NCBI GenBank assembly: GCA_031256975.1
Contig: JAIRPN010000002.1
Coordinates: 4,837-68,836, forward strand
Reading direction: 5' to 3'
Source of the DNA: Verrucomicrobiales bacterium
Lineage (GTDB): Bacteria > Verrucomicrobiota > Verrucomicrobiia > Methylacidiphilales > JAAUTS01
Length of the DNA: 64,000 bases
A program made the translations under genes and the position numbers. The notes under the pieces are model-generated. The model did no database searches and was not told the origin of the DNA. It saw only the letters and a program-made list of their open reading frames with translations. This document shows, one piece after another, positions 1 through 64,000 of this stretch. The stretch's first letter is position 1, and each line of letters opens with the position of its first letter.

Positions 1-972
1 CTGCAGCACATTCCTGTTTTCCAGCAAAACAATGCTGCCGCCCATTTTCTGCGCCAAGTCGAGTGTCTGCGACAAAATCCGGTGGGTTTCCGAATCCAAA
101 CGACTGCCGGATTCCCGCTTGGTACGCACATAAACGGCATACCACGGCGCGTTCAGATTGGCCGCCAACCGCGAAGTGGTGCGTAGCAATATCGCGGGAT
201 CGGGCCCCCGGCTGCTCAGGGCAACCATGACCTTGCCGAGTACCTTCACCTTTTCACCATTAGCGTCCCCCTGGCGTTGGCGACGGTCCAAAAATTGGGC
301 AATTTCATTCAGGGTGATCTCGCGCAATTGGGTCAGGTTTCTGGTGGTAAAAAAATTTTGCAAGGCCGAATCCACCACCTGCCGGGGATAAATCTTCCCG
401 TCCTGCAAACGCGCGATTAAATCCTCGGCCTCAAGGTCGATGTTCATGATCTGGTCGGCGGTGGCGACGATATTATCGGGAATCCGTTCCTGCACCCTGA
501 CACCGGTCGATTCCTCGACAACGCCGTACAACGATTCCAAATGCTGGATATTCAAGGTGCTGATGACATGAATCCCCGCTTCACGCAATGCCTCCACATC
601 CTCATAACGCTTGGCATGCCGCAATCCCGGGGCATTGGTATGCGCCAGTTCATCCACCAGCACAATGAACGGCTTGCGGCGCAACACCGCATCCAAATCC
701 AGCTCTTTCAGCGTAATGCCGGAATGTGTCACCGTTAGCGGCGGAACAATTTCCAGCTTGCCGATCTGGGCGATGGTTTCCGGTCGGTCATGTGGTTCGA
801 CATAACCGATCACCACATCCACACCCTGTTCGCGCAACCGGTTTCCCTCGACCAGCATGGCATAGGTCTTGCCCACGCCGGCCGAGGAACCGAGATACAA
901 TTTCAAGCGCCCCCGCCGCTGGCGGTGAATCAGTTCCAGAAAATTTTCCGGTGACGGGCGTTCCGGGTTCAT
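1..972 (-). CDS. kdpD: KdpD N-terminal sensor domain plus USP domain (partial; runs off the window start)
   Basis: Not in the ORF track. Manual translation from ATG at 972: MNPERPSPENFLELIHRQRRGRLKLYLGSSAGVGKTYAML (KdpD Walker A), later a USP-like segment (VMVALSS...WYAVYV). Directly follows kdpC. Confidence 0.9.
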   Translation of the reverse strand, partial: MNPERPSPENFLELIHRQRRGRLKLYLGSSAGVGKTYAMLVEGNRLREQGVDVVIGYVEPHDRPETIAQIGKLEIVPPLTVTHSGITLKELDLDAVLRRKPFIVLVDELAHTNAPGLRHAKRYEDVEALREAGIHVISTLNIQHLESLYGVVEESTGVRVQERIPDNIVATADQIMNIDLEAEDLIARLQDGKIYPRQVVDSALQNFFTTRNLTQLREITLNEIAQFLDRRQRQGDANGEKVKVLGKVMVALSSRGPDPAILLRTTSRLAANLNAPWYAVYVRTKRESGSRLDSETHRILSQTLDLAQKMGGSIVLLENRNVLQ

Positions 973-974
973 GG

Positions 975-1556
975 TTAGCGTCGATCCAATTCCAAGTTCA
1001 ACACTAGCACATTCACCCGCGCTTCACCAAACATTCCCAAGTCAGGGCCATCGGTGGCCTTGTCGATCAAGACCCGCAATTCCTCCATCGGGATATTGCG
1101 GGCTTTGGCCACCCGACGCGCCTGAATAGTGGCGTTTTCAGGTGAAATATGCGGATCGAGGCCGCTCCCCGAAGCGGTCACCGCGTCAGCGGGAACTTCG
1201 CTGTTAGCGTCCAGACCGTTCTCCTCACGATAGCTTTTGACGTTCGCCGCAATGTTGTCGTGTAGGCTTTGTGAGGTCGGTCCCAGATTACTGCCTGACG
1301 ACGAAGCGGCATCGTAACCCTTGCCCGCCGCCGACGGGCGCGGATGGAAATAACGATCGCCAACAAAGGCTTGTCCGATCAATTCCGATCCCACCACGCC
1401 GCCGTTGGCGTCATAAACCAGACTGCCATTGGCCTGCTTGGGAAACAATAATTGTCCCCCCGCCCAGACCAGCAACGGGTAAAGCCCGCTGCACACCAAC
1501 AGCAACCCAAGGGTCACCTTTAATGAAATTGCCAACTCTTTTAATATCTTTTTCAT
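975..1556 (-). CDS. kdpC: K+-transporting ATPase subunit C
   Basis: Motifs QANGSL, GSELIGQ, YFHPRPSA, SGSNLGP, VTASGSGLDPHIS; operon position. Confidence 0.97.
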   Translation of the reverse strand: MKKILKELAISLKVTLGLLLVCSGLYPLLVWAGGQLLFPKQANGSLVYDANGGVVGSELIGQAFVGDRYFHPRPSAAGKGYDAASSSGSNLGPTSQSLHDNIAANVKSYREENGLDANSEVPADAVTASGSGLDPHISPENATIQARRVAKARNIPMEELRVLIDKATDGPDLGMFGEARVNVLVLNLELDRR

Positions 1557-1566
1557 AATTCCTCCG

Positions 1567-3579
1567 TTACGCCAAACCCAGTGCGGTAACCACCAGGTCG
1601 ATTAATTTGATGCCAAGAAACGGTGCAATAATGCCCCCAAAACCGTAAATCAACAGATTGCGGCGCAAAATCAACGACGCTCCCATTGGCACGAACTTCA
1701 CCCCGCGCAAGGCCAGCGGAATCAGCAGGATGATGATGATCGCATTAAAAATCACCGCGCTCAGGATCGCGCTTTGCGGGCTGTGCAATTGCATGATATT
1801 AAGAGGCGCAATTGCCGGGAACACCCCGACCAGCATCGCCGGAATAATGGCGAAATATTTCGCCACGTCATTGGCAATGCTGAAGGTGGTCAATGAACCG
1901 CGCGTAATCAGCAACTGTTTGCCAATTTCAATGATTTCAAGCAACTTGGTAGGATTGGAATCCAAATCCACCATATTGCCGGCCTCCTTGGCGGCCTGCG
2001 TGCCGGTATTCATCGCCACACCCACATCCGCCTGGGCCAAGGCCGGTGCATCGTTGGTGCCGTCACCAATCATCGCCACCAGCCGTCCTCCCTGTTGTTC
2101 CTTGCGGATCAAGGCCAGCTTGTCTTCCGGCTTGGCTTCCGCCAGGAAGTCATCAAGACCGGCTTCCTTGGCAATCGCCGCCGCCGTTAGCGGGTTATCG
2201 CCGGTAATCATTACCGAACGGATTCCCATCGCCCGCAATCGGGCAAAGCGTTCGACCAAGCCCTGTTTGATCACGTCCTTTAGGTAAATCACCCCCATTG
2301 CCTTGCTGTTGGCGGCCACCACCAGCGGCGTGCCACCCGAACGCGAAATCCGGTCAACTGCCGCCTGGACATCATTCGGAATCCTGCCGCCAATAAAATC
2401 GCTGATGGCGGGGGCCGAGCCCTTGCGGTACTGCCTGCCGCTGATATCCGCACCGCTCATGCGTGTCTGCGCGCTGAACGGGATAAATACCGCACCCTGC
2501 AAATCCCCCATGTCCATGCCGCGCAAGCCGAACTGTTTCGCCAGCACCACAATGCTGCGGCCTTCGGGTGTTTCGTCCGCGAGTGACGCCAATTGCGAGG
2601 CCGCCGCCAGTTCCTGCATATCGACGCCCCTGGCAGGGATAAACTCCGCCGCCTGGCGGTTCCCCAGCGTGATCGTTCCGGTCTTATCCAGCAGGATCAC
2701 ATCCACATCCCCCGCCGCTTCCACCGCGCGACCGCTCATCGCCAGCACATTGCGCTGCAACAAACGGTCCATGCCCGCAATGCCGATGGCACTCAGCAAA
2801 CCCCCAATGGTCGTCGGAATCAGGCAGACCAGCAAGGCCACCAGGGTCACCGTGGAAAAAGCCACGCTGCCATACACTCCAAAAAACTTCAACGTGATGA
2901 TCACCACCAAAAAGATCAGCGTTAGCGCCGACAACAGGATGGTTAGGGCAATTTCATTCGGTGTTTTCTGTCGCCTGGCGCCTTCCACCAGGCTGATCAT
3001 GCGATCCAGGAAGCCCTCACCCGGATCCGCGGTAATGCGCACGGTAATCTCATCCGACAACACTCGCGTGCCCCCGGTCACCGCACTGCGGTCTCCCCCG
3101 GCCTCGCGGATCACCGGGGCGGATTCGCCGGTAATCGCCGACTCATCAACCGTCGCCGCACCGTTGACAACTTCGCCGTCGCCGGCAATCAATTCCCCTG
3201 CACCAACCACGATCACATCGTTTTTGCGCAATTGCGCCGCATCCACCGTTGTCAGATCGCCATTGGCGACCTTTTTCCGGGCGCTGATCTTCTGCCGCGA
3301 ATGGCGCAGGGAATCGGCCTGCGCCTTGCCCCGCCCCTCTGCCATCGACTCGGCAAAGTTGGCGAACAACACCGTGAACAACAGCCATAGCGTGACTTGC
3401 AGGATGTAACCCAAATCATGCTGCGGGCGGAATAATTCCACCGCGCAAAGGATTGTGCCGATCAACGTGACAAACATCACGGGATTCTTGAATTGCCTGC
3501 GCGGGTCCAGTTTAATAAGCGACTCCAATACCGCCGTCTTCAAAATGGCGGGATCGAGCAAAGTAACCGTTTTCTTCAT
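1567..3579 (-). CDS. kdpB: K+-transporting P-type ATPase subunit B
   Basis: Motifs [19 protein letters not shown] and KNPVMF. Confidence 0.98.
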
Positions 3580-3598
3580 GTTTCTTTCTCCGTTGAAA

Positions 3599-5350
3599 TT
3601 AGAATAGTTTTCCGGCGGTCATCAGGAAGTGCTCCACCACCGGTCCCAGCACCAGCACCGGGACAAAGGTCAGGGCTCCGATCAATACAACCGAGCCGAC
3701 AATCAAAATCGTAAAGGTTATGCCATGCACTTGCAGGGTGCCGGCACTGGAGGGCAGAATCTTCTTGGCCCCCAAATTGCCGGCCATGGCCAGAATCAGG
3801 GCGATCATGAAGAAACGACCGACCAGCATCGCTAACGACAAAGTGTAGTTATACCAAGGCGTGTTCGCCGTTAGCCCGGCGAAGGCACTGCCGTTGTTGC
3901 CAACACAGGAACTGTAAGCATACAGGATTTCACTAAAACCATGCGGCCCCTGATTGTTTAATCCGGCCAAACCCCATTTGGATACACCGGCCCATGCCGT
4001 CAACCCCAGGATGCATATCGCCAGAACCGTCAGAATCATCACGCACATCTTCACATCGAAGGATTCAATTTTCTTGCCGAGATATTCCGGAGTACGCCCC
4101 ACCATCAATCCGGCGATGAACACCGCCAGGATCACATAGATCAGCATGCCATACAGTCCCGCTCCCACCCCACCAAAGATGACCTCGCCGGTTTGCATGT
4201 TAAATAAGGGAATCAGCCCGCCAAGCGGCGTAAAGGAATCGTGCATCGCATTCACCGCACCGCAGGAAGCATCGGTGGTAACCGTGGCGAACAAGGCGGA
4301 ATTGAAAATACCGAAACGCGTTTCCTTGCCTTCCATGTTGCCATCGCTAATGGCGACACCCAGATGCTGGTGAATCGGATTGCCCGCCGATTCAGCCCGC
4401 CAACAAACCAACACCCCGGCAATGAACAGAGTGAACATCGCCGCCCACACCGTCCAGCCGTGTTTTTGATTCCTGACCATTCGTCCAAAAGTGTAAGTCA
4501 AGGCCGCTGGGATCGCGAAAATCGACAACATCTGGAAGAAATTCGACAAGGGAGTCGGGTTCTCGTAAGGATGCGCCGCATTAGCGTTCGCATAGCCACC
4601 GCCATTAGTGCCGAGCATTTTAATGGCGATCTGCGAGGCGATCGGTCCCTGCACAATACTTTGCTCCTTGAGCTCCTGCGATTTGTTATCGGTGCCCGTC
4701 ACCATTTGTGCCTGCACCAGCTGTGCGGTATCGTAGGGCTTGAAATTCTGCGGAATCCCCTGCCCGACCAAAAACAGGGCGTATACCACGCAAATGGGAA
4801 GCAACACATAGTACGTCACACGCACCAGATCGGTCCAAAAATTACCCAGTGTCTGCGACGAGGCACGGGATAAGCCGCGAATCAAAGTCGCCGCAACGGC
4901 AATGCCCGCCGCGGCGGAGGTAAAATTATGGCTGGCCAGCGCCACCATCTGCGAGAAATACGACATGGTGGATTCCCCGCCGTAACTCTGCCAGTTCGTG
5001 TTGGTCAGAAAGCTCACGGCCGTGTTGAACGCCAGGTCGGTCGTCAAGTCCGGCAGGCCCTGCGGATTCAGCGGCAAATGACTCTGCCAGCGGAGACAGG
5101 CAAACGTAAACGCCAAGCCAATCAGACTGAACGCTAACAGCGAAATACCGTATTCCCGCCTGCCTTGCTCTCGCAACGGATCAATGCCGCAGCAGCGGTA
5201 TGTCAACCGCTCCAGCGGACCGATGATCCGGTCGAGGAATGTTTTTCCATTAGGGGTGATGACCTGTTGCAAATACAAGCCCAAGGGCTTGGTAACCAGC
5301 AACAAGGTCCCGACAAACAGCATCAGCTGCAACCAATCGTGACCTCTCAT
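3599..5350 (-). CDS. kdpA: K+-transporting ATPase subunit A
   Basis: Motifs [28 protein letters not shown] and NNGSAFAG. Confidence 0.98.
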
Positions 5351-5359
5351 AACAACGCG

Positions 5360-5440
5360 TCAGAACTTTTCAGGATAAAGCACCGCCGCAAACAAGTACC
5401 CAAGCAGGCACAGGGCGGCCAGTCCCGTGATAATGTCCAT
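5360..5440 (-). CDS. kdpF: KdpF small membrane peptide (26 aa)
   Basis: Manual translation MDIITGLAALCLLGYLFAAVLYPEKF*, with the typical YL...PEKF end, immediately upstream of kdpA. Confidence 0.9.
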   Translation of the reverse strand: MDIITGLAALCLLGYLFAAVLYPEKF

Positions 5441-5446
5441 TGAATT

Positions 5447-5527
5447 TTACCGTGGCAGCTTGAGAAAAATTCCCGCCAGCACGAAGACTGCAATGACCAC
5501 GAGCAGGTAGAAAACTTGCATCAACAT
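5447..5527 (-). CDS. Second small hydrophobic peptide (26 aa) at the head of the kdp operon
   Basis: MLMQVFYLLVVIAVFVLAGIFLKLPR*: one TM helix with a basic tail, GGAG RBS upstream, stop 6 nt before the kdpF ATG. Confidence 0.65.
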   Translation of the reverse strand: MLMQVFYLLVVIAVFVLAGIFLKLPR

Positions 5528-5648
5528 GACACAGCTCCAATTACCGGAAAGACGGCGCGGTTTTACGGGCACACCTCGTCCGGAGTGTTAGTCTTGGGTG
5601 ACCGTGGATGCCTCGCGCCCGCGAGCTCTAGAGGATCGCCCTTCCAAA

Positions 5649-5797
5649 TGCCGACGAGGTTAGCTGTCGGGCTCGGCCTTGAAAGTGGCCTTGGCTTCGA
5701 TTACTCGAAGCCGTTCGCCCCATCCGCTTCGCTATTGGCGTTGCGGAACTTGGTTCCCCCGCGTCACGCCCCAGGAAGAGGGCGCAACTTAGGCTGC
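5649..5797 (-). ncRNA. c-di-AMP (ydaO/yuaA) riboswitch
   Basis: Minus strand reads GCCTAA-hairpin-GCGGGGGAACCA...TGGGGCGAA...GCCGAGCCCGACAGCTAACCTCGTCGGC, matching the conserved ydaO blocks. Lies in the leader of a K+ uptake operon. Confidence 0.88.
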
Positions 5798-5805
5798 TAT
5801 GGAAA

Positions 5806-5834
5806 GCTATACTACAATTTAGTGATAAATGCAA
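5806..5834 (-). promoter_or_regulatory. Candidate sigma70 promoter of the riboswitch-kdp transcript
   Basis: TTGCAT-17 nt-TATAGC on the minus strand, just upstream of the aptamer. Confidence 0.4.
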
Positions 5835-5876
5835 ACAGGCCACGGCTAACTCATTGATGGAGAGCCAAATATTCTT

Positions 5877-6326
5877 CTAGTGGGCGAATTTATTTTTGCT
5901 CGAAAGCTCAAAAGCTGCCGGAATGACCTGGAACTTTGCCGCTTGCGCATTGGCGTCCAGAAAAACTTCCACCACGTCGAAACGCACTGGCATGTCTTGC
6001 GTCTTCAATTCACTAAGATATTCATAAGCCGTGCGAATGATTTTGCGTTGTTTTGATGCCGTCACCGCCTCCGCCGGAGTGCCCCATGAATTCAGCCCGC
6101 GCGCCTTCACCTCGACGAATACCAAGACACCTTGATGACGGCAAACCAGATCAATTTCTCCCCACTTGCTTCGGTAATTCCTGACCAGTAAGCGATACCC
6201 TAGCTTGCGCAGATGACGGTTAGCGGCACGTTCGCCCAGCCTGCCGCGGCGGCGACGCTCGCCGTTAGCGTCAGAACTTGAAACTGCACTGCGTGACGGG
6301 AGCAAAGCTGCGACGATGGATTTCAC
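5877..6326 (-). CDS. yraN: YraN family (UPF0102) nuclease-like protein; start codon uncertain
   Basis: Motifs GRLGERAA, RNYR...GEIDLV, LVFVEVKAR and RFDVV; usual rnhB-yraN synteny. The ORF track extends to 6395. Confidence 0.88.
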   Translation of the reverse strand: MKSIVAALLPSRSAVSSSDANGERRRRGRLGERAANRHLRKLGYRLLVRNYRSKWGEIDLVCRHQGVLVFVEVKARGLNSWGTPAEAVTASKQRKIIRTAYEYLSELKTQDMPVRFDVVEVFLDANAQAAKFQVIPAAFELSSKNKFAH

Positions 6327-6897
6327 ACGGCCCCAAGCGTTCAAGCGCCGCGAGGTGTTTTGCCGTGCCGTATCCCTTGTGTGTGGCAAATTCATAACCG
6401 GGGAACTTATGTTCCGCCTCCTCCATCATGCGGTCGCGCGTTTCCTTGGCAAGGATGGAAGCGGCGGCAATCGACGGCGATTTGCCATCGCCCTTGACGA
6501 TGGGTTGAATCTTCACCGTTAGCGAGGGCATCTGCGAGCCATCAATCAACGCGATATCCGCCTGCCGGTCAATTCCCGCCAGTGCGCGCTGCATCGCCAA
6601 AAAAGTCGCCTGCAAAATATTCACCCGGTCGATTTCCTCCACCGTTGCCACGCCCACCGCCCATTTCAAGGCGCCGCTAACGGTGATCTCATCGAACAAA
6701 CGGCGACGCTGCGCGCGGCTCAATTTCTTGGAATCATTCAATCCTTCCGGCCAGCTTTGTCGTTCAAGAAACACACAAGCCCCGGCCACCACCGGGCCGG
6801 CCAGGCAACCACGCCCGGCCTCATCGATGCCGACAATCACCTTCGCCCCGTCATTAGCGGCCGCCTGTTCGTATTCCCAACTCAGCAAATTACTCAT
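6271..6897 (-). CDS. rnhB: Ribonuclease HII
   Basis: Motifs GIDEAGRGCLAGPVVA, LNDSKKL, SIAAASILAK, HKGYGT and HRRSF. Confidence 0.97.
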   Translation of the reverse strand: MSNLLSWEYEQAAANDGAKVIVGIDEAGRGCLAGPVVAGACVFLERQSWPEGLNDSKKLSRAQRRRLFDEITVSGALKWAVGVATVEEIDRVNILQATFLAMQRALAGIDRQADIALIDGSQMPSLTVKIQPIVKGDGKSPSIAAASILAKETRDRMMEEAEHKFPGYEFATHKGYGTAKHLAALERLGPCEIHRRSFAPVTQCSFKF

Positions 6898-6900
6898 GTT

Positions 6901-7527
6901 TCAGGCAGCTACCAAAACAGTCTCGGGAATTTTGGTCAAGACTGAATGCATCAATTCATCGTTGGCATTCAGATTGTACACTTCCTCGTAAAGGCGGCGC
7001 ACCAGCGTGCGGATTTTTTCACCCGTCAGGGGCCGTTTGCTGGCCGCGGGCGCCAGCAGCAATTTCATCTCGATCGGCTCACCGCCAATCAATGAAGGCA
7101 TTTTATAGGGAACCGACAAAATCTCGCGTGCGCCGTGCCGGTGATAAAACTTCAACCGCCGATGGCGTTCCTCATCATTCCCATACGCCGGATCTTCCAC
7201 CTCGATCACCAGACTCTTGCCATTGGCGGAGACCGATTGCACCAGATGACGGAAAAATTCCGTCCCGCGTCCGCCACCGCGCATTTTCGGATGCGAGGCA
7301 AAGTAATCCAGCAACACGAATTCAGTCTCCGGAAAATCATACAGGATTGCGAAAATCGCCACGTTGTCGCCGTCTTTGGCAACAAATAGGCGGTAAGGAC
7401 CTTCGGCAATGCGACGGGCAACCAGATCATCGGTATGCCGTTCATTATCGGGAAACGACGCGCGGTAAATTTCCAGGGTCTGGCGAAATCCCTCACTATT
7501 AGCGTCGGTAACGAGTTCGTAATTCAT
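6901..7527 (-). CDS. GNAT family N-acetyltransferase
   Basis: LLDYFA...MRGGGRG acetyl-CoA motif and RRLKFY. Start MNYELV chosen by alignment to the paralog. Confidence 0.8.
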   Translation of the reverse strand: MNYELVTDANSEGFRQTLEIYRASFPDNERHTDDLVARRIAEGPYRLFVAKDGDNVAIFAILYDFPETEFVLLDYFASHPKMRGGGRGTEFFRHLVQSVSANGKSLVIEVEDPAYGNDEERHRRLKFYHRHGAREILSVPYKMPSLIGGEPIEMKLLLAPAASKRPLTGEKIRTLVRRLYEEVYNLNANDELMHSVLTKIPETVLVAA

Positions 7528-7823
7528 GGGTAAATCCGCGGATCGGAATTTTCGATTGGGAAGAATCAGCAGCCGGCGGGAATCAAATGCCGTTCGGTAG
7601 AAACAAACCGGTAGAAACAACCGGAAGACCGGAAATTTTGCAAGAATCGAAGCTATGCTTCTTCATAAAGAGAGGCGCAAATTACAGCATAAAACGGCCA
7701 TTTTGTCGATTCAGCCGCCTTCGCAATTCACCCTTGCTTATCAAAGCGTAAGTCACGCTACTATTGGAATTCGGTAACCTCTTCCCTGCAAACCCAATAC
7801 AGCAGGCAATTTATCGCCCGTAT

Positions 7824-8453
7824 TCAGGCAGCAACCAAAATTGTTTCGGGAACTTTGTGCAAAATCGAGAGCAATAACTCATCCCGGGCATCACGTTGAT
7901 AAAGCTCCTCATAAATTTGGACGATCAACCCCCGGACCAAGGCTCCCGCTAACGACGAAGTTCCGCCCACCGGCGCCAGCAACAACAGCATCTCTGTCGG
8001 CGCGCCACTCGCCAGCGGCGGCATTTTGTAAGGCACGCCAAGCAATTCACGCGCGCCAAGCTTGCGGTAAAAATTCAAGCGGCGCACCCGCTCCCCGTGA
8101 TTATCGCCAAACTCAGGATCCTCGACTTCCAGCAACAATCGTTTGCCACCGGCGAAAATTCGCTCGATGAGATGCGAACAAAACAATGATCCCGCCCCGC
8201 CGCCGCGCGCGTCCCGGCGCAACGCGATGTAATCCAGCAGGAAAAAACCGGTCTCGGTCAACTCGTGCAGCAAGGCGAACATTGCCACCCCGGCAGTGTC
8301 CTCGCCTATCCACAATTGGTAAAAACCGGCGTCCACCCGTTCCGCAATCACCATGTCACGATGCCGTTCATTATCGGGGAATGATTGCCGGTAAATGGTC
8401 AGCGCCTGCCGGAAGGACTCACCGTTAGCGTCGCTGACCCTGCGGTAGTTCAT
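7824..8453 (-). CDS. GNAT family N-acetyltransferase (paralog of 6901-7527)
   Basis: LLDYIA...ARGGGAG and RRLNFYRKLG; clearly similar to the neighbouring GNAT. Confidence 0.8.
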   Translation of the reverse strand: MNYRRVSDANGESFRQALTIYRQSFPDNERHRDMVIAERVDAGFYQLWIGEDTAGVAMFALLHELTETGFFLLDYIALRRDARGGGAGSLFCSHLIERIFAGGKRLLLEVEDPEFGDNHGERVRRLNFYRKLGARELLGVPYKMPPLASGAPTEMLLLLAPVGGTSSLAGALVRGLIVQIYEELYQRDARDELLLSILHKVPETILVAA

Positions 8454-8548
8454 GCCGCAACTATGAACTGTTTCCACCCATCAGCAACCCCTAACAGGAT
8501 ATTTTGTAATAACTTTATTTTTTCCGGAAACCTGTTAAGGCTACTCAC

Positions 8549-9112
8549 ATGAAAGCCTTGCTGCCGTCCGGCCTTTTGTTGCTCCTCGGGCTATTAGCGC
8601 CGCTAACAGCGACACCCTACACGGAATCCCTTACCGGCATTAATTTCCCCGATGAATTATCAGGAATGCTCCTGACCAAGATTACTGATTACGAAGCGCA
8701 AAATCCCGGCGGCGGAACCGGCATCTCCTATCGTGCTCCAAATGCCAAGGCTGATTTCTATATTTATAACGGCGGCCTGAAGAATATTCCATCCAACTTG
8801 GATTCGCCGCCAATCAGCCAGCACTTCCAAGCGGTGGTCGACGCCATTCCAAAATTGCTGGGCCAACCGGAAAACCAGTTAAAAATCCTGCAACCCAGGG
8901 AAGAAATCCGGATTGGCCAACTTGCTTTCCTGCACACGGCCCTGAGTTATCAATTGAACGATGAAGGCAAAATCACCCATGTCTACCTGACCAGCCTGAA
9001 CCATCAGTTCCTCAAAATCCGCTTCACCTGCATCAACAGCTCGCTGCAGGTCAACGACCGGATTTTGCAGGACTTCCTGCAAGGCAGCGCCAAATTGTGG
9101 CCCTCTCCCTGA
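8549..9112 (+). CDS. Hypothetical secreted protein
   Basis: Hydrophobic N-terminal signal peptide; fills the gap between flanking genes. Confidence 0.7.
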   Translation: MKALLPSGLLLLLGLLAPLTATPYTESLTGINFPDELSGMLLTKITDYEAQNPGGGTGISYRAPNAKADFYIYNGGLKNIPSNLDSPPISQHFQAVVDAIPKLLGQPENQLKILQPREEIRIGQLAFLHTALSYQLNDEGKITHVYLTSLNHQFLKIRFTCINSSLQVNDRILQDFLQGSAKLWPSP

Positions 9113-9113
9113 G

Positions 9114-9959
9114 TCACTTCAACAGCCGTTGCATCTCCTCGGCATATTTCCGGCCAAGGATAATCTGCCCCGCGCCGTCGAAATGCAGGGCATCTTTCAT
9201 GGTTAGCCCCTTGGTATCGACCATGCCGGTCAGCGGCACATCCCTGGCCACATTGGCCTGCGCGGTTCTCAAGGTTTCGAGCTGCTTCAATGCCGTCTGC
9301 GAAACCTGACCGATCACAAAAGGCAAATCCTTTCCGTAGGTCAGGCGGATATCGACAATGAACCGCTTCAGATTTTCCTCGTATTGGTTGGCGGAATTTT
9401 CCTTGTCGGCATCCGCTTCCCCCTGCATCCAGATCATGCCTTTGATGACAATCGTGTCGCCGGGGTGAGCCTCTTTCAACGTGGTCAAACCCCTGCCGAC
9501 GATGGTTTGAAAACCCTTGTACATGCCGCCGTCACCCTCGGTGCCTGCCGTACCGCCTGCTTTCCAATGGTCAATCAGGTTGGTGCCACCGTAGGAATAC
9601 TTGAGGATGGCCACCGACTCATTCTTCTGTTGGTAATAATCCGCCATTGCCTTGCCGAAACTGAGTTCCGGCCCGAAATGAATGGTATTCTCCGCCTCGA
9701 TGGTCGGTTGCAACGGAATCAAGGTTCCCGATGTGCTGGTCGTGTTGGACAAGTCGAGTTTTCGGTTGTAATAAAACGGCACGTTTTCCTGCTTTTTCAA
9801 TTCCTCCGGCACCACCGTGTCCGGTTTGAAATCGCGGCCGTCGGCATTGGATTGTCCGCCGACCAAAAACACATTGATCGTTCCGGCGGAGAGAGCCAAA
9901 ACCTGTAACTTCACCATTAGCGCCAGTGCGGCGACCTGTCCTAATTTTCGTGCCTGCAT
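9114..9959 (-). CDS. Sialate O-acetylesterase-like carbohydrate esterase (SASA/DUF303, SGNH fold)
   Basis: Motifs GGQSNA, FGPE, WMQGEAD and DALHF; signal peptide. Confidence 0.85.
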   Translation of the reverse strand: MQARKLGQVAALALMVKLQVLALSAGTINVFLVGGQSNADGRDFKPDTVVPEELKKQENVPFYYNRKLDLSNTTSTSGTLIPLQPTIEAENTIHFGPELSFGKAMADYYQQKNESVAILKYSYGGTNLIDHWKAGGTAGTEGDGGMYKGFQTIVGRGLTTLKEAHPGDTIVIKGMIWMQGEADADKENSANQYEENLKRFIVDIRLTYGKDLPFVIGQVSQTALKQLETLRTAQANVARDVPLTGMVDTKGLTMKDALHFDGAGQIILGRKYAEEMQRLLK

Positions 9960-9960
9960 G

Positions 9961-13230
<3,270 letters not shown>

Positions 13231-13264
13231 TTATTCCCGACTCCCATTGAGACAAACCTTAATA

Positions 13265-13296
13265 TGTCTCTTTTTTTAAGGCAAATGTCTCTTTTT
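13265..13296. promoter_or_regulatory. Direct-repeat operator candidate (TGTCTCTTTTT twice, 21-bp spacing)
   Basis: TGTCTC at 13265 and 13286, in the divergent region between the GH2 gene and the regulator. Confidence 0.5.
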
Positions 13297-13333
13297 AAAT
13301 TGTAGGAAAGGCTGTTGCGCCTACAATTTCCAC

Positions 13334-14437
13334 ATGACTAGCCGACGCCGCCGTGTCCTGCTCATTCAAGCCTGGTGGAGCAAAAGAATCCTCGAGGGAG
13401 TCGCCCAATATGCGTTGGAAAACAACTGGATCCTGGACTGTGAAATGGGCTGGACCCATCATCTGCCAAGTCACTGGCGGGGCGACGGCATCATCGTTTA
13501 CGCCGATACCAATGCCAACATCGTACGCTATGTCAACCGCCACCGGGTTCCGGTGGTTGATCTCGCCACCTTCAACGATTATTTCAAGGCACACAAGGCT
13601 GTCATCTCCAACGAGCAAATCACCCGGCTGGCCGTCGACCACCTGAAAAAACTTGGCTTCAGCCAGTTCGGCTGCGTGCTGGCCTCACATCACCCCATCG
13701 ACATGCTGCGTTACGAATATTACAAAAAAATCGTCACCGCTAATGGCGATCATTTCAAACTTCTCCCGTTAAAAAAACTGGCATCCCTGCTTCCCGGTCT
13801 GCCGAAACCGATGGGACTGCTTACCACTAACGACCGCTATTCAATCGAAACCATCCGCATTTGCACCGACAACGGTTATTCGGTACCGGAGGAGTTCGCC
13901 GTGGTGGGTATCGACAACACACCGATTCTCTGTGACCTGACCTCGGTTCCCGTCACCAGTGTCGACCCCGATTTCTGGCAAAACGGCTACCAGGCTGCCG
14001 CATTGCTGGACCAGTTGATGCAAAAGAAAAAAGTTCCGAAAGAACCCGTGGTCATCCCGCCATTGGGCATCGCCCTGCGGCGCTCCAGCGACACACTTTA
14101 CATCCCCAATACCGATGCCACCAAGGCACTGCAATTTCTGCGCAACAATTTCCTGCACCCGATCAACATCAGCCAGGCGACCAAGGACGCCACAACCCCC
14201 ATTCGTGTCATTCAAAAGGTTTTCCGCCAATACGCCGGCAGGACCATGGTACAGGAATTAACCCGGTTGCGCATCGAACATGCCAAAAAATTACTCGGGA
14301 ACCCGAAACACAAAATCGACAGCATCGCCCGTGACTGCGGTTTTTCCAGTCGTACTTATTTTATCCGCGCCTTTCGCCGGTACGCGGGAATGAGTCCAAA
14401 AGATTTCCGCAAGGTCGCCCTTAAATCCACAGGATAG
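13334..14437 (+). CDS. XylR-type regulator (periplasmic-binding-like sensor plus C-terminal AraC HTH)
   Basis: VPEEFAVVGIDN, TSVD and the C-terminal IARDCGFSSRTYFIRAFRR..GMSPKDFR. Confidence 0.9.
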   Translation: MTSRRRRVLLIQAWWSKRILEGVAQYALENNWILDCEMGWTHHLPSHWRGDGIIVYADTNANIVRYVNRHRVPVVDLATFNDYFKAHKAVISNEQITRLAVDHLKKLGFSQFGCVLASHHPIDMLRYEYYKKIVTANGDHFKLLPLKKLASLLPGLPKPMGLLTTNDRYSIETIRICTDNGYSVPEEFAVVGIDNTPILCDLTSVPVTSVDPDFWQNGYQAAALLDQLMQKKKVPKEPVVIPPLGIALRRSSDTLYIPNTDATKALQFLRNNFLHPINISQATKDATTPIRVIQKVFRQYAGRTMVQELTRLRIEHAKKLLGNPKHKIDSIARDCGFSSRTYFIRAFRRYAGMSPKDFRKVALKSTG

Positions 14438-14456
14438 CATCATCCTTGGCGGCGTA

Positions 14457-16706
14457 TCATTGCAGATTTTGATTCAACTTTTTTGTTTGTCCGGCTGCAA
14501 ATCGCAATTCAGCAACCCGTTCGCCATAACGCACCCGGCATTTATTTCCGGCAAGGTTCTTGACCTCAACTTCGACAAGCTGCCTGTCCTTCCACGTTAG
14601 CGCCAATTCGAATCCGCCGCGTGCGCGCAGGCCGCTAACCGCGCCATCCTTCCATTCGGTCGGCAAGGCAGGCAGTAAGTCAATCTGCCAAGTTCCGTCC
14701 GCCCCGGGTTTGTTGCTCTGCAACAACATCTCCGCCATCGCCGCAGTGATACCGAAGTTACCGTCAATTTGCATGGGCGGATGCAAGCCGAATAAATTCG
14801 GACAGGTATTCCGCGACGTGAACATATCTTTCAACATCACATAGGCATTCTCCGCGTCGCGCAAACGCGCGTATAACGCCGCCCGCCACGCCAATGACCA
14901 TTCACGCACATCGCTGTTAGCGGCAATGCCGCGCGCATCCAATGAAACCTTGGCGGCCCTGGCCAAATCAGGAGTTTGTTCCGGACTGAATTGATGTCCG
15001 GGGAACACCGCAAACAAATGCGAAGTATGGCGGTGATGATCCTCGGGAGTATCCAGTTCCTTTTGATTTTTCTTCTCCTCCATCCATTCCAACAATTGCC
15101 CCCAGCTGCCTGCGCGGGTAACCACCAATTTATCACGCATCGCGGCGATCTTGTCGCGATATTCCCGGTCGGCTCCCAGCACATCGCAGGCCGATACATA
15201 ATTATCAAACAAATCCCAGACAATCTGCTGGTTGTAAGCCACCCCATCCTCGGTCGGCCCATGTTCGGGGGACCATCCATTCGGCACCACCAAGCGACCG
15301 TCCGGCAAAGCCTTCAACTGGTCCTCCCAAAATTCACAAACCTCCTTCATCACCGGATAAGCCACCTTTTGCAGGAAATCGCGATCCTGGGTAAACAAAT
15401 AATGTTCCCAGAAATGCTGGCAATACCAGGCGTTGGCCGTCTTATCCCATTTCCAGCCCATTCCCCCACTAATGTTATGCGAAGTCCTCACCGCCCAGCC
15501 ACGTCTGGGCAGTTCGCCATTAGCGTTCTTCAGGTCATCGGCTGAGTGGGTTGCTTCCCGCCAGTCAGGCAACTGGCTGACCACCAACTCAAACAACGGC
15601 AAATGGCATTCCGGCAAATTGGCCACTTCCACCGGCCAGTAGTTCATCTGGATATTGATATTGGTATGATAATCACTGTGCCACGCAGGATCGTTGCGAT
15701 CATTCCATAATCCCTGCAGGTTGGCGGGCAAACTCCCCGGCCGGGAGCAGGAAATCATCAAATAACGGCCATACTGGAATAACAGCACCTCCAGCTCCGG
15801 ATCTGCTTGCTGGGCAACCAGCAGCTTACGCTTGTCCATCGGCAATGATTTTTGCCGGTCGTTCGATTGCCCCAAGTCCAACTTCACCCGTTCAAACAAG
15901 GCCTGATAATCCTTGATATGAGCTTCCCTCAATGCCGCATAGCCAAGACTGGATGCGTCATCCAATTGTTCAGTAACACGCGCCTGCGGTAGGCGGTCGT
16001 GAAAACCCTTGGTCGAATCAGCCACATAATCAGTCCCTGCCGTCACCAAGATAGTCAAAGCATCACAATTTTGAAAAAACAACTTATTGTCGCTAACCGT
16101 GAGTTTTCCTCCCTCGTTCATCACCAACACTTGCCAGGAATACTGCATTCCATTGGCCAAAGTGCCGCTAACCACGATATTCGCACCGGATAATTCCCCT
16201 TTGGCTTGATGGCCGTCTTCCGCCTCAATACTACCGCTCAAGGTCCCGGGTTTGTCGGCGGTCAGTCGACCAACCAAACATTGCGCCACTGCACTGCACA
16301 AGAATTCCCGTTTATATTGAACCCCATCATTCTTGTAATTCACCGAGGTGATTGCGTCGGATAAATCCAATTCCCTGCGGTAATCGCTTATGTTTTTATG
16401 TCCGGGAAAATTGACAAACAAATTGCCAAGCGTCTGGTAAGCCCCCATCGATTCGTATTTGCCCGATGGATTGGTACCCCCGGTCCACAAACTATCCTCA
16501 TTCAACACCAAACGTTCTCGTTCCGGCTCCCCCATGACCAAGGCGCCCATCCGGCCATTGCCAATCGGCAACCCCTCGTTCATCACCTGCTTCGCAGGCC
16601 GGTCGTACCAAAGAACTAGGTTTTCCGTTGCCGCAAAGTCATTTTTACAAAAAACCGAAAGGAACAGAACCAGAAAACAACTGAACTTTCGCGGCGATAA
16701 AAACAT
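14457..16706 (-). CDS. GH95 alpha-L-fucosidase/galactosidase family glycoside hydrolase
   Basis: Motifs [44 protein letters not shown] and QIDGNFG. Confidence 0.93.
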
Positions 16707-16714
16707 AGTTGAAT

Positions 16715-18352
16715 TTACAATTTCATGACGAGCGCAGCATTACGACGGCTTAACCTTTTCAAACTAATCAGCAGCCCAATCCCTGCCAAGAATAATATGG
16801 CGGCGGAAGGCTCCGGAATAGTATTCAACACGATCAGCGAACCGCTGCCGCTAAAATTAGTGATGCCTAGTCCCTCCAACGCACTGACATCATAAGTTCC
16901 GGCATTCAGGCCAACGCCGTTCATAATCAACCCGGCAATCTGCATCCCGGCTCCAGTATAGTTCAACTGTATACTGGAGCCGGTGTTGAAATTGAGAACA
17001 GACGCCGCGCTAATGGCGGTTCCATTATTGAGAACCAAGATTCCATCAACAATGACATTCCCCAAACCCAAGCTCGCTGCCCCCCCAACATTCAACGTGG
17101 TTCCGGCGCTAATCACGGTATCGCCCGTGTAACTGTTCAAACTGGATAAAATCAAGGTACCGCCTCCCTGTACGGTCAATCCACCATCCTTGACCGGCCC
17201 CAAGGTATCGTGCTGCATGGCTAAGGCCGAAGTGGAGGTACGTCCGTTGGTGTCGATCACCGCGCCATTGGTCTGAATTACCACTTTTCCGGCACCACCC
17301 GTGCCGGTATCCGCCTGGAAAAGATTGCCACTGGCAGTAGGCAACAGCTTGATGGTTCCGCCATTCAGGTTCAACACCCCGCCTCCTCCCAAGGTAACTG
17401 TGCTCAGGTTTAGCGTGCCACCGTTCAAATTGTAAGTTGCCGTGCTGTTGCCCGCATTAGCCGTTCCCACGACAATTCCCAGCGTTCCACCATAAAGATT
17501 AACCGTACCGCCGTTTTGATTAACGATGGCATTTCGTCCCGCATTGGCGTTACTGTTGCGCAATAAATACAAATTGGCCGCCTTGAATGTTCCTCCATTC
17601 TCGATATTCAAGATTGAAGTTGCATTGGTATTGCCTGCCAACGTCACATCCCCGGTCGTATCCGTTCCTAAAAAGCCGCCATTCTTTACGTTAATCACCC
17701 CGGTCTGGTTGGAGCTTCCCATGACATTCCAGGATGCATTGTAATAAAACGTACCGCTGACATTCAACGTTCCGCTTTGCACGTCAAGGCCATAGGCTTG
17801 ATTGCTGAAACCGGTGAAATTCACCGTTCCCGCTCCCGACTTGTTCAGGCTGATAGTCCCGGCCCCATTCTTGGTAATCGTGCCGCTTAACGTGATGGAA
17901 CTGCCGGCGTTCACTCCCATATAGTAAGCTACATTGCCACTGCCAACGTTCATCAATTGGACATTGGAATTGATTGTCAGGCTGCTGCCTGCCGCCGCCT
18001 GGCTAATATCCAAAAAATAGGGATTATTGGCCTGGGTCGTACCATTGTACCCTTGTCCATAAAAACTCAACAATCCGGGCCCGCTAATGGTGATATTTTT
18101 CGCAGTGGTTCCCGCCGGGTTGTAAATCCGGGCCATGCTCAAATTACCTTCATAACCGAAGGCATAACTGGTACTGGACAACGTATTATCAAAAAATACC
18201 GAGTCCGTTCCACTTGGCACCACACCACCAACCCAGGCCGAATTCAAATCCAAGCTGTCACTGTTATCCGCCTTGGTCACATCGGCAAAGGCCGATTGAT
18301 AACCTGCCAAAGCCAGTAATAACATTCCACCAATCCGTCGTATGTATTTCAT
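16715..18352 (-). CDS. PEP-CTERM surface protein with autotransporter-associated beta-strand repeats
   Basis: Signal peptide; G/N/T-rich repeats ([20 protein letters not shown]); C-terminal IPEPS-TM-KRxxRR. Confidence 0.9.
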
Positions 18353-18446
18353 ATTTCCCTTTTGTCATTTGCGACCGAGAATGATTCGTTCCTATCGCTT
18401 TTATCGGATTTTTATCAATGGGACGGCGTTTGATCAAACGCATATG

Positions 18447-18479
18447 TGTCTGATTTTTGGCTGAAAACGTCTCTTTTTT
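18447..18479. promoter_or_regulatory. Second copy of the direct-repeat operator candidate
   Basis: TGTCTGATTTTT (18447) and CGTCTCTTTTTT (18468), 21-bp spacing, upstream of the PEP-CTERM-GH95 unit. Confidence 0.45.
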
Positions 18480-18555
18480 CGCTGTTAGCGAATTAATTGG
18501 ACACAAGACTACCAACGTTTGATGGAGAGAAATCCGCGCGCGGGCGGAGAGAAAA

Positions 18556-19008
18556 TTACAGTTCCTTCCAGCCTTTGACTTTGCCGGCTTGGTTAAAATA
18601 AACCACAAAGGTATCCTTCATCACGCTAACCGTGGTGTCGTAATAACCGGGATAAAAATACGGGCCGTAGCCATAACGTCCGTAACCGTAGGCGGAACCA
18701 ATCACCACGCCCGGGCTGGAGTAGGTTTCCATCCGGCCATAAACCCAGCTTTCCGTCTGTACGCCATTCATGCTTTCGCGACGCACCCTCAATGGTTTGC
18801 CCAAAGCGATATAAACCCCATCCTTGTTCAATCCCTCGGTGATCCGTCCCTGCATGACAATGCGTTGCTGGTCCTTGGTGAGCAGGTTGAAAGCCTGGGC
18901 GCGTTCCTCCTTGCGGCTTTCGATGGTGGAACACCCGCTAATGACCAGCGGTAAAACCGCCATGATGCACAAACCGACGATCAAGATTCTGACACGTTTC
19001 ATGCCCAT
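18556..19008 (-). CDS. Hypothetical lipoprotein
   Basis: Lipobox ISGC; SmpA/BamE-like ALGKP...ESWVY...VVYF pattern. Confidence 0.75.
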   Translation of the reverse strand: MGMKRVRILIVGLCIMAVLPLVISGCSTIESRKEERAQAFNLLTKDQQRIVMQGRITEGLNKDGVYIALGKPLRVRRESMNGVQTESWVYGRMETYSSPGVVIGSAYGYGRYGYGPYFYPGYYDTTVSVMKDTFVVYFNQAGKVKGWKEL

Positions 19009-19061
19009 GAAACAAAATTATCCCATCCGTCGGAAAATTCAAGCCGCCGAAAGGCGCACTC

Positions 19062-19430
19062 TTATTCGTCGTTGGCGTGACCGTCCGGATTCAAGTCCTC
19101 CAACTCATGCATGATTTCCATCACCCGGTCACCGCGTTTGACATTGGCGTCAAAACGGAAATTCAGACGCGGAGTGTATTTGATCTTCAAACGTGCGCCA
19201 ATCTCGTGCTGCCACTCCCGCGCAACTCTCGACAACAAGGACAGAATCCTCTCCGGTTCAAGTTGTTCGTTCAGCGTGCTGACATAAACGTAGGCATTGC
19301 GCAAATCCGGGCTGACTTCCACCGAAGTAAAAGTCAGCAATGTCCCTTCCAGCGACTGCTCGCGTGAAGTGAGCCGTCCCAGTTCCGCCTGGATCAGGGC
19401 TGAGATGCGTGTGGTGCGACGTGTGGCCAT
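19062..19430 (-). CDS. rbfA: Ribosome-binding factor A
   Basis: Motifs TSVEVSPDLRNAYVYVS and KYTPRLNFRFD. Confidence 0.92.
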   Translation of the reverse strand: MATRRTTRISALIQAELGRLTSREQSLEGTLLTFTSVEVSPDLRNAYVYVSTLNEQLEPERILSLLSRVAREWQHEIGARLKIKYTPRLNFRFDANVKRGDRVMEIMHELEDLNPDGHANDE

Positions 19431-19618
19431 TCCCCTTTTTAGCAAGTATTTCATCCCGCCCAAGCACTAAAATAAACTCATTCTCAATACCCCGTGTCAA
19501 AAAGGCAAAAATTGCGAAAAAGCATTGTGCATTATACTGTCATCGGTAGAATCTTACTTTTGTCAATCCGTGCCCCTGACAGCAAAACGGCTTCATGGTC
19601 ACCAATGGCAACGGACAT

Positions 19619-20698
19619 ATGAAGAAGTATGACGTCATCGTTATCGGTTCCGGCCCCGCCGGGAATTTGTTTGCCAGCCTGACCGCCGCTGCTCGCCTGA
19701 GCGTTTTGGTGATCGAGAAGGACTCGGCAGCCAAACCCTATTCCCAGCGCCTGTGCCTCAGCCCTGATTGCCTCCATCTCTGGGAAAGGCAAAAACTTTT
19801 TGCTGAATTTACCGCCCTGCCCCATACCCGGCTCAAGAATATTAGCTTTTCCTTCGGCAGCAATCCGCCGATCGATTTTCCGCCCAGTCCCGACGGGAAG
19901 GAAATTTACAGTATCGACAAGGAAGTCCTGAACGGCTGGCTGCGTGAAAGAGCCATTGCGGCCGGTGCGGAATACCTTCCCGGGATTCGCTGCCAGGAAG
20001 TCGATTTCGCCCGCCGGTTAAACACCGACGCCGGGGAATTCCACAGCAAGGTGCTGGTTGGCGCCGACGGCAGGAATTCCTGGGTGGCACGCATGGCTAA
20101 TTTCCCGCTCAGAAAAATCCGCCATCCCAAAACCGCCTGGCTTTCCAGCTCCCAGCTTCCCGGCAGCGATTCCGCGCATTTCAAATTCTTCAAGGAAGGT
20201 TATTTCGGCTTTATGCCGACATCCGGCAGCCACACGGACCTGTTCATGATGCTGAAAAAGGACTGCACCCACGCGCCGCAGAAGTTCATGAACGACTTTT
20301 TCCCCGGCAACGACCATTTAAGCTGGCACAGCCTGCCGCCAGCCATCACTTACGCGGCAACCCCGGCCAAAAATAATATCCTGCTGATCGGCGATGCCGC
20401 CAAAACCGTGGAACCCCTGACAGGTCACGGCATCTATCTGGCCCTGAAAAGCGCGGAAATTGCCGCCAATCTCGTGATCGAGACCCAGCTCAAAGGCGGC
20501 TGGAACTACCTGGACGACCGATACATTTACCAGCACAACGAATTGTATGGCTATCTGTCACAGCGCAACCGCATCGCGAATTTTTTCATCAAATACCCGC
20601 GTTGCGGCACACTCGCCGTGAAATACGCCGCACGTTATCCGCGCATTGCGCAAAACTACCTGCCTTATTTCTCAGGCCTGGAAAACATTGGCGGTTAA
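19619..20698 (+). CDS. FAD-dependent oxidoreductase (geranylgeranyl reductase-like)
   Basis: Motifs DVIVIGSGPAG, VGADGRNS and LIGDAA..VEPLTGHGI. Confidence 0.85.
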   Translation: MKKYDVIVIGSGPAGNLFASLTAAARLSVLVIEKDSAAKPYSQRLCLSPDCLHLWERQKLFAEFTALPHTRLKNISFSFGSNPPIDFPPSPDGKEIYSIDKEVLNGWLRERAIAAGAEYLPGIRCQEVDFARRLNTDAGEFHSKVLVGADGRNSWVARMANFPLRKIRHPKTAWLSSSQLPGSDSAHFKFFKEGYFGFMPTSGSHTDLFMMLKKDCTHAPQKFMNDFFPGNDHLSWHSLPPAITYAATPAKNNILLIGDAAKTVEPLTGHGIYLALKSAEIAANLVIETQLKGGWNYLDDRYIYQHNELYGYLSQRNRIANFFIKYPRCGTLAVKYAARYPRIAQNYLPYFSGLENIGG

Positions 20699-21418
20699 CG
20701 CGTGTTGCGGACGACGTTGCTGGTGCATCATGGCATCGGCAATCACCCGGATGGATTCCTCAAAACCCAGCGATTCGGTATTCAACACCATGTCGTACAA
20801 CAACGGATCCTCGATGTCCTTGCCGAAATAACGCTTGAGATATTTGGCCCGTCCGGCATCCGCCCGGCCGATGAATGCCTCGGCCTCGCCGGGACTCAAT
20901 CCGCAGGTTTGCACGGTATGTTGCAACCGGAAATTATGCGAGGCCACCAAACGGACGTGCGTTACCGTGTCAAAATCCTGGCCGATGATGTTGCCGCCCC
21001 GGCCAATGATGATGACATGGCCTTTGCGCAACAGCCGGATGACCGTACGGCAGGATTGCTCGATCATCTGTTCGGTTTCCGGGTGCAGATCGAGGATTTC
21101 CTCCACCATATCTTCCAGGCGGGACTTGACGCCCTCGGAATAAAAATGCTCAAGGGATTTCGGCAAATGATGGTCGGCGATGATTTGCTGGACCAAGTTC
21201 TTGTCAAACAACGTCCAAACCGGCTCTTCCGGCTTGCGCAGTTTGTTCAGACGGGCCGCCAGTTCCTGCCCGATGGCAAAGCCCCCGGCACCGGACTGCC
21301 GGGACAACGTAATGGAAGGGTAGATTTTTTGTTCGTTTTTTGGTGTGTGGTGCGCGCTGGAAATATAAGACCGGCACCGTGACATCAAATCCGCGTGATT
21401 AGATTCGAGTGTTTTCAC
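20672..21418 (-). CDS. Cytidylate kinase-like family protein
   Basis: Motifs ITLSRQSGAGG, VIIIGRGG, HVRLVAS and YDMVLNT. Confidence 0.85.
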   Translation of the reverse strand: MKTLESNHADLMSRCRSYISSAHHTPKNEQKIYPSITLSRQSGAGGFAIGQELAARLNKLRKPEEPVWTLFDKNLVQQIIADHHLPKSLEHFYSEGVKSRLEDMVEEILDLHPETEQMIEQSCRTVIRLLRKGHVIIIGRGGNIIGQDFDTVTHVRLVASHNFRLQHTVQTCGLSPGEAEAFIGRADAGRAKYLKRYFGKDIEDPLLYDMVLNTESLGFEESIRVIADAMMHQQRRPQHALTANVFQA

Positions 21419-21550
21419 ATCCTTAATTTAACCATTTTTCCCCTTGGAAGCAACCTCCTGATTGCAATGTCTTGTCAACGGCCCTGATTTGAAATAAAGT
21501 CGCGCTTATAAGCAACGCACCTTTAACCTTCCCGTTTAACCACTCAACCT

Positions 21551-22693
21551 ATGAGCATCAAAAGCTTTGACAAACTCAGGAAATATTTGCCCTTTGGCGC
21601 CTTTGGGGTTTCCCTGCTGCTTCACCTGGCAATTTTTCTGGGAATCAGCGGCATCATCATCATTCAGGCAACCAGTCCGAAAGCCCCGTTCACTGCCACG
21701 CCGGACACCACCCAGCAGGCCGGTGACATCCCGCCGCCGGAACTCCCTCCTGACGAGGCACCTGCCACACCCGACGTCAATACCTCGCCGGACGACAATC
21801 ACTCCTCGTCTAGCCAATTGATGCCCAGCATGGAAACCATTTCCAGCAACAACTCAATCTCCGCCCCGACTTTCAATGTCCTGCCTTCCGGCCCCATTGC
21901 CACTGGTGGCGCACCGCAAAACCCCGCGCCCGGCACCTCCGGCAACAAGTCATCCGAACAGCGCACCCCGAGTTTCAGCCCCTTCGGCAGCTCCGATATC
22001 GTGCAAGGCGGAAGCCTGGAGGGTTATTTCTATGATTTCAAGACCGGCAAGGACGGCAAATCCACCGGCATGTCGATCGCCCAATGGCAGGGGATCATGA
22101 AAAAATTCATCAATTCCTCCAACTGGAACCCAGCGGATTTCAACGACTATTATAAAAGCCCGAGCCCCCTGTACATCCAAAAATTCTTCATCACCACCCG
22201 CGGATCAATTGAGGCTCCAAAGGCGTTCAAGGTTCCCAACCAGCCCGCGCTTTGGTCCGTTCTCTACAAGGGTTCCATCATTCCTCCCGAGGACGGCACC
22301 TACAGTTTTGCCGGTTTTGGCGACGATCTGCTGGCGGTCCGTATCAACGGACGCCTGGTACTCGACGGGGGCTGGCTGCAAATATCCGACATTTCCTTGA
22401 AAACCTATCCCAATCTGTGGTCCAAGGTTTACAAGGAACGGGGAGAACTTCGCCTCGGCAAAACCTTCGCCGCCAAGGCTGGAGAGCCCTTGAAAATTGA
22501 AATCCTGATCGGCGACCAGGGAGGATGGTGCGCCTATTTCCTGATGATCAAAAAGGAAGGCAAGTCCTATGAAAAATTGAAGGACGGCACTTTGAAGCTT
22601 CCCTTGTTCCAGCTCGACACCACTCCGGTGAAAGCCGAGGGGGAATATCCGCCCTTCTCCACCGACATGGTTCCGTGGAAAGCGTTGAAGTAA
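21551..22693 (+). CDS. Membrane-anchored protein with Pro-rich linker and PA14-like domain
   Basis: TM helix with SLLLH, Pro/Ser-rich linker, then the PA14-like YKGSIIPPEDGTYSFAGFGDDLLAVRING. Confidence 0.7.
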   Translation: MSIKSFDKLRKYLPFGAFGVSLLLHLAIFLGISGIIIIQATSPKAPFTATPDTTQQAGDIPPPELPPDEAPATPDVNTSPDDNHSSSSQLMPSMETISSNNSISAPTFNVLPSGPIATGGAPQNPAPGTSGNKSSEQRTPSFSPFGSSDIVQGGSLEGYFYDFKTGKDGKSTGMSIAQWQGIMKKFINSSNWNPADFNDYYKSPSPLYIQKFFITTRGSIEAPKAFKVPNQPALWSVLYKGSIIPPEDGTYSFAGFGDDLLAVRINGRLVLDGGWLQISDISLKTYPNLWSKVYKERGELRLGKTFAAKAGEPLKIEILIGDQGGWCAYFLMIKKEGKSYEKLKDGTLKLPLFQLDTTPVKAEGEYPPFSTDMVPWKALK

Positions 22694-22699
22694 ACGTCC

Positions 22700-23026
22700 C
22701 TAATTTACCGCCTTGCCGCCCCAGGATATGACCCGGGCGTTGGCGGCCATTGCCTCAGCCTCCTTGATCTGGCCGTTGCGGGCATAGGCGATCGACAGGC
22801 TGGTATAGGCGATTTGGTCGTTAGGTTGGAGCTCCAGCGCTTTCTTGCCGGCTTCAATCGCCTCAGGGAATTTTTCCAGCTTCACCATCGTCATGCACAA
22901 TGCATGCCAGGCGTCGAAAAAATCCGGCGACAATTCCACCGCCTTGCGATAACCCTCGGCGGCTTGCTCCAATTCACCAATCGCCAGATTGCCATTGGCG
23001 TCGTCAAAATATTCCTCAGCGTTCAT
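22700..23026 (-). CDS. TPR repeat protein
   Basis: TPR patterns YRKAVELSPDFFDAW and KKALELQPND..AY. Confidence 0.85.
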   Translation of the reverse strand: MNAEEYFDDANGNLAIGELEQAAEGYRKAVELSPDFFDAWHALCMTMVKLEKFPEAIEAGKKALELQPNDQIAYTSLSIAYARNGQIKEAEAMAANARVISWGGKAVN

Positions 23027-24065
23027 GTACCGGTTCCAAATTATGTTTTTGCGCCGCCTTGCTTCCCCGTTGATGATGCTCCTCGAAGCGTTTCACCAGC
23101 GGCGCCAGCAACACGCGGCATTTTTCCACCTGCTGCGAACGCAGGCGCAGATTTTGCAACGCCATGGTTTGCAGGTGGTCGATGTTCAATAAATGCACTC
23201 CCCCGACCTGTTGCACTGCGGGGTCAATATTGCGCGGCACACCGAGGTCGATCAAGAATTTCGTCCCGCCATTGGCGGGCAAATCCTCGCGCCGCAGAAT
23301 ATATTCCTCGGCCGAAGTGCAGGTGACCACCAGGTCGAACTCCGGCAAAGCCTTGCGCCATTGCTGCCAGGGCAGAAAATCCGCCTTGATTTCCTCCGCG
23401 AAACCCCTGCCGCCCGCTGCACTGCGGTTGCTGCAGGTGATTTTGCCAATGCCGCTTTCCAGGAAAGCCCTCGCCACGCTGCGCCCGGTGTCCCCGGTTC
23501 CCAGCACCAGCAACGAGCGCTCGCCAATGTCCGGCAACTGCGCCAATACCGAATCGCGGGCGATTGACGACACCGAGACATTGCCCCGGCCGATGGAACT
23601 GGAAGAACGCACCTGCTTGGCAGCGGCAAAGGCCGACTGAAATAAACGATTGAACACGCGCCCGCTGGTCTTGAGTCTCTGCGCCACCTCGTAGGAATCC
23701 TTCACCTGGCCGAAAATTTCCGTTTCGCCCACCACCATCGACTTCAAACCGCTGACCAGCTCAAACAAATGCCAGATCACTTCGCGGTCGCGAAAATAAT
23801 ACGCCGTCTCGATCCAGTCCGGCGGCAGCTTTTTCAATTCACCCAGGCTAGCCACCAGTTCACTCAATGCCTTTTCCTCCGACATGGTGGTGACAAAATA
23901 AAACTCGGTGCGGTTGCAGGTGGACAACACCAGGAACTCCTTGAACGAACGGTGATGGGAGAAAAAGTGCAGCACCAACTCCTGGTCTTGGCGTCCCAGA
24001 CTCAGTTTTTCGCGTTCCTCGACGCTGTGCGTCTTATAGTCCGCACCGACACAAAACAAGTTCAT
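23016..24065 (-). CDS. hemA: Glutamyl-tRNA reductase (short form)
   Basis: Motifs LSTCNRTE, SMVVGETEIFGQVK and DLGVPRNID. Confidence 0.95.
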   Translation of the reverse strand: MNLFCVGADYKTHSVEEREKLSLGRQDQELVLHFFSHHRSFKEFLVLSTCNRTEFYFVTTMSEEKALSELVASLGELKKLPPDWIETAYYFRDREVIWHLFELVSGLKSMVVGETEIFGQVKDSYEVAQRLKTSGRVFNRLFQSAFAAAKQVRSSSSIGRGNVSVSSIARDSVLAQLPDIGERSLLVLGTGDTGRSVARAFLESGIGKITCSNRSAAGGRGFAEEIKADFLPWQQWRKALPEFDLVVTCTSAEEYILRREDLPANGGTKFLIDLGVPRNIDPAVQQVGGVHLLNIDHLQTMALQNLRLRSQQVEKCRVLLAPLVKRFEEHHQRGSKAAQKHNLEPVHER

Positions 24066-24113
24066 CGTTAGCGTAATAATATAGGTGGTCGCCGGTGAAA
24101 TTCCATCCCGCTT

Positions 24114-25463
24114 TTAGCATTCCCCGGCCACCCGGCGCGCCAAGCGCACACCGTTCTCCAGACAATTTAACACCGAAATCCCGCCGCGAAAGTTTCCGGC
24201 AAAATGCAACCCTTCGGCCCTGCCTTCGATTTGCTCCAATTTTTCCAAGACCCTGCCATAACCAACCGACAATTGCGGAATGGCCATGCTATGCGACATG
24301 TCGCAAAGGAATTCCGGTTGCACGCTAATGGCAAGGTATTGCCGCAAAGCCTGCAACGCCTCTTCCCGGGCTTGCTCAGGAAACCAGCGCAATACTTCCG
24401 GATTCCTCGCCCCACCCATCATGACAGTCAGCAATACCTTCCCCTCCGGCGCACGACCGGGAAACAACGAAGAAGAAAACAGCACGCCGAGCAGGTTCCT
24501 GTTCTCCTTTTCGGGAACTAAAAAACCAAAACCGTCCAGGGGATGCGGCACATCTTTTTTGTCGAATCCCAGATACAGCACTCGCAACGGCGCATGCCGC
24601 ACCTGTGAAAATATATCCAGCTCCTCCTGGCGCACCTCGCTGTTAGCGACCCGTCCCAAGGCACGCAACGGCACGGTTTCAATCACCTCGTCGAACTCCA
24701 GCCAATCCGCCGACCCGCTAACGGCGAGCAGCCACTTCGCACCGGACTTGCGCAATTGCTCCACGGTCGTGCTCAATCTCAACGCATCACCCAGTTCGGA
24801 TGCCAGCTTGTCGGTCAACTCCTGCAAGCCATTGGGAAACGAGACCATTTTTTTTCGCACCCTCAATTTCCTGTCGTTGGCGCGGATTTTTTTGATCATG
24901 CCACGGATCAACGAGCCTGCCTCACCCTCCGCGTTCCACAAGGTAGGGAACGCATAACGCGCCGACAACCCTTCCGGGGTGCCCGCGTAAATGCCGCTAA
25001 CCACGGGATTGACGATGTAATCCAAAAATTCCCTTCCACAGCGACGGCGTACAAAGTCCGCCAGCGATTCATCCTCGCGGTTGGCGTCGCGCTTTTTGAT
25101 GAACGGCTCGCATAATAAACGCAACTTCGCCCTCAAACTCAGTATCGGCGTCGTGAATGGATTGCCCGGCAAAGTCACCAAGCCGCCATTGCGCACAATG
25201 AAGCGTTTCCTCGCTTGGGGATTGGCCGTTTGCAAACGCTCCCGCAATCCCAATGAATCAATCAACTCTTCCCAGACCGGCCCGCCGGCCAACACTGTGT
25301 TGGGGCCAAATTCCAGGGTGTAGCCATCCGCCTTTTTGCTGGCAATCAATCCGCCAGCCCGGTCATTTTGCTCAAACACGCTAACGGCGAATCCCCGCCG
25401 TTTCAATTCGTAGGCCGCGCACAAACCGGTGATTCCGGCGCCAATGACCGCCACCCGTTTCAC
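24114..25463 (-). CDS. hemG: Protoporphyrinogen/coproporphyrinogen oxidase (HemY type)
   Basis: Motifs [27 protein letters not shown] and AIPQ; GTGA overlap with the hemE stop. Confidence 0.92.
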
Positions 25464-26491
25464 GAATTCCTCCACGAGGTCACGGTCTCCACCAGCGCCC
25501 CGACATTCTCCGGCGGTATCTGTGGCAGTAGTCCGTGGCCCAGATTAAAGATGAATCCGCGTTTCCCATCCATCGACGCTAATAGCGATTGGGTCGCCCG
25601 GCGCACCAATATTTCATCCCCCAACAATAAAGCCGGATCAAGATTTCCCTGCACCGCAATCTTGGCAGGCAATTGTTCCCTTAATGATGGCAAATTGATC
25701 GTCCAATCAACACTGATTGCCGAAGCACCAGTCGCCGCCAACTCCTGCCAATTCTCCCCCCTGCCCTTGGCGAACAGAATGACCGGCACTTTCCCATCGA
25801 CGGCCCGCACAATCTGCTCGATCCATTGCAGCGAAGCCTGTTGATAAAACTCATCCGGGCACAAACCAGCCCAGCTGTCAAAAATCTGGATCGCGTCCAC
25901 ACCCGATTCCGCCAGAGCGCGGACATAATCACAGCAAACCGTGGTAATACTTTGCAATATTTCCCGGAACAGTTGCGCGTCCTCGCGAAACATCGCCATT
26001 AGCGTCGGCAAACCGCCCGAAACGCCACCGTCCACCATATAAGCCGCCAAGGTCCACGGCGAACCGCAAAAGCCGAGTAAGGCCTTGTCGTCCTTCAACT
26101 CACTGCGCACCAAACGCAGCGCCTGCATGACATAATCCAAGCTCTCCACCGCACCGCCAACAGCCAGCTTGCCCAGATCGTCACGTGACCGCACGCTAAA
26201 CGCCATCTGGATGCCGCCCTCCTCGCGGAACGAATACGGCAACCCCATCGCCTCGGGAATCACCAAAATGTCGGAAAAAATAATCGCCGCGTCCAACGCA
26301 TAACGTCGCAGCGGTTGCAGCGTAACCTCCGCCGCCAATTCCGGCGTGTGCGCCATTTCCAGGAAAGAATGTTTCGCCTTCAGCGCTCGGTACTCCGGCA
26401 AATAACGCCCCGCCTGCCGCATCAGCCAAACCGGCGGACGCTCCAGAGACTGACAATGGATTGCTTTTTGAAATCTCTCGCGGGAAGTCAC
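25460..26491 (-). CDS. hemE: Uroporphyrinogen decarboxylase
   Basis: Motifs [27 protein letters not shown] and FNLGHG. Confidence 0.97.
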
Positions 26492-26531
26492 AAGGTGACA
26501 TTTTCCCAATCCTGCCGCAAAGTGCAATGCT

Positions 26532-27329
26532 CTATTTGCGGCGCAGGCTGCCCGCGATCAGCAAAATGCCGAATCCCGCCGCCATTAGCGTCCACACCGA
26601 AGGTTCTGGTATGGAACTCGCCATGATGCTGTTGATCTGGTTTTGGTAGAAACTGAGTTGGGCAAGGTAAGTCTCCTTGGTGTCAGGATCATCAGCAATC
26701 ATAATTCCAGCCAATTGCCATTGGTGAGTAAACGAATTATAAATGAATCCCGCCCCACCCGAATCCCCCGGAACACCCCAAGCCATCGATGTGCCATAGT
26801 CCGTGCCAAATACCACGGTGGATATGCCATTATCCGAGTCTGTCGCGAGTGTATTGTTCAGAGTAACCGTATTTTCTCCCCAACTTTTTTCGGTATGCAA
26901 CGCATCATCCCCATAGCCGATCATGGCCACCGTAGCTCCAATACTAACACCGTTAGCCAAGGTCAATGCAGGCAATTGAGTATCCCCCGTTATTTGAAAA
27001 ATGATCAAATCTGCATTGGAAGAATTCGGATTCAACAGAGTATGAGTGGATCCTGCCACCGCCGTACAATCCACTCCATTAATAGTAACATTTCCCGCGC
27101 CCACATGCCCCGCAGTAATTACCCAACCGTTACCCAAATACACACAGCTCGCCCCGTTCAAATTACCAACGTAATCCCAGCCGCTAATGCTAACAGAACC
27201 CCAACCGCTCCCCCAATTGTTGATATCCGAACCCGTCGGTGCCGTGGTTTGAATTCCATTATTCACTTCCACCGCACGTAGCGTTAACGAGGAAATCAAC
27301 AAAGCCACCACCACTCCGAATGTTTTCAT
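26532..27329 (-). CDS. PEP-CTERM-anchored trypsin-like serine protease
   Basis: Signal peptide; catalytic motifs WVITAGH, ADL and GDSGG; C-terminal IPEPS-TM-RRK. Confidence 0.88.
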   Translation of the reverse strand: MKTFGVVVALLISSLTLRAVEVNNGIQTTAPTGSDINNWGSGWGSVSISGWDYVGNLNGASCVYLGNGWVITAGHVGAGNVTINGVDCTAVAGSTHTLLNPNSSNADLIIFQITGDTQLPALTLANGVSIGATVAMIGYGDDALHTEKSWGENTVTLNNTLATDSDNGISTVVFGTDYGTSMAWGVPGDSGGAGFIYNSFTHQWQLAGIMIADDPDTKETYLAQLSFYQNQINSIMASSIPEPSVWTLMAAGFGILLIAGSLRRK

Positions 27330-27438
27330 AGCCTGCGTGTATTTACTCCTTTCCCAATAAAAACTCAAATACAAACAATCCCCAAAAAGCAAACCCCTTG
27401 CCTTATGCTGCTCCGGCCCTATTTTATAAACCCTGATC

Positions 27439-28470
27439 ATGAAACCAAACCGCGGCATCTTTCTCGTCAATCTCGGCTCGCCAGACTCCACTTCCGTGGC
27501 GGACGTCCGCCGTTACCTGCGGGAATTCCTGATGGACGAACGGGTGATCGATACCAACCCGGTGTTGCGCTGGATCGTCATCAACTGCTTCGTGCTGCCG
27601 CGCCGCCCGCATAATACCGCGCACGCCTACCAACGTATCTGGACCGACCGGGGCTCGCCGCTGATTGCCACCTCGAGGAATCTGCAGCAACTGTTGCAAC
27701 AGCAAACCTCCCTGCCGGTCGCCCTCGGCATGCGTTACGGCAACCCTTCCATCCGCTCGGGATTGGAAAACCTGCGCGCGCAAAACCCGCACCTCGAGGA
27801 AATTCTGCTGATCCCCTTGTACCCGCACTATGCCATGGCCACCTGGGAAACCGTGGTCATCAAGACCAAGGAAGACCTCGCCTCGCTCGGCTGGAACATC
27901 CGTCTCACCGTGCTGCCTCCGTTCTACAACCAGAACTCCTACCTCGAGGCGCTAACGACCAGCATCCGCGAACAGCACCACGCCACCGACTACCTGCTGT
28001 TCAGCTATCACGGCGTGCCCTTGCGCCATTTAAAACAGGAAGACCCGACCGGCTGCCACTGCCTCGCTTCGCCAAACTGTTGCCAGACTCCCTCGACCGC
28101 GCACGCCAGTTGCTACCGCCACCAATGCTATTTCACCACCGAACAGGTCGCCAAACGATTGTCCCTGGCGCCGGGTCAACACTCCACTTCCTTCCAGTCG
28201 CGCTTCGGCAGGGAACCCTGGTGCCAGCCTTACACCGATGAAGAACTAATCCGCCTGGCCAAGAGCGGGGTGAAACGCATCTCGGTGGCCTGTCCGGCCT
28301 TTGTCTCCGACTGTCTGGAAACCCTTGAAGAAATCGGCATGGTCGGCAAGGAAAGCTTTCTCGCCAACGGCGGCGAATCGTTCCGACTGATTACCTGCCT
28401 GAATGAACATCCGCGCTGGGTGGAAACCTTAAGGGACTGGTCGGAACACTTTCCGGCGAACTGGAATTAA
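27439..28470 (+). CDS. hemH: Ferrochelatase
   Basis: Motifs LVNLGSP, MRYGNPS, PLYPHY, FSYHG, FQSRFG and DCLETLEEI. Confidence 0.97.
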   Translation: MKPNRGIFLVNLGSPDSTSVADVRRYLREFLMDERVIDTNPVLRWIVINCFVLPRRPHNTAHAYQRIWTDRGSPLIATSRNLQQLLQQQTSLPVALGMRYGNPSIRSGLENLRAQNPHLEEILLIPLYPHYAMATWETVVIKTKEDLASLGWNIRLTVLPPFYNQNSYLEALTTSIREQHHATDYLLFSYHGVPLRHLKQEDPTGCHCLASPNCCQTPSTAHASCYRHQCYFTTEQVAKRLSLAPGQHSTSFQSRFGREPWCQPYTDEELIRLAKSGVKRISVACPAFVSDCLETLEEIGMVGKESFLANGGESFRLITCLNEHPRWVETLRDWSEHFPANWN

Positions 28471-28504
28471 GCCACAGTCGGCTCATCAGTGTCCTGGTTC
28501 ACGC

Positions 28505-28677
28505 CAACAACGAATCACTTCCAGGCCATCCACGAGTTGCTTCAACCCAACAGCGGGTTGCTTCCGGCTCAACAATGAGTCATTTCAAGCTTAACAGTGA
28601 GTTACTTCAGTCCAACAGTAACTTACTTCAAACCAGCAGTGAATCACTTCAAACCTGAAGCGGGTCACTGCAGGCTC
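28505..28677. repeat. Degenerate 21-22-bp tandem repeat, about 8 units
   Basis: Consensus approximately CAACAGTGAGTYACTTCAARC. The CTTC-like core recurs at 28518, 28540, 28561, 28583, 28605, 28626, 28647 and 28668. Confidence 0.8.
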
Positions 28678-28698
28678 GGTTTTCCCTGCAAACCGAGC

Positions 28699-30189
28699 CT
28701 AAGTCCCGGCCAACTCTTCAACCAATTTCTCCAAGCGGCTTTCCGAGGCTTCCAGATTCACCTGCCAGCCCGCTTCCCGCACGCTCGCACTGGTAATCCG
28801 CCCGATGCTGGCAATTTTCAAGCCCGGCGGCAGCTTGCCGTTGGCGACCTTTTGAAAGTGCCGCACCGAGGAGGAACTGCAAAAGATCACCCAGTCCGGC
28901 GGCGCGGCGGAAAATACCTCGCGGTAACGCTCCTCCACCCCAGCGGCTTCGCTTGTTTCATAAACTTCCAAACGATCCACCTGCCAGCCCAGCTGCGACA
29001 ACCGGGTCATCACCGATTCCTCGGCAAGGTTGCCGCACACATGCAATGCCTTGCCGTTCGTGCTGCGGTCCGGCCATTCCTCGCACAAGGTTTCCGCCGT
29101 GTACACCTTCGGCACAAAATCCACCTTCAATCCGAGCGCCTTCAATTGCGCCCGCGTGGTCGGTCCCACTGCCGCGATCTTCAACCCGGCCAGTTCACGG
29201 ATGTCACGCTCCGCCAGCCAGTTCCTGAAAAAATAATCCGCACCATTCGGACTGGTAAAGATCAACCATTGATAATTCTTCGCCAATGACGCAGGAATTT
29301 TCAGCCCCGGCACCGCCTTGATCTGGATCATCGGCAGTTCCACCACATCCGCCCCCTGCGCCGCCAGCAATTGCCGCAGCTTGCTGTTCTGTTCCCGCGT
29401 CCGGGTAATCAGACAACGCTTGCCGCTCATCGGCCCCTTGTCGAACCACGACAACGGCTCCGCCAACGCCGCCACTTCCCCGATCACAATGATCGCCGGG
29501 GACGACAACTTCTCTGCATTGGCCGCTTCTGCCAGATGCCCAAGGCCCGCAACCACCCTGCGCTGCCCCGGCAAGGTGCCCCACTGCACCAAGGCTGCCG
29601 GAGTATCCGGTGACTTGCCCGCAGCAATCAGTGATTGCGCGATATGCGGCAGATTCTTCACCCCCATGTAAATCACCAGCGTGGTTTCCTGCAATTTCGC
29701 CAGCGCCGCCCAGTCCACGGTGCCGCTTTCCTTCGAGCAATCGTGACCGGTGACAAACACCACCGCCCCCGCGCGTTTACGATGCGTCAGCGGAATCCCC
29801 GCAAAGGCCGGGGCCGCGATGCCGGAAGTCACCCCCGGAATAACCTCAAATTTCAACCCCGCCGCCTGCAAAGCCTCAGCTTCCTCGCCGCCACGGCCAA
29901 AGATAAACGGATCGCCACCCTTCAACCGCACCACCGCCTTGCCCGCCGATACCAATTCCACCAGCAGGCGGTTGATGTCCTCCTGCTTCAACTCATGCAA
30001 CCCCGAACGCTTGCCCACGTAAATCCGTTCCGCCAACGGCGAGGCATAAGCCAGCACCGATTCGTTGATCAGGTTATCATAAACCACCGCCTCCGCCTGT
30101 CGCAGCACCTCGACCGCGCGCAGGGTCAGCAGTCCCGGATTCCCGGGCCCGCAACCGGTGAGATAACAAATACCCTGCTGCTGGTTCAT
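28699..30189 (-). CDS. cobA: Uroporphyrinogen-III C-methyltransferase / synthase fusion (CobA-HemD)
   Basis: GCGPGNPGLLT and RLKGGDPFIFGRGGEE, then HemD motifs LITR, IFTSPNG and SIGRIT. Confidence 0.95.
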   Translation of the reverse strand: MNQQQGICYLTGCGPGNPGLLTLRAVEVLRQAEAVVYDNLINESVLAYASPLAERIYVGKRSGLHELKQEDINRLLVELVSAGKAVVRLKGGDPFIFGRGGEEAEALQAAGLKFEVIPGVTSGIAAPAFAGIPLTHRKRAGAVVFVTGHDCSKESGTVDWAALAKLQETTLVIYMGVKNLPHIAQSLIAAGKSPDTPAALVQWGTLPGQRRVVAGLGHLAEAANAEKLSSPAIIVIGEVAALAEPLSWFDKGPMSGKRCLITRTREQNSKLRQLLAAQGADVVELPMIQIKAVPGLKIPASLAKNYQWLIFTSPNGADYFFRNWLAERDIRELAGLKIAAVGPTTRAQLKALGLKVDFVPKVYTAETLCEEWPDRSTNGKALHVCGNLAEESVMTRLSQLGWQVDRLEVYETSEAAGVEERYREVFSAAPPDWVIFCSSSSVRHFQKVANGKLPPGLKIASIGRITSASVREAGWQVNLEASESRLEKLVEELAGT

Positions 30190-30204
30190 AATCGACTGCC
30201 GGCG

Positions 30205-31125
30205 TCAACCCCGTTGCGCGGCCTTTTGTAAAATCTGCCGTGCCAGTTGGTGTCCCAGTTCATCGGCACGCAACGCGCTGCCGCTGATGCGCTCGCGGAT
30301 TCCCTCGGCCTTGCCGTCGGCGTAATAAACCGCCGAAAGATGCAGGCACACACCGTCATAAATCCTTGCCAAGGCCCCGACCGGGGCATGACAACCGCCC
30401 CCGATTCCCGCCAGAAAGGCGCGCTCGGTCTGTACTCGCGCAAAACTCGGGCGGTGGGTTACCATCCGCAACCAGTGGTGCAACGCCTCGTCCTGCCTGC
30501 CACACTGGACAGCAATGGCTCCCTGGCAGGGGGCCGGTTTGATAAAAGCGGTCGGCAATGGGGTGACAATCAGGCCCTCCGTTTCCGGACGCAGGCGATC
30601 CATTCCCGCCTGCGCCAGGATGATGCCGTCCCATTCGGGATTCTCGCGCAATTTGCGGATGCGGGTGTCGATGTTGCCGCGAATCGGCACAAACTCGCTG
30701 TCGGGATATTTTTCCTGCCATTGCAAACGGCGGCGGATGCTGCTGCTGGCGATCAACGGCTTGTTTTTTGCGGCAACCTGCTCAAACGGTTCGCGGGAAA
30801 TCAGCACATCGTTCACCGGCGCGCGGCTCAGCACGCCGCCGATGACCAGCTCCCGCGGCATCTCCACCGACATGTCCTTGGCGCTGTGCACTGCCACGTC
30901 AATGTGCCCAGCCAACAGGGCTTCCTCCAGTTCCTTGGTAAACACCGCCTTGGTCAGTTCCTCCGGCTTGGCGCCGTTCTGCTGCATGCGGTCGCCGGTG
31001 GTGGTGATCACCACGGTCTCCGCCTCCAGGTTGCAACCCGCCGCCGTTAGCGCCTGTTTGAAAATCTCCACCTGCGCCAGCGCCAGCTTGCTGCCACGCG
31101 AACCAATCTTGAGTTTGCCGCTCAC
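30205..31125 (-). CDS. hemC: Hydroxymethylbilane synthase
   Basis: Motifs IGSRGSKLALAQ, VHSAKD, RGNIDTR and GGCHAPVG. Confidence 0.97.
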   Translation of the reverse strand: MSGKLKIGSRGSKLALAQVEIFKQALTAAGCNLEAETVVITTTGDRMQQNGAKPEELTKAVFTKELEEALLAGHIDVAVHSAKDMSVEMPRELVIGGVLSRAPVNDVLISREPFEQVAAKNKPLIASSSIRRRLQWQEKYPDSEFVPIRGNIDTRIRKLRENPEWDGIILAQAGMDRLRPETEGLIVTPLPTAFIKPAPCQGAIAVQCGRQDEALHHWLRMVTHRPSFARVQTERAFLAGIGGGCHAPVGALARIYDGVCLHLSAVYYADGKAEGIRERISGSALRADELGHQLARQILQKAAQRG

Positions 31126-31129
31126 TGCC

Positions 31130-31675
31130 TTACTTTCCTAATAATTTGCCGACCAGTTTTTGCAACGGGTCGTAATCCTTCAAATCCTCCCAGCGGGCCG
31201 CTTCCTTGCCGTTCTGGTCAAACACGATCACCCGCAAGGTCTCCGCCGTTTCCTTCCAACCGAGCCGTACCGAGATGTCACCCTTGAAATCCGGCACCGC
31301 GCTGATGTCCGGCCGGGGATTTCCCTCATTGCCATTGCTGCGGTAAAACGGCGTGATGCGCTCCGCCTCCGTATCGAGGTCGCGGATCATCCGGCGCTGC
31401 GTGTAACCCTGCGCCAGATTTGCCAGCGAGCCGCGCAAATCCACCACTACCACGGTGCGAAATTCCGCCAGTCCCTGGAATTTGTCCAGCGACTTACTCG
31501 CCGCGCGGGTGTCATCCTGCACGTCTTCGTTGCTGTAAATGACCACGTGCACCTTGCCCGCCCCGTTCAACACCCGCTCGCGACCGTCCACGTCGGTGAT
31601 CTTGATCGGTTCCGCGGCGTTCAACATCAGCGGAACCAGGCACAAGATCAACATTAGCGTGCAAAACATTCTCAT
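31130..31675 (-). CDS. Hypothetical secreted protein, possible thioredoxin-like fold
   Basis: Signal peptide; overlaps the rlmI stop; ITDVDG...VIVFDQNGK pattern. Confidence 0.65.
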   Translation of the reverse strand: MRMFCTLMLILCLVPLMLNAAEPIKITDVDGRERVLNGAGKVHVVIYSNEDVQDDTRAASKSLDKFQGLAEFRTVVVVDLRGSLANLAQGYTQRRMIRDLDTEAERITPFYRSNGNEGNPRPDISAVPDFKGDISVRLGWKETAETLRVIVFDQNGKEAARWEDLKDYDPLQKLVGKLLGK

Positions 31676-32820
31676 TCCAAAACCTCCAAAATAAAGCCGC
31701 GCAAATATTCGCTTTCCGGCACGTTCAGCAGGATCGGATGATCCGCCGGTTGGCGACAGATCTCCTTCAACCGCACCGTGCGCCCCGCGTCACCTGCCGC
31801 ATCCGTCAGCATGTCCCAATATACATCATGCGTCACGTGATGGGAGCAGGAATAAGTCGCCAGCACCCCGCCGGGGGCCAAACGCTGCAAGGCCCGCAGA
31901 TTAAGCTCCTTGTAGCCGCGCATCGCCTCGCTGAGACGATCCTTGCTCTTGGTGAACGATGGAGGGTCAAGGATGATCACATCCCATTGCTTCTTGCGTT
32001 CGCGCGAGAAATAGTCGAACACATTCTCGGCATTAAAGGTCGCCTCCAGCTTGTTGTGATCGGCGTTTCGCTGTGCCAATTCAACCGCGTCCTTGGAAAT
32101 ATCCACACCAAACACTTCGCTGGCTTGGTGCTTAGCGGCATGCAGCGCGAAGCCGCCTTGATTGCAAAAAGCATCCAGCACCCGCTTTCCCGCACATAAC
32201 TCGGCGATCTTGCGATATTCCTCGCGCTGGTCGAGATAGAAGCCAGTCTTTTGTCCACCCGCCAGATCGAGCCAGAATTCCACTTCGCCAATCTGGCACC
32301 AATGCGGCTGCACGTCCTCTCCTGCCACGCTAACCGTAAGCTCCAGTCCTTCCTTGCTGCGGATCGGCGCGTCGTTTTTCAACAGGATCGACTCCGGCTT
32401 GAGCAATTCGTCAAAAATTTCCGCGATCTCGGCGATGTGTTTGTCCACTGCCAGCGTGAGCGCCTGCAATACGATGATATCGTTATAACGGTCGGCAATC
32501 AGGCCGGGAATGAAATCGGACTCCGACCAGACGAGTCGTTGTAACTTGTCATTACTGCGGCGTTGCAACGCGGCGCTAATGGCAGCATGGAAATAATCCC
32601 GGTTGAACGGCGCACGACCTGCGGAAAACTTGCGCCAGATGATCTGCGATTGCTCGTTATAGATTCCGCTGCCAAGCAAACGCCCCTGCGAATCACGGCA
32701 CTCCACCGCGCGGCCGTTATAATCGGTGCCGAGCGGCTGCTGGATTTCATTGGCAAACACCCACGGATGTCCCTTCAGGACACGCGGACGGTTGCCGGGT
32801 TTGAGTTTGAGCGCGGGCAT
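31672..32820 (-). CDS. rlmI: RlmI-type class I SAM-dependent rRNA methyltransferase
   Basis: GHPWVF PUA-like start; GQKTGFYLDQR, ILDPPSF and SCSHH. Confidence 0.9.
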   Translation of the reverse strand: MPALKLKPGNRPRVLKGHPWVFANEIQQPLGTDYNGRAVECRDSQGRLLGSGIYNEQSQIIWRKFSAGRAPFNRDYFHAAISAALQRRSNDKLQRLVWSESDFIPGLIADRYNDIIVLQALTLAVDKHIAEIAEIFDELLKPESILLKNDAPIRSKEGLELTVSVAGEDVQPHWCQIGEVEFWLDLAGGQKTGFYLDQREEYRKIAELCAGKRVLDAFCNQGGFALHAAKHQASEVFGVDISKDAVELAQRNADHNKLEATFNAENVFDYFSRERKKQWDVIILDPPSFTKSKDRLSEAMRGYKELNLRALQRLAPGGVLATYSCSHHVTHDVYWDMLTDAAGDAGRTVRLKEICRQPADHPILLNVPESEYLRGFILEVLE

Positions 32821-32877
32821 TGCAGAGAATTTAGGGAACTTTTCCCCCGCGTCGATGGAAAACGCCGACCGCCAAAC

Positions 32878-33411
32878 TCAGCTCTTTTGCGTCGCGAGGA
32901 AATCCAAAATGTTCTTGGCCTGCTCCTTGGTGGTGCCTTTGTGGTCGGCGTACACAATCTTGCCGTCGTGGATCAGATAAGCCTGCCGATGCGCGAAGGA
33001 CCCCACTACCGGCACGTCAACCGTGCCAACCTGAAAGGCGTTGATAATCTTGCGGTCCGTATCGGCAATCAAGGTGAACGGAAAATTCTGCTCTTTCTTG
33101 AACTCGGCCTGGGTCTTCACATCGTCCGTGCTCACGCCGATAACCGCCACACCCTTCTTGGTCAAATCCTCGTAAGCGTCACGCAAGGAACAGCCCTGGG
33201 CCGTGCATCCCGCCGTCTTGGCCTTCGGGTAAAAATACACCAGCGTGTAAGCGTGCTGTTTGTACACATCACCGAGATTAACCACCTCCCCGGTGTCCGA
33301 CACCCCGCTAACCGCGGGAGCGGCATCCCCGACATTCAACGGTTTTTCAGCGGCGAAGGAATTCAGAGTCAAGGCAGTCACGGCACCAAACAAAGCCAGG
33401 ATTTTTTTCAT
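32878..33411 (-). CDS. bcp: Peroxiredoxin BCP/PrxQ family, with signal peptide
   Basis: Motif YFYPKAKTAGCTAQGC. Confidence 0.85.
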   Translation of the reverse strand: MKKILALFGAVTALTLNSFAAEKPLNVGDAAPAVSGVSDTGEVVNLGDVYKQHAYTLVYFYPKAKTAGCTAQGCSLRDAYEDLTKKGVAVIGVSTDDVKTQAEFKKEQNFPFTLIADTDRKIINAFQVGTVDVPVVGSFAHRQAYLIHDGKIVYADHKGTTKEQAKNILDFLATQKS

Positions 33412-33467
33412 TGTTTAAATTTAACCCTCTTATTCCGCTCTGCGAGTGATTATTTGCAGTTATTCCC

Positions 33468-34076
33468 TCACTTGGCCGAGCTGGTCCACGGATTGCCGCT
33501 AATGCGGAAACGCCAGGGGCGCAAGGCGTCCTCGCCCGCGTAATGCACACCGATTCGCGGACTGGCCAGAATTTCGTCATTGGCGACTTTGACGCCCCGG
33601 TCTTCGATCCGAATGGCGGAATCCAGCAGATCAAAAGCGTTGTGCTTGACGCTAATGGCCAGGGCTTCGGTCAAGGTTGCAGGTCCGGCGCTCAGTCGCG
33701 ACGCTAATTGCGGCATCTTGCGACGACGCAACATGGTTTCAATCCCGTCCAGCGGCTCCAAGGCACGGATCAACACCGCGTCAGCTATTTCCTTGCGGTT
33801 GGTGACCACGTTGAACAAATGATGCAGGCCGTAACAAAGATAAACGTAGGCATGCCCGCCCTCACCGTACATCACTTCATTGCGCTTGGTACGGCGGCCG
33901 TTGTTGGCGTGGCAGGCGCGGTCGTCGCGTCCGCAATAAGCCTCGGTCTCGACAATCTTCCCCGCCGTTGGTGTTCCGTTGAATTGCGTGACCAACACTT
34001 TTCCCAGCAATTCCTTCGCGATTAACGTCACGTCGTCGCGCAAATAAAAATCACGCGGCAAAACCCTGTTTTTCAT
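33468..34076 (-). CDS. mpg: DNA-3-methyladenine glycosylase (MPG/AAG)
   Basis: Motifs IVETEAY, YVYLCYGLH, AVLIRALEP and PRIG. Confidence 0.95.
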   Translation of the reverse strand: MKNRVLPRDFYLRDDVTLIAKELLGKVLVTQFNGTPTAGKIVETEAYCGRDDRACHANNGRRTKRNEVMYGEGGHAYVYLCYGLHHLFNVVTNRKEIADAVLIRALEPLDGIETMLRRRKMPQLASRLSAGPATLTEALAISVKHNAFDLLDSAIRIEDRGVKVANDEILASPRIGVHYAGEDALRPWRFRISGNPWTSSAK

Positions 34077-34780
34077 GTCGTTTTTTCAGGATATTGCCTT
34101 GCGCCAAACAAGGCGGTGCCGACGCGTACAATGGTCGCGCCCTCTTCGATGGCGATTTGGTAATCGTGACTCATGCCCATGGAAAGTTCCGGGAACTTCG
34201 CGCCGCTGCGTTGTTCCAGTTCATCGCGAATTTCCCGCAACTTGCGGAAGAAGGGTCGAACCTTTTCCAATTCCTCAAAGAACGGCGCGACAGTCATGAA
34301 ACCTTTCAATTCCAGATTATTACAGGCAAAAATCGCACCCGCTAACGGCGAGACTTGTTCCGGCGCAGCGCCATGTTTCGAGCTCTCGCCACCGACGTTG
34401 ACCTCAATCAATACCTGTTGCACTTTCCCCGCCTCACGGGCACGCCGGTCGATTTCCTGCGCCAGTTCGACCGAATCCACCGAGTGGATCAGCGAGAACA
34501 AGCGCACCGCTTCCTTGGCTTTGTTCTTTTGCAAACCGCCGATGAACTGCCATTCGATATTAGCGGGCAGCAAGGGCTGTTTGTCCCGCGCCTCCTGCAC
34601 CCGGTTTTCCCCGAACACCCGCAACCCGGAATCATAAGCAATCCTTAACACTTCCGGGCTGACCTTCTTGCTGGCCGGAACCAGTTTCACTGTTAGCGGG
34701 TCGCGACCCGCCTTGACCGCCGCTGACCCGATTACCGACCTCACCCGCTCCAGGTTCATTCCGAACTCATCTGCATTCAT
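34073..34780 (-). CDS. yggS: YggS family PLP homeostasis protein
   Basis: Motifs FGENRVQE, LSMGMSHDY and VRVGTALFG. Confidence 0.95.
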   Translation of the reverse strand: MNADEFGMNLERVRSVIGSAAVKAGRDPLTVKLVPASKKVSPEVLRIAYDSGLRVFGENRVQEARDKQPLLPANIEWQFIGGLQKNKAKEAVRLFSLIHSVDSVELAQEIDRRAREAGKVQQVLIEVNVGGESSKHGAAPEQVSPLAGAIFACNNLELKGFMTVAPFFEELEKVRPFFRKLREIRDELEQRSGAKFPELSMGMSHDYQIAIEEGATIVRVGTALFGARQYPEKTT

Positions 34781-34852
34781 AATTAATAAAAAAGGTTTTC
34801 TATAATCCAAAAAGCTTGACTAATGATTAGCGTTGCTTATTTTGTTTCCACC

Positions 34853-35737
34853 ATGCAAATAGAATCTTTTAGAGTTTTTCGTGACTTAGTGGAATCACAA
34901 AGTTTCAGCAAAGCCGCACAACTCAACGATATCACCCAGTCGGCGGTCAGCCAGCAGATTCGCTCCATCGAGGAACGCTTCCGTGTGCCGCTGATCGAGC
35001 GCAGCAGCAAACGTTTCGCCCTGACCCGCGAAGGCGGCATCATGTATCAGGCCAGCAAGGAAATCGTCGCGCAGTTTGATTCCCTGCAGCACCAGTTCAA
35101 TGAAATGCGCAACATCGTCTCCGGCAATATCCGCATCGCCACGGTGTACAGCATTGGCTTGCACGAACTGCCGCCCTACATCAAAAAATTCCTCAAGGAA
35201 TTCCCCAATGTCAACGTGCACGTCGAATACCGCCGCTCCAACCAGGTTTACGAAGATGTGCAGACCGGCACCTCCGATCTGGGCCTGGTGGCTTTCCCGG
35301 CGCAGAAGAAAAATCTCAAGACCGAGGCCTTCAAGAAAGACCGTTTGGTGGTCATCGCCGCACCGACCCATCCGCTGGCCGGCAAAACCGAAATCGACAT
35401 CACCGAACTGGCTCCTTACAAACTGATCGGCTTCGAACCCGATATCCCGACCCGTCGCGCAGTGGACAAGATGTTCCGCGAAGCCGGTTATGAACCCAAG
35501 CCGGTGATGGAATTCGACAACATTGAAACCGTCAAGCGCGCCGTGGAAATCGACGCCGGTATCTCAATCGTGCCACATGCCACCATCGAGCAGGAAGCCA
35601 AGTCCAAGAGCCTGGCGACCATCGAATTCAAGGGCCAGCCCTACCATCGTCCGCTCGGCATCATCTACAAACAGGGCCGCGTCCTGTCGCCCGCGATGAA
35701 ACGCTTCCTGAAGACCCTGCGCGATCCGCTGGAATAA
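34853..35737 (+). CDS. LysR family transcriptional regulator
   Basis: HTH segment SFSKAAQLNDITQSAVSQQI. Confidence 0.95.
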   Translation: MQIESFRVFRDLVESQSFSKAAQLNDITQSAVSQQIRSIEERFRVPLIERSSKRFALTREGGIMYQASKEIVAQFDSLQHQFNEMRNIVSGNIRIATVYSIGLHELPPYIKKFLKEFPNVNVHVEYRRSNQVYEDVQTGTSDLGLVAFPAQKKNLKTEAFKKDRLVVIAAPTHPLAGKTEIDITELAPYKLIGFEPDIPTRRAVDKMFREAGYEPKPVMEFDNIETVKRAVEIDAGISIVPHATIEQEAKSKSLATIEFKGQPYHRPLGIIYKQGRVLSPAMKRFLKTLRDPLE

Positions 35738-35832
35738 ATAAGCAATTTGCATGATTCAAGCCGCTAGTGGGTGATTCACCATTAGCGGCTTTTTATTTGG
35801 CACTTCAGTATTCGCGTGCTAAAAAGGATGTT

Positions 35833-36309
35833 ATGACCGAACAAGGTATCAAGGAAAAGATCATCGGCTTCATGGAGAGCAACGGCCTGCGCATCACCGC
35901 GCAACGCCAGGCGATCATCGAAGCCGCCTTCAGTACCGACGAGCACTATACCGCCGAGGAACTGCTCGAACGCTCCCGCAAGGTCGATCCCTCGGTTTCC
36001 CGCGCCACCGTTTACCGTACCCTGCCGGTTTTGGTGCAAACCGGCCTGCTTCGCGAACTCGATCTGGGCAAAGACCAGATGTATTACGATCCGAATTACG
36101 CCAATCACCCCAACCACAACCACATTATCTGCACCGATTGCGACAAAATCGTCGAATTCGAGGATTATTGTCTGGATGTGCGTGAGAGCGTGATCGCCAA
36201 AAACCTCGGCTTTAACCCGGGTACCGTCAAATTGCGCATCGAAGCCACCTGCGAACAGCTCGCCAAGACCGGCACCTGTTCACGCCGTGACACGGTTGGC
36301 GCCAAATAA
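35833..36309 (+). CDS. fur: Fur family transcriptional repressor
   Basis: Motifs GLRITAQR, SRATVYRTL and HNHIICTDC. Confidence 0.9.
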   Translation: MTEQGIKEKIIGFMESNGLRITAQRQAIIEAAFSTDEHYTAEELLERSRKVDPSVSRATVYRTLPVLVQTGLLRELDLGKDQMYYDPNYANHPNHNHIICTDCDKIVEFEDYCLDVRESVIAKNLGFNPGTVKLRIEATCEQLAKTGTCSRRDTVGAK

Positions 36310-36379
36310 ACCCTGAAAAGCCTTGAAGAAAAAGGTTGACGGTTAGCGCCCCTATGGGCAGTCTCTTTGGTTCACATTT

Positions 36380-36643
36380 ATGGCATTAGCAGAGAAAAAC
36401 ACCATTATCGCCGGCAATCGCCTGCACGATAAGGACACCGGTTCGGCCGACGTCCAGATCGCGTTGTTGACCCAGCGTATCAACTATTTAACCGAACATT
36501 TGAAGGTCGCGTCGAAGGACCATTCCTCCCGCCGCGGGTTGATCACCATGGTCAGCAAGCGCCGTCGTCTTCTTGATTACCTGAATCGTACGAACAAAGA
36601 TCGTTACGAATCCCTGATCAAGAAGCTCAAAATCAGAAAATAA
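36380..36643 (+). CDS. rpsO: 30S ribosomal protein S15
   Basis: Motifs [13 protein letters not shown] and KDHSSRRGL. Confidence 0.98.
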
Positions 36644-36647
36644 ACCG

Positions 36648-36749
36648 TTAAGGCGAGGTTCAGCACGAGAAAGTCACAGAGAACAAAACAGCATTCTCCT
36701 GAGAATTTTGTTTTGTACTCTGAACTTTCCGCAGGCTGCCTCGCCTTAA
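36648..36749 (+). promoter_or_regulatory. Long stem-loop in the rpsO-pnp intergenic region (candidate RNase III processing site)
   Basis: Outer arms TTAAGGCGAGG...CCTCGCCTTAA, with inner pairing ACAAAACA/TGTTTTGT. Confidence 0.65.
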
Positions 36750-36802
36750 AAGTTTAATCGGGCCGCAAGGGCCGGGTTAAACACCAATAGAAAGTACAGA
36801 AT

Positions 36803-38944
36803 ATGTCAATCCACTCAGTCACGGCGCAAGTTGGCGCCTCCACCATCAAATTCGAAACCGGCAAAATGGGCAAGCTCGCCGACGGTGCTGTCACCGTCAG
36901 CATCGATGAAACGATCGTTTTCGTTTCCGCCGTCAGCGCCACTTCCGTCAAGGAAGGCCAGGACTTCTTCCCGCTCACCGTCGATTACCGCGAAAAAGCC
37001 GCGGCAGCCGGCCGTTTCCCCGGCGGTTACTTCAAGCGCGAGGGCCGTCCGAGCGAAAAGGAAATCCTCACCGCGCGCATGACCGACCGTCCGTTGCGCC
37101 CCTTGTTCCCGAAAGGTTATTTCTACGACACCCAGATCATCGCCCTGTTGCTCTCGGCTGACGGTGTCAATGAACCCGACATCCTCACCATCAACGGCGC
37201 TTCCGCCGCATTAATGGTTAGCGATATCCCCTTCGCCGGGCCGGTGGGCGCCGTGCGCGTCGCCCGCGTTGACGGACAGTTCATCGCCAATCCCGTCCAG
37301 GCGCAGATCGAAGTCAGCGATCTCGATCTCGTTTACGCCGGTATTGAAAACGAACCGATCATGATCGAAGGTTCCGCATTGCAATTGCCGGAAGAAGAAT
37401 TCAACAAGGCCCTCGCCTTCGCGCAGGAACAAGTAAACATCATCGTCGCGGCGCAAAAAGAACTCGCCGCCCAAGCCGGCAAGCAGAAGCGTGAAGCCGC
37501 CCTGTTACTGGTGAAGGACGAACTGCTGGAAGTCGCTTACGAAGTCGCCGGCAGCCGCATCGAAGGCGCCATTTACACCCCGAGCAAAGTCGCCCGTCAA
37601 AAAGCGGTCGGCGCGCTGAAGGATGAAGTGAAGGCCGCGATCCTCGCGAAATTCCCGGAAGCCACCCCGTTCGAAATCACCCAGGCTTTTGATTACCTGC
37701 AAAAGAAGGCCTTCCGCCTGAGCATCCTCGACCGCCAGCAACGTTGTGACGGCCGTGGTATTGACCAACTCCGTCCGCTCAGCGGCGAAGTCGGCTTGAT
37801 CCCGCGCTCGCACGGTTCGGCCCTGTTTGCCCGTGGCGAAACCCAGGCGCTCTGCTACGCGACCTTGGCTCCGGCTGACGAAGCACAGATCATCGACGCC
37901 TACACCGGCGGCGAAGACACCAAGCGTTTCATCCTCCACTACAACTTCCCTCCCTTCAGCGTTGGCGAAACCGGCCGTACCGGCGGTTTAAACCGTCGTG
38001 AAATCGGTCACGGTGCGCTCGCTGAGCGTTCCCTGTTGGCAGTTATTCCCGACGAAAAGAAGTTCCCCTACGCCATCCGCATCAGCTCCGAAGTCATGGA
38101 ATCCAACGGTTCCACCTCGATGGCCTCGGTCTGCGGCGGCTGCTTGTCCTTGATGGACGCGGGCGTGCCGATTACTGATATCGTCGCCGGCATTAGCGTC
38201 GGTCTCGTCACCGAATTTGACGAAAACAACACCATGAAACGCCACCTGCTTCTCACCGACATCATCGGCAGCGAAGACCACTTCGGCGACATGGACTTCA
38301 AACTCTGCGGCACCAAGAGCGGCGTCACCGGCTTCCAGTTGGACCTCAAACTCCCCGGCATCCCGGTGGAAATGTTGCAACGCGCGGTCGTTCAAGCCGC
38401 GAAGGTTCGCCAGGACATTATCAACTTCATGTCCGGCGTCATCTCCCAGCCGCGTGAAAAACTCTCGCAGTACGCCCCGCGTATCGAAGTGATCAAGATC
38501 AACCCCGACAAGATCGGCTTACTGATCGGACCTGGTGGCAAGACCATCAAGGGCATCACTGCGGAAACCGGCGCTGAAATCAATATCGAGGACGACGGCA
38601 CTGTGAAGATTTACTGCAACAACGGCGACGGCATGGCCCGCGCATTGGAAATCATCGACGGCATGACCGCCGAGATCACCGTGGGCAAAACCTACCGTGG
38701 CAAGGTTGTCAGCATCAAGGATTTTGGCGCCTTCGTACAGGTGTTCCCCGGCCAGGACGGCTTGGTGCACATCTCCGAATTGTCAGAAACCCGCGTGAAC
38801 AAGACCGAGGACGTCGTCCGCATGGGCGAGGAAGTCTGGGTCAAGTGCATCGGCGTGGACGACAAGGGTCGTGTCAAGCTCTCCCGCAAGGCTGCCATGC
38901 GCGAGCGCGGCGAGTCCGCCCCGGCCACCAAAGCCGGCGAATAA
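36803..38944 (+). CDS. pnp: Polyribonucleotide nucleotidyltransferase
   Basis: Motifs [24 protein letters not shown] and GDMDFK; KH and S1 domains. Confidence 0.99.
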
Positions 38945-39029
38945 TTGACAACGCCATGCACTGGACAATATTTACTATCCACCGGCCTGTCGCCACATAC
39001 GGCAGGCCGATAACCAAGGAACAAAACAA

Positions 39030-39506
39030 ATGGCAATAGCAGTTGGAACCAAGGCCCCTGATTTTACCCTCAAACGTAAGACCGCGGACGGCATTGTTGA
39101 CATCAAATTAAGTGATAATTTCGGCAAAAAGAACACCGTCATCCTGTTCTTCCCGTTGGCTTTCACCGGCGTCTGCACCCAGGAAATGTGCGACATCACC
39201 CAGGGGCTTTCCGCCTACGACAACCTGAACGCGCAAGTTTTCGGCATTAGCGTCGACAGCCCCTTCGCACAGGAAGCCTGGGCGAACAAGGAAAAGATCA
39301 GCATCCCCTTGCTCAGCGATTTGAACAAGAAAACCGCCGAAGCCTACGGCACCTTGTTGCACGATCTGCTCGGCCTTGGCGCTGTCAGCGCCCGCGCCGC
39401 CTTCGTCATCGACAAGGAAGGCGTGGTTCGTTACAGCGAACAAACCCCAACCCCGAAGGACCTGCCGAATTTCTCGGCAATCCAGACCGTGCTCAAGGGT
39501 TTGTAA
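39030..39506 (+). CDS. AhpC/TSA redoxin (AhpE-like peroxiredoxin)
   Basis: Motifs [15 protein letters not shown] and GISVDSPF. Confidence 0.9.
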
Positions 39507-39533
39507 AAGCCAGACGCTAATAGCAAAATATTT

Positions 39534-39564
39534 AAGGGCAGACTCACAAGGTCTGCCCTTTTTT
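39534..39564 (+). terminator. Rho-independent terminator
   Basis: AAGGGCAGAC-loop-GTCTGCCCTT followed by TTTT. Confidence 0.85.
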
Positions 39565-39565
39565 A

Positions 39566-39695
39566 TTTCACGCAACCCCTAAAGCGGCAACTGCACGCCG
39601 TTTCTAAATTCCCTTGCATGGCAAGAGACAAGACGCGGAGTACGCAGAGTTTTATTAAAATTGTTTTTCAGCATACTCAGCGCCTCTGCGTGAAA
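39566..39695. repeat. Degenerate CGCAGAG-type inverted-repeat element with an interrupted left arm
   Basis: TTTCACGCA..[about 56 bp]..AGACGCGGAGTACGCAGAG paired with CAGCATACTCAGCGCCTCTGCGTGAAA; similar to 61214-61340. Confidence 0.55.
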
Positions 39696-39697
39696 TT

Positions 39698-40297
39698 TTA
39701 AATCTTCATCCACTGGCAACGATGTGATTGTTTACCTTCGGCTTCAAACTGCTGTTGAAAGTCACTCTTGGGGTCATCGCTGGCATCCCATACCCCGATA
39801 TTCTTCCAACCCGGCGCTGAAGCCCACACGCGGTTCGCCCACTGGAAATATTCCTCATGGTCGGTGGTAAAGCGAACCACCCCGCCATTAGCGAGCGCCT
39901 TGTGCGCCTTGGCCAAAAACTCCAACTGAATCAGCCTGAATTTGAAATGGCGGCGCTTCGGCCACGGATCGGGAAACATGATATGGATGACGCTAATAGA
40001 GCCGGGCGAACACATATAACCGATGACATACTCCGACTGCAAGCGCAGCGCACGCAGATTGGACAAATCCCGTTGTACCGCCCGCTTGGCAATTTTGCTC
40101 ACGCGCCCCTTCAAACGTTCAATGGCGATAAAATTCTTCTGTGGATTACGTTTGGCATATTCCAGAATGAAGCCTCCATCGCCTGCGCCAAGTTCGATTT
40201 CCACCGGATTGGCATTGCCAAACACTTCCTGCCAGTTAAACACCCTCAACAGATCGTCATTGGCGATCCAGGGATCAAAGCTTGCCGATTCACTCAT
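39698..40297 (-). CDS. trmB: tRNA (guanine-N7)-methyltransferase
   Basis: Motifs VEIELGAGDG, MFPDPWPKRRH and FTTDHEEY. Confidence 0.95.
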   Translation of the reverse strand: MSESASFDPWIANDDLLRVFNWQEVFGNANPVEIELGAGDGGFILEYAKRNPQKNFIAIERLKGRVSKIAKRAVQRDLSNLRALRLQSEYVIGYMCSPGSISVIHIMFPDPWPKRRHFKFRLIQLEFLAKAHKALANGGVVRFTTDHEEYFQWANRVWASAPGWKNIGVWDASDDPKSDFQQQFEAEGKQSHRCQWMKI

Positions 40298-40406
40298 TAT
40301 CCCAGACAATCTGCCAAAGAAAGCGGCACGCTAACACCAAAAATTTTACGTTTCTCTGCTTTACAAAGTGTGAAGAAATCGGCTTAATATCCCCTCACCA
40401 ATTTAA

Positions 40407-40479
<73 letters not shown>

Positions 40480-40619
40480 CACTTTCCTTATTCTCAAAGC
40501 TTCAACGGCATTGCAGTAAATTCATGCCTTATACTTTCCTGAATTCAGTTCCGGAAAAATTCACACAACATCCTCATTACCAAGTAGCTTTTACTATTTA
40601 TTACTTAATACGAATATAT

Positions 40620-40770
40620 TCTGCTAGTAAGCAGATAATTCACTGAGCATATCGATGACACAATTCGTCATACCTCATTAGGAATAATTCCCTTTGTAAA
40701 TGAATCAAGGCAGTATTTTCGTCATTCTTTTATTATTGATTAATCTAATGAAATTCTGCTAATAAGCAGA
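40620..40770. promoter_or_regulatory. Two copies of the palindrome TCTGCT-ARTA-AGCAGA (operator candidate)
   Basis: Copies at 40620-40635 and 40755-40770, in AT-rich DNA upstream of the aldehyde dehydrogenase gene. Confidence 0.6.
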
Positions 40771-40791
40771 TTAGAAAAGGTTAATCAATAT

Positions 40792-42270
40792 ATGAATATC
40801 CAACTCACTCCCAACGTATCGGAATTCTTACACTCACCTGTCCAGCATTTCATCGGCGGGCGATTTAAGAAAAGCGCCAGCGAGAAAACTGCAGAGGTTT
40901 TGAATCCGTCCAATGGTTCAAGATTAGCCACCATCGCCATGGGCGCCGCAACGGAAGTTGACGAAGCCGTGACTGCGGCCTGGAAAGCCTTCCCCGCCTG
41001 GTCAGGATTGTCCCCCAATGAACGCGCCGCCAAATTACACCGTTTCGCCGAGCAGTTGGAAAAGCACGCTGCCGATCTCGCCTTGCTCGAATCTCTGGAC
41101 GTGGGCAAAGCCATTACTGCTGCGGAAGCTTTTGATATTCCGTTCGGCATCGAGGGCCTGCGCTACTTTGCTGACCTTTCCACACACTGGCATTACGATG
41201 TACCGCTGGCAGTCAAAAATATCGAAGCCCGCACACACCGCGCGCCTTATGGCGTGTGTGGATTTATCTTCCCGTGGAATTTCCCGTTCACCCTGCTCTT
41301 CTGGGGCGTTGCCCCCGCACTGGCCGCAGGCAATACCATCGTCGTCAAACCGTCCGAAGTGACCCCGTTGAGTTCCATATTTGTCGCTAAACTGGCAGCA
41401 GAGGCTGGTATCCCTGACGGGGTGATCAACCTCGTCCTTGGCGACGGGCAATCGGTGGGCGCAGCGTTGGCGGGTCATCCTAAAATCAAGCGCATGTCCT
41501 TCACCGGATCGCCGGAGGTTGGCAAGAAAATCGGCGAGGTATGCGGACGTAATCTGGTTCCCTGCAAGCTGGAGCTCGGCGGCAAAGGAGCGGCGATTGT
41601 TTTCGACGACCTGAACGTGGAAGATGCCGCGAAAAAACTCGCCGGCGCCATCACCTTGAATACCGGCCAGGTCTGCTGCACCGCCACACGCTGGCTGGTG
41701 CATGAAAAAATTTACGATCAATTCGTGGACAAGGCCGCCACCGCTCTTAAGGAAACCAAAATTGGCGCTGGCCCGGACCGGGAAACCCAAATGGGGCCCC
41801 TCGTGAGTGAAGTACAACGCAAGCGGGTGCTGCGTTATGTGGAGGAAGGCGCCAAGCAGGGCGCCGAGGTTATCCTGCCCGGTGGTACCGCCACTCCGCG
41901 TGGCAATGAAAAGGGGTTTTATGTCCAGCCCAGCCTGCTGGCAGGTTCGCCGGAAAACGTCTGCTACCGCGAGGAAATTTTCGGGCCCAGCGCATTTTTG
42001 CTGAAATTTAAGGATGAAAACGAAGCCATCAATCTGGTCAATCGCCTCGATTACGGTCTGGCCAACAGCGTGTGGAGCACCGATTTGAAGCGCGCCGCCC
42101 GCGTCGCTGAAAAAGTAATCGCCGGTAACAGCTGGATCAACGCCCACAACGTATTCGCCTACGGGCTGCCTTACGGCGGCATCAATCTGAGCGGGTTTGG
42201 CGGCGGCGTGAATAGTCCGGAGACCTTTGCGGATTATTTACGCCCGCAAACCATCGCAAGGCCGCTTTGA
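40792..42270 (+). CDS. NAD-dependent aldehyde dehydrogenase
   Basis: Motifs PWNFP, FTGS, LELGGK, GQVCC and EEIFGP. Confidence 0.95.
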   Translation: MNIQLTPNVSEFLHSPVQHFIGGRFKKSASEKTAEVLNPSNGSRLATIAMGAATEVDEAVTAAWKAFPAWSGLSPNERAAKLHRFAEQLEKHAADLALLESLDVGKAITAAEAFDIPFGIEGLRYFADLSTHWHYDVPLAVKNIEARTHRAPYGVCGFIFPWNFPFTLLFWGVAPALAAGNTIVVKPSEVTPLSSIFVAKLAAEAGIPDGVINLVLGDGQSVGAALAGHPKIKRMSFTGSPEVGKKIGEVCGRNLVPCKLELGGKGAAIVFDDLNVEDAAKKLAGAITLNTGQVCCTATRWLVHEKIYDQFVDKAATALKETKIGAGPDRETQMGPLVSEVQRKRVLRYVEEGAKQGAEVILPGGTATPRGNEKGFYVQPSLLAGSPENVCYREEIFGPSAFLLKFKDENEAINLVNRLDYGLANSVWSTDLKRAARVAEKVIAGNSWINAHNVFAYGLPYGGINLSGFGGGVNSPETFADYLRPQTIARPL

Positions 42271-42409
42271 TACCGGCAGGCTTGCAGTATTTTGAGCTGC
42301 GCGGGCTTTTCCTTGCTTTGGAAATTGTTCGCGCAGCGGAAATGCGCTATTGAAGATGTTGGTCACCGTGAACCAATACAGATTCTTCATGCCGACTTGA
42401 GTCCTTACT

Positions 42410-45337
42410 ATGAATACGGATATCTATTCCCCTCTCCAATCCTCGTTGAAGGGAGAATTTCATGACGATGATTTCCACAAAATCCTGTACGCCACCGATG
42501 CCTCGATGTATCGCGAAATTCCCGAGGGTGTCATCATTGCCCATCACAAGGACGATCTGATCAAGGCGGTCAACTTTGCCCGGCAAAATAAATTGTCCAT
42601 CATTCCGCGCGCTGCCGGCACCTCGCTGGCCGGACAAGTGGTTGGCAAAGGCATCGTGGTGGAAATTTCCAAGTACTTTAACAAAGTCCTGGAAATCAAT
42701 GAACAGGAACACTGGGTACGGGTGGAACCCGGTATCATTCGCAACGATCTCAATCTGCAGTTAAAACCCCACGGGTTACTGTTCGGCCCGGAAACCTCCA
42801 CGGCCAATCGTGCCCTGATCGGCGGCATGATCGGCAACAATTCCTGCGGCCTTCACTCCATTGTCTGGGGCTGTGTCCGCGATCATTTGATCTCCTGCAA
42901 AGCCATTCTGGCCGATGGCAATGAAGTTGAATTCAAAGAACTCACTCCGGAAGAATTTAAACAAAAACTGACACTCAAGACCTTGGAAGGCCGGATTTAT
43001 CAGAAAATCCATCAGGAATTGTCCAGGCAGGAAGTTACAGTTGAAATTCGAACCCAATTCCCCCGCCCCAACATTTCCCGGCGCAACAACGGCTATGCCA
43101 TTGACCTGCTGCTCCGTTCCAATATCTTCACTCTCGGCGGTCCCAATTTCAACATGTGCCAGTTGATCGCCGGTTCGGAGGGAACCCTTTGCCTGATTAC
43201 CGAGGCCAAACTGAATTTGGTTCCCCTGCCGGGTCAATTTGTCGGTTGCGTCGCCATGCACTTCAACGACACGGTTGAAGCCCTCAAGGCCAACGTCATT
43301 GCCGTCAACTATAAGCCGAACGCTTCCGAGTTGATCGACAATTACACCGTTACCTTGGGCAGGATGAACACCACGGCCACGCAAAACAGCCAATGGATCA
43401 TCGGTGAACCCAAGGCCATCATCGTGGTGGAATTTTCCCGTGACACCCGGGAGGAAATTGATGATCTGGCCAACCGTCTCATCGCCGAAATCAGGCAGGC
43501 AGGCTATGGCTACGCTTATCCTGTTTACCACAATGAACAAACCCAACCCATCTGGGCCTTGCGTAATGCCGTGCTCGGCTTGATGTATTCCAAGCCTTCT
43601 GACACCAAACCCATCAACCTGGTGGAAGACTGCGCCGTTGAAGTCACCGATCTGCCTGAATTCTTCGCCCAACATTCCAAGTTGATCCAAGTTAAAGGCG
43701 TGGAAGTCACCACCTCGGCCCACGCCGGAACCGGGGAATTGCATACCCTGCCCTTCGTCAACCTGAAGAGCAAGGAGGGCGTGCACATCATCCGCGAAAT
43801 CCTGGAAGAAACCGTCACCTTGGTCAAAAAATATGGTGGCTCGCTGTCCGGTGAACACGGCGACGGGCGCCTGCGCGCTGAATTCACCCGCAAAATGATC
43901 GGCGAGAAAAATTACGAGTTATGCCAGCAGATCAAATACACTTGGGACGAGCAAAATATCTTTAACCCCAATAAAATCGTCGATGCCCCGCCCATGGACG
44001 TCAGCCTGCGCTATTCGCCCGGACAGAAAATTCCCAAGATCAAAACCTATTTTAACTGGCAAAACCAGAGCGACATCGTCCGCGCCACCGAATTATGCAA
44101 CGGCACGGGTGAATGTAAAAAATCCGGACTCACCGGCGGCATCATGTGCCCCAGCTACATGGCCACGCTGGATGAACGCCATTCCACCCGGGGCCGCGCC
44201 AACATCATGCGCGAATTCCTCACCAACTCGACCAAACAAAATCGCTTCGACCATGATGAAATCAAGCGTGTCATGGATCTTTGCCTGAGTTGCAAGGCCT
44301 GTAAAAGTGAGTGTCCGTCCAGCGTGGATGTCGCCAAGCTCAAGGCCGAATTCCTGCAGAATTATTACGACCTGCACGGAACACCGTTCCGCTCGAAGCT
44401 GATTGCCAATTTCTCCCGCAACATGCGCCTGTCCTCACTGGCGCCCTGGGCCTACAACTTCTTTGCCAGCAATTTTCTCACCGCCTCAGTGATTAAGAAA
44501 ATATCCGGGTTCGCCCAGGATCGCTCCATCCCTTTGCTGTATCACACCCCCTTGTTCAAATGGTATCGTCGTCATTACCCGCAATTGAAACAGCAGCACC
44601 AGACCAGTCGCAGCGTGTACTTGTTCTGCGATGAATTTTCCAATTATAACGACGGCGAAATCGGCATTGCAACCATCCAGCTGTTGTTCCGTCTGGGCTA
44701 CGATGTGAAAATGGTGAAAAGCGCCGAAAGCGGCAGAACCCACCTGTCCAAGGGCTTTGTCAAAAACGCCAAACAACTGGCCATCAAAAATGTCCGTCAA
44801 TTCGCCCCGCTGATCAGCAAGGAAGTCCCCTTGATTGGCATAGAACCCTCCGCCATCTCCTGCTTCAAGGATGATTACCTCAGTCTGGTTCCGCAGGAAC
44901 AACTGGATGAGGCAAAAAAACTGGCGGTTCATTCCTTCATGTTTGAAGAATTCATCTGCCGCGAAATCGATGCTGGCAACATCAAAGCGGAACAGTTCAC
45001 CGCGTCAAAAAGGGAAGTCAAAGTACACGTCCACTGCCACCAAAAATCGGTATCCAATCCGGCGCTGGTCATTCGCGCCCTGTCCCTGCCGAAAAATTAC
45101 ATCGTCACCAATATACCCACCTCTTGTTGCGGCATGGCCGGGGCCTTCGGCTATGAAAAGGAACATTACGATGTTTCCATGCAGATCGGTAATATGGTGC
45201 TGTTTCCCACGGTCAAAAGCAGTTCGATACAGACGATTATTGCCGCTTCCGGCACTTCTTGCCGGCATCAGATCAAGGATGGCACCAATCGCAACGCCGT
45301 GCACTCGGCCGAGATTCTGCTTCAGGCCTTGGCTTGA
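42410..45337 (+). CDS. FAD-binding and Fe-S oxidoreductase (YdiJ / D-2-hydroxyacid dehydrogenase-like)
   Basis: Motifs YATDAS, GSEGTL, SGEHGDG and CLSCKACKSECP; CCG domains. Confidence 0.92.
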   Translation: MNTDIYSPLQSSLKGEFHDDDFHKILYATDASMYREIPEGVIIAHHKDDLIKAVNFARQNKLSIIPRAAGTSLAGQVVGKGIVVEISKYFNKVLEINEQEHWVRVEPGIIRNDLNLQLKPHGLLFGPETSTANRALIGGMIGNNSCGLHSIVWGCVRDHLISCKAILADGNEVEFKELTPEEFKQKLTLKTLEGRIYQKIHQELSRQEVTVEIRTQFPRPNISRRNNGYAIDLLLRSNIFTLGGPNFNMCQLIAGSEGTLCLITEAKLNLVPLPGQFVGCVAMHFNDTVEALKANVIAVNYKPNASELIDNYTVTLGRMNTTATQNSQWIIGEPKAIIVVEFSRDTREEIDDLANRLIAEIRQAGYGYAYPVYHNEQTQPIWALRNAVLGLMYSKPSDTKPINLVEDCAVEVTDLPEFFAQHSKLIQVKGVEVTTSAHAGTGELHTLPFVNLKSKEGVHIIREILEETVTLVKKYGGSLSGEHGDGRLRAEFTRKMIGEKNYELCQQIKYTWDEQNIFNPNKIVDAPPMDVSLRYSPGQKIPKIKTYFNWQNQSDIVRATELCNGTGECKKSGLTGGIMCPSYMATLDERHSTRGRANIMREFLTNSTKQNRFDHDEIKRVMDLCLSCKACKSECPSSVDVAKLKAEFLQNYYDLHGTPFRSKLIANFSRNMRLSSLAPWAYNFFASNFLTASVIKKISGFAQDRSIPLLYHTPLFKWYRRHYPQLKQQHQTSRSVYLFCDEFSNYNDGEIGIATIQLLFRLGYDVKMVKSAESGRTHLSKGFVKNAKQLAIKNVRQFAPLISKEVPLIGIEPSAISCFKDDYLSLVPQEQLDEAKKLAVHSFMFEEFICREIDAGNIKAEQFTASKREVKVHVHCHQKSVSNPALVIRALSLPKNYIVTNIPTSCCGMAGAFGYEKEHYDVSMQIGNMVLFPTVKSSSIQTIIAASGTSCRHQIKDGTNRNAVHSAEILLQALA

Positions 45338-45412
45338 TTTTTCGTTAAAACGTAACAATTTACCTGTCTTTTGCGCTTTAATTTTTACTCATTTGGCTGT
45401 TAAATCTCCGCC

Positions 45413-46477
45413 ATGCGTGTTCTCGTTACCGGCATGATCGCAGGAATGGATGACGCCGGGTATATCGACAAAGTCGTCCAGCTCGGCGCCAAAAACCAGC
45501 GTGATATCAAAGTATTCAACGCCATCAACGAATTCACCAAGCACGGCAAAAAATCTCTCGAACGCCTGCTCGGTACCACCGATTATGTGTTCGAACTCAC
45601 CCGCGAACGCGAATATGAACGCATCGGTTACGAAATCCAGAAAAACGGCTACCAGGATGTCATCATCCGCGCCCCGGCCACCGTCGAGTGGAACCGCATC
45701 AACCGCAAATTCAAGGACCAGCGTTACATCCGCGATTTCATCAAGCCGGACATGATCGTCACGCTGATCGATGCCGAATGGCTGATCCAGCAAAAGATTG
45801 ATGCCCCGATCACGGCCGATCCTTTTTTAAAGGCACTCAAGGACCGTAATCACACCCTGTACGAAATTCTCTCGTGGATGAATGAGGAAGTCAGTCTGTC
45901 GGAAGATTGGGCCAAGTACATGAACATCCCGCATTACGTCATCGCCGTTGGCGAACCGCCGGAATGTTTGTACAAATTCGTCACCACACCAAACCCCTGG
46001 GTGGTGTACGCCAGTTACTCGATGACCTACGCCACGCCGGAAATGCGCAAGGAAGTAAACCGGGTGATCCATCGTCTGCGTGATTACGCCATCGTCATCG
46101 ACCCGCAAACGGTCGAAATCGGTGCCACTTACGCCAAGGAAAGCACCGCCAATAAGGAAGCGATTTACGCCTACACCGTGCATCGCGACTTGCACTGGTA
46201 CGTCGGCAAGGTACACGCCGTGGTTGCCATCCATCCCTATCCCGAGCGTCCGCCGCTTTCCGCCGGCATGATGGACGAACTCGGTCATGCCCGTGACTAT
46301 ATGAAGGCGCGTTACATGATTTTCCCGAAAGGGTTCTCACCTTTCACCACCGACAGTTACATCGAAAAAGGCCATCTGTTCGAAACTGCTGACGAATTTT
46401 TCAAATACCTCGAAACCGTCGAAAAACGACCGAAATTTGTTGGCGACTACCAATTGCAGGCTAACCTTAAGCTGTAA
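45413..46477 (+). CDS. Uncharacterised protein: archaeal adenylate-kinase-like N-domain plus nucleoside 2-deoxyribosyltransferase-like C-domain
   Basis: N-terminal RVLVTG..., IKPDMIVTLID; C-terminal VYASY...RDL...AVVA...SAGMMDELGHA...K. Codon usage is gene-like. The fold call is by eye. Confidence 0.65.
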   Translation: MRVLVTGMIAGMDDAGYIDKVVQLGAKNQRDIKVFNAINEFTKHGKKSLERLLGTTDYVFELTREREYERIGYEIQKNGYQDVIIRAPATVEWNRINRKFKDQRYIRDFIKPDMIVTLIDAEWLIQQKIDAPITADPFLKALKDRNHTLYEILSWMNEEVSLSEDWAKYMNIPHYVIAVGEPPECLYKFVTTPNPWVVYASYSMTYATPEMRKEVNRVIHRLRDYAIVIDPQTVEIGATYAKESTANKEAIYAYTVHRDLHWYVGKVHAVVAIHPYPERPPLSAGMMDELGHARDYMKARYMIFPKGFSPFTTDSYIEKGHLFETADEFFKYLETVEKRPKFVGDYQLQANLKL

Positions 46478-46479
46478 TT

Positions 46480-47127
46480 ATGAACATCGCCCAATTGATC
46501 GACCACACCCTGCTCAAACCCGACGCCCGCCTCGAAGATATCAAGCAACTTTGCCGCGAGGCCACCGAACACAATTTTTATTCTGTTTGCATCAATCCTT
46601 ACTGGATCAACACCGCAAAATCACTGCTGAAGGGCAGCGAAGTCAAAATCTGCACCGTTTGCGATTTCCCGCTCGGCGCCAGCCTGCCGCAAAACAATGC
46701 CTTTGCCGTCGCCAAGGCCATCGCCGCCGGAGCACATGAAATCGATATGGTCATGAATATCGGCGCCGCCTTGGACGGACACTGGAACTTTGTCGAACAC
46801 GAGATTCATGAAGTCGTCTCCATTGCCAACGGTCGTCCGGTCAAGGTGATCCTGGAAACCTGCCTGCTGAACGATGACCAGATTCGTGAGGCCTGCAAAA
46901 CCAGCGTTCGCGCCGGGGCGGCCTTTGTCAAAACCTCCACTGGTTTCAGCAAGGCCGGAGCCACTGTTGAAGCAGTCAAGTTGATGCGCGAAACTGTCGG
47001 CCCCAACATTGGCGTCAAGGCCTCCGGCGGAGTCCGCGCCGCCGCTGATGCCAAGGCGATGATCGACGCCGGAGCAAACCGTATCGGCAGCTCCGCCGGC
47101 GTGACTATTGTAAAAGAATGGCGCTAA
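46480..47127 (+). CDS. deoC: Deoxyribose-phosphate aldolase
   Basis: Motifs IDHTLLKP, EIDMV, FVKTSTGF and VKASGG. Confidence 0.97.
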   Translation: MNIAQLIDHTLLKPDARLEDIKQLCREATEHNFYSVCINPYWINTAKSLLKGSEVKICTVCDFPLGASLPQNNAFAVAKAIAAGAHEIDMVMNIGAALDGHWNFVEHEIHEVVSIANGRPVKVILETCLLNDDQIREACKTSVRAGAAFVKTSTGFSKAGATVEAVKLMRETVGPNIGVKASGGVRAAADAKAMIDAGANRIGSSAGVTIVKEWR

Positions 47128-47173
47128 CCCTCACCGTTAGCGTCTTCCGCCTTTTCGTCTATATTGCCTTCCT

Positions 47174-48364
47174 GTGAATGACCGGACTGCTGTTTCCCAT
47201 CCGCTAACCGCGGGACTCATCCGTTTGCTTGCCATAAGCGCCGGATTGACTGTTGCCAACATTTATTACAACCAGTCGTTGCTGCACCTGATCTCGCAAC
47301 ACTTCGGCGTTAGCGAATCAGCGGTCAGCACCATGGCCTTCACCACGCAGTTGGGTTATGCCACGGGATTGCTGCTGCTGGTGCCACTTGGCGACATCCT
47401 GAACCGCAAACGCCTGATCGTCGGCACGGCGGTCGGCGCCGGACTGAGTATGCTGGTAATCGCCTGGGCTCCCAACCTGACGCTAATGGTGATCGCCAGT
47501 TATATCATGGGCACCATTTGCATCACTCCGCAAATCATCGTACCCTACGCCGTTAGCCTGGCCGAACCGGAACGCCGCGGCAAAATTGTCGGCATGGTCA
47601 TGGCCGGATTGCTGGTCGGGATTTTGGCCTCCAGAAGCGCCTCCGGTTTTCTGGGGGAGTGGATCGGCTGGCGGGAAGTTTTTGTCGTCGGCGCTACTGT
47701 CACCCTGCTGAATGCGCTGGCCTTGTATTTTTTCCTGCCTCCCCCGCCGAAACCGGAAGGCAAATTATCCTATCACCGCCTGTTGTTCTCGCTGCTGCCT
47801 TTGCTGTGGGAGGAACCGGTTTTACGTCGTCATTCCCTGCTCGGATTCCTGAGTTTCGGCGCCTTTAGCGCCTTCTGGACTTCGTTATCTTTTTATCTCG
47901 CCAACCGTCCGGAACATTACGGCAGCCAAGTTGTTGGCCTGTTCGCCCTGATTGCCGTGGCGGGTGCTGTTGCCGCCCCGATCGCCGGACATTTTTCCGA
48001 CAAGATCAATGCCAAGGTGGTCAATGGCTTGGCGCTAACCACCATGATGCTCGGCTTTGCGGCAATGGGACTGGCGGATTATTCGTTGATCTTTTTGGGC
48101 ATCGGTATTTTCCTGATGGATGCAGGAGCCCAAGCCAACCAGATTTCCAACCAAACCCGTATCTATTCCTTGGCACCGGCCTTGCGCAGCCGCATCACTT
48201 CGGTTTACATGGTCATGTATTTCCTCGGCGGCGCAAGCGGTTCGATCATTGGCGCCCACGCTTGGGAATGGTGGCGTTGGACCGGAGTCTGTGGTACCGG
48301 CATTGTCATGTCCCTGTTAGCGTTGGCCTGCCTGTTCATCCGCAACACCCGGCATCAAGCTTAG
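47174..48364 (+). CDS. MFS transporter
   Basis: About 12 TM helices; ANIYYNQ and PLGD...RK motif A. Confidence 0.92.
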   Translation: MNDRTAVSHPLTAGLIRLLAISAGLTVANIYYNQSLLHLISQHFGVSESAVSTMAFTTQLGYATGLLLLVPLGDILNRKRLIVGTAVGAGLSMLVIAWAPNLTLMVIASYIMGTICITPQIIVPYAVSLAEPERRGKIVGMVMAGLLVGILASRSASGFLGEWIGWREVFVVGATVTLLNALALYFFLPPPPKPEGKLSYHRLLFSLLPLLWEEPVLRRHSLLGFLSFGAFSAFWTSLSFYLANRPEHYGSQVVGLFALIAVAGAVAAPIAGHFSDKINAKVVNGLALTTMMLGFAAMGLADYSLIFLGIGIFLMDAGAQANQISNQTRIYSLAPALRSRITSVYMVMYFLGGASGSIIGAHAWEWWRWTGVCGTGIVMSLLALACLFIRNTRHQA

Positions 48365-48367
48365 CTA

Positions 48368-49186
48368 TTAGCGAGCCTGTTTGCGCCAACGGCTTGGCGT
48401 CATCCCGGCATGCGCACGGAACCAACGGGCAAAATAATTCTGGTCGGCAAAACCAAGCCGTTCCGCCACCTCACCAATGCTGCTGTCCTGCCGCAACAAA
48501 CGCTTGGCGCGGGAAATCAATTCTTGGTTGCGTAATTGCCCAAGCGTCAAACCACATTGTTGGCGCAGCAGGCGGTTGAGATAATCCAGCTGGTAGCCCA
48601 CCTTCGCCGCAATCTGCTCCAAGCGAAGTTCGCTGTTAGCGGGATCGGTAACGGCCAGTCTCACCCGTTTTAGCAACGGGGATTCCAAATTGGTCTTTGC
48701 TACCGAGAGCAATCCCGCGCCTTTCAGGGCCACATCCAGAATCTGCAAAATCAATCCGGCCACATTCAATTGGTTTGCCGCCGGGTCGGATTTGGCGCTA
48801 ATCATCAGCTCGGAAAGTTGCTGGCGAATCAAGGCCATCTGGGTCTGGGTCAATTGGCCGGAACTGTTCGTTCGTTCGTCCTTGGCATCAAAATTAAAGT
48901 CGATCGCCAGGCACAAAGGCCGCCGCCCCACTGTCTCGCGAAATGCATGCGCGCATCCCCGTTTCAAAAACACCACCGTGCCGGTGCGGACAAAGATCTG
49001 ACGATCCTGAAAAATCTGGATGCCTCGCCCGGCGAAATACACCAGCAACTGGTCGAATTCGTGCTGATGCAGGGCGATGGCATCCAATTCCCGCAGGTGG
49101 CGGTTGAGTTGCAGATGAAAAACCTTCAACCCCGGCATATTGATATCCAGATTCTGCAAGTAGAGCGGGTTGAAGTTTTTCACCAC
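48368..49186 (-). CDS. AraC family regulator (cupin plus HTH)
   Basis: HQHEFDQ cupin motif; C-terminal GFADQNYFARWFR...GMTP. Confidence 0.92.
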   Translation of the reverse strand: MVKNFNPLYLQNLDINMPGLKVFHLQLNRHLRELDAIALHQHEFDQLLVYFAGRGIQIFQDRQIFVRTGTVVFLKRGCAHAFRETVGRRPLCLAIDFNFDAKDERTNSSGQLTQTQMALIRQQLSELMISAKSDPAANQLNVAGLILQILDVALKGAGLLSVAKTNLESPLLKRVRLAVTDPANSELRLEQIAAKVGYQLDYLNRLLRQQCGLTLGQLRNQELISRAKRLLRQDSSIGEVAERLGFADQNYFARWFRAHAGMTPSRWRKQAR

Positions 49187-49215
49187 CCGACGCTAACTGT
49201 AATTATTACAAAAAT

Positions 49216-49270
49216 AAAGTCGATTTTATGCTAATTATACTCGCCTTGTTCTAACGCTTTCATCGACTTT
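49216..49270. promoter_or_regulatory. Inverted 9-bp repeat in the divergent AraC/SDR promoter region
   Basis: AAAGTCGAT at 49216 and ATCGACTTT at 49262. Confidence 0.35.
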
Positions 49271-49287
49271 TTGGTTACTGTTTACCC

Positions 49288-50079
49288 ATGGCTCAGGAAA
49301 ATCCAGTCGTTCTCGTAACCGGCGCCAGTCGCGGATTGGGCCGCGGCATCGCCACCGAACTCGCCGCCAAGGGCTATTCGGTTGTCATCAACTATGCAGG
49401 CAATGCCAAAGCCGCCGATGAAACCGTGGCACTTTGCCAAAAGGCCGCCATTAGCGCCTCGCAACAATTCACCACCGTGCAGGCCGATATCGGCAAGTCT
49501 GAAGATCGCAAACGTCTGGTCTCTGAATCCATTGAAAAGCTTGGCCGCATCGATGCTTTGGTCAATAACGCCGGCATCGCGCCCCGCGTCCGCGCCGACA
49601 TCACCGAAGCCACCGAGGAATCCTTCGATGAAGTGATCGGCACCAATCTGAAAGGTCCCTACTTCCTAACCCAGGCTGTGGTGAATTACTGGCTCAAACA
49701 AAAACCGACTTCGCTATTGGCGGGCGGTTTCAAAGTAATTTTTGTCACTTCAATGTCGGTTTACACCGCCTCGGTCAATCGCGGCGACTACTGCATCTCC
49801 AAGGCCGGACTCGGCATGGTCAACAAACTCTGGGCTTCGCGCCTGGCGACCGAGGGGGTACAGGTGTTTGAAATCCGCCCCGGCATCATGGAAACCGACA
49901 TGACCAGCGGCGTCAAAGGCAAGTACGACGCCTTGCTCGATACCCTCGTCCCGCAAAAACGCTGGGGGCAACCGAGCGACGTCGGCCAAGCCGCCTGTGC
50001 CATTATTAGCGGCGCTTTCCCCTTCTCCACCGGCGACGTCTTCAACGTCGACGGCGGTTTCCACCTGCAACGACTCTGA
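49288..50079 (+). CDS. Short-chain dehydrogenase/reductase (FabG-like)
   Basis: Motifs TGASRGLG, NNAG and YCISK. Confidence 0.93.
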   Translation: MAQENPVVLVTGASRGLGRGIATELAAKGYSVVINYAGNAKAADETVALCQKAAISASQQFTTVQADIGKSEDRKRLVSESIEKLGRIDALVNNAGIAPRVRADITEATEESFDEVIGTNLKGPYFLTQAVVNYWLKQKPTSLLAGGFKVIFVTSMSVYTASVNRGDYCISKAGLGMVNKLWASRLATEGVQVFEIRPGIMETDMTSGVKGKYDALLDTLVPQKRWGQPSDVGQAACAIISGAFPFSTGDVFNVDGGFHLQRL

Positions 50080-50093
50080 CCGGAATTCCCATC

Positions 50094-51458
50094 ATGATCA
50101 AAATCGACCACAACTTAAAACCCGCCGACCTCAAGTCCGGCGTTGACCAACTGTTCAAACTTTCCGGTGAAAAAATCCTCGCCATCGAAAAACGCTGGAA
50201 TCCCGCCGATGGCACTCCGGTGTTCACCGCCCACGGCAAGTACACCAGCCGCGGCTGGACCGAATGGACCCAGGGCTTCCAGTTCGGCTCCGCCATCCTG
50301 CAATTCGACGTCACCGGCGATGAGCAATTCCTCAAGATCGGTCGCGACAAAACGCTAACCGTGATGGCCCCTCATCTTAGCCACATTGGTGTGCACGATC
50401 ACGGTTTCAACAATGTCAGCACCTATGGCAATTTGTTACGTCTACTGAACGAAGGCCGCATCGCCAACAACGAATGGGAAAAGAATTTTTACGAACTCGC
50501 GTTGAAATGCTCCGGCGCGGTACAGGCTTCCCGTTGGACCCAATTGAACGTCGAACTCGGCTACGTCCGTTCCTTCAACGGCCCGCACTCCTTGTTCGCC
50601 GACACCATCCGTTCCATGCGCTCCCTGGCGGTGGCCTACCAGCTCGGTCACGTGCTGATGGGGGAAAAGGATGAGAAAATCTCGCTATTGAAGCGTCTGC
50701 TGCAACACGCGGAAACCACCGCCCGCTATAATGTTTACTTTGGCACCGGTCGTGATTTCTACGATGTCCGCGGCCGCGCAGCGCACGAATCCATCTTCAA
50801 CCTCACCGACGGTTCCTATCGCTGCCCGAGTTCACAGCAAGGTTACGCGCCATTCAGTACCTGGACGCGCGGACTGGCTTGGATCGTGCTCGGTTTTGCC
50901 GAAGAACTGGAATTCCTCGCACAATTGCCGGAAAAAGAATTCTCCGCCATTGGCACCGATAAAAAAGCTATTCTGGCCCGTTTCGAGGAAACCGCCCGTG
51001 CCACTGCGGATTTCTATCTCGAATACACCCCGACCTGCGGCGTTCCTTACTGGGACACCGGCGCGCCGGAATTACACAAGCTTGGGGATTATCTCAATCG
51101 TCCTGCCGAGCCCTTCAACGATCACGAGCCTGTGGACAGTTCCGCCGCAGCGATCACCGCACAAGGCTTGCTGCGTCTGGGCAAATACCTCGGGGCCAAA
51201 GGTCAGAATTATTTCCAGGCCGGGTTGACAGTGGCCAAGACCTTATTCTCCGAAACTTATCTGTCACTGGACTCTAACCACGAAGGCTTGATTTTGCATT
51301 CCGTCTATCACCGCCCGAACGGTTGGGACGTGATTCCGCAGGGCAAAAAGGTTCCCTGCAACGAATCCTCGATGTGGGGCGATTACCATGCGCGCGAATT
51401 AGCGCTTGTCGTGAAACGTCTCGCGAACAACGAACCCTATTACAAATTCTTTTTATGA
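50094..51458 (+). CDS. GH88-like unsaturated glycuronyl hydrolase
   Basis: Motifs WTQGF, HDHGF, WTRGLAW, DSSAAAI and WGDY. Confidence 0.82.
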   Translation: MIKIDHNLKPADLKSGVDQLFKLSGEKILAIEKRWNPADGTPVFTAHGKYTSRGWTEWTQGFQFGSAILQFDVTGDEQFLKIGRDKTLTVMAPHLSHIGVHDHGFNNVSTYGNLLRLLNEGRIANNEWEKNFYELALKCSGAVQASRWTQLNVELGYVRSFNGPHSLFADTIRSMRSLAVAYQLGHVLMGEKDEKISLLKRLLQHAETTARYNVYFGTGRDFYDVRGRAAHESIFNLTDGSYRCPSSQQGYAPFSTWTRGLAWIVLGFAEELEFLAQLPEKEFSAIGTDKKAILARFEETARATADFYLEYTPTCGVPYWDTGAPELHKLGDYLNRPAEPFNDHEPVDSSAAAITAQGLLRLGKYLGAKGQNYFQAGLTVAKTLFSETYLSLDSNHEGLILHSVYHRPNGWDVIPQGKKVPCNESSMWGDYHARELALVVKRLANNEPYYKFFL

Positions 51459-52276
51459 TTAGCGACCTGTCTAAGCTTTGCGTCCACACCATCACCACCA
51501 AACCCTGGGCGATTGAGGATGCCGTGGTCAACTATTCCAAGGCCGGTGTAAAAGGCATCACCATTTGGCGCAACGCCATTGAGGGACGCGATTTGACCAA
51601 GGTCAAATCCCATATCGCCAATCACGGATTGGAAGTGGTTTCGCTTTGCCGTGGCGGATTCTTCCCTGCTCTCGATACCAAAGGCCGTCAAACTGCCATT
51701 GACGACAATAAGCGCGCTATCGATGAAGCTGCTGCCGTCGGCGCCCCGCACGTGGTATTGGTTTGTGGCGCGGTTCCGCAACAATCCTTGTTCGAATCCC
51801 GCAAGCAAATTGCCGACGGCATCGCCGCCGTGCTGCCGCACGCCAAACAGGCCGGAGTCAAGCTAGCTATCGAGCCCCTGCACCCGATGTACGCGAATGA
51901 CCGTTCCGCGGTCAACACGCTGAAACAAGCCAATGACCTGTGCGACCAACTGGCTTCACCGCTGGTGGGCGTGGCGGTGGATGTCTATCACTTGTGGTGG
52001 GACGACAGCTTGGAACAGGAAATCAAGCGTTGCGGCAAATCCGGCTACCTGTTCGCCTTCCACATCTGCGACTGGAAAACCCCGACCACCGATTTCCTCA
52101 ATGACCGCGGGCTGATGGGCGAAGGCTGCATCAATATCCCGCAGATCCGTTCCTGGGTGGAGTCCGCCGGCTTCAAGGGTTTCAATGAAGTTGAAATTTT
52201 CTCCAATCTTCACTGGGCCAAATGTCAGGACTCGTTCCTCCAGGAAATCACCCAGGCTTATTTGCAACATTCCTAA
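51455..52276 (+). CDS. Sugar phosphate isomerase/epimerase (xylose isomerase-like TIM barrel)
   Basis: Motifs LAIEPLHP, DVYH, HICDW, RGLMGEG and EVEIF; ATGA overlap with the upstream gene. Confidence 0.9.
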   Translation: MISDLSKLCVHTITTKPWAIEDAVVNYSKAGVKGITIWRNAIEGRDLTKVKSHIANHGLEVVSLCRGGFFPALDTKGRQTAIDDNKRAIDEAAAVGAPHVVLVCGAVPQQSLFESRKQIADGIAAVLPHAKQAGVKLAIEPLHPMYANDRSAVNTLKQANDLCDQLASPLVGVAVDVYHLWWDDSLEQEIKRCGKSGYLFAFHICDWKTPTTDFLNDRGLMGEGCINIPQIRSWVESAGFKGFNEVEIFSNLHWAKCQDSFLQEITQAYLQHS

Positions 52277-52294
52277 CCTCAACTGAAAAAAATT

Positions 52295-53443
52295 ATGAAA
52301 GAACATAAAATCGGCATCATCATGAACGGCGTCACTGGACGCATGGGCACTAACCAGCATCTGGTCCGCTCGATCCTGGCAATCCGCAAACAAGGCGGGG
52401 TCAAGGTCGGCAGCGGCGAAGTCATCATGCCCGACCCCATCCTGGTCGGCCGCAACGAGGACAAGATTCGCAAGTTGGCGGAAACCTATGGCGTCGAGCG
52501 TTACTCGACTGACTTGGACAAGTGCCTGAAGGACGATTACAACCAGATTTATTTCGATTCACAAACCACCACCCTGCGCGCCGATGGCGTACGCAAAGCG
52601 ATTGCCGCGAAGAAAGCCATCTATTGCGAAAAACCGACCGCCGTTAGTGCGGAGGAAGCATTGGCTTTATATAAGGAAGCCACCGCTGCCGGATTGAAAA
52701 ACGGCGTGGTGCAGGACAAGCTCTGGCTGCCCGGTTTGATGAAATTAAAATATCTCATCGACACCGGTTTCTTCGGCAAGATTCTTTCGGTACGCGGCGA
52801 ATTCGGTTACTGGGTTTTCACCGGTGAACATGAAGCGCTGCAACGTCCTTCATGGAATTACCGCAAGGAAGACGACGGCGGCATCATTGTCGACATGCTC
52901 TGCCACTGGCGCTATGTCATCGACAATTTGTTCGGCAACGTCAATTCCCTGACCTGCCTCGGCGCCACACACATCCCAACCCGTTGGGATGAGAATGGCA
53001 AGCCTTACACCTGCACTGCCGATGACTCGGCTTATGCTACGATGGTTACTGACCAGAATATCATCTGCCACTTCAACTCCTCCTGGGCCGTGCGTGTCAA
53101 ACGTGATGACCTGTTGACCTTGCAAGTGGACGGCACCAACGGTTCCGCCGTCGCGGGCCTGCGTAATTGTACGGCACAACACCACGCAGCAACCCCGCGT
53201 TGCGTGTGGAACCCGGACATCGACAGCCCGATTGATTACAAGGCTGGCTGGACTGAAGTCCCCACCAATCAGGTTTTCGACAACGCCTTCAAGGTCCAAT
53301 GGGAATTGTTCCTCAAGCATGTCGTCAAGGACGAGCCGTTCCGCTGGAGTCTCCTCGAAGGCGCCAAAGGCGTGCAAATGGCGGAACTCGGATTGAAGTC
53401 CTGGGCAGAAAAACGCTGGCTGGATGTGCCTAAATTGTCCTGA
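52295..53443 (+). CDS. Gfo/Idh/MocA family oxidoreductase
   Basis: Motifs NGVTGRMG, YCEKP and GGIIVDMLCH. Confidence 0.92.
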   Translation: MKEHKIGIIMNGVTGRMGTNQHLVRSILAIRKQGGVKVGSGEVIMPDPILVGRNEDKIRKLAETYGVERYSTDLDKCLKDDYNQIYFDSQTTTLRADGVRKAIAAKKAIYCEKPTAVSAEEALALYKEATAAGLKNGVVQDKLWLPGLMKLKYLIDTGFFGKILSVRGEFGYWVFTGEHEALQRPSWNYRKEDDGGIIVDMLCHWRYVIDNLFGNVNSLTCLGATHIPTRWDENGKPYTCTADDSAYATMVTDQNIICHFNSSWAVRVKRDDLLTLQVDGTNGSAVAGLRNCTAQHHAATPRCVWNPDIDSPIDYKAGWTEVPTNQVFDNAFKVQWELFLKHVVKDEPFRWSLLEGAKGVQMAELGLKSWAEKRWLDVPKLS

Positions 53444-53481
53444 TTCAGTTTGTTTTCAGGTAAACTCTTTTTACAGCCGAT

Positions 53482-53516
53482 AAAAAAACTGCCGGTTCTT
53501 CTCCGGCAGTTTTTTT
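53482..53516 (+). terminator. Rho-independent terminator
   Basis: A7-CTGCCGG-loop-CCGGCAG-T7. Confidence 0.88.
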
Positions 53517-53727
53517 GCATCCTATTATCGGCCGTTAATTGTATTTACTCCTACCGTGTGAATAAAAATCTAACCTCTTATTGATGCCGAAGTTAGCTAC
53601 TATTCATTTAATTCCACATCCGAAAGATTTTGGTTATTAATCCCGTTTCCAGTCCATGTCTACAAGATTATACTTGGCTCCAATTAACTGATTAGGCAAA
53701 TTTTTCCGTAAAAAACCGGCCGTTTCC

Positions 53728-53755
53728 TAGACAAATCCCAAACAGGTGTTAGATT
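53728..53755 (+). promoter_or_regulatory. Candidate promoter of the AP2 gene
   Basis: TAGACA-16 nt-TAGATT with an extended-10 TG; a TATAAT also lies at 53762. Confidence 0.35.
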
Positions 53756-53801
53756 GTTTCCTATAATAAGGGAGTAACTTAAACAAACATTATAAATAAT
53801 T

Positions 53802-54251
53802 ATGGCTAAATCCAAAACTCGTAAAAGACGGACTCCGGGCGTGAGCCGGATCGATCAACCCGAAAAACATAACCACGGTTTTTATGTGCGCCTGACCCGC
53901 AATGGCAAACGTTTCGCCAAGTTCTTTTCCGACCGCGCCCATGGCGGCAAGGAAAAAGCCCTGACAGCGGCATCCAAATATTATGCCGAGCTGGACAAGA
54001 AGTATCCCCGCATGGCCCGCAAGGCGTTTGCGCAAATCGCGCGTCGCGCCAACAAAACCGGCATCCTCGGCGTGAGCAAGATCACCAAGGACGTCAAAGG
54101 CAAGGTCTACAAGTTCTGGCAGGCGACCTGGAGCCCGGTGCCGGGCGAAGTCGCCAAGAAGGCTTTCTCCATCAAGAAGTATGGTGATGAAAAGGCCAAG
54201 GTCCTCGCCATCAAGGCCCGCAAAAAGGGCGTCAGCGAAATGGCGGATTAA
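53802..54251 (+). CDS. Small basic protein with two AP2-like DNA-binding domains
   Basis: GVSRID...GFYVRL..NGK...KFFSD..HGG.EKAL and NKTGILGVS...WQATW...KAFSIKKYGDEKAKVLAIKAR; very K/R-rich. Confidence 0.8.
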   Translation: MAKSKTRKRRTPGVSRIDQPEKHNHGFYVRLTRNGKRFAKFFSDRAHGGKEKALTAASKYYAELDKKYPRMARKAFAQIARRANKTGILGVSKITKDVKGKVYKFWQATWSPVPGEVAKKAFSIKKYGDEKAKVLAIKARKKGVSEMAD

Positions 54252-54267
54252 TTTCCCAAAAAACATC

Positions 54268-54300
54268 AAACCCCGCATCCGCATGGTGCGGGGTTTTTTA
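54268..54300 (+). terminator. Rho-independent terminator
   Basis: AAACCCCGCATC-loop-GGTGCGGGGTTT followed by TTT. Confidence 0.88.
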
Positions 54301-54314
54301 TTTCACGGTTAGCG

Positions 54315-54923
54315 TCAATCCTTGTAATGCACGTCGCAACCGTACGACTTGCTGTACTGGAGCGACACCGATTTGCCTGCCATTGATTCGGTCAACGCGG
54401 CTGAGACATAATTTTGCGCCTTGGCGATGTCGGCCAGATCGGTGGAGCGGATGGAATCAATCGCCCCACTGTAGATCAACACGCCGTCCGTGCGGATCAC
54501 AAACATGTCAGGCGTGGTCTTGGCGTCGAACAAATGCCCTACCGTGCCGTCCGGGTCCGGCAACACCGCGGTGGCTGCGACTTTCCTTGCCGCAACTGCC
54601 GTTTGCCACTCGGCCGGGGACATGTTGCCCTGCTGTCCGGGACCCGAGGAGCAAATCGACAGCCAGACCACTCCCTTGGCCGTCCACTCCTTCTGAAGTT
54701 TCTGCATCGTGCCGCTGTTGTAGAATTTCTGCACAAACGGGCAACCGTAGTTGGTCCATTCGAGCACCACGTATTTTCCGGCGTAATCGGAGAGCTTGTG
54801 GACTTTGCCGTTGATGTCCGTGAGGGAGAAGTCAGGCGCTTTTTGCCCGACCTTTACCGCCTGCGCGGGATCCGCCAACCACACGCTAACCACCGCCACT
54901 AAAGACAAAATGATCGTTTTCAT
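54315..54923 (-). CDS. Secreted thioredoxin/redoxin family protein
   Basis: Motifs APDFSLTD, LEWTNYGCPFV, YSGAID and YGC. Confidence 0.88.
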   Translation of the reverse strand: MKTIILSLVAVVSVWLADPAQAVKVGQKAPDFSLTDINGKVHKLSDYAGKYVVLEWTNYGCPFVQKFYNSGTMQKLQKEWTAKGVVWLSICSSGPGQQGNMSPAEWQTAVAARKVAATAVLPDPDGTVGHLFDAKTTPDMFVIRTDGVLIYSGAIDSIRSTDLADIAKAQNYVSAALTESMAGKSVSLQYSKSYGCDVHYKD

Positions 54924-55074
54924 AGTGTTAATTGGGCTTGCCCCTAATTTAGCCATTTTTGCCGGTCTTGCAAATTTCTCCGCCGCTTCCACGACCATTA
55001 GCGCCGCTGATGCTTGGACAGCTCACTTTATCATGGCAATTCCACAAGAGCATGATTATTTTGAATGATTAATT

Positions 55075-57909
55075 ATGGCCACCAAACATCCTTTTGAAAG
55101 TGCGAAGCTCAGCTTCCAGTCCAACGGTAAAGATTATTCCTATTTCTCCATTCCGGCGTTAGGCAAACAGCTTGGCGTTAGCGTCGAACGTCTGCCGGTC
55201 AGCATCCGCATCGTGCTGGAATCCGTGTTGCGCAATTGCGACGGCATCCGCGTCAGCGAACAGGCGGTCAAGGAACTCGCCAACTGGGCCCCAACCACCA
55301 CCCGTAGCGAGGAAATCCCCTTCGTGGTGGCCCGTATCGTGTTGCAAGATTTCACCGGCGTGCCGCTGCTGGTCGACCTCGCCGCCATGCGCAGCGCGGT
55401 GCACAAGCTCGGCAAGAACCCGAAAATCATCGAACCGTTGGTGCCGGTGGACCTGGTGGTCGACCACTCGGTCCAAGTCGACGTTAGCGGCAGCGCCGAT
55501 TCCTTCGCCAAGAACCTCGAGATTGAATTCCAGCGCAACCGCGAACGCTACCAGTTCCTGAAATGGGGCATGCAGGCCTTTGATACTTTCAAAGTGGTGC
55601 CTCCCGGCATCGGCATCGTGCACCAGGTCAACCTGGAATATCTCGCCAAGGGCCTTTTGAAGGACGCTAACAGCGACATCTATTATCCTGACACGCTGGT
55701 CGGCACCGACTCGCATACCACCATGATCAACGGCATCGGCATCGTCGGCTGGGGCGTCGGCGGCATCGAGGCGGAAGCGGGCATGCTCGGACAGCCCGTG
55801 TATTTCCTGACGCCCGACGTGGTCGGCGTGTATCTCACCGGCGCGTTGCGTGAAGGCGTAACCGCCACCGACCTGGCGCTCACCATCACCCAGATGCTGC
55901 GCAAAGCCAAGGTGGTCGGCAAGTTCGTTGAATTCTACGGCCCCGGCGCCACCGCATTGCCGGTCGTCGACCGCGCCACCATCGCCAATATGGCCCCCGA
56001 ATATGGCGCCACCATGGGCTTCTTCCCGATCGACGGCGAATGCACCAATTACCTGCGTGCCACCGGTCGTGACGAGGCGGACATCGCCCGTTACGAAGCT
56101 TATTATAAGGCACAGAACCTCTGGGGCATTCCGGCCAAGGGCGACATCGATTACTCGGTCAACCTCGAACTCGACCTCGCCACCGTGGTGCCGAGCGTCG
56201 CCGGACCAAAGCGTCCGCAAGATCGCATCGAACTGCCCAAGTTGAAAAATGAATTCGTCGGTTCCCTCACCAAACCGGTCACGGAAAACGGCTTCGGCAA
56301 ACAGGCCGCCGATCTCGGCAGGACTGTCGCCGTCAACGGCAACGGCGCCGCCCATCCCGGTGGCGGCAGCCAGAATCCCGAAACCTCGGTCCAGGGCATC
56401 AACCCGAAGACCGATCTTGAAATGGCCAACAACCGTCCAACCCCGGACCCGGTGACCACCGTTAGCGCCTCGGTCAACGGCCAGATCGGCCATGGCAGCG
56501 TGCTGATCGCCGCGATCACCAGTTGCACCAATACCTCGAACCCCAGCGTGATGCTGGCGGCGGGCTTGCTGGCAAAGAAGGCCGTGGAAAAAGGCCTGCG
56601 CCCGAATCCGCTGGTAAAAGCCTCGCTGGCCCCCGGCTCGCGCGTCGTGAGCGACTACCTTGCCAAGGCCGGTTTGCAAACCTATCTCGACCAGTTGAAT
56701 TTCAACCTGGTCGGTTACGGGTGCACCACCTGTATCGGCAACTCCGGACCGTTAGCGGCGCCGATCGAAGACGCCGTGGTAAAGAATGACATCGTGGCTG
56801 CCAGTGTACTGTCAGGCAACCGCAACTTCGAAGCCCGCGTGCACCAGAACATCAAGGCCAACTTCCTGATGTCACCGCCACTGGTAGTCGCCTTCGCCCT
56901 CGCCGGGCGCGTGGATATTGATTTGAGCCAGGATGCCATCGGCACCGGCTCGGACGGCAAGCCGGTTTATCTGAAGGACATCTGGCCCACGCTCGGCGAA
57001 ATCCGCGAGCAAATGCAGACCGCCCTCAAACCGGAAGTATTCCGCAAGTTGTACACCGACTTCGCCTCGCAGAATCCGAAATGGAACGAAGTCCCCTCCT
57101 CGACCGGCAATGTCTATGAATGGGATCGCAACTCGACCTACATTCAGGAACCGCCGTTCTTCGAAGGCTTCACCATGCAAGCCGGCACCATTGGCGAGAT
57201 CAAGAACGCCCGCCCGCTCGGTATCTTCGGCGATTCGGTAACCACCGACCACATCTCCCCGGCGGGTTCGATCAAGAAGACCGCCCCGGCTGGCAAATAC
57301 TTGCTGGACAATGGTGTCACCTATGAGGACTTCAACAGCTACGGTTCACGCCGTGGCAACGACCGCATCATGACCCGCGGCACCTTCGCCAACGTGCGCA
57401 TCAAGAACCTGATGCTCGGCGGCGAAGAAGGCGGCAACACCCTGTTGCAACCGGAAGGCACCAGGCTGTCGATCTACGACGCGGCGGTCGAGTACAAGAA
57501 ACGCAATACCCCGCTGGTGGTCATCGCCGGACAGGAATACGGCACCGGCAGTTCGCGTGACTGGGCCGCCAAAGGCACCAACCTGCTCGGCGTGAAAGCG
57601 GTCATTAGCGAAAGCTTCGAACGCATCCATCGCAGCAACCTGGTCGGCATGGGCGTGCTGCCCTGCTGCTTCGAGGAAGGCACCAACGCCAAGAGTCTCA
57701 AGCTCGACGGCAGCGAAACCTTCTCGATCCTCGGCATCACCGAGAACGTGAAGCCCCGCCAAAAGCTGACCTTGGAAATCAAGCGCGCCAATGGCGAAGT
57801 TCAAAACGTGCCGGTCATTCTGCGCATCGACACCCCGATCGAGGTGGAATACTACCGTCATGGCGGCATTCTGCCTTATGTGTTGCGTCAGTTGATCGCC
57901 AAGGCTTAA
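55075..57909 (+). CDS. acnA: Aconitate hydratase A
   Basis: Motifs [28 protein letters not shown] and TTDHISPAG. Confidence 0.98.
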
Positions 57910-57963
57910 AGGGAAAAGATTGGCGTCGGGGCGGTTGCTCAAAATCACCGTCCCGGCTCGCGT

Positions 57964-58191
57964 TCAGCCGTGCAAGGTTACCGACTTCCAGGTCGTGGGC
58001 TTGTTGCCACGCACCCGGGTCACCAGGCGTACCACGCCGTTCTTGTCGCGAACCTTGTAACAACCGTTCATGCAGTATGAGACCAGCTCGGCGACAAAGG
58101 TAACGGCCTTCACCTCGTTGTTGGTGTCAACGAGTTGGATCTGCTGCCGGGGCATCGGAACCGTGTTAAGTTGTTCTACTGTGTCCATCAC
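57964..58191 (-). CDS. Small hypothetical protein
   Basis: 75-aa ORF with plausible composition, filling the acnA-mscL gap. Confidence 0.5.
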   Translation of the reverse strand: MMDTVEQLNTVPMPRQQIQLVDTNNEVKAVTFVAELVSYCMNGCYKVRDKNGVVRLVTRVRGNKPTTWKSVTLHG

Positions 58192-58326
58192 AGGAAATAA
58201 ACAGCAGATTCCGTGCCTGTCAATTTAATGCGCTAAAAATCAGATTATTGACAATGGGCCGTATCCGGTGGAACCCCGCCTGTGACAAGCACTTGACTGG
58301 GACTAAAAACCCGCCAACTTATTGCC

Positions 58327-58695
58327 ATGTCCTTGTTACATGAATTTAAGCAATTTGCCCTCAAGGGAAACGCCATCGACATGGCGGTCGGTATCATCCT
58401 CGGCGCCGCGTTCAACAACGTGGTGAACTCGATTGTGCAGGACATCCTGATGCCACCGATTGGCTGGATGATCGGCGGAGTCGATTTCAAGGACCTGAAG
58501 GTCATCATCAGCCCGCTGGTGGAAAAAACCGCGACGACTCCGGCCAAACCCGAGGTTGCCATTCTCTACGGGCAATGCATCTCGATCGTCATCCAGTTCC
58601 TCATCATCGCCTTCACCGTGTTCATGGTCGTGAAAGTGATGAACAAGCTGCTTGCCGATCGCTTCGCCCCCCCGGCCGACTCCCAGCCCAAATAA
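58327..58695 (+). CDS. mscL: Large-conductance mechanosensitive channel
   Basis: Motifs EFKQFALKGNAIDMAVGIILGAAF and FLIIAF. Confidence 0.95.
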   Translation: MSLLHEFKQFALKGNAIDMAVGIILGAAFNNVVNSIVQDILMPPIGWMIGGVDFKDLKVIISPLVEKTATTPAKPEVAILYGQCISIVIQFLIIAFTVFMVVKVMNKLLADRFAPPADSQPK

Positions 58696-58710
58696 GTTTC
58701 ACCGTTGGCG

Positions 58711-59667
58711 TCAGGCGTTGCCGATCAGGATGCCGGCGAGAAATACCAGCAGCCCGCCGACAATGACCTGGAATGCGGCAGACAGGAACGGGGTGTCCAT
58801 GAAGCGCTTGCGAATCCAGGCGATCACCACCAGTTCAACCAGCACGATACCCACTGCCAAACCCGTCGCCACCCGGAAATCACTGATCATGTAAGGCAAC
58901 GTGTGGCCGAGGCCGCCCACCGCGGTCATCAATCCGCAGACGATGCCGCGGATCAACGGTTTGCCGCGGCCGGTCAATTCACCATCGTCGGAAACCGCCT
59001 CGGTGAAACCCATGCTGATGCCCGCGCCGACCGAGGCCGCCAGGCCAACCAGAAACGCGTCGTGCGAATTGTGCGTGGCGAATGCCGCGGCAAAAATCGG
59101 CGCCAGCGTCGAGACCGAACCGTCCATCAATCCCGCCAATCCCGGCTGCACCACTTGCAACACAAACAGACGGTGGCGCGTCTTCTCCTCCTCGGCCTTG
59201 GCGCCGGATTGCTCCAACGCACGGTCGAGTTGCTCGGCCAGTTCGCTGTGCTCCTGCTCTTCCTTTGCCAGTTCATTCAACAACTGGCGGATCGAGGCGT
59301 CCTTGCAATTGGCGGCGGCCTTCTCGTAATAATGCGTCGTCTCCAGTTCCATGATTTCCATCTCGCGACGGACCTGGTTCACGGTTAGCGCCTTGGACAA
59401 CCACAGCGGCTTGCGTTTGACGAAGCCCTTCACGTCCTCGCGGCGGATCAACGGGATATACTCGCCGAACTTGCTCTTGTACAACTCCAGCAAACGGTGC
59501 AGATGCCCCGCCTCCTCCTCGCGCATGCGCAGGATCGCGTCGGCGGTGGCCGGGTAATTCTCCCGCAGACGCTCGGCAAACTCGGCGTAAATCCGGCCGT
59601 CGGTCTCTTCCAATGAAATCGCCAAGGCCAAGACCTCGCGGGCGGTTAGATCCTTGAATGATTTCAT
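58711..59667 (-). CDS. mbfA: Rubrerythrin/ferritin-like plus VIT1 iron exporter
   Basis: LALAISLEE, ExxH motifs and QPGLAGLMDGSVSTLAP. Confidence 0.92.
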   Translation of the reverse strand: MKSFKDLTAREVLALAISLEETDGRIYAEFAERLRENYPATADAILRMREEEAGHLHRLLELYKSKFGEYIPLIRREDVKGFVKRKPLWLSKALTVNQVRREMEIMELETTHYYEKAAANCKDASIRQLLNELAKEEQEHSELAEQLDRALEQSGAKAEEEKTRHRLFVLQVVQPGLAGLMDGSVSTLAPIFAAAFATHNSHDAFLVGLAASVGAGISMGFTEAVSDDGELTGRGKPLIRGIVCGLMTAVGGLGHTLPYMISDFRVATGLAVGIVLVELVVIAWIRKRFMDTPFLSAAFQVIVGGLLVFLAGILIGNA

Positions 59668-59685
59668 AGTTGGCGTTCTCCCAAG

Positions 59686-60810
59686 TTACACGTTGAAGCG
59701 AAACTCCATCACGTCGCCATCCTGCACGGTGTACTCCTTGCCTTCCACCCGCAGCTTGCCCGCCTCGCGACACTTGGCCTCGCTGCCAAGCGACGCCAGA
59801 TCCTGGTAGGCCATGCATTCGGCGGCAATGAAGCCGCGCTCGAAATCCGAGTGGATCACCCCTGCCGCAGCCGGGGCCTTGTCACCCGCGTGGATGGTCC
59901 AGGCGCGGGTTTCCTTTTCACCCGTGGTAAAGTAGGTACGCAGGCCGAGCAGGTGGTAAACCGCGCGGATCAACTTGCCCACGCCGGATTCCTCGACACC
60001 CAGGTCCTGCAAGAATTCCTGCTGGTCGGCGGGCTCCAGGTCGATCAATTCCGATTCAATCTGCGCGCTGATCACCACCGCCTCCGCGCCGAAATGGCTG
60101 GCGCAGTAATCCTCCACCTGTTTCACTCGTTCGCCGACGGGACCGCCGCGCTCGCCCTTGGCCAGCGCCGCCAAATCGCCTTCCTTCACATTGCAGGCGA
60201 AGATGGTCGGCTTGTTCGATAGCATGAAGAAACCCTTGGCGATCTCCTTTTCATCGTCGCTCAATTCGCAGGTCAGCGCCGGTTTGCCCGCGTTCAAGTG
60301 CGGCTCGAGCTTCTCGATCACCGCGATTTCCGCCTTGGCCTTCTTGTCGCCGGAACGGGCGGTCTTTGACAAACGATCCTTCTGCTTGGTAATCGACCCC
60401 AAATCAGCCAGCACCAACTCGGTCAAAATCACCTCAATGTCGCGCAACGGATCAACCGAGCCGCTGACATGGTGGATATCCGCGTCCTCGAAACAGCGCA
60501 CCACCTGCACGATGGCGTCCACCTCGCGAATATGGGACAAAAACTGGTTGCCCAAGCCCTCGCCCTGGCTGGCCCCTTTCACCAATCCGGCGATATCCAC
60601 GATCTCGATCGAGGCCGGGATGATTTTCTGGGTCTTGGAAATCCCCGCCAACACCTCCAGCCGCTTGTCCGGCACCACCACGATGCCCACGTTCGGATCA
60701 ATGGTACAAAACGGATAATTCGCCGCCTGCGCCTTGCGCGTCTTGGTCACGGCGTTAAACAAGGTGCTCTTGCCGACATTCGGCAACCCGACAATTCCAG
60801 CTCTTAACAT
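59686..60810 (-). CDS. ychF: Redox-regulated ATPase YchF
   Basis: Motifs GIVGLPNVGKSTLFNA, ANYPFCTIDPN and DIAGLV. Confidence 0.97.
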   Translation of the reverse strand: MLRAGIVGLPNVGKSTLFNAVTKTRKAQAANYPFCTIDPNVGIVVVPDKRLEVLAGISKTQKIIPASIEIVDIAGLVKGASQGEGLGNQFLSHIREVDAIVQVVRCFEDADIHHVSGSVDPLRDIEVILTELVLADLGSITKQKDRLSKTARSGDKKAKAEIAVIEKLEPHLNAGKPALTCELSDDEKEIAKGFFMLSNKPTIFACNVKEGDLAALAKGERGGPVGERVKQVEDYCASHFGAEAVVISAQIESELIDLEPADQQEFLQDLGVEESGVGKLIRAVYHLLGLRTYFTTGEKETRAWTIHAGDKAPAAAGVIHSDFERGFIAAECMAYQDLASLGSEAKCREAGKLRVEGKEYTVQDGDVMEFRFNV

Positions 60811-61003
60811 GATTGGAAATATGAAAGGGATTTTCCCCCACGGGGACAAGAAGAAACATAAAACCCCCATTAGAGGAAATTCCCCATAACCGGGTCCGGG
60901 AAACACGGCAGACAGGCGGCAATGACCGTTTTACAAGAGTACACCCCCGCCCGGCCTGTTTACTCGGATCGTTCGTGGCTGCGCAATAACCGCAACCTGC
61001 CTT

Positions 61004-61201
61004 TCACTTTTCCCGCAGAGTCAGGATATCCACCTCGTCATCGTTGAACTTCCGCAGGGCATAGCTGATGCAGCGGCGGATGATGAACGATTTGCCAAGG
61101 CCGGTCTTGGTCTGGAACTCCTCGAGCAGTTCGGTTTGTTCGGTTTCCATCCGTACCGGGATGGGATTATTGGAATTTTCTACGTGTGCTTTTGTTTTCA
61201 T
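61004..61201 (-). CDS. Small ribbon-helix-helix (CopG-like) protein
   Basis: PIPVRM...ELLEEFQTKTGLGKSFIIRRCISYAL fits a beta-helix-helix pattern. Confidence 0.6.
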   Translation of the reverse strand: MKTKAHVENSNNPIPVRMETEQTELLEEFQTKTGLGKSFIIRRCISYALRKFNDDEVDILTLREK

Positions 61202-61213
61202 GGAAAAAGAAGG

Positions 61214-61340
61214 TTCACCGCAGAGGCGCGGAGGACGCCGAGTTAAGATACCTTTTAGTTGGATGCAGCCCTTGCGTAAGCTGTGTTTAAACCAAAATAA
61301 ACGGCCTCTTTCTCTGCGTTCTCCGCGTCTCTGCGGTGAA
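61214..61340. repeat. 29-bp inverted-repeat (REP/MITE-like) element built from 9-bp CGCRGAG units
   Basis: TTCACCGCAGAGGCGCGGAGGACGCCGAG ... CTCTGCGTTCTCCGCGTCTCTGCGGTGAA, 26/29 complementary, with an AT-rich spacer. Confidence 0.85.
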
Positions 61341-61349
61341 TGTGTTGCT

Positions 61350-64000
61350 TCAAAACTGGTGTCTGTAGCCAAAGTTTAATCCCCAGGGTTTGTCGTACTT
61401 GTCGCCAAAGCTGGCCTCGTAATCCAGATGTAGCTGGTTGCTGTCATCCAGTTGCCACGCCACACCCGCGCCGATGACTCCCCTTGCGCCGTCGACATTG
61501 GGCCGCCATTCGCCGCCTTCGGCACGAACTTGTCCGCCACTGCTGATTTGTTCCAGACCACCCACTTTGACGTAGGGTTGCAACCAACCCTTGTCGTTCA
61601 GCTTGATGTTTCTTCCCAATCTTGCACCGCCGTAGAATTGGATAACGTCGGTGTCACTCAGATCCACCTGCATGCCTTGGATGGTCGTGTAATTGTCGTT
61701 GGTCAGATGCACGTAACCGACTTGCAGGCTCGGCTCGGCAAACCAGCCGTCTTTGAACTGGAATTGCCGGCCGAGTTCGAGGCTCAGACCAACTCCGACA
61801 CTGTCGTAGGCTCCATGGTCTGTTCCGTCGAAACTGCTGTTGAAGTATTGGCCCTTCGCCACCGTGTCGGCGTACCAGCCATCCTTATGAATCCAGGTGC
61901 CATAGAGTCCGCCGTAACCGCTGTCGGTATTGCCGTTGTAACCGGTATGGAAATCCCGGTCGGCTCCGCCGTATCCGGCGAAGACTCCGGTGTAGAGGGT
62001 GTTGTTGTCATCCAGTAACCACGCCTTGTCGGTGCCGAGATCGACGCCGTATTGGGTTTCACGGAACCCTTTCACACCGTTGATGCCGGTATGGATATTG
62101 GCCTGTTGTCCGTAGCTTCTGACCCAGATATTTTCCACCAACCCTTCGACAAGCTCAGGGTGAGTGGAGGAGGAATGCGGCGTGTTGTAGCGCAGTTCGC
62201 CCAGGCGCTTGTTCAAGTTATCCAGTTGCGTGAACCAGAAGCCGCTCAGGGCGGCGGCGCTGTTCAGCACGGCGTCACCTTCCGGGCTGATGACGGGCGG
62301 CACGGGGCCGCCGCTGCCGGTCAGGGCCAGATACCAGTCATTCGCGCTGAGTCCCAGGGAGTCGCCGTTCAGGACGGTATAATTGTAGCGGTACATGCCG
62401 CTATCCACACCTACGCTACCGCTGAAGGCGGCGAGGCCGTCGCTGGTCTGCACCAACAGCAAGGGAGCCTCACTGCCGGTCGGGGCACCACCGCTGTTGG
62501 TGATGAGCAGATTGTGGCTGCCGCTGCTGGTTCCCTGCACTTCAATGGTGTCGGCGGTTCCGGCGGCGATGTCGGTGTCGATGCGGAAAACACCGTTGCC
62601 GTCAAGATTGCCGCTGATGGTGAGTTGGTGGCCGAGCAGATGAAAGTCCACCAGGCCGTTGTTGGTCAATGAAGTAATGGTCTGGTCAAAGCCGCCGAGG
62701 TTGAAGACCGCGCCGTTGTCCACGCTGACGCTGCTGTTCTGGATGGCGTCGGCGGCGGCAAGGCGCAAGGTTCCCGCCTGAATCGCGGTGCTGCCGCTGT
62801 AGGTATTGGTGGCGCTGAGCACCAGTGTGCCGTCGCCGAGCTTGGTCAGGCTGTTGCCGTCCCATGCGGAGTTGAAGGTCTCAGCGCTGCGGTCAACCAG
62901 CGGCACATCAACGGTGAACGTATCGGCCACGGTGAAGTTGCCGTGGGCGGTGGCGGTGCCGGTGTACCAGGTGAGATAAAGCCCGGCCTCGTAGTTCCTG
63001 CCGTCCGCGCTCTTGGCGACGCTGAGGGTGGCGTAATCCGCCGTGCTGGTGTCACCGCCGATGATGATATTGGCAAAGTCCCCACTGATGCCGCTGGTGG
63101 TTTGCAGGATGAGGATGCGATTATCGTCCAGCTCGCTGGCGGTCGGCGGCACGGTGCCGCTGACGCCGGTGATGTTCAGGGTGCCGCCGAGAATGGCGGT
63201 ACCGGAACTGACGTAGGCATCCGTGCGCCCTGCCGTGAGCATCACGTCGAGGGTACTGGAGGCGTTTTGCGAATAGGCGCCACCGACGTTGACCCGGCCC
63301 CAGTCGCGAACGATTAGGGCGCCGCTGCCACTGTTGCCGACATACAGATTGCCCGTGTTGTTCCAGTAACCGCTGCCGCTAACGGTCACGCTACCCTGGC
63401 TGCCAGCTTCCTTGCCGATGTAAATGTAACTGTTGGTGCTGCTGACCGAACCTTGGTCGGCAATATGCAGGTTGCCGCTGCCCGAGTGACCGACGTTCAG
63501 GTTGGCCGTGTTCCAGCAGCCACTGCCGCCGACCGTGACGCTGCCGTAACTGTTGGCACCATAGCCAATGTAGCCGGATTTGCTACTGACCGAGCCGCTA
63601 TCGGTGATGAGCAGGCTGCCACTGCCTCCATAGCCGACGATCAGGTCGAACCCGTTATTCCAGTAACCGCTGCCGCTGACGGTCACACTGCCCCGGCTGC
63701 CGCTGTCAAAGCCGACGAGACTGTTAGCACTGCCGACCAAACCGCTGTCCATGATCATCAGGCTGCCACCGCCCTGATTGCCAACATACAGGTTGCCAGA
63801 GTTATGCCAGTAACCGCTGCCGCTAACGGTCACGCTGCCCTGGCTGTTGGTGCCGTAACCGATGTAGCCGTAATTGCTGCCGACCGAGCCGCTATCCATG
63901 ATCGTCAGGCTGCCACCACCCTGGTTGCCAACATACAGGTTGGTAGTGTTATTCCAATAGCCGCTGCCGCTAATGGTCGCGCTGCCCCGGCTGTTGGTGC
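61350..64000 (-). CDS. Autotransporter (type Va) with repeat-rich passenger (partial; start lies beyond the window)
   Basis: About 50-aa G/S-rich repeats; SLTKLGDGTLVLSATNTYSG repeat; pertactin-like region; beta-barrel ending YRHQF. The frame stays open to 64000. Confidence 0.93.
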   Translation of the reverse strand, partial: TNSRGSATISGSGYWNNTTNLYVGNQGGGSLTIMDSGSVGSNYGYIGYGTNSQGSVTVSGSGYWHNSGNLYVGNQGGGSLMIMDSGLVGSANSLVGFDSGSRGSVTVSGSGYWNNGFDLIVGYGGSGSLLITDSGSVSSKSGYIGYGANSYGSVTVGGSGCWNTANLNVGHSGSGNLHIADQGSVSSTNSYIYIGKEAGSQGSVTVSGSGYWNNTGNLYVGNSGSGALIVRDWGRVNVGGAYSQNASSTLDVMLTAGRTDAYVSSGTAILGGTLNITGVSGTVPPTASELDDNRILILQTTSGISGDFANIIIGGDTSTADYATLSVAKSADGRNYEAGLYLTWYTGTATAHGNFTVADTFTVDVPLVDRSAETFNSAWDGNSLTKLGDGTLVLSATNTYSGSTAIQAGTLRLAAADAIQNSSVSVDNGAVFNLGGFDQTITSLTNNGLVDFHLLGHQLTISGNLDGNGVFRIDTDIAAGTADTIEVQGTSSGSHNLLITNSGGAPTGSEAPLLLVQTSDGLAAFSGSVGVDSGMYRYNYTVLNGDSLGLSANDWYLALTGSGGPVPPVISPEGDAVLNSAAALSGFWFTQLDNLNKRLGELRYNTPHSSSTHPELVEGLVENIWVRSYGQQANIHTGINGVKGFRETQYGVDLGTDKAWLLDDNNTLYTGVFAGYGGADRDFHTGYNGNTDSGYGGLYGTWIHKDGWYADTVAKGQYFNSSFDGTDHGAYDSVGVGLSLELGRQFQFKDGWFAEPSLQVGYVHLTNDNYTTIQGMQVDLSDTDVIQFYGGARLGRNIKLNDKGWLQPYVKVGGLEQISSGGQVRAEGGEWRPNVDGARGVIGAGVAWQLDDSNQLHLDYEASFGDKYDKPWGLNFGYRHQF
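62142..62163. repeat. REP-like palindrome inside the autotransporter CDS
   Basis: CCCTTCGACAAGCTCAGGGTGA, which reads HPELVEG in frame on the minus strand. Confidence 0.5.

Follow-up and report, generated by a model that had tools for sequence, protein, structure and literature searches.

A genus-specific 14-nucleotide motif in Verrucomicrobiota as a candidate DNA uptake signal

Results

The genome from which our 64,000-nt window (the whole stretch of DNA analysed here) derives is strewn with an asymmetric motif of about 14 nt, TCRYSRTTAGCGNC. With moderate confidence we interpret this motif as a DNA uptake signal, comparable to the DUS and USS, that has been spread by biased uptake plus recombination. 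Uptake sequences are words by which a few bacteria recognise their own DNA, and to our knowledge they are so far known only from two proteobacterial families. The initial annotation of the window held that no such motif has been described for this lineage; a literature search agrees, and it also yielded no report of DNA uptake or transformation for the lineage or the phylum. The genome and those of its four congeners (G001-G004) are metagenome bins that are 77-92% complete, with values of 87% for the genome itself and 92% for G003.

Abundance and anatomy of the motif

RTTAGCG and its complement CGCTAAY match the window exactly 102 times (259..63974), with 53 copies on the plus and 49 on the minus strand, close to the roughly 100 evenly divided copies initially reported. 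In 100 dinucleotide-preserving shuffles of the window the mean was 11.23 (sd 3.30) and the highest count was 20, well short of the observed number. The initial figure of about seven TTAGCG hexamers preceded by a pyrimidine was exact (three on the plus strand, four on the minus), and the frequent CYR extension proved to be a real CYR/CSR flank, the two bases 5' of RTTAGCG being CC in 35, CT in 16, CG in 13 and TG in 10 of the 102 copies. The over-representation is therefore real. Nor is it confined to the window: the 2.76-Mb genome contains 4243 copies of RTTAGCG, and all 19 contigs carry the word at 1.03-2.14 per kb. Genome-wide Markov counts rank TTAGCG as the most over-represented hexamer, with 4823 copies observed against 974, 723 and 1216 expected (orders 1, 2 and 3). 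A logo of the flanks extends the motif beyond what had first been described, to T at -6 (0.70), C at -5 (0.64), R at -4, Y at -3, S at -2, R at -1, TTAGCG, any base, and C at +7 (0.61). The 12-mer pattern TCRYSRTTAGCG occurs 1494 times (718+776), compared with 5 (5+0) for the reversed pattern, and the single 12-mer TCGCCATTAGCG has 260 copies where fewer than one is expected (Markov orders 1-3).

This 12-mer pattern accounts for 28 of the 102 window copies. On the plus strand it takes the form TCACCATTAGCG at 254..265, 9911..9922 and 35776..35787; TCACCGTTAGCG at 729..740 (antisense in a gene, where it is read CCG-CTA-ACG), 6513..6524 and 8419..8430; TCATGGTTAGCG at 969..980, a gene boundary; TCGCCGTTAGCG at 6259..6270; TCGCCATTAGCG at 15514..15525, within a GH95 gene, and at 25993..26004; TCATCGTTAGCG at 24062..24073; and TCACGGTTAGCG at 54303..54314 and 59379..59390. 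The minus-strand copies, given here in plus-strand letters, are CGCTAATGGCGA (4345..4356 and 13738..13749), CGCTAACGGTGA (6675..6686), CGCTAACGACGA (7947..7958), CGCTAACCGTGA (10107..10118, within a GH2 beta-galactosidase gene, 16091..16102 and 50353..50364), CGCTAATGGTGA (10779..10790, within the same GH2 gene, 18082..18093 and 47481..47492), CGCTAACCACGA (16166..16177) and CGCTAACGGCGA (24716..24727, 25379..25390 and 34340..34351). The last copy, at 47131-47142, is the right arm of an inverted pair described below. A head-to-head pair, ATTAGCG-C-CGCTAAC, lies at 8593..8607.

The motif is a DNA-level signal and neither a protein nor a transcription signal, as its density, orientation, frames and behaviour in codon shuffles demonstrate. 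Its density is about equal in coding (1.49 per kb) and non-coding DNA (1.76 per kb), the latter class including missed genes because the gene calls come from our own crude method of ORFs and codon scores. In genes, the motif reads along the coding direction 1652 times and against it 1686 times; the window has 52 sense and 34 antisense copies, and another 16 fall in non-coding DNA or on the edge of a gene. Copies occur in each of the four stop-free frames (404, 1245, 1001 and 681), and the two stop-creating frames are nearly empty (3 and 4). Coding sequences contain 3336 copies of RTTAGCG, compared with 564±23 after a synonymous-codon shuffle that keeps the protein and 354±16 after a whole-codon shuffle, so that the ratio of observed to expected stays far from one; for the 12-mer the observed 1145 compare with 52 and 7, respectively. 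As the initial annotation had noted, the motif places rare Leu codons in genes: CTA is in frame at 21 window sites and TTA at 12, and the contexts that it named were found, CCG-CTA-ACG and GCG-CTA-ACG in a P-type ATPase gene (1567-3579, minus strand) and CCG-TTA-GCG in the aconitase gene. Throughout the genome 1002 of 2459 CTA codons (41%) are borne by the motif, in the context CG-CTA-AY.

No replichore skew was found: bins with positive GC skew contain 1057 forward and 1049 reverse copies, and bins with negative skew 1013 and 1021. This bears on the idea of a Chi-like RecBCD/AddAB recombination hotspot or a polar signal of the KOPS/AIMS type. The motif shares with Chi its over-representation, its species specificity and its depletion in foreign DNA. 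However, it has no orientation bias, it is, at about 14 nt, longer than the 5-8 nt of such signals, and inverted pairs of it are frequent, so that we regard such a role as extremely improbable.

Inverted pairs

At 47122..47142 the pair CGCTAAC-N7-GTTAGCG constitutes a terminator-like hairpin, whose left arm supplies the TAA stop codon of a DeoC-family aldolase ORF (46480-47127). Its predicted RNA fold has an energy of -14 kcal/mol (z -3.24) and was classed as terminator-like on the minus strand. Across the genome, the spacing of tail-to-tail pairs peaks at 20-21 nt (52 pairs), and 76 of 105 close pairs are non-coding. A stricter pattern returned 97 pairs, of which 68 lie outside coding sequence, 61 are within 60 nt of a gene 3' end and 49 have a run of T or A. 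In occurring in terminator-like inverted pairs the motif resembles the DUS of Neisseriaceae and the USS of Pasteurellaceae, for both of which terminator locations have been reported. The extent is different, which counts against the uptake reading: about 200 of the 4823 hexamers are in pairs of this type, whereas a 2025 preprint puts the share at about half of DUS and USS copies.

Depletion in foreign DNA

Gaps of at least 6 kb between motif copies number 38 in the genome, with 0.4 expected. Proteins were annotated in seven of the long gaps. One contains a phage portal gene (prophage), another a TraG-like P-loop protein (conjugative element), a third the nif cluster, a fourth an IS66 transposase with autotransporters, and a fifth an autotransporter and an ABC-2 transporter gene. 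No mobile genes were found in the other two, one on contig C18 that has only TPR repeats and one at the tail of contig C4, after the prophage, that has no Pfam match. The motif is depleted in mobile or foreign DNA and missing from the prophage, the conjugative element, the nif island and the IS region.

Two dialects within one genus

The top k-mer of the four congeners is GTCAGCG, with the same flank logo (T C A C C G TCAGCG N C). The congener word TCRYSRTCAGCG has 2147, 1658, 2387 and 1788 copies in G001-G004, 110 in the genome studied here and 9-24 in sister genera. The two dialects differ by one core base (TTAGCG here, TCAGCG in congeners) and at position -4. No comparable word was found in 28 sampled genomes outside the genus, where the top 7-mer z-score is at most 11.4, against 14-31 in this genome and its congeners; among the genomes sampled the motif is confined to the genus. 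In having single-base dialects the genus resembles the Neisseriaceae, for which Frye (2013) describes DUS dialects with single-base differences and 2245-4549 copies per genome.

Comparison of orthologous codons (106 ortholog pairs, 103 kb, 74% nucleotide identity) revealed that TTAGCG faces congener TCAGCG at 105 of 217 sites. The switch occurs at 94 of 334 synonymous sites, 12 of 130 amino-acid-changing sites and none of the 23 sites where it would create a stop. In the TTA-GCG frame, 29 of 31 sites do not derive from TCAGCG. Over all sites, with frames pooled, the commonest non-motif orthologous hexamer is CTGGCG (11/217). Examples are provided by two genes. Of the six copies in the aconitase gene (55075..57909, plus strand; at 55177, 55483, 55665 on the minus strand, 56461, 56751 and 57604), two have TCAGCG in the same column of at least two congeners, two face words that differ from the congener dialect at a single base (TCAGGG and TCAGTG), one lies within an insertion peculiar to this genome, and one is a gain peculiar to it, where congeners read CCG-CTG-CCC and this genome CCG-TTA-GCG. 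The two copies in the PNPase gene (36803..38944, plus strand; at 37217 and 38192) correspond to TCAGCG in the same columns of G003 and/or G004, and outgroups G005-G007 lack the motif. In both genes, most congener sites are missing from this genome and from the outgroups alike. Among the 12-mers listed above, the aligned sequence of G002 has no motif at 6259..6270; at 6513..6524 G002 has TCACCGTCAGCC and G001 and G003 have TCACCGGCAGCG in the same position (alignment columns ~624-636); and at 6675..6686 all three aligned congeners have CGCTGAC (columns ~786-795). These comparisons show that motif gains went on after this species and its congeners had separated.

The dialects differ by a C/T transition, and the excess might have arisen secondarily from a methylation-linked bias in mutation or repair, for example by Vsr beside a C5-methyltransferase, with the C-to-T dialect difference coming from deamination of a methylated C. 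The methyltransferase link suggested by the initial annotation has some support in that a C5-methylase ORF adjoins Vsr in this genome (G000:C18:100.6-102.0 kb), and Vsr was found in three of five genus genomes and in none of four sister-genus genomes. It is weakened, however, in that Vsr was not found in G002 or in the 92% complete G003, both with the motif at full strength. Moreover, the three Vsr genes are in three unrelated neighbourhoods, with a methylase adjoining only the one in this genome, and the match to that methylase is broken between two reading frames. With about 14 nt, the motif carries far more information than methylases or Vsr typically recognise, and its 12-mer excess is more than 100-fold. 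VSP repair favours the C form, yet the enriched form here is T, and some sites of this dialect were gained through two changes in sequence that had no motif before (CTG-GCG to TTA-GCG). Congeners have 52 copies of the T variant against a summed order-2 expectation of about 70, which is no clear depletion. We consider this explanation very unlikely.

The dialects are also informative about a further initial suggestion, a nucleoid-protein site: here the motif would be bound by an abundant nucleoid-associated or chromosome-organising protein peculiar to the genus, with weak selection on each site. A site of 12-14 bp that is asymmetric, genome-wide and missing from recent insertions would suit such a protein, and a change in its specificity could also yield dialects. 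With 1500-4800 sites, however, selection on each would be tiny, and still codon preference and amino acids are overridden, as seen in the motif-borne CTA codons and the non-synonymous switches given above. In addition, thousands of sites were converted to the new dialect, and promoter-rich non-coding DNA is about as dense in the motif as genes are. Known site-specific nucleoid systems have tens of sites. This interpretation therefore appears unlikely.

Competence genes and a model for the spread of the motif

The genome encodes ComEC (760 aa, DUF4131 and Competence domains), DprA, a secretin, five T2SSE-family ATPases and 25 N_methyl pilin-like ORFs above the cut-off. No receptor candidate or ComP homologue was found in it: the best ComP_DUS (PF16732) match, an ordinary GspG-like pilin, was below the cut-off (E=0.05, 15.9 bits), and E. 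coli matches as well. A ComEA-type HHH_3 protein was found in none of the five genus genomes (77-92% complete), where HHH_3 matches are only Tex-like proteins of about 770-800 aa. The strongest secretin type of the other eight genomes was not found in this one, possibly because the bin is only 87% complete. All four motif-less sister-genus genomes likewise encode ComEC and secretins, so the generic machinery does not separate motif-bearing from motif-less groups. The DUS-like reading put forward initially agrees with all the in-silico tests run (strand and replichore symmetry, stop-free frames, coding and non-coding density, inverted pairs, mobile-DNA depletion, and restriction to one genus with dialects at orthologous positions) and falls short at the receptor and at ComEA.

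These last results are those that would be expected if the motif were instead the recognition signal of some other biased transfer or gene-conversion system, such as GTA-like packaging or a novel conversion enzyme, exerting the same molecular drive. Symmetry, the use of all frames, foreign-DNA depletion, dialects and gains would follow from any transfer bias with recombination, and the competence genes of this genome also occur outside the genus that has the motif. Against this, no candidate machinery was found, the one prophage examined lacks the motif, and we know of no sequence-specific system of this kind outside competence. We judge it improbable, to the same degree as the nucleoid-protein site.

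In the uptake model that we favour, a surface component of a competence apparatus would bind TCRYSRTTAGCGNC on double-stranded DNA, the most probable candidate being a minor type IV pilin or pseudopilin. Motif-bearing, and hence conspecific, fragments would be taken up preferentially, pass the secretin and ComEC, be loaded by DprA and recombine. Biased uptake together with homologous recombination would amount to a molecular drive, spreading motif-creating mutations wherever the sequence tolerates them. Such a drive would account for the motif's spread to thousands of sites, on either strand and in each stop-free frame, for the rare Leu codons forced into genes, for the co-option of motif pairs as terminator hairpins and for the absence of the motif from recently acquired DNA. 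The signal would already have existed in the ancestor of the genus, and one lineage would have switched specificity at one core base (TCAGCG vs TTAGCG) and at position -4, converting the old sites to its new dialect and gaining further ones in it. If so, the difference in dialect would be a partial barrier between this species and its congeners.

Motif-free stretches in the window

The window also contains five motif-free stretches of 2.9-6.8 kb, which the initial annotation did not mention. They comprise 18943..24066 (5.1 kb; a FAD-binding protein, a PA14-domain protein and hemA), 27957..31045 (3.1 kb; hemD/cobA-type and hemC genes), 40336..47121 (6.8 kb), 51465..54307 (2.9 kb; a GFO/IDH/MocA oxidoreductase) and 59391..63376 (4.0 kb; the YchF GTPase and a PATR/pertactin autotransporter). 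The longest starts at a tRNA-Phe (40407-40480) and includes an aldehyde dehydrogenase, a FAD-linked oxidase with Fe-S domains and the DeoC-family aldolase. No obvious mobile DNA was seen in these stretches, which contain ordinary genes (hemA, hemC, hemD, YchF), and this counts against the uptake reading; YchF is 80% identical in nucleotides to its congener counterparts, the usual divergence. The last stretch has seven copies of RTCAGCG, and the sole congener-dialect 12-mer of the window, plus-strand CGCTGATGGTGA at 62612..62623 (minus strand), lies within the autotransporter gene (61350-63899).

A long asymmetric word iterated throughout the genome

The hexamer TTAGCG tops the list of over-represented words in the source genome, with 4823 copies compared with 974, 723 and 1216 expected from Markov models of orders 1, 2 and 3, respectively. 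This genome is a metagenome bin of 2,757,365 bp in 19 contigs (~55% GC, completeness 86.9%, contamination 0.05%), and its genus is known here from metagenome bins only, which are 77–92% complete. Genome-wide, GTTAGCG is present 2555 times and ATTAGCG 1688 times, and the pyrimidine-preceded forms CTTAGCG (139) and TTTAGCG (441) are near or below expectation. In the window, which spans positions 4837–68836 of contig C6, there are 102 copies of RTTAGCG/CGCTAAY, 53 on the plus and 49 on the minus strand, and dinucleotide-preserving shuffles of the same 64 kb yield 11.23±3.30 with a maximum of 20; only 7 TTAGCG hexamers in the window follow a pyrimidine. The initial annotation had arrived at these window counts by eye, and they are exact. 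The enrichment is not limited to the window, as every contig carries between 1.03 and 2.14 copies per kb.

A logo of the flanking positions shows that the full word is about 14 nt long. It reads T at −6 (0.70), C at −5 (0.64), G or A at −4 (0.63 and 0.30), C/T at −3, C/G at −2 and G/A at −1, followed by TTAGCG, an unspecified base and C at +7 (0.61). Information fades past −6 and +7, and the motif is asymmetric. The commonest single 12-mer, TCGCCATTAGCG, occurs 260 times, with less than one copy expected, and the degenerate 12-mer TCRYSRTTAGCG occurs 718 times on one strand and 776 on the other (1494 in total), compared with 5 and 0 for the same pattern read backwards. Cyanobacterial HIP1 resembles the motif described here in that it is a highly iterated short word, present about once per kb within and outside genes. 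HIP1, however, is a palindrome, and the asymmetry of the logo rules out a word of that type.

Coding context and lack of polarity

Genes were called with a simple method based on open reading frames and codon scores, which gave 1938 genes covering 81% of the genome. Coding sequence contains 3338 of the 4243 copies of RTTAGCG (1.49 per kb), and the remaining 905 lie outside genes or at their edges (1.76 per kb), a class that is inflated because short or atypical genes are missed by the gene calling. This location, together with the fading of the flanks beyond −6 and +7, excludes a REP- or MITE-type repeat, which would be intergenic, structured and composed of longer units. With respect to the gene, 1652 copies are on the same strand and 1686 are antisense. 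All four reading frames that avoid a stop codon are occupied (404, 1245, 1001 and 681 copies), and the two frames that create one hold 3 and 4 copies.

An iterated word in genes might reflect codon or dipeptide usage; the initial annotation had set aside a single dipeptide from the variety of frames. The excess persists when codons are preserved: 3336 copies of RTTAGCG are observed in coding sequence and 564±23 remain after synonymous shuffling within each gene with the protein fixed (20 shuffles). The 12-mer is present 1145 times in coding sequence, compared with 52±7 after synonymous shuffling and 7±2 after shuffling of whole codons (20 shuffles each). Since the 12-mer exceeds both the whole-codon and the synonymous shuffles, the protein sequences themselves have been bent toward the motif. 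Codon usage shows the same influence; 1002 of the 2459 CTA codons are in the context CG-CTA-AY, and GCG follows TTA in 13.3% of cases, with a GCG codon frequency of 3.2%. In the genome as a whole the motif supplies the stop codon of 77 of 942 genes ending in TAA (CGC-TAA-Y) and of 22 of 245 ending in TAG (RT-TAG-CG). The motif is a DNA-level signal. A site for a nucleoid protein, one of the readings offered in the initial annotation, is a possible form of such a signal.

Chi (the site of RecBCD or AddAB) and KOPS/AIMS are likewise over-represented, lineage-specific short words enriched in native DNA. These words are polar relative to replication, whereas the motif described here is non-polar and longer. 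Counted in 10-kb bins, forward and reverse copies number 1057 and 1049 where the GC skew is positive and 1013 and 1021 where it is negative. Replichore skew, which the initial annotation had associated with Chi and KOPS, is absent, and within the limits of a draft assembly this rules out the behavior of Chi, KOPS or AIMS.

Two dialects within one genus

The source-type 12-mer is rare in four congeners (other species of the same genus, G001–G004), with 16–37 copies each, and it is at background level in 36 further genomes of the family and order. De novo ranking of k-mers in samples of 37–67 kb nevertheless returned one top word in every congener, GTCAGCG/CGCTGAC (z of 22–31), and its flank logo, T C A C C G TCAGCG N C, matches that of the source genome. 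The corresponding 12-mer, TCRYSRTCAGCG, has 2147 copies in G001, 1658 in G002, 2387 in G003 and 1788 in G004, compared with 110 in the source genome and 9–24 in four genomes of sister genera. Because the flank logo is the same and all congeners carry full counts, the genus possesses one motif architecture in two dialects, which differ at core position 2 (C in the congeners, T in the source genome) and in the preference at −4 (A and G, respectively). The congener form of TCGCCATTAGCG is TCACCGTCAGCG. No comparable word was found outside the genus in samples of 28 genomes (4 from the family and 24 from the order, five of these samples being shorter than 21 kb). The top 7-mers there reach a z of at most 11.4, the highest being GC-rich simple words, compared with 14–31 in the source genome and its congeners.

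Many sites of the two dialects occupy the same positions

The source genes were compared with a 222 kb congener sample. Of 202 rows of BLAST output, those below 55% identity or 60% coverage were discarded, which left 106 ortholog pairs (103 distinct source genes, 103 kb) with 74% nucleotide and a mean of 76% amino acid identity. In the source genes, 105 of 217 TTAGCG sites face TCAGCG at the identical position, and the next commonest hexamer, CTGGCG, is found 11 times. The initial annotation had suggested a comparison of orthologous codons, and it is here that the congener dialect emerges at nearly half of the source sites. Viewed from the other side, 477 congener TCAGCG sites correspond to 105 TTAGCG and 44 unchanged TCAGCG sites in the source genome; the others have decayed there or never existed there.

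The switches were also sorted by reading frame. Synonymous switches (xTC-AGC to xTT-AGC and CTG-A to CTA-A) are found at 94 of 334 sites, those that change an amino acid at 2 of 31 (Ser to Leu) and 10 of 99 (Asp to Asn), and at the 23 sites where a switch would create TAG there are none. Among source sites in the TTA-GCG frame, 29 of 31 do not derive from TCAGCG. Some of these arose when two transitions turned CTG-GCG into TTA-GCG, TTA being the rarest Leu codon.

Individual alignments illustrate this pattern. In one of them, covering window positions 5953–6887, the source CGCTAAC lies opposite CGCTGAC in all three congeners aligned. Synteny of positions 1–18400 with the congeners is otherwise poor, 5.9–6.9 kb alone being matched in three of them and the glycosidase (GH) genes in G004 only. 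In the aconitase and PNPase genes of the window, the congener dialect occupies the aligned column at 4 of 8 source sites, two more deviate from it by a single mismatch and two are present in the source genome alone. At these eight sites no motif is present in two outgroup genomes, G005 and G006, and the single one in a third, G007, is coincidental. In the two genes, many of the sites seen in congeners are absent from both the source genome and the outgroups and are therefore gains made after the split. The source species is sister to the other four members of the genus in both gene trees, so that parsimony is silent on the polarity of the switch. That 44 TCAGCG sites are shared, compared with 2 shared TTAGCG sites, suggests that TCAGCG is the older form.

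Competence genes and a methylase–Vsr pair

The initial annotation had proposed a search for competence or type IV pilus genes and for orphan methyltransferases. The source genome encodes ComEC (760 aa), DprA, a secretin, five T2SSE ATPases and pilin-like N_methyl ORFs, 25 of them over the cut-off and 31 at E≤0.1, as well as a C5 cytosine methylase. A ComEA-type protein was not found in any of the five genus genomes. The search for a ComP homologue was negative as well: the only match to PF16732 (ComP_DUS) is weak and below the cut-off (E=0.05, 15.9 bits), a result compatible with the existence of a receptor. The protein concerned is a generic GspG-like pilin and was rejected as a ComP-like receptor. 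ComEC and secretins are present in all 9 family genomes. They do not discriminate between genera with and without the motif, and because the motif-less sister genera possess them they are uninformative either way. Conceivably, the motif might mark DNA for an undescribed, genus-specific machine for transfer or gene conversion, other than the type IV pilus and ComEA, which drives its own word and in which a one-base change of specificity split this species from its congeners; we regard this as rather improbable.

The methylase adjoins a gene for a Vsr mismatch endonuclease (source bin G000, contig C18, 100.6–102.0 kb), and its Pfam match is split over two frames. This pair raises the possibility that very short patch (VSP) repair, or the methylase itself, drives the word bias, the more so as Vsr is present in 3 of the 5 genus genomes and in none of the 4 from sister genera. 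Vsr is missing, however, from two genomes with a full load of the motif, and where present it is patchy and non-syntenic, with three different neighborhoods. Moreover, VSP repair would favor the C form, and it is the T form that is enriched in the source genome. These observations make the explanation improbable.

Inverted pairs resemble transcription terminators

Neighboring copies arranged tail-to-tail show a sharp excess at a spacing of 20–21 nt (52 pairs). Within 30 nt there are 105 such pairs, compared with 46, 28 and 37 in the other orientations, and 76 of the 105 are non-coding. A stricter pattern identifies 97 pairs, 68 of them outside coding sequence and 61 no more than 60 nt from the 3′ end of a gene; a run of T or A flanks 49 of the 97. 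A typical terminator-like pair has the form CGCTAATGGCGA-NN-TCGYCATTAGCG followed by T's. In the window, the inverted pair CGCTAAC-N7-GTTAGCG at 47122–47142 gives the ORF at 46480–47127 its stop codon, and its RNA is predicted to fold with −14 kcal/mol (z of −3.2). Terminators that contain uptake sequences are described for both Neisseriaceae and Pasteurellaceae in passages of a 2026 terminator survey and of a 2025 preprint. Only about 4% of the copies described here lie in terminator-type pairs, a far smaller fraction than the preprint reports for the DNA uptake sequence (DUS) and the uptake signal sequence (USS) of these families.

Motif-free DNA

Motif counts per 10 kb are over-dispersed (variance/mean of 4.2), and 38 gaps of at least 6 kb, totaling 390 kb, lack the motif, compared with 0.4 expected. 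Proteins were annotated from seven of the longest gaps, and five of these contain genes of a prophage, a TraG element, a nif island, IS66 or autotransporters. The longest, 33 kb on contig C4 (211–244 kb), has a lambda-family phage portal gene amid ORFs with no Pfam match and is likely a prophage. On contig C2 (33–58 kb), a 25-kb nif cluster with genes for a NifA-like sigma-54 activator, two Oxidored_nitro proteins and a NifB-like radical SAM protein has no copy of the motif; this nitrogenase cluster is probably an acquired island. Further gaps contain a TraG-like P-loop protein (C2, 12–30 kb), an IS66 transposase with autotransporters (C11, 0–17 kb) and an autotransporter with an ABC-2 transporter gene (C12, 92–107 kb). 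The gap on C18 holds TPR repeats only and nothing mobile, and in the C4 tail past the prophage the one protein tried had no Pfam match.

The first 20 kb of C2 carry 10 congener-dialect 12-mers and none of the source dialect, with a GC content of 0.62, and are followed by the TraG-like gene. A recent import from the sampled congeners was rejected both for the 6.6-kb repeat-rich part of this region (12.5–19 kb), which is just 75–77% identical to G001 and G003, and for the YchF stretch of the window, where YchF is 80% identical. For such motif-free, congener-dialect stretches, it is possible that the donor is unsampled or that the contig or assembly is chimeric.

The motif is also sparser in the top quintile of genes by codon score (1.07 per kb, compared with 1.46–1.71 in the others). 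Five motif-free stretches in the window, 2.9–6.8 kb long, contain ordinary genes that are not obviously mobile: hemA, hemC, hemD/cobA, an aldehyde dehydrogenase, an aldolase, YchF and an autotransporter. A tRNA-Phe gene (40407–40480, plus strand) is at the left edge of the longest of these (40336–47121, 6.8 kb, GC 0.52), which may be an island integrated at the tRNA. PATR/pertactin autotransporters form a large, motif-poor paralog family in the source genome and its congeners, often at contig ends; the member at 61350–63899 (minus strand) of the window has paralogs on C10, C11, C12, C13 and C4 of the source bin.

The motif as a candidate uptake sequence

Several features of the motif are those described for DUS, USS and their dialects. 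It is a long asymmetric word without polarity, present in all frames at a tolerated cost to proteins and codons; to these may be added the terminator pairs, the depletion in mobile DNA, the restriction to one genus and the one-base switch of dialect. This match leads us to interpret the motif as a verrucomicrobial counterpart of these uptake sequences, an identification that we consider somewhat favored on comparative grounds. Taken as a whole, the data would best be explained by a system of the uptake-sequence type that evolved independently and exists in two dialects within an uncultured genus of Verrucomicrobiota. In the switch of dialect, old sites would have been converted and new ones created in both lineages. 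Biased uptake coupled to recombination could shift thousands of weakly selected sites in concert, and it is to our knowledge the sole established mechanism for doing so. Apart from uptake sequences, we also know of no case in which bacteria recognize DNA of their own kind through a genome-wide word. Biased uptake with recombination is mentioned in the accessible part of the 2025 preprint.

The resemblance to DUS includes a non-palindromic 10–12-mer present in thousands of copies per genome (2245–4549 for DUS according to Frye 2013, compared with 1494–2387 for the 12-mer here), placement on both strands with inverted pairs of the terminator type, and dialects of species or clades, described in the same paper, that differ by single bases, a C/T transition among them. 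In the abstracted portion of PMC7371117, depletion of DUS in mobile elements serves to find ICEs. Unlike DUS, whose consensus is given in the text consulted as GCCGTCTGAA, the motif has an unrelated sequence and belongs to the phylum Verrucomicrobiota, with no ComP_DUS-family receptor or ComEA found, and it is known here from sequence alone. USS, according to the extract of PMC2817400, lies mostly inside genes in several frames and shapes the proteome; the motif is similarly intragenic for the most part, occupies several frames, bends codons and proteins, and combines a strong core with weaker flanks. It differs from USS in its sequence (the USS core is quoted as AAGTGCGGT in the excerpts used), in a logo without the AT-rich phased flanks and in its uncultured lineage. 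The USS receptor was itself long elusive, and the available part of PMC12616744 describes a minor pilin that is only predicted.

In the accessible text of the 2026 survey, which covered thousands of genomes, and of the 2025 preprint, uptake sequences appear in Neisseriaceae and Pasteurellaceae only; the supplements or the TerminatorNet repository might list others. The motif strings were not found in the literature searched, and searches that combined Verrucomicrobia with DNA uptake sequences returned incidental matches only, with nothing relevant on competence in the phylum. This agrees with the initial annotation, which knew of no such motif in the lineage. If the motif is an uptake sequence, then such sequences can arise independently outside Proteobacteria, and natural transformation is probably within the reach of these bacteria, an advantage in a phylum that resists manipulation. 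The genus would also offer a natural switch of dialect in which both states, and the sites that were converted, can still be seen, so that molecular drive as opposed to selection, and uptake specificity as a species barrier, could be addressed by comparative genomics. The two dialects are clear-cut markers with which genomes can be binned, foreign DNA recognized and transforming DNA designed.

Genes of the window

The window encodes a kdp-type P-type ATPase, GH2 and GH95 glycosidases, PNPase, aconitase and PATR autotransporters. Among named records, PNPase is best matched in Verrucomicrobiota bins (76%) and in Chthoniobacter flavus (74%). In congener G004, the match to PNPase (contig C163, 6360–8480) contains one in-frame TGA, which may be a sequencing error or a case of recoding. 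Upstream of the kdp-type P-type ATPase genes is a c-di-AMP riboswitch (RF00379, 66.4 bits) at 5634–5805 on the minus strand.
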